NCBI GenBank assembly: GCA_964035575.1
Contig: OZ037835.1
Coordinates: forward strand, 1,364,001 to 1,428,000
Reading direction: 5' to 3'
Source of the DNA: Rhynchopus sp. YZ270_cl-10
Taxonomy: Eukaryota
DNA: 64,000 nucleotides
Part shown: in pieces, positions 1-64,000 of the stretch
Layout: each line of letters begins with the position of its first letter
Numbering within the stretch: position 1 is the stretch's first letter
Made by a program: the position numbers and the translations under genes
Notes under the pieces: generated by a model
The model's database searches: none
Seen by the model: only the letters and a program-made list of their open reading frames with translations
Told to the model about the DNA's origin: nothing

Positions 1-371
1 GCCACCTGATTTTGGCCCGGTAGCAACTTACGCTACACCGTCAAACCCAAATCAAAATCATGTAGTCCTGGATTTCTTATACAACTCAACCAAACCCCTG
101 ACTGATCGTGCGTATGACGTGGGTAGCGAACCATCTAAAACAAAAGACGAACGGGGGGGGTTTTTATTATTTATCACCAAGTGAGACCATGAATTTCACA
201 ACCCGTTTTCACGCGTACAAAGTTTCGCCCTCGGACAAAAATGCTGCCCCCTCGGGCTGTTTCCACCTGTGCGTGAAATACTGGAATATAAATTCACGGT
301 AATAATATATATTACAACCCTTCATCTTTCTTGTTACAGATTGTATCTTCCCATGACCCCAAAAGATTTTT

Positions 372-493
372 TACCGTATTCGTACAAATTATCGGCCGTA
401 CTAATGTAGGACCGTAAAAAATGTTCGACCCTTTCAGGGTTTTTCTGGAGGTTCGACCTTTTTTACGGTCGATACTTTGTACGATATACGGTA
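372..493. mobile_element. Small MITE with TACCGTA...TACGGTA ends (Tc1/pogo-like, TA-flanked)
   Basis: Inverted termini taccgtattcgtacaaa / tttgtacgatatacggta; a related copy, expanded by nested insertions, spans 25396-26821. Confidence 0.6.
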
Positions 494-688
494 TTCAAAA
501 AAAGAGGAGACGACGCTGATGGACAAAACTCTATCTTTCGACTGAAAATGTTATCTTAGCCATCTTCACATGAACATGTCCCCAACCCCCAAGCCCAAAC
601 CTCGCCTCAATTTAATCGATGTGCCCCCTTCACCTACCAACATACCCAGCAGTCTTCCCTTTTCTGTACACCTCTGAACAATGGTGTC

Positions 689-3287
689 ATGCGGCATCCA
701 GTGCTGCTGTGTGTGGTGCTGATTCTGTCGACAGGTGCGATCATCGGTGGCTTCACGTTGACAACATGGGACGACCTTCTGGAGAAGGCACGTGACACAG
801 GTGATGAGGGCTTTGGGATGTGTCTTGACAGTGGCACGGCGGACATCGAAACGGTCTCGTCGCGCTACCTGCGCTCCGTCCTTGGCAACGTGGACACTGC
901 GGTGAAGGAGTACCTGAAGGTGCCTGAGCAGCTGGTGCTATCTATGGCCAACCTTGCGACTGCGCACCACCCAAACGTCAGCACGAGCCCCGCCTTTGCG
1001 GATACGGTTATGCGCCCTGCTTTGATGTCCGCTTATCGTGCTGGGACGACGTCTGGATTGGAATACATTTCGTACGAATCGTACCCATGGTCCCCAGCAC
1101 ATCCTGTTCCGTGGAAGAGGGGTGACGGGTTTGCAGGGTGGGGCTCGCGGATGGGGTTCAGGGAGGCGAACCCTGCTGCTTCTGTCCTTCCGACGAATGG
1201 TTCCCAGGTCATTATGGCGTACGAGATGCGTGACCATGTGACGGGGGCGACAGGTATATCTGACTGGGTCTCCTACAGTGAAGCCACGGACAGAGGCGAC
1301 AGAAGGTTCCCGGATATGCCGTGCAACTACTTCCCGGACTACAACAAGGGGGAGTGGACCGGTATCTGCCTATTTACTATGGATCAAAGCGAGCCCTTGG
1401 GCACGCCAGGCCAGATATCCCGTGGCAAGCAGATCTACAACCTGGGTGCCGCTGACCCGCCCCTGTATCCTACGGAGACACTGATCTACACAAACCTGAA
1501 TGTGCAGTGGGGTCTTATGTACTGGGAGCTGAGCTACACCCTCACCCACCCAGAGATGTACACGATGCACCCCAAGCAGGGCAAGCGTGTGGGTGTCATC
1601 ATGGCGTCGGTGACCGCAGAAGGGATAAAAAGGGCAGTGAATGCACAGCTGCTCCCAGACGACACGTCGCTGTACCTGGTGGAGTACGATCGTGTGGCAG
1701 ACACAACAGGAACGGTTGCCGCGTACAACAGAGGGAGGCATCTGCGGATGGTGCATACAGTGACTCCCTGGGGTGCTCCACAAACGATATCATACACCTT
1801 CAACGTAACGAACCACTCAATGGAAGACGCCACGTCGCACATCCCCTCAGTGATTGCAGAGCATGGGCGGTTTGTGTTCACACCCACAGAACTACAGAGA
1901 CCTTGTGGAGATGACAGAGGACTCCTTCCTGAAGTGGTCTGACTCGAACGGCACGGAGTTCTGGACAGTGGCAACGACAATTCAACACAGAACGATTACA
2001 TTTTTTGCGAACCTTCTGGTACCGAGGGCGTCTGTGATGGATACGATTGATGCGTCGACGAATGCAATCCGTGCGAAGGTGGCATCAGATCTGTCCTCTG
2101 CAGACGCACAGAAGGAGGATGCGGTGATTGTGATGGTGGTGGTGACGGTCATTGCGATCACGGTACTCCTGGCCATTGCTGTTGTGTTCACACGCTACAT
2201 CACGTCACCTCTGCTGAAGCTTGGGAGTGAGATGGCAAGTGTGGCTGTGATGGACCTGGAGGCTGTGGACACGGGCCGTGCAGTGTCGCAGCTGAGTGAA
2301 GTGGGGATGATGCAGCGCAGCTTTGTTACCATGGTGGCGAACCTGGTGGAGTACCGGAACTACATGCCGCAGAGTGTGCTTGTCAACGACAGTGACAAAG
2401 AAGCATCCGTGACAGAGGAATCTTCGACTATGAAGTCGCAGAAGTCAGGAAAGTCCCCTTCAGGTACGTCACAGTCACAGAGTTCAGTTGCTGCGATGCA
2501 GAACCAGAAGGCACTGCTGCGTGTGGAAGGGATGAAGAAGAAGAAGGTGTCGCTGGGACACATGAACGTCGTGTCGTGGCACGCCTTCTGCAAGAAGCAC
2601 AAGGACGCAGAGGTGCTCTCCGCACACGGTGGTATTGTGGAGCAAATCATGTCAGCAGTGCAGCACAACAAAGGTGTGTGCGACACGTTCGCAGGCGACA
2701 AGATGCTTGCCACCTTCAACGCCTTTGTTCCGAAGCCGTCGCACAGTGTTGCCTGTGTGAAGGCTGCACACGAAGTGGCAACAACACTTGGGGATGTGCA
2801 CAAGATCTCGTACGGGTGCACGACAGGCGAGGCACGTGTCGGGAACATGGGCTGCAACGGGATGAAGAAGATGTCGATTCTTTCGCAGTCCATGTCGTGG
2901 GTGGTTGTGCTTGAGCGTTGGAACAAGCAGTGGAACCTGCCTGGTATCGTTGACCAGAACATTTCGCGTGAGGCGGAGGGACAGGTGGTACTGCGTTGTG
3001 CTGGTGCGATGCTGTACGATAAGCTGAGCGAGAAGGTACAGACTGTGTTTACCGTACGTGGGCTGTGCAGCAGCGAAAACGAGGAGTGGATGTACCAGCT
3101 GGAGTCTGCCGCAAACAACCCGCACGTACTGTGGAACGAGGTCTTCGAGCACATCATCAAACAGGACTTTGAGAAGGCGTCTTCTCTGCTGGACACCGTC
3201 GCTCAGGACCAACGCACACAGTACGAAGAGCTTGCCGACTATGTGCGGCAGAAGGCTTATGCACCGTACGTTGTGGTCATGCACTGA
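689..3287 (+). CDS. Receptor-type class III nucleotide cyclase-like membrane protein (N-terminal TM, extracellular domain, TM, HAMP-like linker, degenerate cyclase domain); one frameshift near 1880
   Basis: ORFs 689-1942 and 1854-3287 join into one protein (…EHGRFVF[T]HPQNYRDL…) if 2 nt are restored in the ttcacaccca CA run. Hydrophobic segments lie at the N-terminus and at AVIVMVVVTVIAITVLLAIAVVF. Cyclase-like motifs: GVCDTFAGDKMLATFN, GCTTGEARVGNMG, and C-terminal EEWMY. Confidence 0.75.
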
Positions 3288-4865
3288 GGTTGCTTTGTTA
3301 TTTCATTGGTCCTGGGCTGGACCTTAAATTGCATCCGGGGGTCTGTTCCTCCTGAAACTCTATGAAGGTGTTGACCGCTCGAACCAATGTCTCCTACCTG
3401 AGAGATTACAAAACAGGAGGCGAGGAGGGGTATGCGGGGGCGTTTTTGTGCCTTCAGGGTCTTTTCATTTTTCAGCTACCCTGCCTCTCCTTTATCACCA
3501 ATGCACAGCCTTTGTCTTTCTGTTGGGGTATGTAGACCATCGTGCAAGCGTTGGGTGCAGCGAACTGCAGTACCTGTACGCTCACAACTCTTCAACGAAG
3601 GTGGGGTGAGCGAAAAGTGACTGAGTGTGAGGGATGCGTTCAAGAATTAAACTCTTCCCCCCAAACCCTTTCGTCTCTGTTTTTCTTTATCCAAACGGCA
3701 AGTGGATGCGTAATCATTTTGGTTTTGAAAAAGTCGGGCCCCTGGCCCCGAATTAGCGACACCCTTGTGATATATAACTCAACATAAAGCATCTGTTTTA
3801 TGCTCCTTTCTACACCCTTTCTTCAGTAAAACGAAACAGGGCTAGATATAGCTCAACAAAAAGATTCTGCTCTTTTGTCTCTCTTTCTTTCTACACCCTT
3901 TTTACACTAACAAACACCGATGGGGAAAAACTAAGGTATATTTTGGAATTTTAAAACTCCAAGGAAGGTTTTTACCCCCACCGATGTTTGTTGCATTACT
4001 GTAACTGTTTTTTTTCCTGCCAGAAACCTATTCCAATGGACACTAATTAAGAGCACTTGGCAAACCCGCGTTACCTTTTTTTTGGGGGTAAAAAATTGCT
4101 ATTTTTGCCACTTTCGACACTTTATTCATATAACGGGCCTGAAAATAAATCCTCAGGTTCCCGACACTTTTGGGGGTGTGAATGTGTTCTTAATTAGTGT
4201 ACATCAATTTATTGATTGCATATGATGAAATTACTCAATTAGTGACCACTGTGACACATGTCTCTGAAGCGTTTCCACGCCTAATGTATTATTTGCTCCT
4301 TGCTCTGCCGGCAAGCGGTGTTGTCATAGTTGTTTGTTACACACGAAAGAAAGGTTTTGTTAATAGTGTTGTTCTTACTGACGCAGTTTGAGTCTTGCCA
4401 CACCGTCACCTTGAAGTGCAACGGTGTCCACCTCTAGCACGAAAGTGTCTAGTGTCGGTAAGTTGATTTTTTTGTTGCGTGCTCACGTACGTAACGATAT
4501 TTTGATTTTTTGGGGGAAAATAGGGAAAAAAAATAAAAACAAAAATAGGTCATTTTGTTGCAAATTTTTGTATTTTTTTTTCGGAAGTGGCCTCGCAGAA
4601 ATCCTGTGAAAAATCACCTGATTTGCTTTTCCGGACTTATTCTGGGATGACGATCCTACCACACTGGGGTCACTTCGGAAAGATGGTTATTACAGACAAC
4701 CCAATAGTATGCCCTGTTCAGACATAATCCACACGGGGACTAGCGAGGGGTCTACAACGTCACGCCATCAATTATTCAAAAAACACTAATTTGCCCCTGG
4801 GAAAAAAACACTAATTTTACCCACACACACATTCAGATAGATGTTGCCTCCTCACCCTGTCTTCA

Positions 4866-5624
4866 ATGTTACCGGGCTTGCGAGGTCAAATGGTGACACT
4901 TCTGATAGATGGTGAAAAGTGTTGTGCCCAGGTGCTTCACGAGCATCCTTCGGGGAAGCTGACTGTAGAAGCACATCAGGCCAACGGCAGCATACTTCGC
5001 GTAAAGGCTGACAAGGCCACGTTGAACGTCTTTGGCGAGGACCCGGCTGTATTGCCTGAGAGACTTGCGCAGACACCACCACCACCACTACCATCACCAC
5101 CGCCGCAAACACAGTGCATGACACCGCACCACGCCAGCCCACCTTCCCACAGAGCGCGTCTCTCACCTGCCGCGCCTTCCGTCATATACACCCCAAACCG
5201 TTATCCAAAACCTCGGTTTGAGTACAGCCCCCAATTCAATCCAGCTGATGATGTGCACCCAGGGCTCCAAGAAGCAACGCTTCCAGAAGGATATGGCAAC
5301 AACGTGCTGTCTCCGCCGTCATTTGAGGATGTATCAAAGGTGAAGACCGAGGCTAGGGTAGGCAAGGGTGTCGTGGTGGCGCCCAATGTCAAAGGGGTGC
5401 GTGATGGTAGTAACGCACCGAGGACGCAGCAGAGCACCCCAGATGCAGCGATGCTAGCAGGGCTCGGTGCCCTCGGGGTGCGTCTGAATGATGTGCGCCG
5501 GAGGTTGGGTGCCGCGTCACGTCTCCCGCGAGCTGATGTCTCCCCCGGTTCTTGGGATGGAGCAAGCACAGACAGCACCTCTCTGCCGTCCTTCGATATC
5601 GACCGTTGGAGCGAAGGTGCATAG
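4866..5624 (+). CDS. Hypothetical protein (small globular N-terminus, Pro/Ser-rich remainder)
   Basis: 252-codon ATG-initiated ORF with coding-like composition, co-oriented with neighbours and preceded by an AC-rich tract ending in AG. No family recognised. Confidence 0.5.
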   Translation: MLPGLRGQMVTLLIDGEKCCAQVLHEHPSGKLTVEAHQANGSILRVKADKATLNVFGEDPAVLPERLAQTPPPPLPSPPPQTQCMTPHHASPPSHRARLSPAAPSVIYTPNRYPKPRFEYSPQFNPADDVHPGLQEATLPEGYGNNVLSPPSFEDVSKVKTEARVGKGVVVAPNVKGVRDGSNAPRTQQSTPDAAMLAGLGALGVRLNDVRRRLGAASRLPRADVSPGSWDGASTDSTSLPSFDIDRWSEGA

Positions 5625-6239
5625 TGGGCACAAAGGTGGCATTCGATGCACCGTGTAGAAGTGGTTATGGATGAAGATGCACAACACTCCAGGGTAAAGC
5701 AAACACCGCAAAAAAAAAAAAAAGAGCGAGCAGAACAAAGGAAGCATATGCAGCTGTGCCCCGCCTGATCCCCATCTCCAATTTTAAGGTCTTCCCCGCT
5801 CCATTGGCGTGACTACACTGATTTTCTTCACTGCAACCGAAGGTTTTGCCGAAGGCTTGTTTACCCTTCACTTTACTGCATATGATCGAGAGGCAGATAT
5901 ACCATGCCCGACCCTGCAAATGCAAGCAAATGAGTGTGATGTACGTATCTCTACCAACCGTTTGTCCGACAAGAAGAAAAACAATAACATTTCAAAACCC
6001 AGCGTGTCCACGCACGACAACTGATAGCTGGTATAGATGTGAGTGTGTGCATGAGAGAGAGGGAGGCACATTCCATCTGAACAGCTTTTCCAAAAAAATA
6101 AACAAAATTTGTACTGTACTATAAAGTGAAAATACCCCTTGTTGCTCTGAATATCCCCTTTTCCCCATCTTCTCTTTCCCTCCCCCGAGTTTGCTTTGGG
6201 ATGTCTCGTGCGAAGATGCTCTGGAAGGTGTGGGGCTGA

Positions 6240-6423
6240 TGTGGGGTTTGGGAAGGGAGGATGTTGAATGTGGGGTTTGGGAAGGGAGGATGTTGAATGT
6301 GGGGTTTGGGAAGGGAGGATGTTGAATGTAGGGTTTGGGAAGGGAGGATGTTGAATGTGGGGTTTGGGAAGGGAGGAGGTTGAATGTGGGGTTTGGGAAG
6401 GGGGGTTGAATGTAGGGTTTGGG
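6240..6423. repeat. G-rich 29-bp minisatellite (TGTGGGGTTTGGGAAGGGAGGATGTTGAA), about 6 copies
   Basis: Directly visible tandem units. Confidence 0.9.
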
Positions 6424-6852
6424 TGTTCTCCCTGTTGCGGTGAAGGTCTGTGGGTTGGGTTGGGTGGGGGGACAGGGAGGTGGAGGTGCACAGTGTTGTG
6501 AGTGTGGGGGGGGGGGTTTGGGTGTGGCGCTTCCCTGCATCGTTTTGTGGAAATGATGGGAGAGGGGGAAGCTGTATCTGTGGGGTGCTTTCGTGCAATT
6601 TGTCTGGCACCTCAGCTTGTCTGTGGTTGCAGCACGAGAGCACCTTTGGCGTTCTTCCTTGCGTGGGGTGGGTGGAGACAACGGAGTGTGTGGGTGGAGG
6701 CACTGCGGCTTCGCGAAACTGCGTGGTGTGGTTCCTCACCTATCCACAAGGCATCTCTTTTGGTTAGTGTCTCTCGAGCTTGTTCTACCTTTTACACTCC
6801 CTCTTCCTACACAGAATCTATCAGAAAGCGGACACACAAAAGTCAAAATTCA

Positions 6853-8180
6853 ATGCCGGTATTCGCCATGATCGCTCTCTCCTTGCTGTCGCTTGCCAAC
6901 GCACTTCCCACTGCTGCACCTCCGACGTTCATTCCTGCATCTGCGTGTTTGGCACAATCAACGTCGCCCCTGCGTGTTGAGTTCCCCTCGCACGACGGAC
7001 ACCCTGTTGTGGACATTCCAGTGTGTGGGCACTGCACACATGACCTTCGTTGGGGACGACGATATGGGATACGGCAGGCTCTCGCTTCTGAACAGCAACA
7101 GGTACGAGCTTATGTCGTTCTTGACGAAGCACGACAACTACACCGAGTCGTTCCCTGCGAACGGCGAGATGACGCTTGTGTACAACGACACACAACCTCA
7201 CCACCATTACAATCGGCGTAACATTAACGTCACCGTCGAGTGGACGTGCGAGGAAAGCACGCCTGTTGCCTCTGCACCCGGCTTTGATGCAGCAGAGTAC
7301 CTGACACTGGCGCCGAGTGGAACATATCGGCGGTTGTTCTCAAAGCGAGGCGTGCACAGGTGGGTCATTCCTTGCACGGGGACTCTCACCACGGAGCTCT
7401 TCATGTAGTGGTCTTCTGCGACGCATGTTATCCTGACCAGCAACGGGACGGCGGTGTTGCAGAAGGACCATCCTACCCATTGCGGGCGCTCCCTGCCTGA
7501 GGTCGACGGCAATGTTATCTTTGAACTGATTAACGACCGCGATGCGTATTACAGCAGTCGCACCGTCACGCTGTTCTGGAGCTGTGATGGGCGCAGTGCA
7601 GGACTGCCAGTGGACGGTGTTCCGCCTCTTGCGCCCACTGCTGCACCCCCGACTCTAGCACCCCAGACGTTTGTTCCAGCTGCCGCGTGTTTAGCGCAAT
7701 CGACGTCGCCGTTGCGTGTTGCGTTGCCCCAGGACAGACACGCAGGTGTGCAGTGCTGGACGTTCCAGTGTGTGGGTATTGCACACATGACCTTCATTGG
7801 GGATGATAATATTCCGTTCGGAGTGTCTCTGTCGCTTCTCAACAGTAACAGGTACGAGCTTGTGTCGCTCAGGGCAGCCTACCACAACCACACTAGGTCG
7901 TACCCTGCGAACGGCGGCAGCAGGCACACCCGACGCAGCACCGCAGCCGGAGGGGTCTGGCCACAACGCATTCCTTTACGTCGGTGTGGCTGTCGTGCTG
8001 GGTGCACTTGCGGCCGTTGTGGGCGTCGTGGCGTTGTCCCGCCGCCAACGGCGCCGTACGGGAGGCCTGGAAGACACATCCGATTGCGAAGAAGATGCGG
8101 ACGACGGTGACAGTGCAGAGCTGCACAGTGTACACGACGACCATGCATGGGAACCAAACACCGCCACTGAGAAGCTTTAG
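6853..8180 (+). pseudogene. Disrupted type I membrane/surface protein (signal peptide, duplicated Cys-containing beta-rich domain, TM, acidic tail)
   Basis: Signal peptide MPVFAMIALSLLSLANA; two copies of TF(I/V)PAxACLAQSTSPLRV…WTFQCVGxAHMTF…SLLNSNRYEL; TM AFLYVGVAVVLGALAAVVGVVAL-SRRQRRR. Lesions: frameshift near 7000, in-frame TAG at 7406-7408, frameshift/deletion near 7915. Confidence 0.7.
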
Positions 8181-9070
8181 GTTTCATTTAATTGAGTGTC
8201 CAGCACGTTGTATTTTGTCATGGATATGTCATTTTACATCCAAAATCTGCTTATTCTAAAGAGGCAGCCTTCCGTTTTCTCCCATTTTCCTGTTTCACTT
8301 TTCACACCCCCTTTTCAGAATCAGTAGAGTGTTCCATTAATGGTTTTTGTTTTGTTTTGTTTTGTTTATTTTTTTTTTCTCCCACGGCACCGTTCTGCCT
8401 TGACGCACTGGTATCCTGCTTCCATGGTATCCGATTCCTCTGCACAAGCTCCATTCATCAGCACAGACTTTCTTGACAAGGTGCAGACTGCCGGTTTGCG
8501 TGTCTGTATTCTCTGTGACGGTGATGCAGCACTGCAAGAATGCGATACCATGAAGGATACGTACGTGCGCTTTTCTATCGAGAGTACGCAAAACGCAGAT
8601 GTGATTTGCGGGTTCTTTTCATATCTGCGTCTGAGTTTGACTCAAGGCTTTGGGAGTGATGTGTTGTGATGTGACGGAGGATGTGAAACGTTCGTCATCT
8701 TCTTGTTTACATCATGAATGCAGACAGATGGATGGAGCCGGTGTAAGGTAGGAAAGGTTGTGGCGGGCACCCGGTCCTCACAAACCGCTAACTGCCCTTC
8801 CCCCCTCGAAGGGAGTTATCGTTACCGAGGGTCTCCAACGCCTCACACGTTTCCTGCCATCGTGGTTCCCCCCCTCTGTTTCACTTCCCAACCATTAAGG
8901 TACACTGTCACAAAAGCCGGCTGTATTTCAAGTCAACTGTTATTTTTTTTCTTCATCAAATCTCCAACCATTCCCTTCCCCTTACACCCTTTGTGTTGGG
9001 TGGCCGCGTTTGCGTGGTGCAAATGGAAAACGACGGATGGTTGCGAAAGAGGCAACCTTTTCCCCGGTAG

Positions 9071-9221
9071 TTCCTAGTTTTGACAGCGAAACGTTTCCCC
9101 TTGTATTGCACGGGAAACAGTATGACAAACAGGTGCAGGGTGGTTCCGTGCATATCATAGAACCCGGCACCTTGTGTGTCTCCCAAAAACCAAAAAGCGT
9201 TGTGCGTGAAGTTTTGAAGGA
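9071..9221. repeat. Dispersed ~150-bp repeat also found 3' of array ankyrin genes
   Basis: cctagttt..gacagcgaaacgtttcccc…caggtgcagggtggttccgtgcatatcatagaacc…gaagttttgaagg recurs near 37452, 40152 and 42983. Confidence 0.85.
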
Positions 9222-10089
9222 AAAATAAAATGAAGTTTCATCATTGTATTAGCCCAGGGAGGGTTCCCGGCTACCGATTAAAACGGATGAGACCTGAAGT
9301 TTATATTTACCCTCCCTTTTTCGTGCGCCTCATTTATGTACTTCAGGAAAGCGGATGTTTCAGACTTCCATTTCTGGGCTGTTTGGGGTCAATTTGTTGC
9401 CAGTCCTCGGCACTTCTTTTACGTATCGACGTTTCTTCGCATTGGGTTTGGTGCTTATTTATCAATGCAACAATCACTTGCTGCGTACTCTGTTAGTTTA
9501 TTCGAAACACCATCTTGGGAGGCTTTGGAAGGCCTTCCTGTGTGCCAAAGTCATGCAACGTGCCTGCCCCAACTCTAAGTGTACAAATATTGGACGAAAA
9601 GTCCGAACTGGTCCAGAATTTCAAAAAGGTGCACTTGAGTACGGTACACATATTTTCCGATTTTAGAGCTTTCCCAAAAGTCCGTGCTCAAGTACGCGCC
9701 ACTTTCCTTTGGTACCTATATTGGATGGTTCAGCATTTGTAATGTTATGCTTAATGAATAAGAATAGGTCAGAGTCTTGTATGACTTGAAGTCTGGAACC
9801 CTTCGCACCTCGTGCCAAGAGTGAAAAGGCTTTAGTGTGTGTGTTATGTACTTGCCTACTTGCAACGGATAGGAGCAAGAAACCACATCTGTGCAATGCC
9901 GCGTTGTGGAGTGCTTCTTTCAGTGTTCGATGCACGCAAAGATGTACTACCTGGATCGGCATGCTCACTGATGGTGTGTGCAGGCGATGTGCTGCACACA
10001 GCCGCCTGCACTATTGCCAGCAGAGCAAGACTGATACACAAAACAGAATCTTTTTGCAAGAAAACTAAAGCATCTGCACCCCCCCCCCT

Positions 10090-10761
10090 TAGGGGCGGTC
10101 ATATCCTGTATTAAAAGTGTGAGAAAATGACATTTTTCAAAATGTTGTCAAAAGCGATTCTAAGGTAAAAAAAAGTAGAAAATCCACCCCACAGGCCCAA
10201 AAAAATGTGGTGTGCCCCGCTTTCCACCCTTTTTGTGCCTCTCAGGTACCCAAATCACAGTTTTTTAAAAATTGCCTACCACTGGTACCTGAGTGCCCCC
10301 CTGGTTTGCCCTTCAGGTTGACTATGGAACAGAAAACACCCCAATATGGCTCAGAACATAGAGCAAAGGGTATATTTCACCCCCAAAACCCCACAGGAGA
10401 CCCACAAAACCGTTACTGGGGTGTTTCGTGACACCTGTTGGTGCTCAAAGCTCATAAAACCTGAAACACCGGTCAGGCAGTGAAAATAGGCCAAAACAGG
10501 CCAAAATAGCCTGAAAATGGCCTAAAAACGCCCATATTTTATTTCAACCTACCCACAAATTGCCTGCCTCAGGTACCACTGGTAGGCAATTTTTTAAAAA
10601 CCGCGATTTGGGTACCTGAGAGGCACAAAAAGGGTGGAAAGCGGGGCACACCACATTTTTTTGGGCCTGTGGGGTGGATTTTCTTGGTTTTTACCCTTTT
10701 TGTGGGGTTTTTGGGCATTTTTGAAAAATGTCATTTTCTCACATAGATATGACCCCCCCTA
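10090..10761. mobile_element. Foldback/MITE with ~200-bp imperfect TIRs, TA-flanked, inside a poly-C tract
   Basis: Termini TA-GGGGCGGTCATATC…GATATGACCCCCCC-TA; 10179-10292 is the near-perfect reverse complement of 10568-10682. Confidence 0.8.
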
Positions 10762-11184
10762 ACCCCCCCCCCCTTTTCCCCACATCAGTGCTCATATCCT
10801 GAAGACCCCACCGCCGTCAGCATGACTCCAGCTACGACACAGGGAGTCATTCAGTACTGAAGGTTTTGCTTTTGCCTGCATTTCAACCAAGAAAAAGAAA
10901 GGCCACTTGTTGTCGTATCTCAAAGACTTTCTCATATGATGAACGACGTGACGTGCATTGTGTGCTGTGCCCACATGGACGCATCTGCATTGTGTATTCC
11001 TGCAAAGTGCTCTTCCCACAAACCCCCACGTGGAGGTGTCATGTGGTTGTGTGTGACGTATCCGTGCATTCCGTTCCCTCAGAGGGTGTGTTGCATGTGT
11101 GTTCTTCGTCCTCTCTCGTCACCCACAACCTCTGCACAAAAAGAAACCAACACAAAAGACACAGCAACAACACACAAACACACA

Positions 11185-12585
11185 ATGCCGAAGCGACACG
11201 CAGACAGCACGCAGGACGAGAACCCACGAAAGAGAAGACAGCTTTCTGCAGACGAGGTCTTGATGGAGGCTGCCAGGAACGGCGACACGACTGCCGTGCG
11301 GGCGGTCCTTGAGAAGTTCAACCCAGACAGAAAGAAAGTGGCCTTCGATGCTGCGCACGAGGCATGCAGAGGGACCCACGATGAATGCCTCGCACTGCTT
11401 CTTCCGTATGTTGAGACAACGCAGATGGGGTTTGGGATGCTGCTGAGTGAGTGTGTCCACGCAGACCACGTTGCGTGCACGGAGGTCCTCTTGCAGCATT
11501 GGAAGTCAGTCTGCAACAACGTGGCGTTTGTCCCGCACGATGCCGACCACAGCGCAGGTCAGCCAGGGATAGCCTGTCCGGCCATGTGGTCAGACCCTGC
11601 AGTGTGTCGTGTCTTGATTGATGCAGGGGCAGACTTACATACAAGAAACAAGAAGCGACTTTCACCTTTCTATCGACATACAAAAGGCGAGGACGGATGT
11701 TCGCCTCTGCACTATGCTTGCAAAAAAAGAGCACTTGACGTTGTGAAGATGTTGGTTGAAGCAGGTGCGGGAGTGCGTGACACAACTGACGAAGGGTGCA
11801 CGTGTCTTAGCCTTGCGGCAGAACTTGGACACACGGAGACTGTGCGCTATCTTGTGGGCTTGCCAGAGGTGGAACTGAATCACCGAGATGTTGACAACCA
11901 CACTGCGTTGTACTTAGGGGTTCACAACAAGCACACAGACGTGGTGCGGGTGTTGATTGATGCAGGTGCAGACCTCGACGCAAGGAACAACGACGAAAGT
12001 TCGCCTTTGCATCATGCTTGTCAATCAGAAGCGCTTGACATTGTGAAGATATTGGTCAGAGCAGGTGCGGAAGTGAATGCCACTGAAGACGAATACTACA
12101 CGTGTTTTGATTATGCGGTATTTTATGGATACACCGAGACTGTTCGCTATCTTGTGGGCTTGCCAGAGGTGGATGTGAATCAACGAGGGGCGTACGACCG
12201 CACTGCGTTGGAGCACGCTTTTTATTTTGACGATGTGAAAACAGACGTGGTGCAGGTGCTGATTGATGCAGGTGCATACATCGACGAACAGAACGACGAG
12301 GGACGTTCGCCTCTGCACTTTGCTTGCGATTCAGGAGCACTTGACGTTGTGAAGATGTTGGTCAGAGCAGGTGCAGGAGTGCGTGTCACGGACAATGATG
12401 GGTGCACGTGTCTTATCCTTGCGGCACGTCGTGGACACACCGAGACTGTGCGCTATCTTGTGGGCTTGCCAGAGGTGGATGTGAATCACCGAGACACTGA
12501 AAAGAACTACACTGCGTTGCAGCATGCGGTGGAGGAAAATCACACAGACGTTGCACAGGTGCTGAATTGTCTACTTGCAGCTTGA
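11185..12585 (+). CDS. Ankyrin-repeat protein (solo paralogue of the tandem array), NLS-like PRKRR at N-terminus
   Basis: Repeated SPLHxACxxxALDVVKMLVxAGA / TCLxLAAxxGHTETVRYLVGLPEVDVN / TALxxA…DVVQVLIDAGAD motifs. Start placed at the MPKRHAD ATG shared by all seven paralogues. Confidence 0.9.
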   Translation: MPKRHADSTQDENPRKRRQLSADEVLMEAARNGDTTAVRAVLEKFNPDRKKVAFDAAHEACRGTHDECLALLLPYVETTQMGFGMLLSECVHADHVACTEVLLQHWKSVCNNVAFVPHDADHSAGQPGIACPAMWSDPAVCRVLIDAGADLHTRNKKRLSPFYRHTKGEDGCSPLHYACKKRALDVVKMLVEAGAGVRDTTDEGCTCLSLAAELGHTETVRYLVGLPEVELNHRDVDNHTALYLGVHNKHTDVVRVLIDAGADLDARNNDESSPLHHACQSEALDIVKILVRAGAEVNATEDEYYTCFDYAVFYGYTETVRYLVGLPEVDVNQRGAYDRTALEHAFYFDDVKTDVVQVLIDAGAYIDEQNDEGRSPLHFACDSGALDVVKMLVRAGAGVRVTDNDGCTCLILAARRGHTETVRYLVGLPEVDVNHRDTEKNYTALQHAVEENHTDVAQVLNCLLAA

Positions 12586-13036
12586 ACAGCTACAGCAACA
12601 ACAGAAACAACAGCAACAACAGGCCGTGCCCCTGAAGCAACGCTCGCAGCAGTGACCGTGCTGCCGCCGCCTCCCCTCTGCTGCAGTTCTTAAAAGAGCA
12701 GATGACCTACGAGCAGCATGATGGGGCGTGTCCTCTGCCTACACTACAGTGCGCAGCAAGGTCCCGGCTCTCTAAGGTCCTGTCTAAGATAATACGAAAT
12801 AATTGGAGGCAATAAATAAAGCATTTTAGGGATAGGTTCTGGGGTGAAAATATGTGGTTTTGGGGGCTTTTTCCGGATATTTCAGTTCTATCGCTACTCT
12901 CACTAACCCTCCACCCACACATCACCCACCCAAACCTTATTACAGAACCACTACACAAAAAAACTGAAAAAAAAATTTTTATAAAACTCACTGGGAAATT
13001 CTCTCCCCCTCTTCCCCCTTTTCCACCCCTTAAACG

Positions 13037-16000
13037 ATGTCTCTGAACGATTCCAAATGGAACCCATCCCAACAAGACGACACTCTGTACGGCGGGTTTG
13101 CTGCAGGGGGTGATGCAGGGAAGGCTGCTGGTGGTGGGTTTACGGAGCCCCCTTCCTCTCATGGAATGCAAGCGGGGAATGATTGGAGCGCTCCCGCCGC
13201 TTCTGCTGCACCACCACCTTCAGGAAACAACTGGGGACGTGCCCCCGGAACTCAACAGGGCTCCGTTTTAAAGTCAATGGATGCGCGACCAATGACGTCC
13301 AACCGGGCTTCGGGGTTTCAAGCTACTACACGGTTAGGGACCGGCGCTGCGCCTCCTGGGTTTGATCCGTTTAATCAACAGAGTTCTAGTGCTTTGTCTC
13401 CTTCGCTTCCGCTTCAAAAGCGGTCGGACAATTCTCCCGAGGAGCAGTGTCTGGAGGCAGAGAAGAAGGTGAACGCATTGATAGAGGAGAGTGCGATGCT
13501 TGCGTTGCATAAGGACCATGCGTTGGCGTTGCAGAAGGCGATTGAGGCAGGGAAGCGGGAGAGGTGGCTGTGCAAGGAGCGTGAGAAGCTGGGGCTCGCA
13601 GAACAGATCAACATTGACCTGACGTACTCGGTGCACTTCAACCTTGCCGTACAGTACCACAACAGCCAATGCTATTCGGAAGCCATCAATACATACACCC
13701 TCATCGTCCGCAACAAGCAGTATGCGCAAAGTGGCAGGCTCCGTGTAAACATGGGGAACATTTATTACGAGCAGGGCAAGTACACCTTTGCGCTGAAGAT
13801 GTACAAGTCTGCTCTCGAGGTCGTCCCTACAACAGGAAAAGAGCTGCGCTTCAAAATCCAGCGCAACATGGCCAACACATACGTCAGGATGGGTATGGAA
13901 AAAAATGTCGATTTTTTTTTGAAATAATTTTACCTAGTCGCATACTGCGAATTTTCCTGGATGCGCAGGAAAAAAAATGACTGGGGAGTGTTGGTGGCTC
14001 CGCGACGCCACAGAGCCGGCACACTCGGTGAGTGCCTCACAAAACATCAAAATACTTCTTATTTGCTTTTATTTGTTGTCTTCACGCTTTATCTTTGTTG
14101 GGAAATAAAACTTCGAAACACACAACATCACGGAGGACTGGTCATGGTCATGACCAGCACTTTGAATAAGAGGTCCGTATTTCAAGCCTGGTAGGTCGAA
14201 GGTCGCTATGCCTCCCTACTACTAAACGAAATCAGAACACCAACAGCTCCAAACCTGCCAGTTTTTGGCATTTTTAATACAGGGCATTTACTACAGGTGT
14301 ATTAATTTCAACCTGCACACAGCTATACCAAACTTTTCATTGTACTAAACCCACACTCCCTACCTCCCCTAACCCCCTCTATGGACATCGTGCCTGAAAC
14401 TGTAGAAGTTAACTTCTATTTTATCAAAAACAAAAAAATAAACTACCCCCTCTGTAGGTCAATACCAAGACGCGATCAACCACTACGAAAGCATCATGAA
14501 GGACGCACCTGATATGCAGACAGGATTCAACCTGCTGCTGTCGTACTACATCCTGCGCGACAAGGACCGCATGAAGCGGCAATTCGTGAAGCTCCTGCAG
14601 ATCAAGACCAACGCTGACAACGACGATGACGATGATGAAGATGACGACGAGGCTGCCGAAGGCTCCCCCGAAAAGCAGGTCCTCGCCGACGACGGCCTCC
14701 TCACAGACCTCCGCGTACGGCGCAAACTGCACACCCAATGCATACTCACAGCAGGCCGGCTCATCGCCCCCGTTGTGGAAGCAGATTGGGAGCAAGGATT
14801 CGCCTTTATCGTAACCTCCCTTAAGCAAAGCCGTGTCAGTGAGTTGAAGCAACCCAACTCACGTCTCGCGTCTGAGCTAGAAATGTGTTGTGCGCTACAG
14901 TATTTGAAGCACCAACAATATGGGAAGGCTATAGACGGGTTGAAGGCATTTGAGAAGAAGGACCGAACGTTGAAGGCGAGGGCTGCGTGTAATCTGTCGT
15001 ATTTATGCTATCTTGAAGGCGACTACGCTAATGGCGAGCAGTACGCTGATATGTCCATCGACGCAGACAAGTACAACGCAAGCGCCTTAGTAAACAAAGG
15101 CAACTTCCTCTTCAAAAAGGGTGAGTTTGACAGATCAAAGCAGTGCTTTTTGGAGGCCCTTTCTGTAGAAGCGGACTGTGTAGAGGCCATCTACAACCTT
15201 GGCCTCGCAACAAAGGCGTTGCACCAGTACGAGGAGAGTCTGAAGGTGTTCAAGCGTCTGCAAACCATGATCGATTCCGTAGAAGTGACCTACCAGCTGG
15301 GTAACATCTACGATTTGCTAGGGCGATCAGACATGGCGGCGGAGTGGCTCCGCAAGGCTCCAACGGATCCAGCAATCTTCGCACGTCTTGCAAACATATA
15401 CGTCAAAGAGGATGACGAAAGCCAAGCATTCCACTACAACTTAGAAGCACACAGGTATACTTGAAAAAAAAAATTTGCTTTTTTTAGTGACACATAGTGT
15501 GGAAGCGAACAACAAACAAACCTTTATTTTTCAATAATGGTGTGATTCAGGGGGTACGGACAACCCACGGGGGAACCACGGAGAACTGTTTCGGGCTATA
15601 TCTCCTTGATTCATACAGTCAGTTATCCACCGAACCGTCGTATGGGTTAAAAAACCCTCTCAGTTTTGAATTGCACTATCAACTTCACTTTGAAATCCCC
15701 AACCTACATTTTTCCCCCACCGGTTGTATGACTGTATGATAATTTTCTTTTAGCGACAGAACGTCACTACCACCACTACAGATACCTGCCTGTGTGCATG
15801 GATGTGATCAACTGGCTTGGTGCGTACTTCGTGCGTAACGAAGTATACGAAAAGGCAATGAAGTACTTCGAGCGGGCCGCGCAGATCGAGCCGAAGGAGG
15901 TTAAGTGGCGTCTGCTGGTCGCGAGCTGCTACCGCCGTATTGGGGCCTTCCCTAAGGCGAAGCAGATGTATGAGGAGATCCACAGGGCGCACCCAAACAA

Positions 16001-17779
16001 CATCGAGTGTCCGCGCTACCTGCTGCACCTCTGCAAGGAGATGGGGCTGACAGAGGAGGCAGTCGTGTATCATAAGGTATGTTTTGTTAAAACAACTTGT
16101 TGTCAAAAAGATTGGAGGCAGCGTGGGCAAACAAAACGGATTGGAAAAAAAAAAAAACAGAAGCTTGCTTGTTTTCTTTACTCAATTAACCACAACAACC
16201 GCACTTTAGTTTAACACATTTTTTCATCTTTTTTTGTTTTCCGGCTTTGAGCGCACAAACAAAAGACCCGATTTTTTTTATTTTAGTGAACGCAAAATCG
16301 TATTTGGCAAAAAAAAAAAAAAAAAGTTTGAGCCCCTTCATGGAATTGAAAACCACACTGATTTTGTGCTGTACTTTTTATTTGCAAAAAACAAAGGATT
16401 TTTTAAAAAGAGGAGACGACGCTGATGGACAAAACTCCATCTTTCGATCTGAAAATATTATCTTAATCACTTTTTTTTGTGTTCCGCCAAATCATGCCTC
16501 AAACAGGAGGATTTTGTGCAAACCAACGACACACCTTACCCCCCTACTATTTCCTACTATTTTTCCACACACAATACCATAGGTTCTTGCCAAGCTCGAG
16601 AGGAGGACAGGGGCGACTCCTGTTGCGGACGAAGGGGGTGCGGCACTTGCGATGCAGCCGTCCCATACTGGGGGTACAGGGGACAACACGTATGCTCCTG
16701 TGTCGCAGGCATCTGGGGCACCAGCGCCGCTGAACTCACGTCACGCAGCACAGCTGGCAGCAGTGGAGGCAGAGAAGGAGCGGGTATGCACACACCTCAT
16801 CCACCCGTCCTTTATCATACACAGTGTTTTTGGCACCCTTCTTATTAGGGGTAAGGACAGTCTGGTAGGAATATCTCAACTTACAAAGTACTACAATGCA
16901 ATATAATACAAAACAAGAGAAGCAAAAACAAAAACAAAACAAAAACAAAAACAAACAAAACTTTCAAAACCCCCAGGTTTGGGGTGCTCAGAGGTACTTT
17001 TTTGCAGCTCGAGTCAAGAAAAATCACGAAAAATCACAACGGTTACAAACGGTTACAAATCGTTACAAATGCTTACAAAAACGAAATTGTGATTTTGTTT
17101 GGTTTTTTTGTGAGCGTCCGTGAATTTTTGTGATTATCTGTGATTTTTTGTGATTTTTTGTGATTTTTTGTGATTTTTTGTGATTTTTTGTGATTCGCAT
17201 TCCCGATTTTGTGATTTTTCGTGATTTTTTGTGATTATCTGTGATTATCTGTGATTTTTTGTGATTTTCTGTGATTTTCTGTGATTTTTTGTGATTCGCA
17301 TTCTAGATTTTGTGATTTTTTGTGATTTTTCATGATTCTTTGTGACTGGAGCTGCAAAAAAGTACCTCTGATCACCCCAAGGTTTGACTTTTTGGACAGT
17401 TCAGAACCACAGCGTTTACGATAAAGACAGTTCAGAACCACGCTATGTGGTTCTGAACTGTCCAAAACGCAAACCTTGTGCATGTTTTTAAATAGTAATC
17501 TCTACATTGGTGGCATCGGGAGAGACCAAATTCCCCTGGTATTTCTCCCAAACTTCTAGGGGGGGAACCAGAAAATTCTTACACCAAATTGGTTCCGATC
17601 CACACCAATGTAACCTTTTAAGTGATTTCTTTAGCCAGAGCTCTGGCTCTATGTGTCTTCACATTACCGTTCAAATGATCCAATACCTACAGGACGCCCT
17701 TCAGCCTGAAGCCACCCCTAAGCGTGCGAAGGAGGACGACGATGTGTCGCTGGATGATGAAGACCTGCCGGGGATGTAG
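13037..17779 (+). CDS. IFT88: Intraflagellar transport protein 88 (TPR protein), 5 exons: 13037-13892, 14458-15454, 15782-16076, 16583-16783, 17693-17779
   Basis: Recognisable IFT88 motifs (SPEEQ…EKKVNALIEES, QINIDLTYSVHFNLA, GRLRVNMGNIYY, YNASALVNKGN, DCVEAIYNLGL, VINWLGAYFV, VKWRLLVASCYRRIG). All four introns are GT-AG and join in frame (MG|QYQDAI, EAHR|YLPV, YHK|VLAKLE, EKER|DALQ). Confidence 0.95.
16981..17378. mobile_element. MITE in IFT88 intron 4 with internal TGTGATTTTT repeats
   Basis: TIR GGGGTGCTCAGAGGTACTTTTTTGCAGCTC / GAGCTGCAAAAAAGTACCTCTGATCACCCC; flanks caggttt / aaggttt (7-bp TSD, 1 mismatch). Confidence 0.8.
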
Positions 17780-18925
17780 ACTGCAGGCTTTCCAGCTGGG
17801 GGGTGAGGAAGTACTTTGGGGTTGTCATTTTTGCGCCAGAGGCACCTTCAGTTGCACCTTCAACTCTTTCATCCTCCCACCTCTTTGAATCAAGGTGACT
17901 AAGCTCGAGAGGATTGGGATCATCTTACAAACTTTCTTTCTTTCCCCAAGACATAAAATAACCACGTAGAAGCTTCCGCTACTTCGTTTTTCTTTTTTTT
18001 TAAAATCATTCTTTTCCCGGTAAAGCGTGGCCATTTGTGAATACAGTGCATTGTGTTTTACGGATTTTATAAAGAATAACTGCTGCTATCCCATGATAGT
18101 AGTCTAAAATAAAACAAAAGAAAAAATCTGGTAAACAACGTGGCCATTTGTTGAGTGATCTCTGGACGGGGAGTGATTTTTTTTTTAGCTCTCAGTCGCG
18201 TCTCACAGTCTCTCTCACACAGCCTGTTTTGTGTGTCTCACGGAGACGATCATGGACCACCCAATTTTGCAGACAACTACATGCGCCGCAATACAGTGCT
18301 TTGTCACTCCTCGCAGCATGCTGTTTGCTACCTATATTGCATTGCATGTCTATCTACGTACGTTGTGGCCCAAACCCCTCTTCAAGGCTCTTGTTTCGCC
18401 TCCCCCTCGTTCCCCATTAAGCCTTTTTCACCTTTCGCTATTTCTCATGCCCCCCCATCTCCCTCGCCCACCACGTTACCCCTTTTTTTTTGGACTTCTG
18501 TTCGGAAAAAAAATCCTTTCCACCCAACACTAAGCCTACCTTAAAGTGCATACGATCTTATTTTTGCATTTTTGAAATTCACCCCCAACCCTCCCCTCTC
18601 CCCTTCGCCCTCCCCCCCTTTTGATTTCAACCTCTTCACAACGTGTTCCAGAGGAACCTGCCAAGTGAAATTACTTAAAAATGAGAAGTGAAAATGACAT
18701 GTAAATCATTTGTCATAGCAAAATGTTTCCTTTGGGGGAGTAGGTGGGATGAGCCTACAGGCATTCTTTAAATTGCCATGATAATAAGTGACCACTTTGT
18801 CATCACTTTCACTTTGTCATGACGTGAAATTGGTCCTGGACCACGTCGATGTTCCCTACAACAATTTCCTCCCCCCTCCCCCTCCTCCCCCCCTCCACAC
18901 AACCCCAGCATTTCCTTTTGACATC

Positions 18926-20035
18926 ATGGATCTGCTGTGTCATGCACCTAAGGGCGATTCATCCGTCGTGACTACGACAGAGGACGAAACGATAGGAAGC
19001 CTCAAGGCACGCATCCTTGCCGCCACACTGTGCACACACCCTGACGAGCTCAGCTCCGGCGTCCTGCGGCAATACTCGCTGCTGTCCGGCGGGGCTGTCA
19101 TCGGCAACGACGCGACAGCATTATCGCAGACCCCTCTCGAAGCTCTATCGGAGGTCACCCTCGCCCGCACCTCTGCCGCCGTGAAAGCACCGTACAAACA
19201 CATGATGTTCTCCTCCGCGATCGCGGTCTCCCCTTGCAGCACTATTCTCATTGTCGCCACACGCTCTGCACTTGCAGCATACAATACCGAAACCACCGAA
19301 ATGCTTTGGGAAAAACCTAGCACCCTCTGGAAACTTTGCACCGCCATGGCCTTCTCCCGCTGTGGATCTTATGTAGCTTCCGGTTGGAAGGATGGAGCCA
19401 TCATTATCTACCACAGTGATACGGGAGAAATTCTAAAAGAGGCAATGTTCCCAGAGACGATCCACTCCATATGCATTACAGACTGTGGCACCTATGTGGC
19501 AGTATGTGGTACCATGCATGATGTCATCCTTTACACCCTATTTGACGCAGCGGAGCGTGTCTTGGAAGGGCATACTAGATGGGTATTGTCGGTGTCGTGT
19601 GGTGATGTGTTGGTTTCTGCTTCGGATGACCGAACACTGCGGGTATGGGATTATAAGGGGGACAACGCTGTGATGGTCCTGAGCGGGCATGAGGGTCCGG
19701 TGGGGAATGTTGTTGTCACGCAAGGTGGTGATGTGGCGGTGAGCGTCGATAACATTACAGTACGTTGCTGGGAGCTTGCGGCAGGGAGCTGTCTGTGGGT
19801 GGTACCCGCATCAGGATTGGGATTGGCGGTGGCGGGGTGCGTGGGTATGGTGTTGGTGCAACGTCCTTCTGCACCCGTAGAGTGTTTTGAATTGTGTACC
19901 GGCGACCCTATTGCTCTGGCCAACGACGACGACAGTGCAGGGGTGGTCGGCATCGTTCTCAGCGACTGCGGGCAGTTTCTGTTCCAACGGTATGCGACTA
20001 AAGGGGTTTCGGTCATCCGCCTGGAGCGGGCCTGA
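18926..20035 (+). CDS. WD40-repeat protein with N-terminal ubiquitin-like domain
   Basis: WD motifs LEGHTRWVLSVS…LVSASDDRTLRVWD and LSGHEGPVGNV…VRCWE. The N-terminus (DETIGSLKARI…YSLLSGGAVIGND…LSQTPLEALSEVTL) resembles a Ubl fold; that part is inference. Confidence 0.8.
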   Translation: MDLLCHAPKGDSSVVTTTEDETIGSLKARILAATLCTHPDELSSGVLRQYSLLSGGAVIGNDATALSQTPLEALSEVTLARTSAAVKAPYKHMMFSSAIAVSPCSTILIVATRSALAAYNTETTEMLWEKPSTLWKLCTAMAFSRCGSYVASGWKDGAIIIYHSDTGEILKEAMFPETIHSICITDCGTYVAVCGTMHDVILYTLFDAAERVLEGHTRWVLSVSCGDVLVSASDDRTLRVWDYKGDNAVMVLSGHEGPVGNVVVTQGGDVAVSVDNITVRCWELAAGSCLWVVPASGLGLAVAGCVGMVLVQRPSAPVECFELCTGDPIALANDDDSAGVVGIVLSDCGQFLFQRYATKGVSVIRLERA

Positions 20036-20460
20036 AGAGAGACATCGATGCTATTCAGAAGACGGAACATAAAAGAAGTGACGGAAATGTTACGGCATGT
20101 ATCTTTGACTCAACAACGTGAGGCATTTTATTATGTCAGGGTAAGGAGAGATGGAGACAGGCCTAAAGCTAAATAGGGGGGTCCGGGAGGCCAAATGTCC
20201 AAAAAGGGAGCAAATAAAGGGGGGGAATTGGGGGTACGTTTTTGGGCTCCAAAAGCCTCCATATTTGCATTTTTGAGCTCAACCCAGTCTGCGGTGGGGT
20301 CAATATGAAAAAATGGACAAAATTTTAGTGACTTAAATTTTCGCAAAATATGAACCCATACTCGTAAACAAGGGTCATTTTCAGGAAAATTCGGAAAATT
20401 CCGAGATTTGGAAGCAATTTTTCTCCTGAAAATCAGTGGGTTTTCAGCCCCAAAACATAC

Positions 20461-20713
20461 CGCGATTGGAATTTCCGGAATCCGTCCGCGCTGTGGTGGG
20501 GTCACTTTGCCGAAATGGCCAATTTTTTGGTTTTGGTCAAAATCCATGTGGGTAAAGAGGGCCAATGTAAATCCCACAACCAGATTTTCTCTCCCTGATC
20601 CTGACGTCTTGCATGAAAATGCGCGAAAACACCGGCATTTGCATTTCCGGAATTCGTCCGTTCTGTGGTGGGGTCAATTTGCCGAAATGGACAAGTTCTT
20701 GGTTTTGGTCAAA
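20461..20713. repeat. Two copies of an ~80-bp dispersed motif (ATTTCCGGAAT.CGTCCG…GTGGTGGGGTCA.TTTGCCGAAATGG.CAA…TTTTGGTCAA)
   Basis: Copies at ~20461-20543, ~20632-20713, ~26053-26135 (reverse) and ~48546-48624. Confidence 0.8.
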
Positions 20714-21699
20714 ACCCGTCAGTGTAAGGTAAAGGGGGCAAGTGTTTGCCTGTAGAAACTGGAAGGGAACAGGCAGCGCCGCAGGCGCGCGGTAACCAAC
20801 TTTTTTTTTTTTTTCCTATTCTTTTTTCTCCTCTTTCTTTTGACTTTCCGAGCCAATTGCGTTCCACGGCGGGGTCACATGTACATGCAAGTCCACTATG
20901 TGGTGGTCTTACTCAACAATATTAGAACTTCTGGTTTCTTAATGAAATCCCCGTACTGCAAAAAAAAAACGTTCCTACCAAAACCCCCAAAAATCCCGGG
21001 ATGAGGGATGGACTTTAGCGCGAGCCCTGGTGCCGCCGCAGGCGGCTTTTTTTTTTTCCAAACCATCCCAAAAAGGCTGTTTTTCGACGATTTGACACTC
21101 GATCTTTTCATATATTTTTTTTACGGTCACTTTAGTCACCAAACTTACCCCCTAAGTAGCCTGCGGCCTTCGTGCAAATAAAGGGGGGGAACCAGTACTT
21201 TTTCTTCGTGCAAATAAAGGGGGGGAACTCATTTTCAAAAATGTCGGGAGAAAGGAGGCGATTTAGCTTTTGGCCTGGATGGAGAGCGTGTAGTTTTTTT
21301 TTTTTAGGTGATTACACACAGAGAGGCTGAGTTAAAGGCTTTTAAAGTTCATCGTATAAACAGTTCTCTTTTATTATATTTAGCAGCGGCAGAGGAGCCG
21401 CTGAAGGGTTGTGTACCGCCCTCGTTCTCTTACGGTGCAGGTAATTCATTAGGTTTCCTTTTTAGATCTACTGTTGTAGGCCGCAGGGTGCTTTGTGCTT
21501 TCATCCGGATGGCTGGCATGGGTGGGTCAGTCAGAGGTGCATCAACAACAGTTTGTCAACTACAGTTTATTTTTGTTTCTTGATATTCGCGTGGATGTTG
21601 TTTGTTATTATAGGCTAGTTGACGTCACGGACATTTGGGTTTGGGAGGGTTTGAGAGGATTTGGGCAGATTTGGGGGGGTTTGAGAGGGTTAGTAAGGG

Positions 21700-22750
21700 T
21701 AGGGCAGGGTATGGCACGGTGCAGGGTATGGCACGGTTTGGCACGGTGTGGCAGGGTATGGCAGGGTTTGGCACGGGTATGGCATGGTATGGCAGGGTAT
21801 GGCACGGTTTGGCAGGGTATGGCACCGTTTGTCACGGGTGTGGCAGGGTATGGCAGGGTGTGGCACGGTTTGGCACGGGTATGGCGCAGTGTGGCACGGT
21901 GTGGCACGTGTATGGCAGGGTGTGGCACAGTGTGGCACGGGTAGCCAGTACCCAGTACCCAGTACCCAGTACCCAGTACCCAGTACCCAGTACCCAGTAC
22001 CCAGTACCCAGTACCCAGTACCCAGTACCCAGTACCCAGTACCCAGTACCCAGTACCCAGTACCCAGTACCCAGTACCCAGTACCCAGTACCCAGTACCC
22101 AGTACCCAGTACCCAGTACCCAGTACCCAGTACCCAGTACCCAGTACCCAGTACCCAGTACCCAGTACCCAGTACCCAGTACCCAGTACCCAGTACCCAG
22201 TACCCAGACATTAGCCATTAGCCAGTAGCCAGTAGCCAGTAGCTAGTAACCATTAGCCATTAGCCATTAGCCATTAGCCATTAGCCATTAGCCATTAGCC
22301 ATTAGCCATTAGCCATTAGCCATTAGCCATTAGCCATTAGCCATTAGCCATTAGCCATTAGCCATTAGCCATTAGCCATTAGCCATTAGCCATTAGCCAT
22401 TAGCCATTAGCCATTAGCCATTAGCCATTAGCCATTAGCCATTAGCCATTAGCCATTAGCCATTAGCCATTAGCCATTAGCCATTAGCCATTAGCCATTA
22501 GCCATTAGCCATTAGCCATTAGCCATTAGCCATTAGCCATTAGCCATTAGCCATTAGCCATTAGCCATTAGCCATTAGCCATTAGCCATTAGCCATTAGC
22601 CATTAGCCATTAGCCATTAGCCAGTACCCAGTACCGGGGGGGTATGGCAGGGTGTGGCAGGGCATGGCACGGTGTGGCACGGTGTGGCACGGTGTGGCAC
22701 GGTGTGGCACGGTGTGGCACGGTGTGGCACGGTGTGGCACGGTGTGGGGC
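21700..22750. repeat. Composite satellite: GGCA(C/G)GGT(G/A)T 10-mers / (CCAGTAC)n 21946-22207 / (CCATTAG)n ~22250-22620 / 10-mers
   Basis: Directly visible. Confidence 0.95.
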
Positions 22751-24158
22751 ATGATTATCCCAAAAAAAAGGCAAACGTGCGGTATGGGAGGGTATGGCAG
22801 GGTATGGTTGGGTATGGTAGGGTATGCGAGGGTTTTGGAGGGTTTGGGGGCATTTGAGGGCGGTATGGGGGGGTATTAGGGGGCACAGCCCTTAAGGAAA
22901 TCCTTAAGGACCCTCTGTAACGCTCGTGTTTTTTCAAGAATTTTTTGAAAAAAAGTCATAAAACCCGCCAAGGTGGGTCTACCTGGTCCCAAAGTGGCCT
23001 AAAATTCGTCGATTCTGCCCAATGAAACCCCAAACAACCAAAACTGAGCGTTTATTTTCGAAAAAAAAATCACTTTTTTTTCGAAAAAACGGCTTCGAAA
23101 ATAGTAAGATTTTAGTAAGATTTCCTCTAGGAATGTAACGCTTTCAAAAAAATGGATCCGGGAGCACAGTTTTTCTTCTAAGGTGCCGAAAACCACCCCA
23201 CGTCCCCTCCGGTGAGGTCCGGCAGTGTAAATATGTGGGTTTCGAAGCTTTTGGGCGTCCAGATTGGGGCCCGAGCGTGTATTTGAGTGGATGAGACAGA
23301 AAAGGGGGCAGTTTTTACCTCGTTTTTTAGGCCTTTTCGTCACTCCAAAACCCAAAAATCGCCCACAAAACGTCCATAGAAGGCACCAATACCCCCGGGG
23401 TTGATCTTAGATACCTTATGGGGGTTGAAAAATCGTATTTACAACCATTTTCTGGTCGATTTTGGTGCCCGGAGGTCCAAATAGAAGGTATGTAATGGTT
23501 GTGTAACGGTTGGCCCCTCCCGGCTAAAATGTGGTTTTTGTGTATAAAAAAAAATTCAATATTTTCAGCGAAGACATTGAAAAAACTGGACTTTTGGCCC
23601 CAAAACCCCCCAGAAATCACTCTGTGCACACATCTGACTGGAAAACCCCACTTTTCCTCTTGTTTTGGACTATTTTAAATTTTTGAATTTCTTTATAAAT
23701 CGCCCTGCTATCAAATACCCTCAGAGAAGGGGGAAATTGGGTGAAAACGTGTCAAAAAGTGTCAAAAAATCGGGGGGGAAAGTGCCAAAAGGCATCAAAA
23801 AGTAAGAAATAGTGCCACAAATGTGTTTTCTGGGGTGGTTTTGTGTTTTCGGATATTTTTTTTACACTTTTTCATGATTTTTTGTTGAGTGTTACAGAAA
23901 AAAGGGCCTCGCTGTGCTCCCTAATGGGGGGGTATGGGACACGATTTTCCAGAAAAATGGACAAATTTCCTAAACCGACCCGTGGCGTCAACTAGCCTAT
24001 ATTATGACGATGAAATACTATTTCTCTATGGCATCGGTAAGTCCGCAGAGGGTTCTTAAACAAAAACTGCCAACAAAAACTGCTGAGGTTGTTACTAAAA
24101 TTTCACGTCTCAATTCGATCGGCAAATACAAAACAAATTCCCCCCCCCCCCCCCCCCC

Positions 24159-25358
24159 TAGGGGATACGACTCCAGCCATTTTGGCTGGGACCAAACGCA
24201 CGGAAAATTCATTTGGCATTATCTGGCCATCTCCAAGGCAACTGCGGGTGAAAAACACCTCAGAGTGGGTCACAGGGGGCCTGTGGGTCGAAAAACGACC
24301 CAGAAGCCACCCCAGAATACAAAAAAATGGAAAAAAATAGTGAAAAAACGGCTTTTTTCACGTTTTGGCCACTTTGGGCAAAATAGCGATTTTTCGAGAA
24401 AAAAATCAAAAACCGGGATATTTTTTGACATCACAAAGCCTCCTTTGGCACAAATATACCCCAAAAGTGGCCTGTGAGTCCATTCCAACCTGTTTTGGAC
24501 ATATTTGACACTTTTGGAAGTGTTTTTTTGGTGTTTTTAGGTCAAAAAAATGCCCAAGACGTCCCCAAGACATCCCCAAGACACTTTGCACACCCCCTGT
24601 TACGGTCATATTTTTTTCGTTTTTTTGCCTGAAACCCCCAAAATACCCCTCCCGGACCCCACATAGTCCCGAATATCCATCACACACCCACTCAGAGTGA
24701 GTAGAAGCACCCCAAAAAAAATATTTTTTAAAGCCCTAAAATTGTGCTTCAGTTTCGGCAGCATCCATGTTGAAGTTGAAGGGCTTTAAAAAATATTTTT
24801 TTTGGGGTGCTTCTACTCACTCTGAGTGGGTGTGTGATGGATATTCGGGACTATGTGGGGTCCGGGAGGGGTATTTTGGGGGTTTCAGGCAAAAAAACGA
24901 AAAAAATATGACCGTAACAGGGGGTGTGCAAAGTGTCTTGGGGATGTCTTGGGGACGTCTTGGGCATTTTTTTGACCTAAAAACACCAAAAAAACACTTC
25001 CAAAAGTGTCAAATATGTCCAAAACAGGTTGGAATGGACTCACAGGCCACTTTTGGGGTATATTTGTGCCAAAGGAGGCTTTGTGATGTCAAAAAATATC
25101 CCGGTTTTTGATTTTTTTCTCGAAAAATCGCTATTTTGCCCAAAGTGGCCAAAACGTGAAAAAAGCCGTTTTTTCACTATTTTTTTCCATTTTTTTGTAT
25201 TCTGGGGTGGCTTCTGGGTCGTTTTTCGACCCACAGGCCCCCTGTGACCCACTCTGAGGTGTTTTTCACCCGCAGTTGCCTTGGAGATGGCCAGATAATG
25301 CCAAATGAATTTTCCGTGCGTTTGGTCCCAGCCAAAATGGCTGGAGTCGTATCCCCTA
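24159..25358. mobile_element. 1.2-kb near-perfect palindrome (foldback element), ~580-bp arms, 42-bp spacer (24738-24779), TA-flanked inside poly-C
   Basis: 24159-24737 is the reverse complement of 24780-25358; ends TA-GGGGATACG…CGTATCCCC-TA with C-runs on both sides. Confidence 0.9.
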
Positions 25359-25395
25359 CCCCCCCCCCCCCCCCAAAAAAAAAAAAAAAACAATT

Positions 25396-26821
25396 TACCG
25401 TATTCGTACAAATTATCAACCGTATTGTTCAACCTTTTCAAGATTTTTTCTAGAAGTTGGTGTGGCAGCGGTTACTGGGGGGGTAAACCGGTAGAAACAC
25501 GGTAGAAACACGGGGAGTCGGTTGGGGGTTCCCTTTTTTGGAAAATTTTTTTTTGTTTTTTTTACCAGGGGGCTTCTCTATGTTGTAGGCATACAGAGGC
25601 ACAGATTTGACAGACCGGGGCCGCAACTGGCTGGGATGTCACGACAAAAAAAGTAGTTTTCGACCTTTTTTCTTTTGGCCAGCTGTACGGTACTGTGTAT
25701 ACTGTGTATACTGTGTATACTGTGTATACTGTGTATACTGTGTATACTGTGTATACTGTGTATACTGTGTATACTGTGTATACTGTGTATACTGTGTATA
25801 CTGTGTATACTGTGTATACTGTGTATACTGTGTATACTGTGTATACTGTGTATACTGTGTATACTGTGTATACTGTGTATACTGTGTATACTGTGTATAC
25901 TGTGTATACTGTGTATACTGTGTATACTGTGTATACTGTGTATACTGTGTATACTGTGTATACTGTGTATACTGTGTATACTGTGTATACTGTGTATACT
26001 GTGTATACTGTGTATACTGTGTATACTGTGTATACTGTGTATACTGTGAAAATTGACCAAAAACGAGAACTTGTCCATTTCGGCAAATTGACCCCACCAC
26101 TGGCCGGACGGATTCCGGAAATGCAAATGCCGGCGTTTAAAAGCTCACCAGCGAAAAAACACGGGTCAGGAAAGATCTTTTGTATTTTTTTGTCTTTTTT
26201 CGAGAATCTCGGGAGAAAAAAAAAAAAAAATCAAGATTTTCAGGATTTTTGTCTTTTTTTTTCAGGATCTCTCGAGATCTTTGAGATCTTTGAAAAATCC
26301 TGGAAAAAAAAGGAAAAAAAAGGAAAAAAAGAGAAAAAAAGATGAAAAAGATCTTGAAAATCTTTTTTTTCTCAAAAAAAAGATAAAAAAGATTTTTGGG
26401 ATTTTGAAAAATCTTTTTGGGGGAAAAAAAAAAAAAGATTTTGAAAATCTTTTTTTTTTTTTTCAAAGATTTCTCAAGATCTCGAGATTTTTCATGAAAT
26501 TTCATGGATTTTTCCAGGATTTTTCAGGATTTTTTCAGGATTTTCCCAGGATTTTCAAATCTTTTCTCTTTTTTTTTTTCTCCCAAAAATCTTTTTTTTT
26601 TTTTTTTTTTTCGGGAGAAGAGGATTTTTTTTCTCGAAAAAAAAAAAAAAAAAAAAGATCTTTCCCGACCCGTGAAAAAAAAGAAAAATTTCCAACATCT
26701 GGAACCCCCCTTTACGGAGCGACAACTGGTAGAAACACGGTAGAACCACGGGGAATCGGTTAAGGCGCCACACCAGAAGTTCTACCTTTTTTACGGTCAA
26801 TAATTTTGTCTGAATACAGTA
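25396..26821. mobile_element. Nested MITE cluster: TACCGTA-type outer element containing a GGTGTGGC…GCCACACC element (25459-26774, TSD AGAAGTT), itself containing a satellite and a CACGGGTC…GACCCGTG element (26160-26674)
   Basis: Three nested TIR pairs read directly; AGAAGTT duplicated at 25452-25458 and 26775-26781. Confidence 0.7.
25692..26047. repeat. (ACTGTGTAT)n 9-bp satellite, about 40 copies
   Basis: Directly visible perfect array. Confidence 0.97.
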
Positions 26822-27263
26822 AAATGGAATAAGGATTCTGACACCTCCTGCAAAGCGTACTCCTTCTATTTGCTCTCTTTTAAGGATCCTGTGAAGAAAA
26901 GCCGTGGCTGCTATCTAGTGATAGTAGTCGATACTTAAGCAAAATATTAAAAGAAAGCACGATTGGTCGTGTGAACCTATCTGTTGTGGATAACCTAATT
27001 TAGTGTTCTGCAAAAAAAAAAAAAAAAATGCAAAAATATAAAACGAAGAAAAAAGAAGGTCATTTTTTTTGATATTTTGACCACCCTCCCCAAACTCATC
27101 TCCTAAAAAAAACCCACAGAAATTTGTTTTTTATTTCACCCCTTCTTTTTGTTTCAAGGTGACTAAGCACAGAGAGGCTTAGGGTCATCTTATAAACTTT
27201 TCCTTTTTGTATTTTTTTTTGGGGGGTTATTGTTTCCAATACACCCGATAATATAGAACTAAA

Positions 27264-29054
27264 ATGTCACGTTGTTTTGAGGCAGCCATGTCGTTGGACG
27301 GTACCCTGGGGAAGAAGGCGCAGCAACAGCGCACCATCCTCTTTGTGTTTATGGCTGTTGCGTTGGCGTTCACGGTGTCGGGGCTGCTGGCGAAGTGGGG
27401 AGACGGACCGGATGCTGCCGTGCTTGTTATCATTTTTATGACGATCATCCCCATCGAGGTGGGTACGATGATAGCCTTGCTTTGCAAGCAGGTTCTGCCT
27501 ATGTGGTATGTTGTGTTGTGTCTGTACTACGTGGCGTTTATCATGTTCATGACTGACCTCAACTCACGCACGATGGGCTCCACGTCGTGGCCGCTCATCG
27601 TGGTGGTGATCGACCTCCTCCTCGTGATGCAGGCACCCGCACGCTCTGCCCTCGGTCTCGTAGGTGTGACCTGTGTCTGGCTTGTCGTCATGGGTTTTGA
27701 AGAAAGTTTCCGCTTTGGTCTGCTAGACCTTCCAGGGTTCCGTCCACAGGAGGGCCCTGGTGGCAGGCGTGAACACTTTGATGCAATGACCGGCTGCGAA
27801 CGTCTTCCCTGTCCAATGAAGTTCCCGCCGAAAGGCCTGATCCCAGCTCTCTTTGTGTTCACAATCGACTTTGTGGTGACGAGGTGGTTTGCGCGAGAGG
27901 CGCTGAAGGAGCAGCAGTCAATGGAGCGGACGATTGACGTCGTGCAGGAGATTGCGTCGCTGCTTGCGGGGTACGACGTGGAGCAGGTGGCAACGTTGCT
28001 GGAGACGCATGAGGCGCGGCTGCCGCAGGGGATGTACACGGCGCTGCGTGCGTTGGAGGAGAACCTGCGCACGTACAAGGCGTACCTGCCGCGGACGTGT
28101 CTGCCGTTTGAGGTGGGTAGTGAGGGAGATGTGCCCGACAAAGTGTCGCTGAATGAGTCATCCTCAGTGGTGACTGTGCTCTCGTATAGGACAGAGCGTA
28201 CGGCATTTACCTGTTCCTGCCCGCTGCTGTCCCGTAAGGCAACGTTGCTGACACTGAACATCAAGCAGACCCTGCAGCGCCTGGAGACACACACAACCCC
28301 CTTCTGCGAGCTCTTCACCTCACTCCTCCTGAAGACGCTCGAGGCCTCGAGCAAGAAGGGCGGCATGGTCGATGTGTTTGTGGGCGACCGCGTGCACTGC
28401 TCCTTCAACGCGTCGCGGAGGTGCAACACACACGCCAGCGCTGCACTCCACGTCGCCACCGCACTGCTGCACAAAGGCTCCGACTTTGCGGCGCACGTGA
28501 ACAGCGGCGTTGCGACGGGGCAGGTGCTCTGCGGGGACATGGGGTGTGAGGTGATGCGCCGCTTCAGCATGGTGGGGACACTTGTGCGTGACGTGCACGG
28601 GATGGAACGTGCGGGTCGCGTGTTTGGATGTGCGGTGCTGTGCAACCGCTTCTGCTTCAGTGATGCGGAGTGCGAGCACCCGCTGCGCCTGATTCCGTGC
28701 AAGGTGGAGGTGGACCGTGGCTGTGAGGCTGAGGTGGTGGCGGAGCTGCTGGTTGCGGACACCCCTAAGGGCCGGGCCGAGCGGCGGGAGGAGTGGATGT
28801 ACGTCATTGGCGGGAGGACGCACTGGGAAGACTACAACGAGACTGTGAAGCTGTACCTCAAGGGGGAGGCCTCTGAACACAGTGTCGCTACAGCTGCACG
28901 GCGGGGGGCTGGGGCTGGGGCTGGGGGTACCGCAAGCACACCACTCACCGTCTCCGCACCGTTCGCCAAGGACAATGTGCTGGCACTTCCGATGCGCATC
29001 CCACAGCAAGCAAGCCCCCTGCACTACTCTTCCCACTCTTCCCCGCCGACGTAG
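27264..29054 (+). CDS. Multi-pass membrane class III nucleotide cyclase-like protein (5' end uncertain)
   Basis: About six hydrophobic segments, then GGMVDVFVGDRVHCSFN, SGVATGQVLCGDMG, RRFSMVG and EEWMY, paralleling the 689-3287 gene. Confidence 0.8.
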   Translation: MSRCFEAAMSLDGTLGKKAQQQRTILFVFMAVALAFTVSGLLAKWGDGPDAAVLVIIFMTIIPIEVGTMIALLCKQVLPMWYVVLCLYYVAFIMFMTDLNSRTMGSTSWPLIVVVIDLLLVMQAPARSALGLVGVTCVWLVVMGFEESFRFGLLDLPGFRPQEGPGGRREHFDAMTGCERLPCPMKFPPKGLIPALFVFTIDFVVTRWFAREALKEQQSMERTIDVVQEIASLLAGYDVEQVATLLETHEARLPQGMYTALRALEENLRTYKAYLPRTCLPFEVGSEGDVPDKVSLNESSSVVTVLSYRTERTAFTCSCPLLSRKATLLTLNIKQTLQRLETHTTPFCELFTSLLLKTLEASSKKGGMVDVFVGDRVHCSFNASRRCNTHASAALHVATALLHKGSDFAAHVNSGVATGQVLCGDMGCEVMRRFSMVGTLVRDVHGMERAGRVFGCAVLCNRFCFSDAECEHPLRLIPCKVEVDRGCEAEVVAELLVADTPKGRAERREEWMYVIGGRTHWEDYNETVKLYLKGEASEHSVATAARRGAGAGAGGTASTPLTVSAPFAKDNVLALPMRIPQQASPLHYSSHSSPPT

Positions 29055-30084
29055 CGCAGCACTGACGATCACTACAAGGAATGAAGCTGGTTGTCAAAAT
29101 GCTTTTGTGTTGCCACTGCTGCCTTAAGTGTGGAGACGTACGTTTTTATGCCAGGCCGTGTTAAGGAATGACGTCGAGTCCAAAGAAAGCCGTACATTCC
29201 ACATTACCACGTTAACATGTCTGCGCTTTGTTGTTATTGTTCGCGATTTTGATTGCCGAAAGGTACCTCAAAATTGCGCCATGTTTCCCATTTACTGTGC
29301 CTCCTTCTGGAGGAGAGTGAGGAACAAAAAATAATTAATGGAGCTTCAGTTCACCCTTGGGTGTACACACTATTTTTTTTTTCCACACCTTCCACCCTTG
29401 GTTTTATGGCTTTTTTTTTTTTTTTTTGCAGGTACGTTATTTTGTTTTTTTGCGGAGTTTCCTTTGTTCAGTTCAGTTGTAAAAGGGTGTCCTCAAGAAC
29501 CCTGTTTGTCTTTTGTTCTTTTGGCACGCTGCCCAGGTCATACGTATTCTTTTTTGTACGAGTATGGAGATCAGGAAATGAAAGTCGCGTTTTTTTTCGG
29601 ATGTCATTTGAGTCTTTCCGTTTTCCTTCTTCCCCTCCTTTTCTTTTTTGTGCTCCACCTCTCTCCCCTTGTACTTCAGGATGCGGGTTATCGGGGTTTT
29701 TCTTTGGGTCTGTTGGGGTTTAAAAATTAAACTCGGATGCGATCAACAAACAACTGCGAATACGTAGAGGGGGTATTTCATTTCTACCACAAACCGTCCA
29801 GAAATAGATGTCAAAAAAGAAGAAAAACCCCCCCCTTTCACCTGAAGTACAGAAGTGAGGTGAAGTGCACAATAAAGCGGGAGTTGGAGAGATCCGGGTT
29901 TGCCCACGTCACTATGTGCACAAAAACCATCACAAAAATAATTTGTTTTGCCACCTCATGAAATGAAGGAGAAAATAGAAGCAGCGCAGTTCTGGGTACG
30001 AACTGCGCCGCTTTTTTTTTTTTTTTTTTTTTTTGTTTTTTTTTGTGTTATCAACAGGGATTTTTCTAATTCTGGATTGGGATT

Positions 30085-30307
30085 CATGGATGTAGAAAGT
30101 ACTTCACGTACTTTTTTTTTAAAAAAAAAAGTAAAAAAGTACGTGACGAAAAATGAAAAAAAAAAGTACTTTTTTTTGTTTTTTTTTCGAAATCACGTAA
30201 ATCACGTAAAATTTTTTTTCAAAAAACGTCACGTACGTGAAGTATCACGTAACCCGATTTTTGGAAAAAAAGTACTTTTTTTTCGTCACGTACTTTCTAC
30301 ATCCATG
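30085..30307. mobile_element. MITE with CATGGATGTAGAAAGTAC TIR and internal CACGTA repeats
   Basis: catggatgtagaaagtac / gtactttctacatccatg; gggatt directly repeated on both flanks. Confidence 0.75.
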
Positions 30308-31267
30308 GGGATTGGGATTTCGGAAAAATAAAAAAAATCCCTGAAAAAAATTCCCTGTTTTTCCCTACAGCAATTTCAGGTACATTCTACTCCACCCCAC
30401 CCCCAGAGAGTTTCGCCTGTGGGATGCGATCGATCAACGCGATCAAATAAAGCGAAAAAAGGGGAAAAGGAAAAAAAAAAGTCCCGGATTTTTGAGGAAA
30501 AAATTGGCTCTGCAGGCGGTTGCTGTAGTTGTGGGTGCGGATGTTCACGTCAGTTGCAGGCAAACGTCCAGCATCAGAGACATTTGAGGTTGTGCACAAG
30601 AAGAAGAAGGTTGTGCAGAAGGAGAAGACGTGTCAATCGCATTCAATTATGAGGGTTGGAAGACGGAGGAGATCTCAAATGTTGCGTACCGTGGCTTCGC
30701 CAGGAACCTTTGGGTGCCATGACTGCCGTTTCTTTCATAAATGTACCGAGGTTACTGATAAGGCTGACACACTACGGATTGTGGTTCACCCCTCCCCACC
30801 TGCCTTTTGTGCATCAGAGGGGAGAAAGCGCCACGCCTCCCTGCACTGGCAGGTTCGTGGGAGTCGCGCGCAGCGACCGCTTTTACGGGGGGAAAGCTCG
30901 GGACCCCAAATCACCCCCGGCGAGAGCCCTGACGACATATCGGGAAAATTTTTTTTTCTCCCCACAAAAAAGTCAAAAAACAGCCCAAAAACTATACCAA
31001 AAAAACAGGGAATTTTTTGGATTGGGATTTCGGAATTTGGCCAAAAAAGGACGGATTTAGAGATATCCTTGGTTATCAAGCATTGACGAATAGAAATGGA
31101 AAACGACGGATGGTGCGTGCCCGCTTTAGCGTATTGGTTTTCCACTAACATCACTCACATTCATCAGTGAAAAACACAACCCTTTTGCGGTGCGATACAC
31201 GAAAAAGTGTTTTCTTTATTTCATTTAACTGTCATATCCTGAAGTCGTTTTCTATTTTTTTTTTTTT

Positions 31268-33788
31268 GGGGAAACGACAATGTGGACTCTAAAAATGTGG
31301 ATTACGACAATGTGGATTAATAATCCACATTGTCGCATAATCCACATTGTCGTAATCCACATTGTCGCAAAAAATAATCCACATTGTCGCATAATCCGGA
31401 TTCTTGATTTTTTGCCTTCTTGGTACCCAGGTACCCAGGTACCCAGGTACCCAGGTACCCAGGTACCCAGGTACCCAGGTACCCAGGTACCCAGGTACCC
31501 AGGTACCCAGGTACCCAGGTACCCAGGCACCCAGGTACCCAGGTACCCAGGTACCCAGGTACCCAGGTACCCAGGTACCCAGGTACCCAGGTACCCAGGT
31601 ACCCAGGTACCCAGGTACCCAGGTACCCAGGTACCCAGGTACCCAGGTACCCAGGTACCCAGGTACCCAGGTACCCAGGTACCCAGGTACCCAGGTACCC
31701 AGGTACCCAGGTACCCAGGTACCCAGGTACCCAGGTACCCAGGTACCCAGGTACCCAGGTACCCAGGTACCCAGGTACCCAGGTACCCAGGTACCCAGGT
31801 ACCCAGGTACCCAGGTACCCAGGTACCAGGTCCAGGTCCAGGTACCCAGGAACAGGAAAAAAGTCGTGAAAGAGCAACCACAGCTCCACATGACAAACAC
31901 AAAAGTGTCCAGTCACGTGGGGCATTCATGCACTGAGGAGATAATGATCCAACAATTTACAAGAAAGATTACTTAACCTACTGCTGGAAATTGCCAGGTC
32001 GTAGTAACACACAAAGTGTGCCTCCGTTCGGGAAGACCGGATATTCTAGAGACCAAAAAGGCCTCAAGAATATCTTCCGGTAGTCAAGGTAGAACCGAGT
32101 GAACGGCCCAAGACCCCCGTGGAGAAGTTAAATGTTGTAATGCTATCAGGTAGAAACTGCGAACACTGTCTTACCCTCCTCAATGCATGGTGGTTGATGT
32201 CTTCCACAACAAATTTCCTGTACCCAGGTACCCAGGTTCCCAGACCCACGCAGTACCACGTCGCAGTACTACGCAAAATTTACCACCAGACCCTGTCTTC
32301 GTGCACCTGAAGTACAACGCCGCAGACAGGCCAAACATGCGTTGGACTCAGAGGAATGCCCGCTGTGCAGGTATCATGAGAACCAACTCCCAGCAACAAG
32401 GGGCGCCTTTTGGCGGGCGTTGTTGAGGGTGTTTGGGGTGCAAAGTTTTCCACAATTTTGATGCGCGGGTACAGAAGTGTTATCTTGTTCTTTCATCTCT
32501 AAGAAATGTAAATGTCAATCGCGTTTAACTACCACTAGGGCTTGTTCAGTGAACCCACGAGGGGTCGAAGGGGGTTGGTTATCCCGTATCTATCAAAGGT
32601 TGTGTCGACCAGGCTAAACCACTATGTTACGCTGTACGTTGTTAAATCCGAAGAAATAACACTTTAGCAGCCGCAGGAAGTTTGCTAAAAAGAGTGCCTC
32701 ACGCTACACAAACCACCACCCGCGATTGACTTAGATGTTATAACAAAGAGAATTCAGAACAAAACAACACCCTGCCCCATACACACTAAATTGTCATACT
32801 TCAAGAGCATGCCTGGGCCAAAATTACTATGACGAAAAGGCAACAAGACCACCCACAAGGAGTGTGAATTGTGCACTGGTTTTCTGGGGGAACAAACAAT
32901 ATTTTCTTGCGTCTAGTCCTCCGTAAGTAGAGGACAGACTTTCCGGAAGGTTTCCAAAGTCGAATTTCTTGCACTAGCTATGCTCCCTGGGTTAATGGCA
33001 ATAGCAGTGACTGCGACAGAGTGTTCCCACCCCCCTTTCTACCCATATGTTCGCTCGTTCTGCACTCTCGACGTTGCACTCATTGCGATACCTGTTTAAA
33101 AGTGAATTTGTGAGTGGTGGGGAAATTAAAGAAGGTGACTTCTTAAAAAAATAAGTTGGCGGGGTGTAAAATATTGTTCTGGAGACTCTTGGAGGAAATA
33201 CGAGTCGACGGCCTTATTTTGTTGAATATTCACCAGAAAGTTAAACATATTTACATACCTTGTCTTGCGCCTTCGCTGCTGTCAAGGTGCCTTCTCTGGG
33301 TACCCAGTAGGAGGCTCAAAACTGCTCAATTCTGGCTGGAATTGCAAAATTGGGCACTTTTAGGATGTGACCAAAAAAATTTTCGAGAGTCTAGTTATTA
33401 CAGAGGCTCACCTTAGAAGGCAAAAATAGTCAATAATCCGGATTACCGACAATAATCCGGATTATGTGACAAGGTGGATTACTGGTGTTTTGGTGGAAAA
33501 AACCCGCAAAAACGCGTTTTAGACCCCCAGAGAGGCTCAAAACTGCTCAATTCTGGCTTTAATTGCAAAATTGGGCACTTTTAGGATGCGACCAAAAAAA
33601 TTTTCGAGAGTCTAGTTATTACAGAGGCTCACCTTAGAAGGCAAAAAATCAAGAATCCGGATTATGCGACAATGTGGATTATTTTTTGCGACAATGTGGA
33701 TTACGACAATGTGGATTATGCGACAATGTGGATTATTAATCCACATTGTCGTAATCCACATTTTTAGAGTCCACATTGTCGTTTCCCC
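31268..33788. mobile_element. Non-autonomous TIR element A (~150-bp TIRs built of ATCCACATTGTCG subrepeats) carrying a (CCAGGTAC)n array and shared cargo
   Basis: 31268-31420 is the reverse complement of 33636-33788; poly-T on both flanks; internal ~115-bp direct repeat at ~33311 and ~33533. Confidence 0.85.
31422..31850. repeat. (CCAGGTAC)n 8-bp satellite; also at 44141-44463 and, inverted, 47422-47661
   Basis: Directly visible. Confidence 0.97.
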
Positions 33789-34324
33789 TTTTTTTTTTTT
33801 TTTTGTGAATAGGATTGGGACCCCGGATCTCACTCCCCAAGGAGGAGGGAGGGGAATAAATAAATAAATAAAAAATCTCAGGCGTTCGAATCATTTCCTA
33901 CACCACATTAGTTCCACAATGATCCAAGAACCATCGGGGCAAAACATTCATCTTAATTTTTACCCCCCTCCCCCACCCTTAGCCCCCCCCTATGTTTTTC
34001 CCCCTCCGTAGTTTTTTTTTTAACTCAGTGCCTGCGTCCTAGAGGCGTTTGCCCTCATTATCAACTTCACTTTTATCTCTCTGACTGTGAAGCTCTCTGT
34101 GCACAACTGCCACCGGAAGAGAGGTAACACCCCCTCCTTAAGCCTTATTGGACTTAGGGCCTGTTCCTTCCTGAGGTGAAAATACCAACAATACACCTCA
34201 GTGTTAAATGCTCCTATGTTATTACCCCACTGCTTCATGGATCTGTAGAATGGATGAGCCGGTTGGCGGCAAGGGGTCGGTTGAGGAAGTTTATCTATTT
34301 TTTTTTTTTTTTGGGAAATTGTGT

Positions 34325-34389
34325 CCCATAGCCTCCCATAGCCTCCCATAGCCTCCCATAGCCTCCCATAGCCTCCCATAGCCTCCCAT
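34325..34389. repeat. (CCCATAGCCT)n 10-mer, about 6 copies
   Basis: Directly visible; the adjacent 34260-34330 resembles the reverse complement of ~23930-23992. Confidence 0.85.
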
Positions 34390-35690
34390 CACAATCAGAC
34401 TTGTTTAAGCAGCTTTGCTGCGGATTGGGGCGGAGTGTGTTTCTCCTCCCCCGTACGTTTTACTTCACATCGGGTTTGTTTTTGGTTAGGGGTGCTTTAT
34501 CTCTTCAGCACATACTTGTTTGCCTTTGAGCAAAGAATAAAGACTGGTCTTTTTATATTTTTCCGGACCCCACCCCAAACCCTCCCAAACACTCAAATAA
34601 CAAGGACATTTGACAGTGGCTGAGAAAGAGGATAAGTCGTAATCTCATACAAAGTAACGCGCCCTTCCTCTCCAACTCCACGTCTACAAAACTATCAAGC
34701 AAAATTAAACAGAGTACAAAGCACTTTCAAAACATACAAAAAAACATTTTCAAACTCCCAAACACTCCTCAAACTCTATCAAGCGTTGGTTGTTTCGGCC
34801 TCCACATTCGCCCCCCTCATCGTAGCACCTCTTTTCGAGATTAAAGTATCCCCCTTCCCTCTGTTTATCATTTTATTCCTTGCTGTTCACCCGCGGGTCT
34901 TTTTGAGGTTATCTATATCAGATCACCAACACTTCCATATACTCCCAAACTCAAAATATTGCTTGCTTCAACTAGCTGATTAATAATATTGGCTATAAAT
35001 ATTATAGAAAAAAACGATGTACAGCCAAAGGCTTTATTGCTGTCGTTACCAATGTTGTGGAGCTTGATTTGTTTTGTTTTTTTTTAAATGTGCATGAGAG
35101 ACACGTTCATCTGAAAATAAGATACAAAAAATATGTTCGCGTTTATTTTATCGAACAGATTTTTGGAATCTGGACTAGGAAATTTGATGTTGGGATTGCT
35201 ATGAAACGTACTCTTTTTTTCTCTTCTTTGAAACTTCATCTTTCGATTGAAAATTATATCTTAATCTTTGAAACTGAATTACCCGCCCTTTTGTTTGTGC
35301 GAAGATCTCCAATAATATTAACTCAGGGTGCTTAGAAAGGATTGCATGAGTGGAGTCTTAGCATTGCCACATATCTGGGTATGTGGCCACTTGTGGTGGA
35401 TGGAGACGCACCGTGTTGTGGGGTTCTTTTGGGCTGGGGTGCTGAGGCAGGATTGCATGAGTGGAGACGTGGGTCGGAGACTCGGGTGCAGTGGGTATGC
35501 TGGAGTGCACAGTGCTGATGTCCCGCAGTTGTCTCGTCCTTTAGAATCGAAGGTGACGAAATAAAGCCTCAGACGTTTGCATCATTATTTGTTCTGCAAT
35601 GATACAAGAACCATCGGAGGGTCGTCACCCACAACCTCTGCACAAAAAGAAACCAACACAAAAGACACAGCAACAATACACAAACACACA

Positions 35691-37421
35691 ATGCCGAAGC
35701 GACACGCAGACAGCACGCAGGACGAGAACCCACGAAAGAGAAGACAGCTTTCTGCAGACGAGGTCTTGGTGGAGGCTGTCAGGAACGGTGACACGACTGC
35801 CGTGCGGGCGGTCCTTGAGAAGTTCAACCCAGACAGAAAGAAAGTGGCCTTCGATGCTGCGCACGAGGCATGCAGAAGGAACCACGATGAATGCCTCGCA
35901 CTGCTTCTTCCGTATGTTGAGACAACGCAGATGGGCTTTGGGATCCTGCTGAGTGAGTGTGTCCACGCAGAGCACGTTGCGTGCACGGAGGTCCTCTTGC
36001 AGCATTGGAAGTGTGTCTGCAACAACGTGGCGTTTGTCCAGCATGTGTCCAAGCACAACGCAGGTCAGTCAGCGTATGATGACTGTCCGGCCATGTGGTC
36101 AGACCCTGCAGTGTGTCGCGTCTTGATTGATGCAGGGGCAGACTTACATACAAAAGACGAGTACGTACGTTTGCCTCTGCACTATGCTTGCATTTCAGGA
36201 GCACTTGACGTTGTGAAGATGTTGGTTGAAGCAGGTGCGGCGGGAGTGCATGACACGAATGGCCAAGGACAACGGCATTTTACTGTTGCAGCAGAGTATG
36301 GAAATACCGAGACTGTGCGCTATCTTTTGGGTTTGCCAGATGTCGATGTGAATCATGGCAACTTCAATGCGCTTCAATGTGCGGTGCTTAATATACACAC
36401 AGACGTGGTGCAGGTGCTGATTGATGCAGGTGCAGACATCGACATAAAGGACGAGGAGGGATGTTCGCTTCTGCACTATGCTTGTGAGGGAGGATCACTC
36501 GAGGGTGTGAAGATGTTGGTCAGAGCAGGTGTGGGAGTGCGTGCCACAAATGACGAAGGGGAAACGTGTCTTGTCCGTGCGGTTCAGGCGGCACGTTATG
36601 GACACATCGAGACTCTGCGCTATCTTGTGTGCTTGCCAGAGGTGGATGTGAATTACCGACAGGCTGGCAACGGCACTGCGTTGCACTGTGCAGTAGATTT
36701 AAAACCACGCCGTCAAGAGACAACCGAAGTTGTGCAGGTGCTGATTGATGCAGGTGCAGACATCGATGCAAAGAACAACTACGGACATTCGCCTCTGCAC
36801 TCTGCTTGCGCTTCAGGAGCACTTGACGTTGTGAAGATGTTGGTTGAAGCAGGTGCGGGAGTGCGTGCCACAAATGACCGAGGCGAACCGTGTCTTATCC
36901 TTGCGGCACGTTGTGGACACACGGAGACTGTGCGCTATCTTGTGGGCTTGCCAGAGGTGGATGTGAATCATGTGAATCACCGATACGTTGCAAACTACAC
37001 TGCGTTGCAGTGTGCGCTGGAGGGTGAGAAAACAGACGCGGTGCAGGTGCTGATTGATGCAGGTGCAGATGTTGTCACAAACAACAACGCTCTGCACTCT
37101 GCTTGCGTTTCAGGAACACTTGACGTTGTGAAGATGTTGGTCAGAGCAGGTGCGGGAGTGCGTGCCACAAATGAGGAAGGATGGACGTGTCTTATCTCTG
37201 CGGCACGTTATGGACACACTGACACTGTGCGCTATCTTGTGGGCTTGCAAGAGGTGGAACTGAACCACCGAGACACTGCAAAGAACTACACTGCGTTGCA
37301 CTATGCGGCGGAGCAAAAACACACTGAAGTTGCACAGGTGTTGACTGATGCACTGCTATTGGAACTTAAGGCAGCAAACTCTCGTATAGCTGCACTGGAG
37401 GTGGTGGGGTGTCCCATTTGA
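35691..37421 (+). CDS. Ankyrin-repeat protein, tandem array copy 1
   Basis: Intact ORF from MPKRHAD; four three-repeat ankyrin modules; C-terminal helical tail …SRIAALEVVGCPI. Confidence 0.92.
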   Translation: MPKRHADSTQDENPRKRRQLSADEVLVEAVRNGDTTAVRAVLEKFNPDRKKVAFDAAHEACRRNHDECLALLLPYVETTQMGFGILLSECVHAEHVACTEVLLQHWKCVCNNVAFVQHVSKHNAGQSAYDDCPAMWSDPAVCRVLIDAGADLHTKDEYVRLPLHYACISGALDVVKMLVEAGAAGVHDTNGQGQRHFTVAAEYGNTETVRYLLGLPDVDVNHGNFNALQCAVLNIHTDVVQVLIDAGADIDIKDEEGCSLLHYACEGGSLEGVKMLVRAGVGVRATNDEGETCLVRAVQAARYGHIETLRYLVCLPEVDVNYRQAGNGTALHCAVDLKPRRQETTEVVQVLIDAGADIDAKNNYGHSPLHSACASGALDVVKMLVEAGAGVRATNDRGEPCLILAARCGHTETVRYLVGLPEVDVNHVNHRYVANYTALQCALEGEKTDAVQVLIDAGADVVTNNNALHSACVSGTLDVVKMLVRAGAGVRATNEEGWTCLISAARYGHTDTVRYLVGLQEVELNHRDTAKNYTALHYAAEQKHTEVAQVLTDALLLELKAANSRIAALEVVGCPI

Positions 37422-38456
37422 AAGGTGCACAGGACGAGAGATCTTTCTGCCCCTAGTTTCGACAGCGAAACGTTTCCCCATGGATTGCACGGGAAACAAT
37501 ATGAGAAACAGGTGCAGGGTGGTTCCGTGCATATCATAGAACCTTGTGTGTCTTCCAAAAACCACAAGCGTTGTGCGTGAAGTTTTGAAGGAAGGAAAAA
37601 TAATATTTCGTCCTTTTTTGTTTTCTGCCACTGTACATCTTGATGTAATTAGCACTGTTTCCCCTTACCCCCTTTTGTACCCCACGTGTCCACCATACTT
37701 CAGGACACGTGTTTTCGGTATTTTTGGGTCTGCTTTGGGTTTGTGGTTGGGGGAAAAAAGGGACACTTATTTGGCTGGGAAAAGACATCATCCCTGACAA
37801 CACACTTGTGGAATCCCACACAGCTGACGCTGTGTGATAGCGGATGTGATCAAAGTGACTAAGCACAGAGAGGCTCAGGGTCTTCTTGTACACTTTTTCT
37901 TGTTTGCAGTACTGTATTTCTGTTTTATGACTCATTTTACACATGATCCTCAACCCCCTACTTTAGCTTTTCCGTTTGGAAGTTCGGATTGCGAATTTAT
38001 TTTGATCTTTTGTGCCCTCTGCACCCCTGTCAGACAAAAAGTGCGAATCCTGGAAAAAGTCCTGAATCAAAAGTGACTAGCAAGCATGAGAGGGTTTAGG
38101 TTTCATCACATAAACGTTCCTTAGCATTGCCACATATCTGGGTATGTGGCCACTTAGTGTGGTGGATGGAGACGCACCGTGTTGTGGGGTTCTTTTGGGC
38201 TGGGGTGCTGAGGCAGGATTGCATGAGTGGAGACGTGGGTCGGAGACTCGGGTGCAGTGGGTATGCTGGAGTGCACAGTGCTGATGTCCCGCAGTTGTCT
38301 CGTCCTTTAGAATCGAAGGTGACGAAAAAAAGCCTCAGACGTTTGCATCATTATTTGTTCTGCAATGATACAAGAACCATCGGAGGGTCGTCACCCACAA
38401 CCTCTGCACAAATAGAAACCAACACAAAAGAAACAGCAACAATACACAAACACACA

Positions 38457-40106
38457 ATGCCGAAGCGACACGCAGACAGCACGCAGGACGAGAAGCCACG
38501 AAAGAGAAGACAGCTTTCTGCAGGTGAGCTCTTGGTGGAGGCTGTCAGGAACGGTAACATTGTCAATACGACTGATGTGCGGGAGTTCCTTGGGCAGATC
38601 CCACACACGGCTGTGCACGAGGCATGCAGAAGGAACGACGATGAATGCCTCACACTGCTTCTTCCGTATGTTGAGACAACGCAGAAGGGCTTTGAGACCC
38701 TGCTGAGTGAGTGTGTCCACACAGACCACGTTGCGTGCACGGAGGTCCTCTTGCAGCATTGGAAGTCCGTCTGCAACAACGTGGCGTTTGTCCCGCACCA
38801 GTGGACAGACCCTGCAGTGTGTCGCGTCTTGATTGATGCAGGGGCAGACTTACATACAAAAGACGAGGACGGATGTTTGCCTCTGCACTCTGCTTGCGAT
38901 TCAGGAGCACTCGACGTTGTGAAGATGTTGGTTGAAGCAGGTGCAGAAGTGCGTGCCAAAAGCGACGACGGGGAGACCAGTTTTACCATGGCAGCAGCAC
39001 ACGGTCACACGGAGACTGTGTGCTATCTTTTGGGCTTGCCAGATGTCGATGTGAATCATGGCAACTTCAATGCGCTTCAATGTGCTGCGATGAATGGGCA
39101 CACAGAAGTGGTTCGGGTGCTGATTGATGCAGGTGCAGACATCGACATAAAAGACAACTACGATGGATGTTCGCCTCTGCACTATGCTTGCGAATCAGAA
39201 TCACTCGAAAGTGTGAAGATGTTGGTCAGAGCAGGTGCGGGAGTGCGTGCCACAAATCACCGGGGGGAAACGTGTCTTGTCCGTGCAGTTCACGCGGCAC
39301 ATTATGGAGACACCGAGATTCTGCGCTATCTTGTGTGCTTGCCAGAGGTCGATGTGAATTACCGACAGGGTGGCAACTGCACTGCGTTGCACTATGCGGT
39401 GGATGAAAAACCACGCACAGACGTGATACAGGTGCTGATTGATGCAGGTGCAGACATCGACGCAAAGAACAGCGAGGGACGTTCGCCTCTGCACTCTGCT
39501 TGCGCTTCAGGAGAACTTGACGTTGTGAAGATGTTAGTTGAAGCAGGTGCGGGAGTGCGTGCCACAAATGACCGAGGGGAACCGTGTCTTTTCCTTGCGG
39601 CACGTTGTGGACACACCGAGACTGTGCGCTATCTTGTGGGCTTGCCAGAGGTGGATGTGAATCGTCGATACGCTGGCAACTACACTGCGTTGCAGTGTGC
39701 GCTGGAGAATGAGGAAACAGACGTGGTGCAGGTGCTGATTGATGCAGGTGCAGACATTGTCACAAACAACAACGCTCTGCACTATGCTTGTGAAGAAGGA
39801 TCACTCGACATTGTGAAGATGTTAGTCAGAGCAGGTGCGGGAGTGCGCGCCACAAATGATGAAGGATGGACGTGTCTCATAACTGCGGCACGTTATGGAC
39901 ACACCGAGACTGTGCGCTATCTTGTGGGCTTGCCAGAGGTGGAACTGAACCACCGAGACACTGCAAAGAACTACACTGCGTTGCACTATGCGGTGGAGCA
40001 AAAACACACAGACGTTGCACAGGTGCTGACTGATGCACTGCTATTGCAGTTTGAGGCAGCAAACTCTCGTATAGCTGCACTGGAGGTGGTGGGGTGTCCC
40101 AGTTGA
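38457..40106 (+). CDS. Ankyrin-repeat protein, tandem array copy 2
   Basis: Intact ORF, same architecture. Confidence 0.92.
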   Translation: MPKRHADSTQDEKPRKRRQLSAGELLVEAVRNGNIVNTTDVREFLGQIPHTAVHEACRRNDDECLTLLLPYVETTQKGFETLLSECVHTDHVACTEVLLQHWKSVCNNVAFVPHQWTDPAVCRVLIDAGADLHTKDEDGCLPLHSACDSGALDVVKMLVEAGAEVRAKSDDGETSFTMAAAHGHTETVCYLLGLPDVDVNHGNFNALQCAAMNGHTEVVRVLIDAGADIDIKDNYDGCSPLHYACESESLESVKMLVRAGAGVRATNHRGETCLVRAVHAAHYGDTEILRYLVCLPEVDVNYRQGGNCTALHYAVDEKPRTDVIQVLIDAGADIDAKNSEGRSPLHSACASGELDVVKMLVEAGAGVRATNDRGEPCLFLAARCGHTETVRYLVGLPEVDVNRRYAGNYTALQCALENEETDVVQVLIDAGADIVTNNNALHYACEEGSLDIVKMLVRAGAGVRATNDEGWTCLITAARYGHTETVRYLVGLPEVELNHRDTAKNYTALHYAVEQKHTDVAQVLTDALLLQFEAANSRIAALEVVGCPS

Positions 40107-41141
40107 AAGGTGCACAGGAAGAGAGGCTTGCATCCTGTACTGTTTTCTGCCCCTAGTTTAGACAGCGAAACGTTTCCCCATGGATTGCACGGGAAACAAT
40201 ATGACAAACAGGTGCAGGGTGGTTCCGTGCATATCATAGAACCCGGCACCTTGTGTGTCCTCTAAAAACCAAAAGCGTTGTGTGTGAAGTTTTGAAGGAA
40301 GGAAAAATAATGTTTCATTCTTTTTTGTTTTCTGCCACAGTACATCTTGATGTCATTAGCAGTGTTTCCCCTTCCCCCCTTTTGTACCCCACCTGTCCAC
40401 CATACTTCAGGACACGTGTTTTCGGGTGTTTTTTGGGTCTGGTTTGGGTTTGTGGTTTGGGAAAAAACGGAGACTTATTTGGCTGGGAAAAGACATCATC
40501 CCTGACAACACACTTGTGGAATCCCACGCAGCTGATGCTGTGCGACAACGGATGTGATCAAAGTGACTAAGCACAGAGAGGCTCAGGGTCTTGTTGTGCA
40601 CTTTATTGTTTGCAGTACTGTATTTCTGTTTTATGACTCATTTTACACATGATCCTCAACCCCCTACTTTAGCTTTTCCGTTTGGAAGTTCGGATTGCGA
40701 ATTTATTTTGATCTTTTGTGCCCTCTGCACCCCTGTCAGACAAAAAGTGCGAATCCTGGAAAAAGTCCTGAATCAAAAGTGACTAGCAAGCATGAGAGGC
40801 TTTAGGTTTCATCACATAAACGTTCCTTAGCATTGCCGCATATCTGGGTATGTGGCCACTTAGTGTGGTGGATGGAGACGCACCGTGTTGTGCTGAGGCA
40901 GGATTGCATGAGTGGAGACGTGGGTCGGAGACTCGGGTGCAGTGGGTATGCTGCAGTGCGCAGTGCTGATGTCCCGCAGTTGTCTCGTCCTTTAGAATCG
41001 AAGGTGACGAAATAAAGCCTCAGACGTTTGCATCATTATTTGTTGTGCAATGATACAAGAACCATCGGAGGGTCGTCACCCACAACCTCTGCACAAAAAG
41101 AAACCAACACAAAAGACACAGCAACAATACACAAACACACA

Positions 41142-42938
41142 ATGCCGAAGCGACACGCAGACAGCACGCAGGACGAGAACCCACGAAAGAGAAGACAGCT
41201 TTCTTCAGACGAGGTCTTGGTGGAGGCTGTCAGGAACGGCGACACGACTGCCGTGCGGGCTTTCCTTGCTCAAACCTCACTCAGAAAAACAATGGCCTTC
41301 AATGCTGCGTACGTGGCATGCAGAAGGAACGACGATGAAAGCCTCACACTGCTTCTTCCGTATGTTGAGACAAAGCAGACGTTCTTTGGGATCCTGCTGA
41401 GTGAGTGTGTCCACGCAGACCACGTTGCGTGCACGGAGGTCCTCTTGCAGCATTGGAAGTCCGTCTGCAACAACGTGACATTCGTCCCCCAGGAGTGGGA
41501 ATTCCCTGCAGTGTGTCGCGTCTTGATTGATGCAGGGGCAGACATACATACAGGAGACGAGGACGGATATTTGCCTCTCCACACTGCTTGCGTTTTAGGA
41601 GCACTCGAACAACGTGGCGTTTGTCCCGCACCAGTGGTCAGACCCTGCAGTGTGTCGCGTCTTGATTGATGCAGGGGCAGACTTACAGATAACAGACGAG
41701 GAAGGATGTTCGCCTCTGCACTCTGCTTGTGAATCAGGAGCACTTGACGTTGTGAAGATGTTGGTTGAAGCAGGTGCGGAAGTGCGTGCCACAAATGACG
41801 AAGGGGACACCAGTTTTAGCAGGGCAGCAGCACATGGACACACGGACACTGTGCGCTATCTTTTGGGCTTGCCAGATGTCGATGTGAATCATGGCAACTT
41901 CAATGCGCTTCAATGTGCTGCGATAAATGAGTACCCAGACGTGGTGCAGGTGCTGATTGATGCAGGTGCAGACATTGACATAAAGGACGACTTCGATGGA
42001 TGTTCGCTTCTGCACTATACTTGCGCTTCAGGATCACTCGAGGGTGTGAAGATGTTGGTCAGAGCAGGTGCGGAAGTGCGTGCCACAAATGACGAAGGGG
42101 AAATGTGTCTTGTCCTTGCAGCACGTAATGGACACATAGAGACTGTGCGCTATCTTGTGTGCTTGCCAGAGGTGGATGTGAATTACCGACAGACTGACAA
42201 CTACACTGCGTTGCACTGTGCGGTGGATGAAAAACCACGCACAGACGTGGTGCAGGTGCTGATTGATGCAGGTGCAGACATCGACGCAAAGAACAACGAG
42301 GGATGTTCGCCTCTGCACACTGTTTGCGCTTCAGGAGCACTTGACGTTGTGAAGATGTTGGTTGAAGCGGGAGCGGGAGTGCGTGCCACAAATGGCCGAG
42401 GGGAAACGTGTCTTGTCCTTGCGGCACGTTGTGGACACACCGAGACTGTGCGCTATCTTGTGGACTTGCCAGAGGTGGATGTGAATCATGTGAATCGTCG
42501 ATACGCTGGCAACTACACTGCGTTGCAGTGTGCGCTGGAGGGTGAGAAAACAGACGCGGTGCAGGTGCTGATTGATGCAGGTGCAGATGTTGTCACAAAC
42601 AACAACGCTCTGCACTCTGCTTGCGTTTCAGGAACACTTGACATTGTGAAGATGTTGGTCAGAGCAGGTGCGGGAGTGCGTGCCACAAATGAGGAAGGAT
42701 GGACGTGTCTTATCACTGTGGCATTTTTTGGACACATCGAGCTTGTGCGCTATCTTGTGGGCTTGCCAGAGGTGGAACTGAATCACCGAGACACTGCAAA
42801 GAACTACACTGCGTTGCACTATGCGGTGGAGCAAAAACACACTGAAGTTGCACAGGTGCTGACTGATGCACTGCTATTCAGTTTGAGGCAGCAAACTCTC
42901 GTATAGCTGCACTGGAGGTGGTGGGGTGTCCCATTTGA
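41142..42938 (+). pseudogene. Ankyrin-repeat array copy 3, chimeric and frameshifted
   Basis: At ~41608 the sequence jumps from …GGAGCACTCGA back to ACAACGTGGCGTTTGTC (a different paralogue version of the preceding segment), shifting frame. A 1-nt deletion near 42879 (ctattcagttt vs ctattgcagttt) alters the C-terminus. Confidence 0.85.
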
Positions 42939-44020
42939 AAGGTGCACAGGACGAGAGGCTTTCATATTATATTGTTTTCTGCCCCTAGTTTCGAGAGCGA
43001 AACGTTTTCCCATGGATTGCACGGGAAACAATATGACAAACAGGTGCAGGGTGGTTCCGTGCATATCATAGAACCCGGCACCTTGTGTGTCTTCTAAAAA
43101 CCAAAAGCGTTGTGTGTGAAGTTTTGAAGCAAGGAGAAATAATATGGGGTGTCCCCAACCCCGGTGAAATCCGGGCGAAATCGGGTGAAATCGGGCGAAA
43201 TCGGGCAAAAACAGGGTTTTTTGGCTTCTGTGAGGGTTTGGCCCAGTAAAACACCCAGAAACCGCGCTTTTCGAGATTTCCGGGCTGGGTCTGCAGGGTT
43301 TTCGCTATGGGGGTACCGGGGTACCGCCGGTACCCCCAAAGAAAAATTTGGGGAAAAAACCCGATTTTTGGGGGTACGGCGGTACCCCCAACGGTACTTG
43401 AGGGTTTAGGGTTAGTGGGAAATGTTTTTTTTCTTCTTTTTTTTTTCCTCTCGGCAAGACGTGGCGCAAATCTTTCAATTGCGGCCATAATCGGGGGAAA
43501 ATATGCTTCTGTGGGGTCCTTGCCGTTCCGAGAGAAGGAAAAAGTAGCGTACCGTGCGCCTGCGGCGCAAAACTTATGAGCGGAATCCCACAGCCCTCTA
43601 CCATAGTTTGGCTGTAAAAATGTTTGATTTTAAGTCACAATTTTTGAAATGTTGCGTACCGTGGCTTTCGCCACAAAGTTTAGATATTATGACTGCCGTT
43701 TCTTCTTGTACTGAGGGAAGGCAGGCGTAGAAAAAACATGAGAAAAAGGGTTGGTTTGGTTCTTGATGTACATTACCATCCCACGTCATCACGTATTTAC
43801 ATGAAATGAACGGACCTTTTCGCGCGGAGCGCGAAAATTTTTTTTTGACCCTTTTTTTTTGCCGGTGCCCCCAAAAAAAAAAAAAATAGCGATTTCTGGC
43901 GAAAACACTGCAGAGTCTGGGTACAGGGGTGGAGGTGCGTCTACTGACCCGGTTTCAAAACCGGGTCAAAAAAAAAAAAATGGGATTTTGGCGAAAAACC
44001 CGGTTTGGAAAAAAATAAAA

Positions 44021-45462
44021 GGGTAAATTGCGATAACACGTATACTTTTTTTTTCGATTTGCGATAACACGTACACAAAAAGTATACGTGTTATCGCGAA
44101 AAAGTGTACGTGTTTTCGCAAACAAAAACGTACGTGTTTTCCCAGGTACCCAGGTACCCAGGTACCCAGGTACCCAGGTACCCAGGTACCCAGGTACCCA
44201 GGTACCCAGGTACCCAGGTACCCAGGTACCCAGGTACCCAGGTACCCAGGTACCCAGGTACCCAGGTACCCAGGTACCCAGGTACCCAGGTACCCAGGTA
44301 CCCAGGTACCCAGGTACCCAGGTACCCAGGTACCCAGGTACCCAGGTACCCAGGTACCCAGGTACCCAGGTACCCAGGTACCCAGGTACCCAGGTACCCA
44401 GGTACCCAGGTACCCAGGTACCCAGGTACCCAGGTACCCAGGTACCCAGGTACCCAGGTACCTGGTTTGTCAAGGAAACCAAACTTTTTGTCACGGAAAA
44501 AGTCGTGACAGGGCACTGGGTACTGGGTACACTGTGTACAAGGATAAAAGTCGTGAAAGAGCAACCACAGCTCCACATGACAAACACAAAAGTGTCCAGT
44601 CACGTGGGGCATTCATGCACTGAGGAGATAATGATCCAACAATTTACAAGAAAGATTACTTAACCTACTGCTGGAAGTTGCCAGGTCGTAGTAACACACA
44701 AAGTGTGCCTCCGTTCGGGAATACCGGATATTCTAGAGACCAAAAAGGCCTCTTCCGCTAGTCAAGGTATAACCGAATGAACGGCCCAAGACCCCCGTGG
44801 AGAAGTTAAATGTTGTAATGCTATCAAGTACAAACTGCGACCACTGTCTTACCCTCCTCAATGCATGGTGGAAGATGTCTTTGACAACAAATATCCTGTA
44901 CCCAGGTACCCATATTCCCAGACCCACGCAGTACCACGTCGCAGTACTACGCAAAATTTACCACCAGACCCTGTCTTCGTGCACCTTAAGTACGTAAGTC
45001 TGGTTCCCAGACCCACGCAGTGGCACATGACCGCAAGTGTGAGTGACCCACAGAGGGATACGCAAAATTTACCACCAGACCCTGTCTTCTGAATGTCACA
45101 CGTACATTTTTTTGAACACTTTTCGCGATAACACGTACATATTTCGCTAAAAAACGGGGTGCTCGCAACCGCGTTCTAGACCCCTACAGATGCTCAAAAG
45201 TGCCAAATTTTGCTTTGAATGGCCTCAAATCGTCGAAATTAGCCATTTTTGGGGCCCAAAAAAAAAAATTCGAGGGTCTAGGTATGGAGAGCGAGCACCT
45301 TAGAAGAAGGAAACACGTACATTTTTGTTCGCGATAACACGTATACTTTTTTGACCACTTTTCGCGATAACACGTACACTTTTTCGCGATAACACGTATA
45401 CTTTTTGTGTACGTGTTATCGCAAATGGAAACAAAAAGTATACGTGTTATCGCAATTTGCCC
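44021..45462. mobile_element. Non-autonomous TIR element B (GCGATAACACGTA subrepeats), apparent 9-bp TSD AAAATAAAA (Mutator-like)
   Basis: gggtaaattgcgataacacgtatacttttt / aaaaagtatacgtgttatcgcaatttgccc; carries the CCAGGTAC array and part of the element A cargo. Confidence 0.8.
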
Positions 45463-45705
45463 AAAATAAAAAAAATGGGATTTGCAATTTTGGGAGAAAA
45501 TCGATTTTTTTTGGTACCTCGCACGAGCCTCTGAGATCATGAACAAAGTGACCCCGTCACAGCCAGAACGCGACTCAATTAGTCAAACGCCGAAGCAAAA
45601 GGAAGCATGCAGCATGGCGAAATAATAAAAGTAGCGTACCGTGCGCCTGCGGCGCAAGCTTGCAACCCACCCCCAAAATGTACAATTTTAAGCGCATTTT
45701 TTTTT

Positions 45706-47856
45706 GGGAAAATGACTATAACACCCATGTTACTAATACCCATTTACGATAATACCCACTGGGTATTATCGTAAACTTTTTGGGTATTATCGTAAAGTTT
45801 TTGGGTATTATCGTAAACTATTTGGGTATTAGTTTTGGGTATTATCGTAAACTTTTTGGGTATTACCCAGGTACCCAGGTACGATGTGATTTAGCTGGCT
45901 ACTCGCGCAAGGTATCAGAGGCGCTCGCACGCTGGTGAATGTGCAGACAAGGTATGGTTTCATCGACCCCAGAGAAAATACAATTTTCACTAAATATATG
46001 GGGGGGGGTTTTTTTTTACACAACTTTTTGCATCCCTGTCTTACATCCTCAAATTCAGGGTAACCATTTTTCTTGACAATTAACAATTAATCTTTCTCCA
46101 AGCGACATAACTTAATTACACCCACATTTACACTCATCACAGGATCGCGAAATCTGAACTGCATCAGCGATTGCGCTTCTCCGTCTCCGACATTCTACAC
46201 CTCAACATACGAAGACCTGGGTGGGAACATTTAGTCAGTCACTGCTATAGCCATTAACCCAGGGAGCATAGCTAGTGCAAGAAATTCGACTTTGGCAACC
46301 TTCCGGAAAGTCTGTCCTCTGCTCGCGGAGGACTAGACACAAGAAAATATTGCGTTCCCCCAGAAAACCAGTGCACATTTCACACTCCTTGTGGGTGGTC
46401 TTGTTGCCTTTTCGTCATAGTAATTTTGGCCCAGGCATGTTCTTGAAGCATGACAATTTAGTGTGTATGGGGCAGGGTGTTGTTTTGTTCTGAATTCTCT
46501 TTGTTATAACATCTAAGTCAATCGCGGGTGGTGGTTTGTGTAGCGTGAGGCACTCTTTTTAGCAAACTTCCTGCGGCTGCTAAAGTGTTATTTCTTCGGA
46601 TTTAACAACGTACAGCGTAACATAGTGGTTTCGCCTGGTCGACACAACCTTTGATAGATATGGGATAACCAACCCCCTTCGACCCCTTGTGGGTTCACTG
46701 AACAAGCCCTAGTGGTAGTTAAACGCGATTGACATTTACATTCCTAGAGATGAAAGAACAAGACAACACTTCTGTACCCGCGCATCAAAATTGTGGAAAA
46801 CTTTGCACCCCAAACACCCTCAACAACGCCCGCCAAAAGGCGCCCCTTGTTGCTGGGAGTTGGTTCTCATGATACCTGCACAGCGGGCATTCCTCTGAGT
46901 CCAACGCATGTTTGGCCTGTCTGCGGCGTTGTACTTAAGGTGCACGAAGACAGGGTCTGGTGGTAAATTTTGCGTAGTACTGCGACGTGGTACTGCGTGG
47001 GTCTGGGAATATGGGTACCTGGGTACAGGATATTGGTTGTGTAAGACATCTTCCACCATGCATTGAGGAGGGTAAGACAGTGTTCGCAGTTTCTACCTGA
47101 TAGCATTACAACATTTAACTTCTCCACGGGGGTCTTGGGCCGTTCACTCGGTTCTACCTTGACTACCGGAAGATATTCTTGAGGCCTTTTTGGTCTCTAG
47201 AATATCCGGTCTTCCCGAACGGAGGCACACTTTGTGTGTTACTACGACCTGGCAATTTCCAGCAGTAGGTTAAGTAATCTTTCTTGTAAATTGTTGGATC
47301 ATTATCTCCTCAGTGCATGAATGCCCCATGTGACTGGACACTTTTGTGTTTGTCATGTGGAGCTGTGGTTGCTCTTTCACGACTTTTTTCCTGTTCCTGG
47401 GTACCTGTTCCTGGACCTGGACCTGGGTACCTGGGTACCTGGGTACCTGGGTACCTGGGTACCTGGGTACCTGGGTACCTGGGTACCTGGGTACCTGGGT
47501 ACCTGGGTACCTGGGTACCTGGGTACCTGGGTACCTGGGTACCTGGGTACCTGGGTACCTGGGTACCTGGGTACCTGGGTACCTGGGTACCTGGGTACCT
47601 GGGTACCTGGGTACCTGGGTGCCTGGGTGCCTGGGTGCCTGGGTGCCTGGGTGCCTGGGTACTACCCAACCTGGGTAATACCCAAAAAGTTTACGATAAT
47701 ACCCAAAAAGTTTACGATAATACCCAAAACTAATACCCAAAAAGTTTACGATAATACCCAAAAAGTTTACGATAATACCCAAAAAGTTTACGATAATACC
47801 CAGTGGGTATTATCGTAAATGGGTATTAGTAACGTGGGTGTTATGATAATTACCCC
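45706..47856. mobile_element. Non-autonomous TIR element C (TTTACGATAATACCCA subrepeats), cargo inverted relative to element A
   Basis: Inverted termini of ~170 bp with poly-T flanks; ~46238-47400 is the reverse complement of ~31850-33012. Confidence 0.8.
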
Positions 47857-48232
47857 TTTTTTTTTTTGAAATGTTGCGTACCGTGGCTTCGCCAGGAACC
47901 TTTGAGGCCATGACCGCCGAAAAATCCACTTTTGCCGAGTGCGTGAAGTTCGGTGTGCTGAACAAAGGGGGAACATGGACCCTACTCCCCTTCATCAAGG
48001 CACAAACGCTGTTGCGCAAGTTCCCCGCCAAAGAAGTGTAACAACCAGGTCGCACGTGCCAGTGTCATTTTCGCGCGCAGCGCGAAAAAATTTTTTTGAC
48101 CCCAAAAAGCTCAGACCGGGTCAAACCGGGTCTTTTTTGAAAATCCCAAATCTATCTCCATCTCTGTCTGGGTAAAATAAAAAAAAAAATCGGTCACTTT
48201 CGTTGAGCAGAACAGAACCCCTTTAGGTGACT

Positions 48233-48391
48233 CACAGTACACGTACACAGTACACAGTACACAGTACACAGTACACAGTACACAGTACACAGTACACAGT
48301 ACACAGTACACAGTACACAGTACACAGTACACAGTACACAGTACACAGTACACAGTACACAGTACACAGTACACAGTACACAGTACACAGT
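48233..48391. repeat. (CACAGTA)n 7-bp satellite
   Basis: Directly visible. Confidence 0.95.
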
Positions 48392-49613
48392 TTGGGTGGG
48401 TATTGGCACAAACCATTGTAGGTACACGCGCCAATAACGTTCAACCCGCTCCTCCAGGCTGTTTCCTAATTCTGGAAATTTTCCGGAAAATTCCATCTGG
48501 AAGCAAATATTTTCCCTGAAAAAAAGTGGGCTCCAAAACATGCAGCGATTGGCATTTCCGGAATCCGTCCGTGCTGTGGTGGGGTCACTTGCCCGAAATG
48601 GCCAAGTTCTTGGTTTTGGTCAAACCCCGCCCAAGCTCCCCACTCCCAACCCAAAAAAAGGAATTTTTGAAGACCGGGCGAAATCGGGTGGAATTGGGTT
48701 CAGGTGGGCCCAGGGGGGCTCTAGGGGGGCGATTGTGGGCTGGTCGCGGGACACCACATAATATTTCATTCTTTTTTGTTTTCTGCCACTGTACATCTTG
48801 ATGTAATTAACACTGTTTCCCCTTCCCCCCTTTTGCACCCCACGTGTCCACCATACTTCAAGACACGTGTTTTCGGGATTTTTTAGGTCTGCTTTGGGTT
48901 TGTGGTTTGGGAAAAAAGGGAGACTTCTTTGGCTGGGAAAAGACATCATCCCTGACAACACACTTGTGGAATCCCACGCAGCTGATGCTGTGTGATAGCG
49001 GATGTGATCAAGGTGACTAAGCACAGAGAGGCTCAGGGTCTTGTTGTGCACTTTATTGTTTGCAATACTGTATTTCTGTTTTATGACTCATTATACACAT
49101 GATCCTCAACCCCCTACTTTAGCTTTTCCGTTTGGAAGTTCGGATTGCGAATTTATTTTGAGCTTTTGTGTCCTCTGCACCCCTGCCAGACAAAAAGTGC
49201 GAATCCTGGAAAAAGTCCTGAATCAAAAGTGACTAGCAAGCATGAGAGGGTTTAGGTTTCATCACATAAACGTTCCTTAGCATTGCCGCATATCTGGGTA
49301 TGTGGCCACTTAGTGTGGTGGATGGAGACGCACCGTGTTGTGGGGTTCTTTTGGGCTGGGGTGCTGAGGCAGGATTGCATGAGTGGAGACGTGGGTCGGA
49401 GACTCGGGTGCAGTGGGTATGCTGCAGTGCACAGTGCTGATGTCCTGCAGTTGTCTCGTCCTTTAGAATCGAAGGTGACGAAAATAAAGCCTCAGACGTT
49501 TGCATCATTATTTGTTGTGCAATGATGCAAGAACCATCGGAGGGTCGTCACCCACAACCTCTGCACAAAAAGAAACCAACACAAAAGACACAGCAACAAC
49601 ACACAAACACACA

Positions 49614-51284
49614 ATGCCGAAGCGACACGCAGACAGCACGCAGGACGAGAACCCACGAAAGAGAAGACAGCTTTCTGCAGGTGAGGTCTTGGTGGAGGCT
49701 GTCAGGAACGGTAACATTGTCAATACGACTGATGTGCGGGAGTTCCTTGAGCAGATCCCACACACGGCTGTGCACGAGGCATGCAGAAGGAACGACGATG
49801 AATGCCTCACACTGCTTCTTCCGTATGTTGACACAACGCAGAAGGGCTTTGGGATGCTGCTGAGTGAGTGTGTCCACGCAGACCACGTTGCGTGCACGGA
49901 GGTCCTCTTGCAGCATTGGAAGTCTGTCTGCAACAACGTGGCGTTTGCCCCTTTCGAGTGGACAGACCCTGCAGTGTGTCGCGTCTTGATTGATGCAGGG
50001 GCAGACTTACATACAAAAGACGAGGAAGGATGTTCGCCTCTGCACTCTGCTTGTGAATCAGGAGCACTTGACGTTGTGAAGATGTTGGTTGAAGCAGGTG
50101 CGGAAGTGCGTGCCACAAATGACGAAGGGGAGACCAGTTTTACGAGGGCAGCAGCATACGGTCACAGAGAGACTGTGCGCTATCTTGTGGGCTTGCCAGA
50201 TGTCGATGTGAATCATGGCAACTTCAATGCGCTTCAATGTGCGGCGATGAATGAGTTCCCGGAGGTGGTGCAGGTGCTGATTGATGCAGGTGCAGACATC
50301 GACATAACAGCCAACTTCGATGGATGTTCACCTCTGCACTATGCTTGTGAATCAGGATCACTCGAGGGTGTGAAGATGTTGGTCAGAGCAGGTGTGGGAG
50401 TGCGTGCCACAAATAACCGAGGGCAAACGTGTCTTGTCCGTGCAGTTCACGCGGCACGTTATGGACACATAGAGGCTTTGCGCTATCTTGTGTGCTTGCC
50501 AGAGGTGGATGTGAATTACCGACAGGCTGGCAACATCACTGCGTTGCACTATGCGGTGGATGAAAAACCACGCACAGACGTGGTACAGGTGCTGATTGAT
50601 GCAGGTGCAGACATCGACGCAAAGAACAACGAGGGACGTTCGCCTCTGCACTCTGCTTGCGCTTCAGGAGAACTTGACGTTGTGAAGATGTTGGTTGAAG
50701 CAGGTGCGGGAGTGCGTGACACAAATGGCCGAGGGGAAACGTGTGTTGTTCTTGCGGCACGTAATGGACACACCGAGACTGTGCGCTATCTTTTGGGCTT
50801 GCCAGAAGTAGATGTGAATCATGTGCATCGTCGATGCGCTGGCAACTACACTGCGTTGCAGTGTGCGCTGGAGAATAATAAACCTGACGTGGTGCGGGTG
50901 CTGATTGATGCAGGTGCAGACATCGACGCAAAGAACAACTACGGATGTTCGCCTGTGCACTCTGCTTGCGTTTCAGGAACACTTGACATTGTGAAGATGT
51001 TGGTCAGAGCAGGTGCGGGAGTGCGCGCCACAGATAATGACGGATGGACGTGTCTTATCTCTGCGGCATTTTTTGGACACATCGATATTGTGCGCTATCT
51101 TGTGGGCTTGCCAGAGGTGGAACTGAATCACCGAGACACTGCAAAGAACTACACTGCGTTGCACTATGCGGTGGAGGAAAATCACACAGAAGTTACACAG
51201 GTGCTCACTGATGCACTGCTATTGCAGTTTGAGGCAGCAAAGTCTCGTATAGCTGCACTGGAGGTGGTGGGGTGTCCCATTTGA
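49614..51284 (+). CDS. Ankyrin-repeat protein, tandem array copy 4
   Basis: Intact ORF, same architecture. Confidence 0.92.
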   Translation: MPKRHADSTQDENPRKRRQLSAGEVLVEAVRNGNIVNTTDVREFLEQIPHTAVHEACRRNDDECLTLLLPYVDTTQKGFGMLLSECVHADHVACTEVLLQHWKSVCNNVAFAPFEWTDPAVCRVLIDAGADLHTKDEEGCSPLHSACESGALDVVKMLVEAGAEVRATNDEGETSFTRAAAYGHRETVRYLVGLPDVDVNHGNFNALQCAAMNEFPEVVQVLIDAGADIDITANFDGCSPLHYACESGSLEGVKMLVRAGVGVRATNNRGQTCLVRAVHAARYGHIEALRYLVCLPEVDVNYRQAGNITALHYAVDEKPRTDVVQVLIDAGADIDAKNNEGRSPLHSACASGELDVVKMLVEAGAGVRDTNGRGETCVVLAARNGHTETVRYLLGLPEVDVNHVHRRCAGNYTALQCALENNKPDVVRVLIDAGADIDAKNNYGCSPVHSACVSGTLDIVKMLVRAGAGVRATDNDGWTCLISAAFFGHIDIVRYLVGLPEVELNHRDTAKNYTALHYAVEENHTEVTQVLTDALLLQFEAAKSRIAALEVVGCPI

Positions 51285-52150
51285 AAGGTGCACAGGACGA
51301 GAGGCTTTCATCTTGCAATGTTTTCTGCCGCAACACATCTGGAAATGAATGCCTTCTTCGATGTCCTGTTTCCCCTTCCCCCCTTTTGTACCCCACCTGT
51401 CCACCATACTTCAGGACACGTGTTTTCGGTGTTTTTTGGGTCTGGTTTGGGTTTGTGGTTTGGGAAAAAACGGAGACTTATTTGGCTGGGAAAAGACATC
51501 ATCCCTGACAACACACTTGTGGAATCCCACGCAGCTGATGCTGTGCGATAACGGATGTGATCAAAGTGACTAAGCACAGACAGGCTCAGGGTCTTCTTGT
51601 GCACTTTTTCTTGTTTGCAGTACTGTATTTCTGTTTTATGACTCATTTTACACAGGATGGTACTCTGCAAAAAGTACATGAATTCCTGATGAAAAATGAA
51701 AATGTAACTGTGTCCCGTCTTTCCGGATATCGCTATCAAGACATGTAATGTTATATGGAACTATAGTATTCCATGTACCTCCCATTGCTTCGCCATCGTG
51801 CAAACACCCGAATCCGTGCATGAGCATGCTCGAGGCTTTAAAAAAAAAGAAACTCTTGTTTATTTCCCCCACACCTCCTCACCTTCTCCACATCACCATC
51901 ACCCTCCGTTACCTATGATACAGAGCGACACAAATATGGATTTGACTATCAGGGGGTTGAACGGAGTGAAGGATACGGTGGAGCTGGGTGAGGATGACAC
52001 ACTTGCGGTGATGCGGCGGAAGGTGGCGACTGCAGTGGGGTTGCCTGAAGACGGCTTTTGCATGAGTTTCGGATGTGAACCGATTGGAGCAGGAGCGGAC
52101 ATGACGCAGCTGAGCGCTGGTGATACAATCATCCTCACGAAGACTCAGAA

Positions 52151-52224
52151 GGGGGCAATTAACGTCTGACCAACCGCCAAGTGGGGCCCCTGGACGCCGT
52201 GTTCGCATGGTACTGAGTCAGCGT
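52151..52224 (+). ncRNA. HDV-like self-cleaving ribozyme (predicted)
   Basis: P1 GGGGGC(52151-56)/GCCCCT(52186-91) with leading G-U; P2 ACG[T]CTGA(52162-69)/TCAGCGT(52218-24); P3 CCA/TGG; L3 ACCGCCAAG with CC pairing GG(52192-93) as P1.1; P4 GCCGTG-TTCG-CATGGT; J4/2 A-C(52213)-TGAG. Folded by eye. Confidence 0.75.
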
Positions 52225-53785
52225 GGGCGGCCGCCTCTCCAATGATGGATTCGCTCGGGACCGGAGGAGGAACAAGCCGATGTGGGAACCCTGGTTATTA
52301 ATACAACATCACAGTCAATTTCGGGCAGATCACCAGCTTATGTAGGCTACGCAAACCCCTTCGGAGGGGTTTCAAGGATCTGTTACCTGTGCGGTGACTG
52401 GGAGTGTGTTGATGCCGATGAGGGGATCCCAGGTACAAGAAGGAAGCGTTGCCGGTGTCTCTACTGGTGACGGAATATTGTTGCTGTTCCTGTGTTGTCG
52501 TTTGACCGCATGGGAACGTTGTGTTGCTTTGTTGGTGCGTACACTGCATGTGAAACAACTGTGGATCAGCAGGTACGTGCTCTTGTGTATTCAGTGTGGT
52601 GTGTTGTAGTTTTGTTCAGTTCAGTTCAGTTTTCATCTTTTTGCCGTAGTAGAATTCTTGTGTTATGTGTTTAACCTCAGGCTGTGTACACCGTAGTGAA
52701 ACATCTGTGGATCTGCAGGTGCGTGCTCTGTCGTTAATTCAGTGTGGCATGTTGTAGTTTTTGGTCTGTTTTTACGTTTTTGATACGTTAGTAGAAGAAG
52801 GGATCTGCGAACATTCATTCGCAGGTGGGTACAAGTTGTCGCCGTGGCATTCAGCTACGGTGCAGAAGAAGTAGTAGGGCAGACCAACGTCTGTGCTAGA
52901 AGGAAGAGGTTAAACTTTCAGGGTGTATGCACTCTGCAGGTACATGCTCTGTTGTTTTCCAATGTGTTTGTTTTTGTTCTATTTTCACGTGCTTTGGTAC
53001 GTTGGAGATGAAGGAGTTGTCGCCGTGGCGTCCAGCTACGGTGCAGAAGAGGCAGTAGGGCAGACCAACTACCAAATGTAGGGTCTGTGCTACGCGGAAA
53101 GGCTGGTACTTGAGTTTGTTCACTGTTTGTTGTAACTCCTTCCCTACCGGTACTCCCTTTCTTGTAAGGAAGAAGTTACAACTTTCTCTGTACAAATCAG
53201 GGGAATTTTGTGTGGCCGTCTGCCATATTGTGTGGACATGTTAGCTGACGGTGCTGCTGTTTCTTTTACAACAACACTGCTCTTGCTGTTGATTTTTCTT
53301 TTTCATTTTTACTTTTTATTGTTTCGAAAAACGGAGGTTAATGTTTCCGGTTCGGGCCTGGACTCCGACCCCTACTCTTGCTGACGCGAACGAACGGTCG
53401 TGAACCGTCCCCATTCTCTTACGGTGTGGGCACCGCGGTAACGGTGGCTAGGAAGAAGGGAATCACCCAGAACCACTAATCGCAGCCTGACAGGCACCGA
53501 ACCTCGGGTGAGAATCCCCTCCTGTCAGCCCTGTTCGAAGTACCTATTTTGTTTGACCTTCTTGTCTTTTTGACTTTTTGACTTTTTCTTTTATGCTATC
53601 GAACAGTGCACCCCCAGTAGTGTTGGCATGCATACCTGGGCTGGTCGGCTTGCCGATCTGTTCCAGGGACTGGGGTAAAGTGCCACTAAACGCAGCAGGT
53701 ACCTGTGTTTTTTGGGGGTCTTTTGGTTGGGAAGGCCACAGAAAGAAGGCCCGGCCTGCCAGAGACCGTTAAAACGGACTACCAC
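52151..53785 (+). mobile_element. Non-autonomous non-LTR retroelement-like insertion (~1.63 kb, no long ORF)
   Basis: Direct repeat CCTCACGAAGACTCAGAA(G) at 52133-52151 and 53786-53804; no TIRs; 5' HDV-like fold; 3' hairpin CCGTT-AA-AACGG followed by ACTACCAC. Confidence 0.85.
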
Positions 53786-55140
53786 CCTCACGAAGACTCA
53801 GAAGTACCAAGCCATTGCAGAGCTTCATGCGTTGGGTGTGACCGACATCACAGCCGAGAGGTTGGAGAGTGTGAAGGATCCTGAGGTGGCGTGTTTGCTT
53901 CTGCAGGCGGAGGTTGCGACTGTCATTCCGCATGACTTCTTGTCAGACACTTCGTTGACGAGACTTGATCTCAGTGCTGAGTCCATTGTGACTCGCATTG
54001 GAAACAGCTTCCTATGCAACTGCACCTCGTTGACCAGTATCAATCTCTCTGGGTTGAGCAATGTGACGCAGGTTGGTGAGGGCTTCCTTGCGTTATGCAG
54101 TCGCTTAACGACCCTGGATTTATCGCCACTCAGCAACGTTACGTGGATTCATCACAGCTTTCTTTCCGGCTGCACGAGGTTAACCACCATCGATTTATCA
54201 GCACTCAGCAATGTGACGCACGTTGGCTCATCTTTCCTTTACAACTGCAGCAGCTTAACATCCCTGGATTTATCCGCACTCAGCAATGTGACGTCGATTG
54301 GTTTGAGTAGCATTACTTCTACTACCCGATTTGCTTCGAACTGCACTTCGTTGACGAGCATTTACCTTTCCGGCTGCAGCAGTGTTGTGTCCAACGAAGT
54401 GAGGAAGCGTGAGAAACTGAGTAAGCTTCTGGTTGAAGCACAATGACGGAGTGGAAGGACGTGACATGTCTCGCACAGATGATGTGGAACCCACCTATCC
54501 TACCAGAAGTCCACAAGACTTCAAAAGCGTCCATTTTTTGTACCCAACCACAGAGTCTCCCCGAGACACAGTGAACAGACCACACACCGCAGGACATACA
54601 TCCCCTCGAGAATGCCCTCAAGACACCCCATCCTCAACCCCCTACTTTAGATTTTCCGTTTGGAAGTTCGGATTGCGAATTTATTTTGATCTTTTGCGTC
54701 CTCTGCACCCCTGTCAGACAAAAAGTGCGAATCCTGGAAAAAGTCCTGAATCAAAAGTGACTATCAAGCATGAGAGGGTTTAGGTTTCATCACATAAACG
54801 TTCCTTAGCATTGCCGCATATCTGGGTATGTGGCCACTTAGTGTGGTGGATGGAGACACACCGTGTTGTGGGGTTCTTTTGGGCTGGGGTGCTGAGGCAG
54901 GATTGCATGAGTGGAGACGTGGGTCGGAGACTCGGGTGCAGTGGGTATGCTGCAGTGCACAGTGCTGATGTCCCGCAGTTGTCTCGTCCTTTAGAATCGA
55001 AGGTGGCGAAATAAAGCCTCGGCCGTTTGCATCATTATTTGTTCTGCAATGATGCAAGAACCATCGGAGGGTCGTCACCCACAACCTCTGCACAAAAAGA
55101 AACCAACACAAAAGACACAGCAACAATACACAAACACACA

Positions 55141-56790
55141 ATGCCGAAGCGACACGCAGACAGCACGCAGGACGAGAACCCACGAAAGAGAAGACAGCTT
55201 TCTGCAGGCAAGACCTTGGTGGAGGCTATCAGGAACGGTGACATTGTCAATACGACTGATGTGCGGGAGTTCCTTGGGCAGATCCCACACACGGCTGTGC
55301 ACGAGGCATGCAGAAGGAACGACGATGAATGCCTCACACTGCTTCTTCCGTATGTTGACACAACGCAGAAGGGCTTTGGGATGCTGCTGAGTGAGTGTGT
55401 CCACGCAGACCACGTTGCGTGCACGGAGGTCCTCTTGCAGCATTGGAAGTCCGTCTGCAACAACGTGGCGTTTGTCCCGCACCAGTGGACAGACCCTGCA
55501 GTGTGTCGCGTCTTGATTGATGCAGGGGCAGACTTACATACGAAAGGCGAGGACGGATGTTTGCCTCTCCACACTGCTTGCATTTTAGGAGCACTTGACG
55601 TTGTGAAGATGTTGGTTGAAGCAGGTGCGAGTGTGCGTGCCAGAACTGACGTAGGGGAGACCAGTTTTACCATGGCAGCAGGATATGGTCACACGGAGAC
55701 TGTGCGCTATCTTTTGGGCTTGCCTGATGTCGATGTGAATCATGGCAACTTCAATGCGCTTCAATGTGCTGCGAGGAATGGGCACACAGACGTGGTGCAG
55801 GTGCTGATTGATGCAGGTGCAGACATCGACATAACAGCCAACTTCGATGGATGTTCGCTTCTGCACGATGCTTGTAAATCAGGATCACTCGAAGGTGTGA
55901 AGATGTTGGTCAGAGCAGGTGTGGGAGTGCGTGTCACAAATGACAATGGGGAGACGTGTCTTGTCCGTGCAGTTCAGGCGGCACGTTATGGTCATATCGA
56001 GGCTTTGCGCTATCTTGTGTGCTTGCCAGAGGTGGATGTGAATTACCGACAGGGTGGCGACTACACTGCCTTGCACTATGTGATGGATGAAAAACCACGC
56101 ACAGACGTGGTGCAGGTGCTGATTGATGCCGGTGCAGACATCGGCGCAAAGAACAACTACGGACATTCGCCTTTGCACGCTGCTGGCGCTTCAGGAGAAC
56201 TTGACGTTGTGAAGATGTTGGTTGAAGCAGGTGCGGGAGTGCGTGCCACAAATGGCCGAGGGGAACCGTGTCTTTTCCCTGCAGCACGTAATGGATACAC
56301 CGAGACTGTGCGCTATCTTGTGGGCTTGCCAGAGGTGGATGTGAATCGTCGATACGCTGGCAACCGTACTGCGTTGCAGTGTGCACTGGAGAATAATAAA
56401 CCAGACGTGGTGCAGGTGCTGATTGATGCAGGTGCAGATATTGTCACAAACAACAACGCTCTGCACTCTGCTTGCGTTTTAGGATCACTCGACATTGTGA
56501 AGATGTTGGTCAGAGCAGGTGCGGGAGTGTGTGCCACAAATGATGAAGGATGGACGTGTCTTATCTCTGCGGCACGTTATGGACACACTGACACTGTGCG
56601 CTATCTTGTGGGCTTGCCAGAGGTGGAACTGAACCACCGAGACACTGCAAAGAACTACACTGCGTTGCACTATGCGGTGGAGGAAAATCACAAAGAAGTT
56701 GCACAGGTGCTCACTGATGCACTGCTATTGCAGTTTGAGGCAGCAAACTCTCGTATAGCTGCACTGGAGGTGGTGGGGTGTCCCATTTGA
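55141..56790 (+). CDS. Ankyrin-repeat protein, tandem array copy 5
   Basis: Intact ORF, same architecture. Confidence 0.92.
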   Translation: MPKRHADSTQDENPRKRRQLSAGKTLVEAIRNGDIVNTTDVREFLGQIPHTAVHEACRRNDDECLTLLLPYVDTTQKGFGMLLSECVHADHVACTEVLLQHWKSVCNNVAFVPHQWTDPAVCRVLIDAGADLHTKGEDGCLPLHTACILGALDVVKMLVEAGASVRARTDVGETSFTMAAGYGHTETVRYLLGLPDVDVNHGNFNALQCAARNGHTDVVQVLIDAGADIDITANFDGCSLLHDACKSGSLEGVKMLVRAGVGVRVTNDNGETCLVRAVQAARYGHIEALRYLVCLPEVDVNYRQGGDYTALHYVMDEKPRTDVVQVLIDAGADIGAKNNYGHSPLHAAGASGELDVVKMLVEAGAGVRATNGRGEPCLFPAARNGYTETVRYLVGLPEVDVNRRYAGNRTALQCALENNKPDVVQVLIDAGADIVTNNNALHSACVLGSLDIVKMLVRAGAGVCATNDEGWTCLISAARYGHTDTVRYLVGLPEVELNHRDTAKNYTALHYAVEENHKEVAQVLTDALLLQFEAANSRIAALEVVGCPI

Positions 56791-57708
56791 AAGGTGCACA
56801 GGACGAGAGGCTTTTATCAGGGGATGCGTCCAAGTAAATCACGTCAGCAGAAAAGTTCGAGAATGTAGGTTTTATTATTTTCTGCCACTGTACATCTTGA
56901 TGTAATTAACACTGTTTCCCCTTCCCCCCTTTTGCACCCCACCTGTCCACCATACTTCAGGACACGTGTTTTCGGTGTTTTTTGGGTCTGGTTTGGATGG
57001 TTTGGAGAAAAAAGGGAGACTTATTTGGCTGGGAAAAGACATCATCCCTGACAACACACTTGTGGAATCCCACACAGCTGACGCTGTGTGATAGCGGATG
57101 CGATCAAAGTGACTAAGCACAGACAGGCTCAGGGTCTTCTTGTGCACTTTATTGTTTGCAGTACTGTATTTCTGTTTTATGACTCATTATACACATGATC
57201 CTCAACCCCCTACTTTAGCTTTTCCGTTTGGAAGTTCGGATTGCGAATTTATTTTGAGCTTTTGTGTTCTCTGCATCCCTGTCAGACAAAAAGTGCGAAT
57301 CCTGGAAAAAGTCCTGAATCAAAAGTGACTAGCAAGCATGAGAGGGTTTAGGTTTCATCACATAAACGTTCCTTAGCATTGCCGCATATCTGGGTATGTG
57401 GCCACTTAGTGTGGTGGATGGAGACACACCGTGTTGTGGGGTTCTTTTGGGCTGGGGTGCTGAGGCAGGATTGCATGAGTGGAGACGTGGGTCGGAGACT
57501 CGGGTGCAGTGGGTATGCTGCAGTGCACAGTGCTGATGTCCTGCAGTTGTCTCGTCCTTTAGAATCGAAGGTGACGAAATAAAGCCTCAGACATTTGCAT
57601 CATTATTTGTTGTGCAATGATACAAGAACCATCGGAGGGTCGTCACCCACAACCTCTGCACAAAAAGAAACCAACACAAAAGACACAGCAACAACACACA
57701 AACACACA

Positions 57709-59376
57709 ATGCCGAAGCGACACGCAGACAGCACGCAGGACGAGAACCCACGAAAGAGAAGACAACTTTCTGCAGGTGAGGTCTTGGTGGAGGCTGTCAG
57801 GAACGGCGAGACGACTGCCGTGCGGGCGGTCCTTGAGAAGTTCAACCCAGACACAGTGGCCTTTGATGCGGCGCACGAGGCATGCAGACGGAACGACGAT
57901 GAATGCCTCACACTGCTTCTTCCGTATGTTGAGACAACGCAGAAGGGCTTTGGGATGCTGCTGAGTGAGTGTGTCCACGCAGACCACGTTGCGTGCACGG
58001 AGGTCCTCTTGCAGCATTGGAAGTCCGTCTGCAACAGCGTGACATTTGTCCCGCAGCAGTGGACAGACCCTGCAGTGTGTCGCGTCTTGATTGATGCAGG
58101 GGCAGACTTACATACAAAAGACAAGTACGGATGTTCAATTCTGCACTCTGCTTGTGAATTAGGAGCACTTGACGTTGTGAAGATGTTGGTTGAAGCAGGT
58201 GCGGCGGGAGTGCATGCCACGAATGACGAAGGACAACGGTATTTTACTGTTGCAGCAGAGTGTGGACACACGGAGACTGTGTGCTATCTTGTGGGCTTGC
58301 CAGATGTCGATGTGAATCATGGCAACTTCAATGCGCTTCAATGTGCTGCGATGAATGAGTACCCAGACGTGGTGCAGGTGCTGATTGATGCAGGTGCAGA
58401 CATCGACATAACAGCCAACTTCGATGGATGTTCGCCTCTGCACTATGCTTGTGAATCAGGATCACTCGAAAGTGTGAAGATGTTGGTCAGAGCAGGTGCG
58501 GAAGTGCGTGCCACAAATCACCGGGGGGAAACGTGTCTTGTCCGTGCGATTCACGCGGCACGTTATGGACACATCGAGACTCTGCGCTATCTTGTGTGCT
58601 TGCCAGAGGTGGATGTGAATTACCGACACGCTGGCAACTACACTGCGTTGCACTGTGCGGTTGATGAAAAACCACGCACAGACGTGCTGCAGGTGCTGAT
58701 TGATGCAGGTGCAGACATCGACGCAAAGAACAACGAGGGACGTTCGCCTCTGCACTCTGCTTGCGCTTCAGGAGCACTTGACGTTGTGAAGATGTTGGTT
58801 GAAGCAGGTGCGGGAGTGCGTGCCACAAATGACCGAGGGGAAACGTGTCTTATCCTTGCGGCACGTAATGGACACACCGAGACTGTACGCTATCTTGTGG
58901 GCTTGCCAGAGGTGGATGTGAATCATGTGAATCGTCGATACGCTGGCAACTACACTGCGTTGCAGTGTGCGCTGGAGAATGATAAAACAGACGTGGTGCA
59001 GGTGCTGATTGATGCAGGTGCAGATGTTGTCACAAACAACAACGCTCTGCACTCTGCTTGCGTTTTCGGATCACTTGACGTTGTGAAGATGTTGGTCAGA
59101 GCAGGTGCGGGAGTGCGTGCCACAAATGATGAAGGATGGACGTGTCTTATCTCTGCGGCACGTTATGGACACACTGACACTGTGCGCTATCTTGTGGGCT
59201 TGCCAGAGGTAGAACTGAATCACCGAGACACTGCAAAGAACTACACTGCGTTGCACTATGCGGCGGAGCAAAAACACACTGAAGTTGCACAGGTGCTCAC
59301 TGATGCACTGCTATTGGAACTTGAGGCAGCACACTCTCGTATAGCTGCACTGGAGGTGGTGGGGTGTCCCATTTGA
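57709..59376 (+). CDS. Ankyrin-repeat protein, tandem array copy 6
   Basis: Intact ORF, same architecture. Confidence 0.92.
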   Translation: MPKRHADSTQDENPRKRRQLSAGEVLVEAVRNGETTAVRAVLEKFNPDTVAFDAAHEACRRNDDECLTLLLPYVETTQKGFGMLLSECVHADHVACTEVLLQHWKSVCNSVTFVPQQWTDPAVCRVLIDAGADLHTKDKYGCSILHSACELGALDVVKMLVEAGAAGVHATNDEGQRYFTVAAECGHTETVCYLVGLPDVDVNHGNFNALQCAAMNEYPDVVQVLIDAGADIDITANFDGCSPLHYACESGSLESVKMLVRAGAEVRATNHRGETCLVRAIHAARYGHIETLRYLVCLPEVDVNYRHAGNYTALHCAVDEKPRTDVLQVLIDAGADIDAKNNEGRSPLHSACASGALDVVKMLVEAGAGVRATNDRGETCLILAARNGHTETVRYLVGLPEVDVNHVNRRYAGNYTALQCALENDKTDVVQVLIDAGADVVTNNNALHSACVFGSLDVVKMLVRAGAGVRATNDEGWTCLISAARYGHTDTVRYLVGLPEVELNHRDTAKNYTALHYAAEQKHTEVAQVLTDALLLELEAAHSRIAALEVVGCPI

Positions 59377-60002
59377 AAGGTGCACAGGACGAGAGGCTGT
59401 CGACCATAATTCAGGACACGTGTTTTCACGTATTTTTTGGGTCTAGTTTGGGTTGGCGGTTTAGAAAAAAAAGGGACACTATTTGGGTGGGGAAGAGACC
59501 TCACCTGAATGATCATTTCGTTCATCTGACTGATGAGTGGAAGCAGGTGGAAGGAATATCAGATGTAAACCACGAAATGGATTCAACTTTTTTATTTTCA
59601 GTGTCACATTTGATTTTCCATGTTGCTTCGCACGTCGTGTATCACTCACATCGCACCCATACACACACATTCGTGGACAAAGGTGTACGTTTCAATCCAC
59701 ACACGTAGCCCATTTTTGAGCTTCATGTCTCCCAAACATACATCCCACGGGTCAAAGCTTTCTCTACGAAGTGCCCACCAGATGCTTCCGGAGTTGAGTG
59801 CGTCCCGACGTCTTCCCGTGAGTTGCTGCACCAGCTCACGTATGCAGTCAGCGAGGTTCTCGTTCTTAGGTTCCTGATATTGACCCGATTTCCATTTTTT
59901 TTTTTTTTTGGGCAATTTCCGAACGTTGCTACGGAAGCCCCGAACTGATATGAATCACTCCCACAGCAGCCTAACACCCACTACACAACACAACACAACA
60001 CA

Positions 60003-61657
60003 ATGCCGTTCGACTTCACTCTCTGGCGCCGTGCTGAGTTCATGCAGCGTGCGAACGAACGGCGCACACTGGTGCGCTATTTCATGACCCTTCTAAACGT
60101 TCCTGCCATGAAGTGGCGGCGCGTTGCACTCAATTTGTACGCCGCACATCTGACGAAGGTGAAGACAACATGCGAGGGGGCGCTGCTACGCAGGTACTGG
60201 ACACAGCTCTACTTCAATCGGCACTTCACGAAGGACAGACTGCCACGCACGAAGCCTAGGGGACAACGGGCTGACCGCTTCCGCGTGCGTGTTGCGTGCG
60301 ACCTGTTTGGTGCGAAGCGCAACTCGCGCTTCTCCTTTGCGACCGTGCCCGATATGGACCATCTCCTCAACGCTGTGGAGTCGCACTTCGACCAGGTCAC
60401 CCGCGCACAGCGTCCTGCGTCCTTCCCGGACACACCCTTCGAGGTCGCCAGCATCAAAGTCTTCGACGACCCCCGCAAGCGCTGGGTGCCACTCAAGGGC
60501 ACCGAGCAGCTTGCGCGCGACTGCCAGCTGTTCTGCTTCCTCCCTGACGCCTCGCCGTGGCACTCCGACAGCCAAGGCATCATTCCCGAAGCTGAAGACG
60601 TCTGCACATGGACAACAGCCGAGACCTCACCATACAGGTATATTACCACACCCCAATCTTTCAAAACACACCCTTTTGGGGCCATATTCTCAAGAATTAC
60701 CCCGATTTATCAAACACACCATTTCCCCCCTTTTCCTTCTCGACTACCCCAGGAAACCCTCGATAAAGTCAGCTTCTATTTCCGCGTATGGGGTGAGGAA
60801 GCGTTTCCAACTTTCCAACCTCTTCCCCATTTTTTTTTTCTTTCCATTTGCGATTATCCCTACCGTTTTTAGAACTCAACAGAGAGTGTACGTTAAGATT
60901 TCCGCTGGCGCGCTGACCCTTGAAACGCTTCGAGCGGGGACATGGTTAGCCACCTTGGAAAGCTGCACTACTTTTTTTGTGAGAGGCGTTACTTCTGGGT
61001 AACACCAAACACTGCACAACATTTTCCAGGGCCATATTCTGCGCATGAATCGCTCTCACTATCACAACACCACAACATTTCCACCACAGATGCAGAAAGC
61101 CTGCCAGCACCCCTACCAAGCAGAGACCGTCCGCAGAGGTCTCACCTCCACGCGGTGACACAGCACAGCAGGACAAATCGACCTTCGTCTTCTACGATAT
61201 GTGCCAGGTCGGCCGCAACCACTTAAGCTACAGCGACCTGAAAATGGGGTTCACGCGATGCGATATGCTGCTGGATGCTGGCCTTGGCGGGGAGCTTTTT
61301 GATGAAGCGGATGAAGACGCGGATGGGATGCTCACTTTGCACGAATGGACACGCTTTGCGGGAAACAACACAAGCCTTGTAGACGCACTGTACTTCAGAA
61401 TGAAAGATCTCTACAGTAGCCGCCAGGCCGCCAGCCGTGGTGGGGTCAATCACATCACCTCAACCGGGTGCCTTAGTGACCCCAGAGTGACCGCACGCAG
61501 TCCACAACTGACGCAACCGAAGGCATCGGAAAAGCTGCTCCTCGCACAAGAGGTGCAGCGTGCATCCATGGAGGCTGAAGTGGCAAGGGAGGCGCATCGG
61601 TGCGCGGAGAGAAAGGAGCTTGCAGCCAAGACCCGCCTGCATGCATGTTATGGTTGA
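60003..61657 (+). CDS. BILBO1-like protein (BILBO1 N-terminal domain + EF-hands), exons 60003-60637 and 61090-61657
   Basis: VRVACDLFGAKRN…RPASFP…IKVFDD…WVPL…QL…CQLFCF…WHSDSQGIIP resembles the trypanosome BILBO1 N-terminal domain. A GT-AG intron joins it in frame to the EF-hand ELFDEADEDADGMLTLHEW…DALYFR. Confidence 0.8.
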
Positions 61658-61829
61658 AGAGAACGATGAAGAAGAAGAAGAAGAAAAAAAAAAAGGGCCT
61701 CCGTCCATACCGATTAAGTACAAAGCCTTAGGGCGACATTGTGTACAGATCCTACCTCGGTAGGTGATTGTCGATACAACAAAAAAGGATTGTGTAAAGT
61801 GGTCCCTATCCCCCCCTTCTTGTAGTTGT

Positions 61830-61863
<34 letters not shown>

Positions 61864-63138
61864 GTTGATGCTTCCACACAGAAGGGGGAAAAGTGTCATA
61901 AGACATTTCTTGCTTTGTTCACCTGATTTTTACCTGAAATTTTGATGGAGTTTAGTGGAGGAGGGGAGGGTTTAAATACCGCAAAAAATACCACTAAAAT
62001 TGACCAAAGTTCAGGGGGAAAAAAATCAGGTGGGTTTTGTTTTGTGAAAACGTAGTGTGGAGCTCACTTTTTTTTTTACCTCAAATTTTTCTAGATTTTT
62101 GTTGTATATTAATATAGGCGTAGGGTTGGAGAAGGTGATGCCAAAAGAGAGAGGGAGGAGGAGAGTGCTTTGATTATGATACATGCAATGCTAAATAAAT
62201 TGAACACCGTGCCCCCTACTCCCTTCCTTTTTTCCTATTCTGGGGCGGGTTGGAGTAGAGCCACATTTCACCGACAGGTCGAGGTGTGTACGTTTCACCA
62301 TAACCTCCCTTTTTGGGTTGGAGAAGGTGATGCCAAAAGAGAGAGGGAGGAGGAGAGTGATTTGATTCTCTAAAAAATCATCTAAAAAAGAGTATAGTGG
62401 AGCACACTCTAGGGTGGCTCCACTAATACAACCAAGTTTTCAAAAAAAGGCAAACAGGTCTTACTCATCTATACCAACTGTCTTTCTCCCTGCCTCTTTT
62501 TTTATTTCTGTATCACGTTTTTTTCCATCCCTCCCCTCCCGGGTTTACGGAGTTTGCAGATGACAGCGAGCAACCCCCTAAACTGATTTGGACCCCCTCC
62601 TTTTATTTCAAATCAAAATTTTGTTCTCCCCTCTCCCTCCCCCCCTCCTCCCCTTCCCATCCTCCCCCTTTTCCTTTGTTTTGTAAGATCCCCCTCCGCT
62701 CCCACAAAAATCACAGTGGTACGATAAGCCTATGTGTTTGTTGGCTTTATTGTTGTACCCTTTGAAGAACAGAAGTATGGCTCAAGCTATACAAGCGATG
62801 CCGGAACGTTAACGCAAGCGTATGACGTGGGTTGTGCACCAACTAAGCAAAAGAGAAACGAGGTTTTTACTATTTATACAAGAAAATCCTCAGTCCGGAA
62901 CGGCAGCGGGGAAAAGTACATATCCCGCAGAGCAGGCTCACAACGTGAGGGGCTTAAGTTCATATTACAACCGTTTTTTTTTGTAAAGGTAGCTCAGCAT
63001 GTGACGGTGTAGGTTCATATTGTATACTGTGATTCTTTTGTTTGAAGAAGGAAATGTTTTTGATCCCTATACTGTGCTTTTCAATTCTACCATTTTTTTT
63101 TTATTGAATGGATACATAGATATGGGTCGATTTCAAAA

Positions 63139-63709
63139 CCCCCCCCCCCAAAAGTTCTTTTTTGTCTTTTTCATGATATAGGCAGTTTTTTTGCAGTCTG
63201 AGGTCCGGAACCGCCCCAAAAACGATTTTCTGGGAGGTTTTGGGAGGTTTTGGGGCGAAATGGACCTTTTTTGACCATTTTTATGGTATTTTTAGGCTGT
63301 TTTTGGCCCTTCTTCTTACACAGCCTATTGGGGGTCAAAATAGCTATTTTTGACCAAAAAACATCAAATAAGCACCAAGAAAAGTGCCAAATGTGCCCAA
63401 AACAGGTCGGATTGGGCTCACAGCCCATTTTTGGGATATATTTGGGCCAACGGAGGCCTCCTGGCGTCAAATAAATTGTGTTTTTTGGTCAAAAATAGCT
63501 ATTTTGACCCCCAATAGGCTGTGTAAGAAGAAGGGCCAAAAACAGCCTAAAAATACCATAAAAATGGTCAAAAAAGGTCCATTTCGCCCCAAAACCTCCC
63601 AAAACCTCCCAGAAAATCGTTTTTGGGGCGGTTCCGGACCTCAGACTGCAAAAAAACTGCCTATATCATGAAAAAGACAAAAAAGAACTTTTGGGGGGGG
63701 GGGGGGGGG
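63139..63709. mobile_element. Foldback element with ~225-bp inverted arms and ~115-bp spacer
   Basis: 63139-63363 is the reverse complement of ~63479-63703; the spacer is homologous to ~24990-25100 of the 24-25 kb palindrome. Confidence 0.85.
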
Positions 63710-63797
63710 TAGGGGAGGGTCACTGCACGGCGGGGTCCGCACACCCCGAGGGTCCGTAAAACGGCATGTTAGGACACTCCCTCTTTACGGAGTGTCA

Positions 63798-63891
63798 TTA
63801 CGTACCCTAGGGTACGTAATTACGGACCCTAGGGTACGTAATTACGTACCCTAGGGTCCGTAATTACGGACCCTAGGGTACGTAATTACGG
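63798..63891. repeat. Tandem self-complementary 22-bp units (TTACG(T/G)ACCCTAGGGT(A/C)CGTAA)
   Basis: Directly visible; downstream 63943-64000 is the reverse complement of ~45186-45243 (element B interior). Confidence 0.8.
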
Positions 63892-64000
63892 AGCCTCCCA
63901 GGGAAAGGGACTCTCGAAAATTTTTTTTTGCCCCCGTTTAGGGCTAATTTGGACGATTTGAGGCCATTAAAAGCAAAATTTGGCACTTTTGAGCATCTGT

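What the first reader, a model, noticed from the sequence alone, without database searches (positions are those of the whole stretch)
35691..59376. Tandem ankyrin array diversified at binding-face positions: a natural DARPin-like repertoire
Seen: between paralogues the scaffold (ALDVVKMLVEAGA, ETVRYLxGLPxVDVN, VVQVLIDAGAD) is almost invariant, while the beta-turn and first helix vary. First repeat: KDEYVRLPLHYACISG / KDEDGCLPLHSACDSG / KDEEGCSPLHSACESG / KGEDGCLPLHTACILG / KDKYGCSILHSACELG. Third repeat: CAVLNIH / CAAMNGH / CAAINEY / CAAMNEF / CAARNGH. Non-coding spacers stay nearly identical. Known: these are the concave-surface positions randomised in DARPin libraries (DxxGxTPLHLAAxxG). Inference: diversifying selection on ligand specificity in a probably nuclear (PRKRR) family, consistent with an intracellular recognition/defence repertoire in a protist.
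Basis: partly seen in the sequence, partly recalled or inferred. Interest (0 to 1): 0.78.

Follow-up and report, generated by a model that had tools for sequence, protein, structure and literature searches.

The report
Protist ankyrin repertoire under diversifying selection
A marine-type protist (likely a diplonemid) carries a tandem cluster of ankyrin-repeat genes, part of a family of hundreds, whose predicted binding surface changes two to three times faster than silent DNA while the outer scaffold is conserved, so they likely form a natural library of binding proteins that would act in the nucleus against fast-changing foreign proteins.

Summary
Six tandem, intronless ankyrin genes lie at 35691-59376 (five intact, one broken chimera), and a seventh at 11185. 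IFT88 places the host among diplonemids. A search found 280 relatives; the 120 listed are ENA-only or the window's own and cluster on few contigs. At the library positions 2, 3, 5, 10, 13, 14, fixed beforehand, dN is 0.257 against dS of about 0.10. ML omega is 2.4-3.3 (p at most 0.002) against 0.3-0.5 on the outer helix. M8 vs M8a is significant, and top sites are face-enriched. New here: sister repeats exchange sequence, lifting dS in the repeats to 3-4 times that of spacers. Neutral shuffling of already-diverged repeats alone gives omega of about 1.7, so selection in the family's history is solid but selection among these six copies is only borderline. The N-terminus fits a bipartite NLS pattern (90 of 114) before a conserved degenerate-ankyrin module. 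There is no NOD, F-box or enzyme domain. The same evolutionary regime is published for fungal NLR ankyrins; this is a large stand-alone variant. Ligand, expression and defence role are untested.

The parts
35691..37421 (+). Copy 1, intact, 576 aa; keeps the long linker typical of the family
38457..40106 (+). Copy 2, intact, 549 aa; repeat 10 carries a tract resembling repeat 4
41142..42938 (+). Copy 3, broken: 139-bp duplication (41469-41607 / 41608-41746) whose halves are 82% alike but each 87-94% alike to its best other copies; 1-nt deletion near 42878. Likely a crossover chimera; an assembly error is not excluded
43146..48757 (.). 5.6-kb insertion in the spacer, flanked by a 7-bp duplication (ATAATAT), 10-bp ends matching 9/10 as inverted repeat, internal inverted repeats with (GGTACCCA)n; likely a non-autonomous DNA element
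49614..51284 (+). Copy 4, intact, 556 aa; the repeat 9/10 loop missing in the other copies is present and matches the repeat 6/7 junction
51915..54446 (+). Weak ubiquitin-like (E 0.028) plus LRR_5 gene between copies 4 and 5, split by a 1.63-kb insertion (52152-53785) with a 19-bp target duplication
55141..56790 (+). Copy 5, intact, 549 aa
57709..59376 (+). Copy 6, intact, 555 aa; model pLDDT 91.4, ankyrin solenoid
57715..57762 (+). Predicted bipartite NLS (KR, 10 residues, RKRR), shown on copy 6
   Evidence: consensus recalled
57868..58032 (+). Core of the conserved N-terminal degenerate-ankyrin module (residues 54-108 of copy 6), mean entropy 0.27 bits in 91 sequences
11185..12585 (+). Seventh, diverged family member, 466 aa: first 116 codons dS 0.034 to copy 1, but face dN 1.12 vs face dS 0.145 to the array's repeats

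Best explanation
This is a tandem block of a large ankyrin-only gene family in a likely diplonemid protist, whose concave-face codons change faster than silent sites and are shuffled between sister repeats, so the proteins likely form a diversified repertoire of binders that would enter the nucleus and likely block fast-evolving foreign proteins by binding them. Shown: the architecture, omega above 1 on the face, purifying selection on the outer helix, exchange between sister repeats, and birth-and-death (a broken chimera, inserted elements, variable repeat number). Inferred mechanism: point changes on the face are favoured when they give a new specificity. Conversion and unequal crossover among the A-B-C triplets and among paralogues spread and recombine these faces while the shared scaffold keeps the fold. 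The bipartite NLS would import the protein. With no enzyme, NOD or F-box domain, it would act by stoichiometric binding to proteins of viruses, mobile elements or intracellular bacteria, possibly handing them to a common host partner through the conserved N-terminal module. Odds: selection on the face at some time about 0.85; conversion as the spreading route about 0.85; nuclear about 0.65; foreign targets about 0.5.
For: Face dN 0.257, face dS 0.095, pooled dS 0.105; omega 2.45 (block bootstrap 1.86-3.23); without copy 3, 2.21. ML with the face's own synonymous rate: omega 2.7-3.3, p 2e-5 to 2e-3 in 4 of 4 set-ups, including removal of doubtful columns. M8 vs M8a LRT 49.9 (one tree) and 28.3 (a tree per triplet); 8 of 11 and 6 of 9 top sites lie on the face (Fisher p 1e-4 and 2e-3). 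Outer helix omega 0.3-0.5. Copy 0 vs array: face dN 1.12, face dS 0.145 (6 repeats). Sister repeats: face dN 0.79, face dS 0.43, all dS 0.23. Null with a neutral face plus conversion: 99th percentile 1.56-1.61, maximum 1.95 in 600 runs, vs 2.45 observed. Conversion: 133 of 244 minor alleles occur in sister repeats (106 expected, z 4.3); 4-fold sites are polymorphic 3.7 times more often where sisters differ (p 3e-4); dS 0.10 in repeats vs 0.02-0.035 in N-terminus and spacers. Family: 244 of 277, 305 of 342 and 229 of 253 repeats have distinct face strings. NLS pattern in 90 of 114, shuffled 3.8%. Precedent: PMC4986451 section 17.
Against: Starting from the real, already face-diverged sister repeats, neutral conversion alone gives pooled omega median 1.7 and 99th percentile 2.2-2.4, so current selection among these six copies is borderline. 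With the face's own dS, the observed 2.7 only reaches about the 95th percentile of the nulls (2.3-2.7). 40% of differing face codon pairs differ at 2-3 bases (150 of 378), which can inflate codon models. The conserved module shows no purifying signal in the window's DNA (dN 0.036-0.052, dS 0.023-0.028; similar vs copy 0), and the array has drifted from family consensus at several conserved sites. 24 of 114 relatives lack the NLS pattern. One of six copies is broken. Core omega is high (0.6-0.7). No ligand, expression or localisation data. Only 7 genes had DNA.
Confidence: 0.55

Rival explanations
1. Relaxed constraint plus gene conversion. The face tolerates change in any ankyrin, the family expands by neutral tandem duplication, and conversion moves old variants around; there is no positive selection.
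For: Conversion is real; dS is raised only in the repeats; there is a broken copy and a high core omega; multi-base codon differences are common.
Against: With a neutral face the simulated pooled omega stays at or below 1.95 in 600 runs. Face dN exceeds face dS within the array, between sister repeats and against copy 0.
Confidence: 0.12
2. Selection acted earlier, when the repeats diverged; today's differences among the six copies are mostly neutral reshuffling of that old diversity in a possibly decaying array.
For: The real-sister simulation gives omega about 1.7 without selection; drift in the conserved module and loss of the linker in copies 2-6; broken copy 3.
Against: Observed 2.45 lies above the 99th percentiles (2.22, 2.38), though below the maxima (2.71, 2.82); 28 of 69 face replacement alleles have no match in sister repeats; five ORFs of about 1.65 kb stay open.
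Confidence: 0.2
3. The repertoire recognises self proteins: allorecognition or mating, internal genetic conflict, or paralogue-specific regulation of host nuclear proteins (IkB-like), not pathogens.
For: Sequence cannot tell the target. Fungal NLR repeats with the same regime act in non-self recognition between strains (PMC4986451 passages). An NLS and no effector domain fit a regulator.
Against: Hundreds of distinct faces are more than conserved host partners would need (inference). Diplonemids host intracellular bacteria (abstract of 10.64898/2026.01.29.702485).
Confidence: 0.25
4. Targeted mutagenesis (DGR- or deaminase-like) makes the face variable.
For: Variation is concentrated in a few codons.
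Against: Face polymorphism is equal for all four bases (A 0.34, C 0.38, G 0.38, T 0.38), face dS is not raised, and no reverse transcriptase or deaminase appeared among the 16 ORFs scanned.
Confidence: 0.02

Closest known systems
Fungal NLR ankyrin domains with high internal conservation (Podospora Pa_3_8560; PMC4986451, section 17 read)
   Same: Positive selection on the inner helix and beta-hairpin of the concave face; repeat number variation; exchange between repeats.
   Different: No NACHT/NB-ARC and no effector domain here; triplet period; sister repeats about 72-78% alike in DNA, below that paper's 85% amino-acid criterion as far as comparable; hundreds of paralogues instead of alleles of single loci; NLS pattern.
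DARPin / artificial ankyrin libraries (PMC3308923 passage: positions 2, 3, 5, 10, 13, 14; PMC9611651, PMC8229355 passages)
   Same: The same positions vary on a conserved scaffold; a monoextended DARPin is Foldseek rank 4.
   Different: Natural; three repeat types; 12 repeats; cysteines on the face; position 33 of the classic library (recalled) is not variable; binding not shown.
Bodo saltans virus ankyrin accordion (PMC5871332 passages)
   Same: Many tandem ankyrin genes (148 copies, 4-17 repeats) with recent duplication, in a euglenozoan host-virus system.
   Different: That set is viral. Here the genes sit among intron-containing host genes; the module's fold matches to viral ankyrins are weak (none at E 0.001), and no locus was found in viral contigs.
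Plant NLR/LRR clusters, MHC, nematode F-box and KRAB-zinc-finger families (recalled, except search listings)
   Same: Tandem birth-and-death, conversion, and selection on the ligand face with a constant part.
   Different: Different folds; no known adaptor domain here.

Membership tests
Ankyrin repeat proteins | Tandem 33-residue helix-turn-helix repeats | tested here: met
   Pfam Ank_2 E 6e-85; model pLDDT 91.4; Foldseek ankyrins E 1e-19
DARPin-like repertoire | Variation at positions 2, 3, 5, 10, 13, 14 on a conserved scaffold | tested here: met
   positions from PMC3308923
DARPin-like repertoire | Different members bind different targets | not testable with these tools
   no ligand known
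Fungal-type NLR (NOD-ANK) | NACHT or NB-ARC domain | tested here: not met
   none in 3 window proteins, nor in any of the 25 + 10 database proteins scanned
Fungal-type NLR (NOD-ANK) | N-terminal effector domain | tested here: not met
   the N-terminal module is ankyrin-like by Pfam and fold
Fungal-type NLR (NOD-ANK) | Positive selection on the concave face | tested here: met
Fungal-type NLR (NOD-ANK) | Exchange between repeats, repeat number variation | tested here: met
   3-18 motif-counted repeats in 119 of 120 relatives, none counted in one
ANK-F-box/PRANC or ANK-SOCS ligase adaptors | F-box, PRANC or SOCS box | tested here: not met
   no such Pfam hit; a divergent adaptor is not excluded
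Diversity-generating retroelement | Adenine-specific variation, template repeat, reverse transcriptase | tested here: not met
   flat base spectrum; no RT among 16 ORFs scanned
Nuclear protein | Bipartite NLS that functions | tested here: inconclusive
   pattern in 90 of 114 vs 3.8% shuffled; localisation not tested

The most novel reading that the evidence does not exclude
Diplonemids have evolved a germline library of hundreds of stand-alone nuclear ankyrin binders, a constant N-terminal module plus a variable groove diversified by selection and repeat-to-repeat conversion, that works as an intracellular immune repertoire against viruses, mobile elements or endosymbiont effectors without any NLR-type switch.
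Probability: 0.3. Interest if true: 0.85.

Novelty: new variant of a known kind. Interest (0 to 1): 0.58.

Why it matters
How single-celled eukaryotes recognise viruses and intracellular bacteria is largely open. This family gives a testable candidate in an abundant marine lineage, with a measured selection signal on the surface engineers randomise and a visible route for making new specificities. The regime itself is known from fungal NLR repeats, so the advance is the scale, the stand-alone architecture with an NLS pattern, and the lineage. The natural triplet scaffold and its tolerated substitutions could also inform binder design.

Tried and rejected
No whole genome is held, and no DNA of relatives was found in metagenome contigs (49 pattern matches, 0 confirmed) or viral contigs (19, 0), so codon tests rest on the window's 7 genes. 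No read data were obtained, so expression and the reality of copy 3's lesions are open. The protein atlas and the wide structural search gave no answer; Foldseek found only weak ankyrin matches for the N-terminal module (none at E 0.001 in PDB or viral libraries). The first face set (2, 3, 5, 13, 14, 33; recalled) gave lower but significant values (omega 2.1-2.5, p 6e-4 to 3e-3 with own dS); the published set with position 10 was adopted, when per-position values had already been seen, so both are reported. Rfam on 34000-60000: 35 matches, all below gathering scores, all on simple repeats. The idea that the N-terminal module is under purifying selection was not supported by window DNA. Targeted mutagenesis was rejected. 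No complex prediction was run because there is no candidate partner. Earlier findings: none returned. Literature: ten searches showed no paper describing a diplonemid ankyrin repertoire; 'ankyrin' does not occur in the main text of PMC10161547, whose supplements were not read; subscription papers are not covered.
Full report
Observation. Self-comparison and translation show six head-to-tail copies of an intronless ankyrin gene between 35691 and 59376 and a seventh at 11185. Five of the six are open (549-576 aa). Copy 3 has a 139-bp duplication whose halves are 82% alike while each is 87-94% alike to its best other copies, plus a 1-nt deletion near the end; this looks like a crossover between two paralogues, though an assembly error could not be checked. 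Each protein has a basic N-terminus, a three-hairpin degenerate ankyrin module, a linker and 12 repeats as four A-B-C triplets. The model is a confident ankyrin solenoid (pLDDT 91.4; Foldseek).

Host. The window's IFT88 segment falls in a 10-row clade with a sequence labelled Hpha (which I recall as Hemistasia, a diplonemid) at 100/100 support, apart from kinetoplastid and Euglena-labelled rows (41 rows, 40 taken from 120 listed hits). The host is therefore likely a diplonemid.

Family. The first 135 residues find 280 proteins at E 0.001 among 573 candidates of 305-972 aa; 120 were listed: 117 ENA-only and 3 the window's own, on 22 contig lengths, with 79 of 120 on four contigs (counted by eye). 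That they come from one assembly is inferred. An exhaustive search with the module gave 30 clusters at 1e-10; of 10 looked up, 9 are unnamed ENA-only and 1 is a small-contig metagenome ankyrin cluster. No NOD, F-box or SOCS domain appeared in the 25 + 10 database proteins scanned; the module-bearing ones showed ankyrin families and weak incidental hits only, or nothing in one case. In the 120 proteins, 277 of 298 A, 342 of 359 B and 253 of 297 C repeats were in register; face entropy is 3.3-3.5 bits vs 0.7-1.9 at outer positions 17, 18, 29, and 244, 305 and 229 face strings are distinct. The module core has 0.27 bits in 91 sequences, biased low because hits were ranked on this region. A bipartite NLS pattern (consensus recalled) occurs in 90 of 114 N-termini vs 3.8% after shuffling.

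Selection. Repeat positions were assigned by helix anchors. With the recalled classic set (2, 3, 5, 13, 14, 33), dN was 0.225 and dS 0.115; ML omega 2.1-2.5, p 6e-4 to 3e-3 with the face's own synonymous rate. With the published set 2, 3, 5, 10, 13, 14 (PMC3308923 passage): face dN 0.257, dS 0.095; outer helix 0.047 and 0.137; core 0.068 and 0.098; pooled omega 2.45 (1.86-3.23 by repeat-block bootstrap), 2.21 without copy 3. ML omega is 2.4-3.3 with p 2e-3 or lower in all four set-ups, one pair dropping 43 of 383 doubtful columns. Site models agree: M8 vs M8a LRT 49.9 on one tree and 28.3 with a tree per triplet; 8 of 11 and 6 of 9 sites above 0.9 lie on the face, which is 72 of 383 codons. 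Copy 0 is the clearest contrast: dS 0.034 to copy 1 over the first 116 codons and 0-3 differences in 66 upstream bases, but face dN 1.12 vs face dS 0.145 over its 6 comparable repeats.

Source of the variants. Silent divergence is 0.10 in the repeats but 0.02-0.035 in the spacers, first 22 codons and module core. Minor alleles occur in sister repeats more than expected (133 of 244 vs 106), and 4-fold sites are polymorphic 3.7 times more often where sisters differ; whole tracts are visible in copies 1, 2, 3 and 4. The four triplet trees differ. Conversion between sister repeats and paralogues is thus the likely spreading route. The base spectrum is flat, against targeted mutagenesis.

Limits. 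Simulations with a neutral face and conversion never reached the pooled value (maximum 1.95 in 600 runs). But starting from the real sister repeats, whose faces already differ (dN 0.79, face dS 0.43), neutral conversion gives median 1.7 and 99th percentile 2.2-2.4; and the own-dS statistic only reaches about the 95th percentile of all nulls. Selection on the face in the family's history is well supported; selection among these six copies today is borderline. Multi-base codon differences (150 of 378 face pairs) can inflate the models. The module shows no purifying signal in window DNA and has drifted in this array.

Mechanism. Most likely the proteins are imported into the nucleus and bind, each through its own groove, proteins that change fast; lacking an enzyme or switch, they would block by binding or pass the target to a shared partner through the module. 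Foreign targets are inferred from the evolutionary signature and from diplonemids hosting intracellular bacteria (abstract); self targets remain possible.

Comparison. The same regime, selection on the concave ankyrin face with exchange between repeats, is described for Podospora NLRs (PMC4986451, passages and section 17). This family works like those domains but is not an NLR, since the NOD and effector tests failed. It resembles DARPin libraries in which positions vary (passages of PMC3308923, PMC9611651, PMC8229355) and the Bodo saltans virus ankyrin expansion in layout (PMC5871332 passages). Ten searches found no report of such a family in diplonemids; supplements were not read.

Verdict. 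A real feature and a new variant of a known kind. Interest 0.58; 0.85 if an immune role is shown.

Noticed in passing
window 43146-48757: 5.6-kb insertion with 7-bp target duplication and short terminal inverted repeat; holds a foldback segment with (GGTACCCA)n arrays, part of which recurs at 31466-33032 (97% over 1.45 kb). Coding capacity not examined.
   Followed up: partly
window 52152-53785: 1.63-kb insertion with a 19-bp target duplication splitting a ubiquitin-like plus LRR gene; the GC-rich 5' end may be a retroposon signature, but Rfam gave no match.
   Followed up: partly
window 51915-54446 and 18926-20035: Two genes join a weak ubiquitin-like N-terminus (E 0.01-0.03) to a repeat domain (LRR_5; WD40): perhaps further adaptor-plus-repeat families.
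   Followed up: partly
   Followed up: partly
P0001-P0015: Subfamily with two copies of the N-terminal module separated by a conserved ankyrin block.
   Followed up: no
window 9073-9245, 27154-27208: Isolated pieces of the array's spacer DNA, possibly remnants of lost copies.
   Followed up: no
window 560-3287, 27252-29054: Membrane proteins with C-terminal regions that look like divergent nucleotide cyclases (by eye; no Pfam hit at 0.001).
   Followed up: no
window 13034-16100 and 59949-60872: Intron-containing IFT88 gene, used for lineage; a BILBO1_N-like gene right after the array.
   Followed up: partly

Follow-up and report, generated by a model that had tools for sequence, protein, structure and literature searches.

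According to a review passage, sequence-specific non-LTR retrotransposons insert into genes for rRNA, spliced-leader RNA, tRNA and snRNA as well as into transposons, microsatellites and telomeres, with no protein-coding target among those listed (PMC4640811). The published hot spots in protein-coding genes that we located are those of the trypanosome RHS and MASP families (PMC7563717, PMC5814959). The RIME/ingi and NARTc/L1Tc systems of the RHS genes comprise non-autonomous elements with an HDV-like head, which occupy one site of a multigene family and divide its members into two halves that yield truncated proteins (PMC7563717, PMC5814959). TcTREZO of Trypanosoma cruzi is a site-specific composite non-LTR element found mostly in MASP pseudogenes (PMC5814959). 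A further comparison is offered by the R2 SIDE, an internally deleted LINE (PMC3414825), and by the CRE clade (SLACS, CZAR, CRE1/2; PMC12278014), of which SLACS-type reverse transcriptases occur in Diplonema (PMC10161547).

Here we describe an element of Rhynchopus that, by analogy, appears to work like RIME/NARTc in RHS genes or like an R2 SIDE. With RIME and NARTc it shares the traits listed above, while it differs in its length of 1.6 kb and in a host that has cis introns, which is atypical for a trypanosomatid. The element departs from the ingi clade in the tests that were run: that clade has poly(A) (PMC12278014) whereas the Rhynchopus element does not, and only 3 of the 11 fixed positions of the upstream target motif of L1Tc/NARTc (PMC7563717, PMC5814959) are matched. 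Compared by description only, Pr77 ribozymes start with C1 (PMC4035085), whereas the predicted ribozyme here starts with a G1.U pair. Like the R2 SIDE, the element has a (predicted) ribozyme head plus a 3′ end, no open reading frame, site specificity and predicted co-transcription with its target; the target is a protein-coding family instead of 28S rDNA, and the duplication spans 18-19 nt instead of the fixed 14 bp of SIDE hybrids (PMC3414825). For TcTREZO, the passage in PMC5814959 mentions no ribozyme. CRE elements resemble ours in a fixed relative target position, target-site duplications of varied size and internal repeat regions, but they encode RT/RLE, target spliced-leader genes and usually carry poly(A) (PMC12278014), none of which applies here: the element sits in a coding linker, not in a spliced-leader RNA gene. 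In a search confined to the open-access literature, neither this element nor any other ribozyme-bearing retroposon that targets an LRR family was found described.

The insertion and its host gene

The window, that is, the whole stretch of 64,000 nt that was analysed, contains a gene for a protein with a ubiquitin-like (Ubl) domain and leucine-rich repeats (LRRs) that is split by an insert. The features of the locus are as follows.

51936..52151, + strand: 5′ half of the host gene, ubiquitin-like domain (frame analysis)
52133..52151, + strand: left target-site duplication (TSD), 19 nt, its last G being also the predicted ribozyme G1 (repeat search)
52152..53785, + strand: non-coding element body, 1,634 nt (frames, run contigs, Pfam)
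53786..53804, + strand: right TSD, 19 nt (repeat search, run contigs)
53805..54446, + strand: 3′ half of the host gene, linker and BspA-type LRRs, PF13306 (Pfam)

The two TSD copies form an exact direct repeat of 19 nt, the only two occurrences of this sequence within the window, and no exact 19-mer repeat of any kind arose in 500 shuffles of the 3-kb region. The duplication measures 18 nt if G52151 is assigned to the ribozyme as its first base. The insert between the copies is single within the window and lies on the same strand as the host gene; deleting it together with one TSD copy (1,653 nt) yields one open Ubl plus BspA-LRR frame. These results bear out the initial annotation, which had proposed a 1.63-kb non-coding insert with an exact 18-19 bp TSD in a Ubl-LRR gene whose frame is restored upon removal. 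Read into the element, the host 5′ half ends in the residues GAINV at a TGA stop (52167-52169), giving a protein of 77 aa. The Ubl half of the window had no Pfam match; PF00240 was found in many of its paralogues. The entire Ubl-LRR cassette (51655-54629) was in turn inserted into one spacer of an ankyrin-gene array: it is absent from four paralogous spacers and shows no evident duplication at its ends.

The longest stop-free frame of the element body spans 114 aa, Pfam gave no match for the 12 of its 33 listed frames that were scanned, and no terminal inverted repeats or long terminal repeats were found in it, in agreement with the earlier description of an insert free of such repeats and of a reverse transcriptase frame. 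On the element, Rfam returned two chance matches by E-value only. The following internal features were recognized.

52151..52224, + strand: predicted HDV-like ribozyme (hand fold; pattern descriptor)
52536..53069, + strand: degenerate T/G-rich internal repeats, the number of units differing among runs (repeat search)
53115..53196, + strand: hairpin with 33-nt arms, 76% complementary (z -2.49)
53487..53528, + strand: hairpin (z -2.0)
53546..53630, + strand: pyrimidine tract, AG at 53605-06 and ATG at 53628 in the LRR frame
53715..53767, + strand: 3′ hairpin module (z -1.73), of which two short copies stand alone within other flanks
53768..53785, + strand: short AC-rich tail without poly(A), of at least two types (run contigs, protein fusions)

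The internal direct repeats noted previously proved real, with one pair at 52834/53015 (55 nt, 93%) and another at 52536/52683 (80 nt, 82.5%). Joints in the run contigs (52616>52784 and 52933>52696) are changes of repeat units and not GT..AG skips. Meanwhile, the proposed hairpins fared unevenly: the one placed at 53488-53528 is there at 53487-53528, and the one placed near 52333 exists but at 52353-52372, where its stability is not above that of shuffles (z -0.46). The hairpin at 53115-53196 had been overlooked. A 3′ CCGTT/AACGG stem is present in the window copy (53766-53777), but the commoner type of 3′ end lacks the GT of its left arm. The frame that leads from the ATG at 53628 into the LRRs is interrupted by a stop at 53676-78 in the window copy. 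Elsewhere in the window, a 35-nt segment (21403-21437) matches element positions 53392-53426 (83%, E 6e-4), a possible relic or a chance match.

A predicted HDV-like ribozyme at the edge of the element

The head of the element (52151-52224) can be folded by hand as a nested double pseudoknot with P1, P2, P3, P1.1 and P4. Its helices agree with those expected of HDV-like ribozymes (a P1 of 6-7 bp and a P2 of at least 5 bp), and its dimensions fall within those of R2 ribozymes (PMC3774820). In this model, P1 pairs 52151-56 with 52186-91, its first pair being G.U; P2 pairs 52166-70 with 52217-21 plus 3 bp; and P3 pairs 52171-73 with 52182-84, with one mismatch. A GG lies at 52192-93 and P4 spans 52196-52211 with a UUCG loop; C52213 would be the candidate catalytic residue and A52216 the constrained A of J4/2. 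Mismatches at the top of P1 and in P3 are both described among R2 ribozymes, while the U.G reverse wobble reported for their L3 is absent, L3 having no U and an ambiguous register (PMC3774820).

A strict HDV descriptor, composed after the sequence had been seen, gave a single match in 128 kb, starting at 52151, with no match in six Markov sequences of 64 kb or in 3,000 shuffles; a loose descriptor matches 2.3% of positions. At the gathering score, Rfam gave no match in the window, and minimum-free-energy folding, which cannot draw pseudoknots, did not recover the ribozyme (z +1.5). The predicted cut site of the fold, between 52150 and 52151, coincides with the edge of the element, which supports the earlier view of it as ribozyme-headed, and we consider it probable that the predicted ribozyme is active.

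Copy number and junctions in sequencing runs

Part of the stretch was contained in 10 of the 15 listed runs, of which five were compared; a run that contains it may be the source sample. None of the containing runs listed was an RNA run, which carries no information about expression. In runs X1 and X2, contigs of the element alone reached depths of 2,300-3,450 against 84-98 for the unique flank, a roughly 25-35-fold excess, to be read as a rough ratio of Logan contig depths and not as a true copy number, as collapsed contigs conceal divergent copies. These contigs are about 98-99% identical to the window copy. By contig depth, the element is multi-copy.

The junctions carry duplications of their own. 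In run X6, a contig leading from the Ubl flank into the element has changes at 52145 and 52146, and the contig leading from the element into the target has the same two changes in its copy of the duplication. The change at 52146 reaches depths of 3,238 in X1 and 2,929 in X2, near that of the element. X2 contains the window-type 3′ junction; because it lacks the window-type base at 52145, both TSD copies were matched in only two cases.

Also in X2, contigs of the window-type end stop at 53784-53785, confirming where the element ends on the 3′ side and revealing that other continuations exist. Of a depth of about 665 for the window-type tail, only 164 leads on into this target (one intermediate depth was derived from bins); therefore, either the specificity is not strict or the tails vary. 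The commoner 3′ end diverges after 53767, and in X1, X2 and X6 it joins the beginning of the same target. X1 and X2 both also contain two single-copy pieces, made up of the final 55-70 nt of the element, within unrelated flanks. As read by hand, one of these short copies is flanked by a duplication of its own (at least 14 nt), which ends in GAC-NN-AGAA before a G run and has 10 of 16 right-aligned bases in common with that of the window, pointing to a purine-rich target. Since this copy lies outside the Ubl-LRR family and has its own duplication, the target preference is strong but not absolute. Pattern scans of metagenomes gave no matches.

The same codon is occupied in many paralogues

A protein search with the LRR half gave 425 homologues, of which 120 were listed, all of them from ENA contigs. 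Uninterrupted paralogues, which had been named as a check, are abundant: among 110 homologues with both halves, 98 have exactly the spacing of the empty site, seven have one additional residue and five have two.

Filled sites leave a trace in the protein collection in the form of gene-caller translations that cross the junction. Of the 31 short proteins homologous to the truncated Ubl half, eight end in GAINV (one being that of the window itself) and two in GGN; two further GAINV endings among nine additional cluster members bring the total to 12 filled Ubl halves. The GAINV or GGN begins directly after LTKT[QKM]K or LTKTQN. Judging from the translations, the GGN ending would be the product of one extra junction base, which in P0126 would need to be a pyrimidine. 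The 12 halves are spread over four contigs, with six of them on a single one. In a partial sample of 162 stored proteins, these 12 compare with 108 intact ones.

The 3′ side tells a similar story. LRR proteins devoid of the Ubl domain, with a foreign N-terminal peptide fused at the same codon, make up nine of the 120 stored homologues, to which P0163 is added. Four of these ten fusions have the 3′ peptide of the window element (two of them aligned); of the other six, two share an alternative tail and four are included by position, so that their assignment relies on position and a short peptide only. The window type of tail also occurs with the other type of target (P0163). One contig holds six 5′ halves, nine 3′ halves and dozens of intact paralogues. 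A region-limited homologue search for extra 3′ fusions, which is no census, gave one candidate. By these junction-crossing translations, the element occupies the same codon in many diverged Ubl-LRR paralogues, which is new and had been overlooked in the initial annotation.

Other breaks were seen in the same family. Six proteins (P0135 and P0138; P0137, P0142 and P0144; P0091) break at a second shared site, equivalent to about 53865. Their foreign tails are shared as well, suggesting that one or two more insertions or frameshifts recur in the family. P0145, P0152 and P0157 have differing foreign tails from the same codon as the element and may represent other families on the same target; when these three tails and that of P0128 were considered as element-derived, their match to the element was unconvincing.

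To place the filled genes, the Ubl domains of 12 filled and 107 empty genes (119 in total) were put on a tree built by a quick search from 66 columns; 18 other truncated proteins and 25 that lack the anchor motif were left out. On this tree, the filled state has to change 11 times, against a shuffle mean of 11.6, and the starred branches force at least six changes. For 10 of the 12 filled halves the nearest neighbour is empty, and their mean identity (0.73) is close to that of the family (0.72). A single clade for the 12 was rejected (p-AU 0.00116). Among ten filled genes, identity between the LRR halves ranges from 52 to 80%, far below the ~98-99% of the element. With the caveat that 66 columns serve 119 rows and that such families recombine, the filled genes appear scattered through the family tree, most likely as independent insertions.

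Origin and proposed mechanism of the insertions

What is established is the structure, the spread of copies, a duplication of its own per insertion and an orientation that is the same as that of the host gene. The element is non-coding, without terminal inverted or long terminal repeats, and exists in multiple independent copies with TSDs and matching empty sites. Because it is multi-copy, with its own duplications, variable junction bases and an HDV-like fold at its edge, we consider it highly probable that it is a non-autonomous non-LTR retroposon, repeatedly copied by a putative partner LINE into one codon of Ubl-LRR genes through target-primed reverse transcription.

Three other explanations are weaker than this one. 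One or few insertions might have been propagated by gene duplication and short-tract conversion, with little repeated transposition. The family is large (425 matches), tandem arrays are common in the window, P0151 and P0161 are sisters, and recombination has been invoked for RHS pseudogenes (PMC7563717, PMC5814959); nevertheless, a single clade is rejected, the hosts are far less alike than the copies of the element, junction bases vary at both ends and a copy found outside the family carries a duplication of its own, which makes this account unlikely. A DNA-level element, be it a DNA transposon of the non-autonomous kind or a circular molecule that a tyrosine recombinase integrates at a shared core, would agree with the fixed site, the constant orientation and the absence of poly(A). 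Such an origin is very unlikely given the absence of terminal inverted repeats, and both repeat copies track the host paralogue instead of a core borne by the element; moreover, VIPER/TATE elements produce no TSD (PMC12278014), and the ribozyme-like head and 5′-shortened copies suggest an RNA step.

The initial annotation had also raised a direct-repeat-flanked non-canonical intron, spliced out to restore the Ubl-LRR protein, a reading that now appears extremely unlikely. Removal of the insert plus one repeat does restore the frame, and Euglena-like introns have been reported, unvalidated, in some diplonemids (PMC10161547); but the frame is restored on removal of any TSD insertion, GT..AG or GC..AG ends occur in none of the 20 registers, the host uses GT-AG introns (IFT88), a self-cleaving head would sever the pre-mRNA, and most paralogues are without the insert in their DNA. 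Internal CAG|GT motifs were also considered as introns and rejected: the six in the 1.6 kb of the element are no enrichment over the 145 counted in 49.5 kb of other sequence.

For the retroposon, we propose that host gene and element would be co-transcribed and that the HDV-like head would free the element RNA by cutting between 52150 and 52151. A putative partner reverse transcriptase/endonuclease would then bind the 3′ end of the element in trans and nick the bottom strand where the duplication begins; cDNA would be primed at this nick, perhaps aided by the resemblance of the AC-rich tail to the target. The top strand would be cut 18-19 nt further, after GAC-NN-AGAA, and second-strand joining would add 0-1 base at the 5′ join. 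In the Ubl-LRR family, the linker codons for T-K-T-[QK]-K would provide the GAC-NN-AGAA motif, which would make this family the hot spot, though it is not the sole target. The early stop would leave a 77-aa Ubl stub, so that the host gene is probably inactivated and likely a pseudogene.

No partner reverse transcriptase was detected by Pfam among the 100 listed frames of the window that were scanned. By analogy, a CRE-like partner would be the best guess, given the long TSDs, the fixed position and the internal repeats. The retroposon reading of the initial annotation, in which a ribozyme-headed, non-autonomous element is mobilised by target priming, is thus retained, but its RTE-type tail is not supported: in RTE-related SINEs (as described for plant families and some animal ones, though not for RTE as a whole) the TSD starts with T about 10 nt after a T stretch (PMC6007223), while here it starts with C with no T stretch upstream, and the stem-loop that had been named is not conserved.

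We also conceived of a more elaborate role, which we regard as quite unlikely, in which retroposons of one lineage, adapted to an LRR family in expansion, would act as a domain-splitting switch. The element would land in the linker, its head would end the Ubl half, and the 3′ pyrimidine tract, AG and in-frame ATG would give LRR proteins without Ubl by trans-splicing; the partner would be an undescribed sequence-specific LINE reading a coding target. Met-His stands first in six of the ten 3′ fusions, which are open into the LRRs, a lead that consists of two residues and a frame match seen from protein only.

Genomic setting of the window

All window ORFs with a clear Pfam match are on the + strand. 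The window contains an IFT88 gene (13037-17900) of at least three exons, with a clean GT-AG intron at 16077-16582; the 3′ ends of its introns are A/C-rich rather than T-rich. Cis introns in a flagellate whose genes run along one strand would agree with a euglenozoan of diplonemid-like type (PMC10161547). An array of intronless ankyrin-repeat genes spans 35577-59376 and 10936-12585, with units that are 85-94% identical. Other repeats include a near-perfect palindrome of 1.2 kb (24159-25358, 97.8%) between C-rich runs, which could be a foldback or MITE-like element, and an inverted repeat pair at 10089-10762 (~205 nt, 84% identical). Between T runs lies a further element (31268-33788), whose terminal inverted repeats of 153 bp match perfectly and which has an 8-nt tandem repeat in its interior, with partial copies at 44141-44993 and 46219-47662 (92-97%).

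Conclusions

The element provides an independent case of a retroposon hot spot in another, intron-bearing lineage, with a different type of ribozyme, tail and target motif. This makes it testable whether such hot spots come from endonuclease specificity or from recombination. The element also points to a putative LINE with an endonuclease that would read a short purine-rich motif and leave TSDs of 18-19 nt. Roughly one in ten of the family members sampled is interrupted, so that the element does contribute to loss, and perhaps also to variation, within this LRR family.

Follow-up and report, generated by a model that had tools for sequence, protein, structure and literature searches.

The processing of retroelement 5' ends by HDV-like ribozymes is known already. 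R2 ribozymes adopt an HDV-like fold whose P1 begins at the 5' junction of the element, and R2, the R4/Dong ribozymes and the R2 SIDE elements are all located, site-specifically and in sense orientation, in a multicopy host gene (PMC3774820, in part), the target of R2 being the 28S rRNA. The Pr77 sequences of L1Tc/ingi (NARTc, RIME, SIDER) form a compact HDV-like fold of ~75 nt at the 5' end of non-coding elements, and the ingi/L1Tc insertions are accompanied by duplications of 7-11 nt and a poly(A). Members of the CRE clade (SLACS, CZAR, CRE1/2) occupy a fixed position in a multicopy gene, namely that of the spliced-leader RNA, generate duplications and contain internal repeats; the accessible part of PMC12278014 reports no ribozyme for them. 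Lastly, TcTREZO of Trypanosoma cruzi is a site-specific repeat of ~1.57 kb with tandem copies, located mostly in a protein-coding multigene family (MASP pseudogenes); it is described as a composite of host sequences, and the available portions of PMC5814959 and PMC3155523 mention no ribozyme. The targets listed in PMC4640811 are transposons, microsatellites, telomeres and the genes of rRNA, spliced-leader RNA, tRNA and U2. As regards diplonemids, LINE, SLACS and R2-like ORFs have been recorded in the D. papillatum genome, their rigorous analysis being deferred (PMC10161547, in part), and a search of open papers, with Repbase and most subscription journals outside its range, disclosed no description of an element like the one reported below or of a diplonemid ribozyme.

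The window analysed here (i.e., the whole stretch of DNA, 64,000 nt long) harbors an insertion that is probably, judging from its sequence, a site-specific non-LTR retroelement of the non-autonomous kind, headed by 74 nt that would act as a divergent HDV-like 5'-processing ribozyme. Like R2 and R4/Dong, it lies site-specifically and in sense orientation in a multicopy host gene, and the P1 of its HDV-like fold begins at the 5' junction; moreover, the 6 bp of this helix fit the range of 6-7 bp of the R2 ribozymes, in which a mismatch on top is allowed (PMC3774820, in part). It differs from R2 in the target, which is a protein-coding family, and from R2/R4 in a very short J1/2, in a G·G or an A at the loop pair, and in that no partner ORF was found. 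With the Pr77 elements it shares the compact fold at a non-coding 5' end and a likely euglenozoan host, but its P1.1 has 2 bp, its target is strictly defined at the codon level, and the 5' strand of its P1 is G-rich, whereas that of Pr77 is C-rich, so that the polarity is reversed. The earlier note had held that the sequence does not resemble the ingi/L1Tc signature of 77 nt, and this is borne out by the absence of Pr77 and of a poly(A) and by the longer duplication, of 19 nt; membership in ingi/L1Tc is ruled out, the Pr77 hallmark being absent and only the P3/L3 core being similar (comparison by eye with PMC4035085, in part). The CRE clade, which the element resembles in fixed position, duplications and internal repeats, is ruled out as well by the different target (an Ubl-LRR coding sequence) and by the lack of an ORF for a reverse transcriptase (RT) and a restriction-like endonuclease; a poly(A) is also missing. 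TcTREZO, likened to the element by description only, comes closest to it as a non-coding element with a protein-coding family as target.

The insertion and its target family

A repeat comparison within the window disclosed an exact direct repeat of 19 nt on the two sides of the insertion (Table 1). The base G52151 closes this repeat and at the same time is G1 of the ribozyme; hence the claim that G1 lies at the upstream junction between duplication and element holds, with an ambiguity of one base. No long ORF is present in the insertion (52152-53785) in any of the six frames, no terminal inverted repeats were detected by an inverted-repeat search, and no poly(A) tail is found at its 3' end; a second copy was not found within the 64-kb window. 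The absence of terminal inverted repeats rules out a DNA transposon, and VIPER/TATE elements are ruled out since they create no target duplications. The segment 53110-53209, around the internal hairpin, has a folding z of -3.5 on the + strand and of -5.2 on the - strand.

Table 1. Features of the insertion and of the interrupted host gene (positions in the window)
Feature	Position	Strand	Basis or remark
Host gene 5' part, ubiquitin-like (Ubl) domain	51936..52151	+	intact paralogues carry PF00240
Target duplication (TSD), upstream copy	52133..52151	+	exact match to 53786-53804
Host bases complementary (7 bp) to 52213-52219	52142..52148	+	inverted-repeat search, centroid fold
Putative HDV-like ribozyme fold, predicted cleavage 5' of G52151	52151..52224	+	descriptor matches, pairing check
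ORF-less insertion, 1634 nt	52152..53785	+	1635 nt when G52151 is included
Degenerate direct repeats inside the element	52550..53069	+	spacings of 146, 181 and 221 nt
Imperfect 33-bp hairpin inside the element	53115..53196	.	inverted-repeat search
Element 3' terminal motif	53771..53785	+	few bases unlike the form in other copies
TSD, downstream copy	53786..53804	+	exact match to 52133-52151
Host gene 3' part, BspA-type LRR	53787..54446	+	PF13306, E 4.9e-15

The frame of the host 5' part, which taken alone gives no Pfam match, enters the element and meets a stop codon at 52167-52169, and the host reading frame is restored once 1653 nt are removed. The element is in sense orientation, and the genes of the window are all on one strand. 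Ankyrin-repeat genes in tandem, likewise + (35357-43145 and 49276-59398; also 10936-12585), form the array in which the interrupted Ubl-LRR gene is embedded.

The host Ubl-LRR family comprises 861 relatives, and the Ubl part precedes the site in 106 of the 120 listed. Since the first codons of the element add a short tail and a stop, interrupted paralogues appear as truncated proteins: the 5' sequence of the element ends 12 of 39 predicted proteins (31 and 8 from two listings of relatives, one being the window's own) at one shared codon, the window's own protein included among the 12. Ten of them are in the frame of the window and two are shifted by one base, with one extra G, which fits an element that would start in five Gs, i.e., at G1 of the ribozyme. 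These 12 proteins are 58-95% identical, are encoded on contigs of four different lengths and probably all derive from the window's own assembly. At the other end, 8 of the 120 listed LRR matches start, at this very site, with a 3' junction of the element type; three match the last codons of this element, and the other five (P0011, P0040, P0064, P0090, P0111) share the terminal motif only and differ upstream of it, thus showing a second 3' end type, which may be that of a subfamily or of the autonomous partner. The traits of a non-autonomous site-specific non-LTR element seen here are the duplication, the lack of terminal repeats, the occupation of one site in many loci and the multicopy state. 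As far as these predicted proteins and junctions indicate, the element is multicopy and is targeted to one codon of a protein-coding multigene family, a point that the earlier note had missed.

Putative ribozyme fold and catalytic core

The elements of a nested double pseudoknot (P1, P2, P3, P1.1 and P4) can be paired in order, as had been claimed, with two possible registers of P3 and L3. P1 consists of G52151·U52191 and of five Watson-Crick pairs through C52156-G52186; the 6 bp previously counted are confirmed, but A52157/G52185 on top of them, formerly taken as an A-G pair, is a mismatch. P2 reaches 8 bp at most, U52165 forming the single bulge expected. The partner bases of P1.1 (G52192/G52193) directly follow P1, and P4 has 6 bp, two of them G·U, and the UUCG loop that had been described, closed by a G-C rather than a C-G pair. 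J4/2, likewise present, reads C52213-U-G-A, with C52213 as the candidate catalytic C and A52216, beside P2, as the conserved A.

The register of the earlier note pairs C52170-G52184, C52171-G52183 and A52172-U52182 in a P3 of 3 bp with an L3 of 9 nt. These pairs exist, but A52173 would then stand at the first loop position, where HDV needs a U, and in antigenomic HDV four of four U-to-A mutants at this position were inactive (PMC3386971, in part). An alternative, shifted register has a P3 of 2 bp (C52174-G52184 and C52175-G52183) and an L3 of 7 nt (52176-52182), in which C52177/C52178, at loop positions 2-3, form P1.1 with G52193/G52192, while P2 has 8 bp and is flush with J4/2. Here G52176·G52181 replaces the U·G pair, and G52181 occupies the position of G25. 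The trans pair U20·G25 of L3 is thus absent in both registers, with an A at position 20 in the one and a G·G in the other. The HDV mutant with a G·G loop pair is active, though 470-fold slower (PMC3386971, in part); G25 is important in other HDV-like members as well (PMC13635239 and PMC3774820, both in part), and the first loop residue varies also among active silkmoth R2 ribozymes (PMC3774820, in part). The shifted register appears the more likely of the two, and its cleavage is predicted to be slower; the short P3, its separation from P2 by 2-3 unpaired bases and the lack of U20 speak against it, and neither register is canonical. Because the canonical U·G loop pair is absent, the sequence is classed as one that would work like the HDV-like ribozymes, its membership among them being provisional. 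A by-eye comparison of the shifted register with the core of the L1Tco Pr77 (supplement of PMC4035085, in part) gave 12 of 16 positions alike, which may reflect a shared constraint instead of descent.

The check with Rfam models suggested by the earlier note went against it, since no covariance model matched 52151-52224, either in a 6-kb search with E up to 5 or over the whole window at gathering scores. A folding program that cannot draw pseudoknots gave another hairpin as the nested fold of minimum energy, with a z of +1.41. Furthermore, the complementary host bases at 52142-52148 might compete for the catalytic strand and so damp cleavage, even if their complementarity might also be due to chance. 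In the JGI metagenomes, an exact 24-nt pattern gave no match, and a degenerate core pattern gave 44, none of which contained P1 and P2 together (0/44) or resembled the element by BLAST; diverged relatives of the ribozyme were thus not found by the JGI metagenome scans or by BLAST with the element. Overall, the interpretation given in the earlier note is partly supported.

Copies in public runs and rival explanations

Part of the stretch is contained in 10 public sequencing runs from 6 studies; 6 of the 22 runs listed were examined, all as contigs, which drop rare variants. No RNA run is listed among those containing it, which has no bearing on expression. In run X1, one contig spans 52147-52258 with zero differences at a depth of 2745, versus 83-129 for single paralogue contigs; this excess of ~20-fold suggests some twenty copies, depth being a rough guide. 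Three X1 contigs connect the ribozyme, with 1-3 differences, to different paralogue-like flanks, and one linking contig has the 3' end of the element before the duplication, i.e., a head-to-tail copy. Empty-site joints can also be seen among the run contigs. An upstream flank is visible in X1 for at least 781 of about 2745 depth units (17 of the 28 pieces listed), and one loose end of X3 carries another 3' flank behind 53767; because of this shortfall and of this loose end, the target specificity of the element may not be absolute. No substitution is listed for the ribozyme region in the contigs of X1 and X3, and those of X9 cover it from 52207 onwards only. As to the covariation of copies, which had been proposed as a check, the copies in X1 and X3 are identical and thus show no covariation of the helices. 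Internally deleted variants of the element occur in X1 and X3 (window 53133-53642 and 52511-52828).

These data permit the weighing of other explanations. The element might be a real site-specific retroelement with a fold that has become, in this lineage, a weak or dead relic, its 5' end being set by an internal promoter or a host nuclease. The missing U·G loop pair in either register points in this direction, as do the competing folds, namely the lower-energy hairpin and the pairing of upstream host bases with the catalytic strand, and several well-folded Pr77 ribozymes are inactive in vitro (PMC4035085, in part). However, no helix is disrupted, the catalytic C and the G pair of P1.1 are retained, and many copies, young in appearance and with 5' ends at most one base from G1, show no variation in this region; we therefore regard a relic as unlikely.

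It might be argued that gene duplication or conversion carried a single insertion from paralogue to paralogue, RNA taking no part in this and the ribozyme being incidental. This would agree with the single contigs of run X6, which, at the depth of the element, join it to one upstream and one downstream flank (other flanks could be hidden by the low coverage of this run), and with the 3' motif variant, which tracks a downstream codon variant in 5/5 and 3/3 proteins. Nevertheless, the first 112 nt of the element are invariant next to Ubl domains that diverge by as much as 42%, the head-to-tail copy exists with one duplication in between, and the 5' junction varies by one base, all of which render such a spread quite improbable.

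The third explanation, a chance pairing at the G+C-rich end of the element, concerns the fold alone. A loose descriptor finds 0.76 chance matches per 64-kb strand (335 Markov shuffles) and one other match in the window, within a microsatellite; for this frequency the fold by itself is unremarkable in 64 kb, and what is remarkable is its start at the junction. The lack of an Rfam match, the positive z and the post hoc descriptors are further points in favor of chance. When the first 120 nt were dinucleotide-shuffled 50,555 times, however, the fold occurred anywhere in 30 shuffles and from base 1-2 in 4, and, when a G25-type loop was demanded, anywhere in 7 and from base 1-2 in 0, figures that are somewhat flattering since both descriptors were composed when the sequence had already been seen. 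Moreover, the junction is the very position at which R2 and L1Tc ribozymes are known to start, and a fold due to chance is accordingly held to be very improbable.

Finally, it is scarcely credible that the insertion is a mobile non-canonical intron whose splicing restores the gene: removal of 1653 nt does restore the frame in 20 registers, including a GG..AG register, and its ends, rich in G on the 5' side and in C on the 3' side, are reminiscent of the non-canonical introns of hemistasiids (PMC12621601), but there is no GT..AG register, the end-to-end pairing is modest (-13.3 kcal/mol), the hemistasiid introns have median lengths of 37-91 nt (PMC12621601), and self-cleavage would work against splicing.

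Proposed mechanism, significance and other features of the window

For the preferred reading, that of a retroelement with its own 5'-processing ribozyme, a mechanism can be proposed whose steps beyond the anatomy are modelled on R2 and L1Tc (PMC6765202 and PMC3185411, both in part). Because of its sense orientation among genes that are all on one strand, the element would be co-transcribed, being read sense-wise within the transcription unit of the host gene. The ribozyme would fold co-transcriptionally and cut 5' of G52151, with C52213 as general acid, and this cleavage would yield the exact 5' end of the element, making a promoter unnecessary. An RT/endonuclease supplied by an autonomous partner elsewhere might then bind the 3' terminal motif; the target specificity and the long duplication make a restriction-like endonuclease the likeliest type. 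A further paralogue, or a duplication already present, would be cut by the partner with a stagger of ~19 nt, and the RNA of the element would be copied in by target-primed reverse transcription.

Novelty would lie in the use of HDV-like 5' processing by an element directed to a protein-coding multigene family, in what is likely a diplonemid host, and in a catalytic loop that departs from the U·G signature. If active, the ribozyme would widen the descriptors by which the class is found, Rfam having missed this 74-nt sequence. The partner would supply a sequence-specific integrase whose target is new. The more ambitious proposal, i.e., an undescribed retroelement lineage aimed at one codon of a large protein-coding family, in place of rRNA, snRNA, tRNA or spliced-leader genes, and provided with an active HDV-like ribozyme whose core naturally contains a G·G pair and a P3 of reduced length, is put forward tentatively, as a possibility that falls short of being probable.

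Other paralogues carry foreign tails. One tail is shared by P0255, P0260 and P0262 and another by P0253 and P0256, both ~20 codons downstream of the site, and single further tails are present in P0263, P0265, P0270 and P0275 at or near it; by eye, none of the other paralogue tails matches the reverse strand of the element. The different shared tails suggest that several distinct elements might target this family at fixed codons, so that several other elements appear to have colonised it. The codons of the P0263 tail could spell a canonical HDV-type P3/L3 core, which is a guess from back-translation. The Ubl-LRR family may represent a coding-sequence 'safe harbour', with members switched off or split by self-cleaving insertions.

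Other features of the window can be mentioned. A near-perfect palindrome of 1.2 kb (24159-25358) is 97.8% identical to its own reverse complement. Inverted copies of 1.45 kb, 97% identical and with long microsatellite runs, lie at 31583-33032 and 46219-47662 (also 44141-44993), and are possibly another mobile element family. A match to BILBO1_N stays below the cutoff, and the genes form same-strand intronless arrays; the assignment to a euglenozoan host, likely a diplonemid, draws on these two features. Membrane proteins with no Pfam match are encoded at 27264-29054 and 689-3287; the former belongs to a large expanded family with 364 relatives and resembles adenylate/guanylate cyclases in Atlas at 0.88, a resemblance to bacterial cyclase clusters, all below 0.9, that serves as a lead only.
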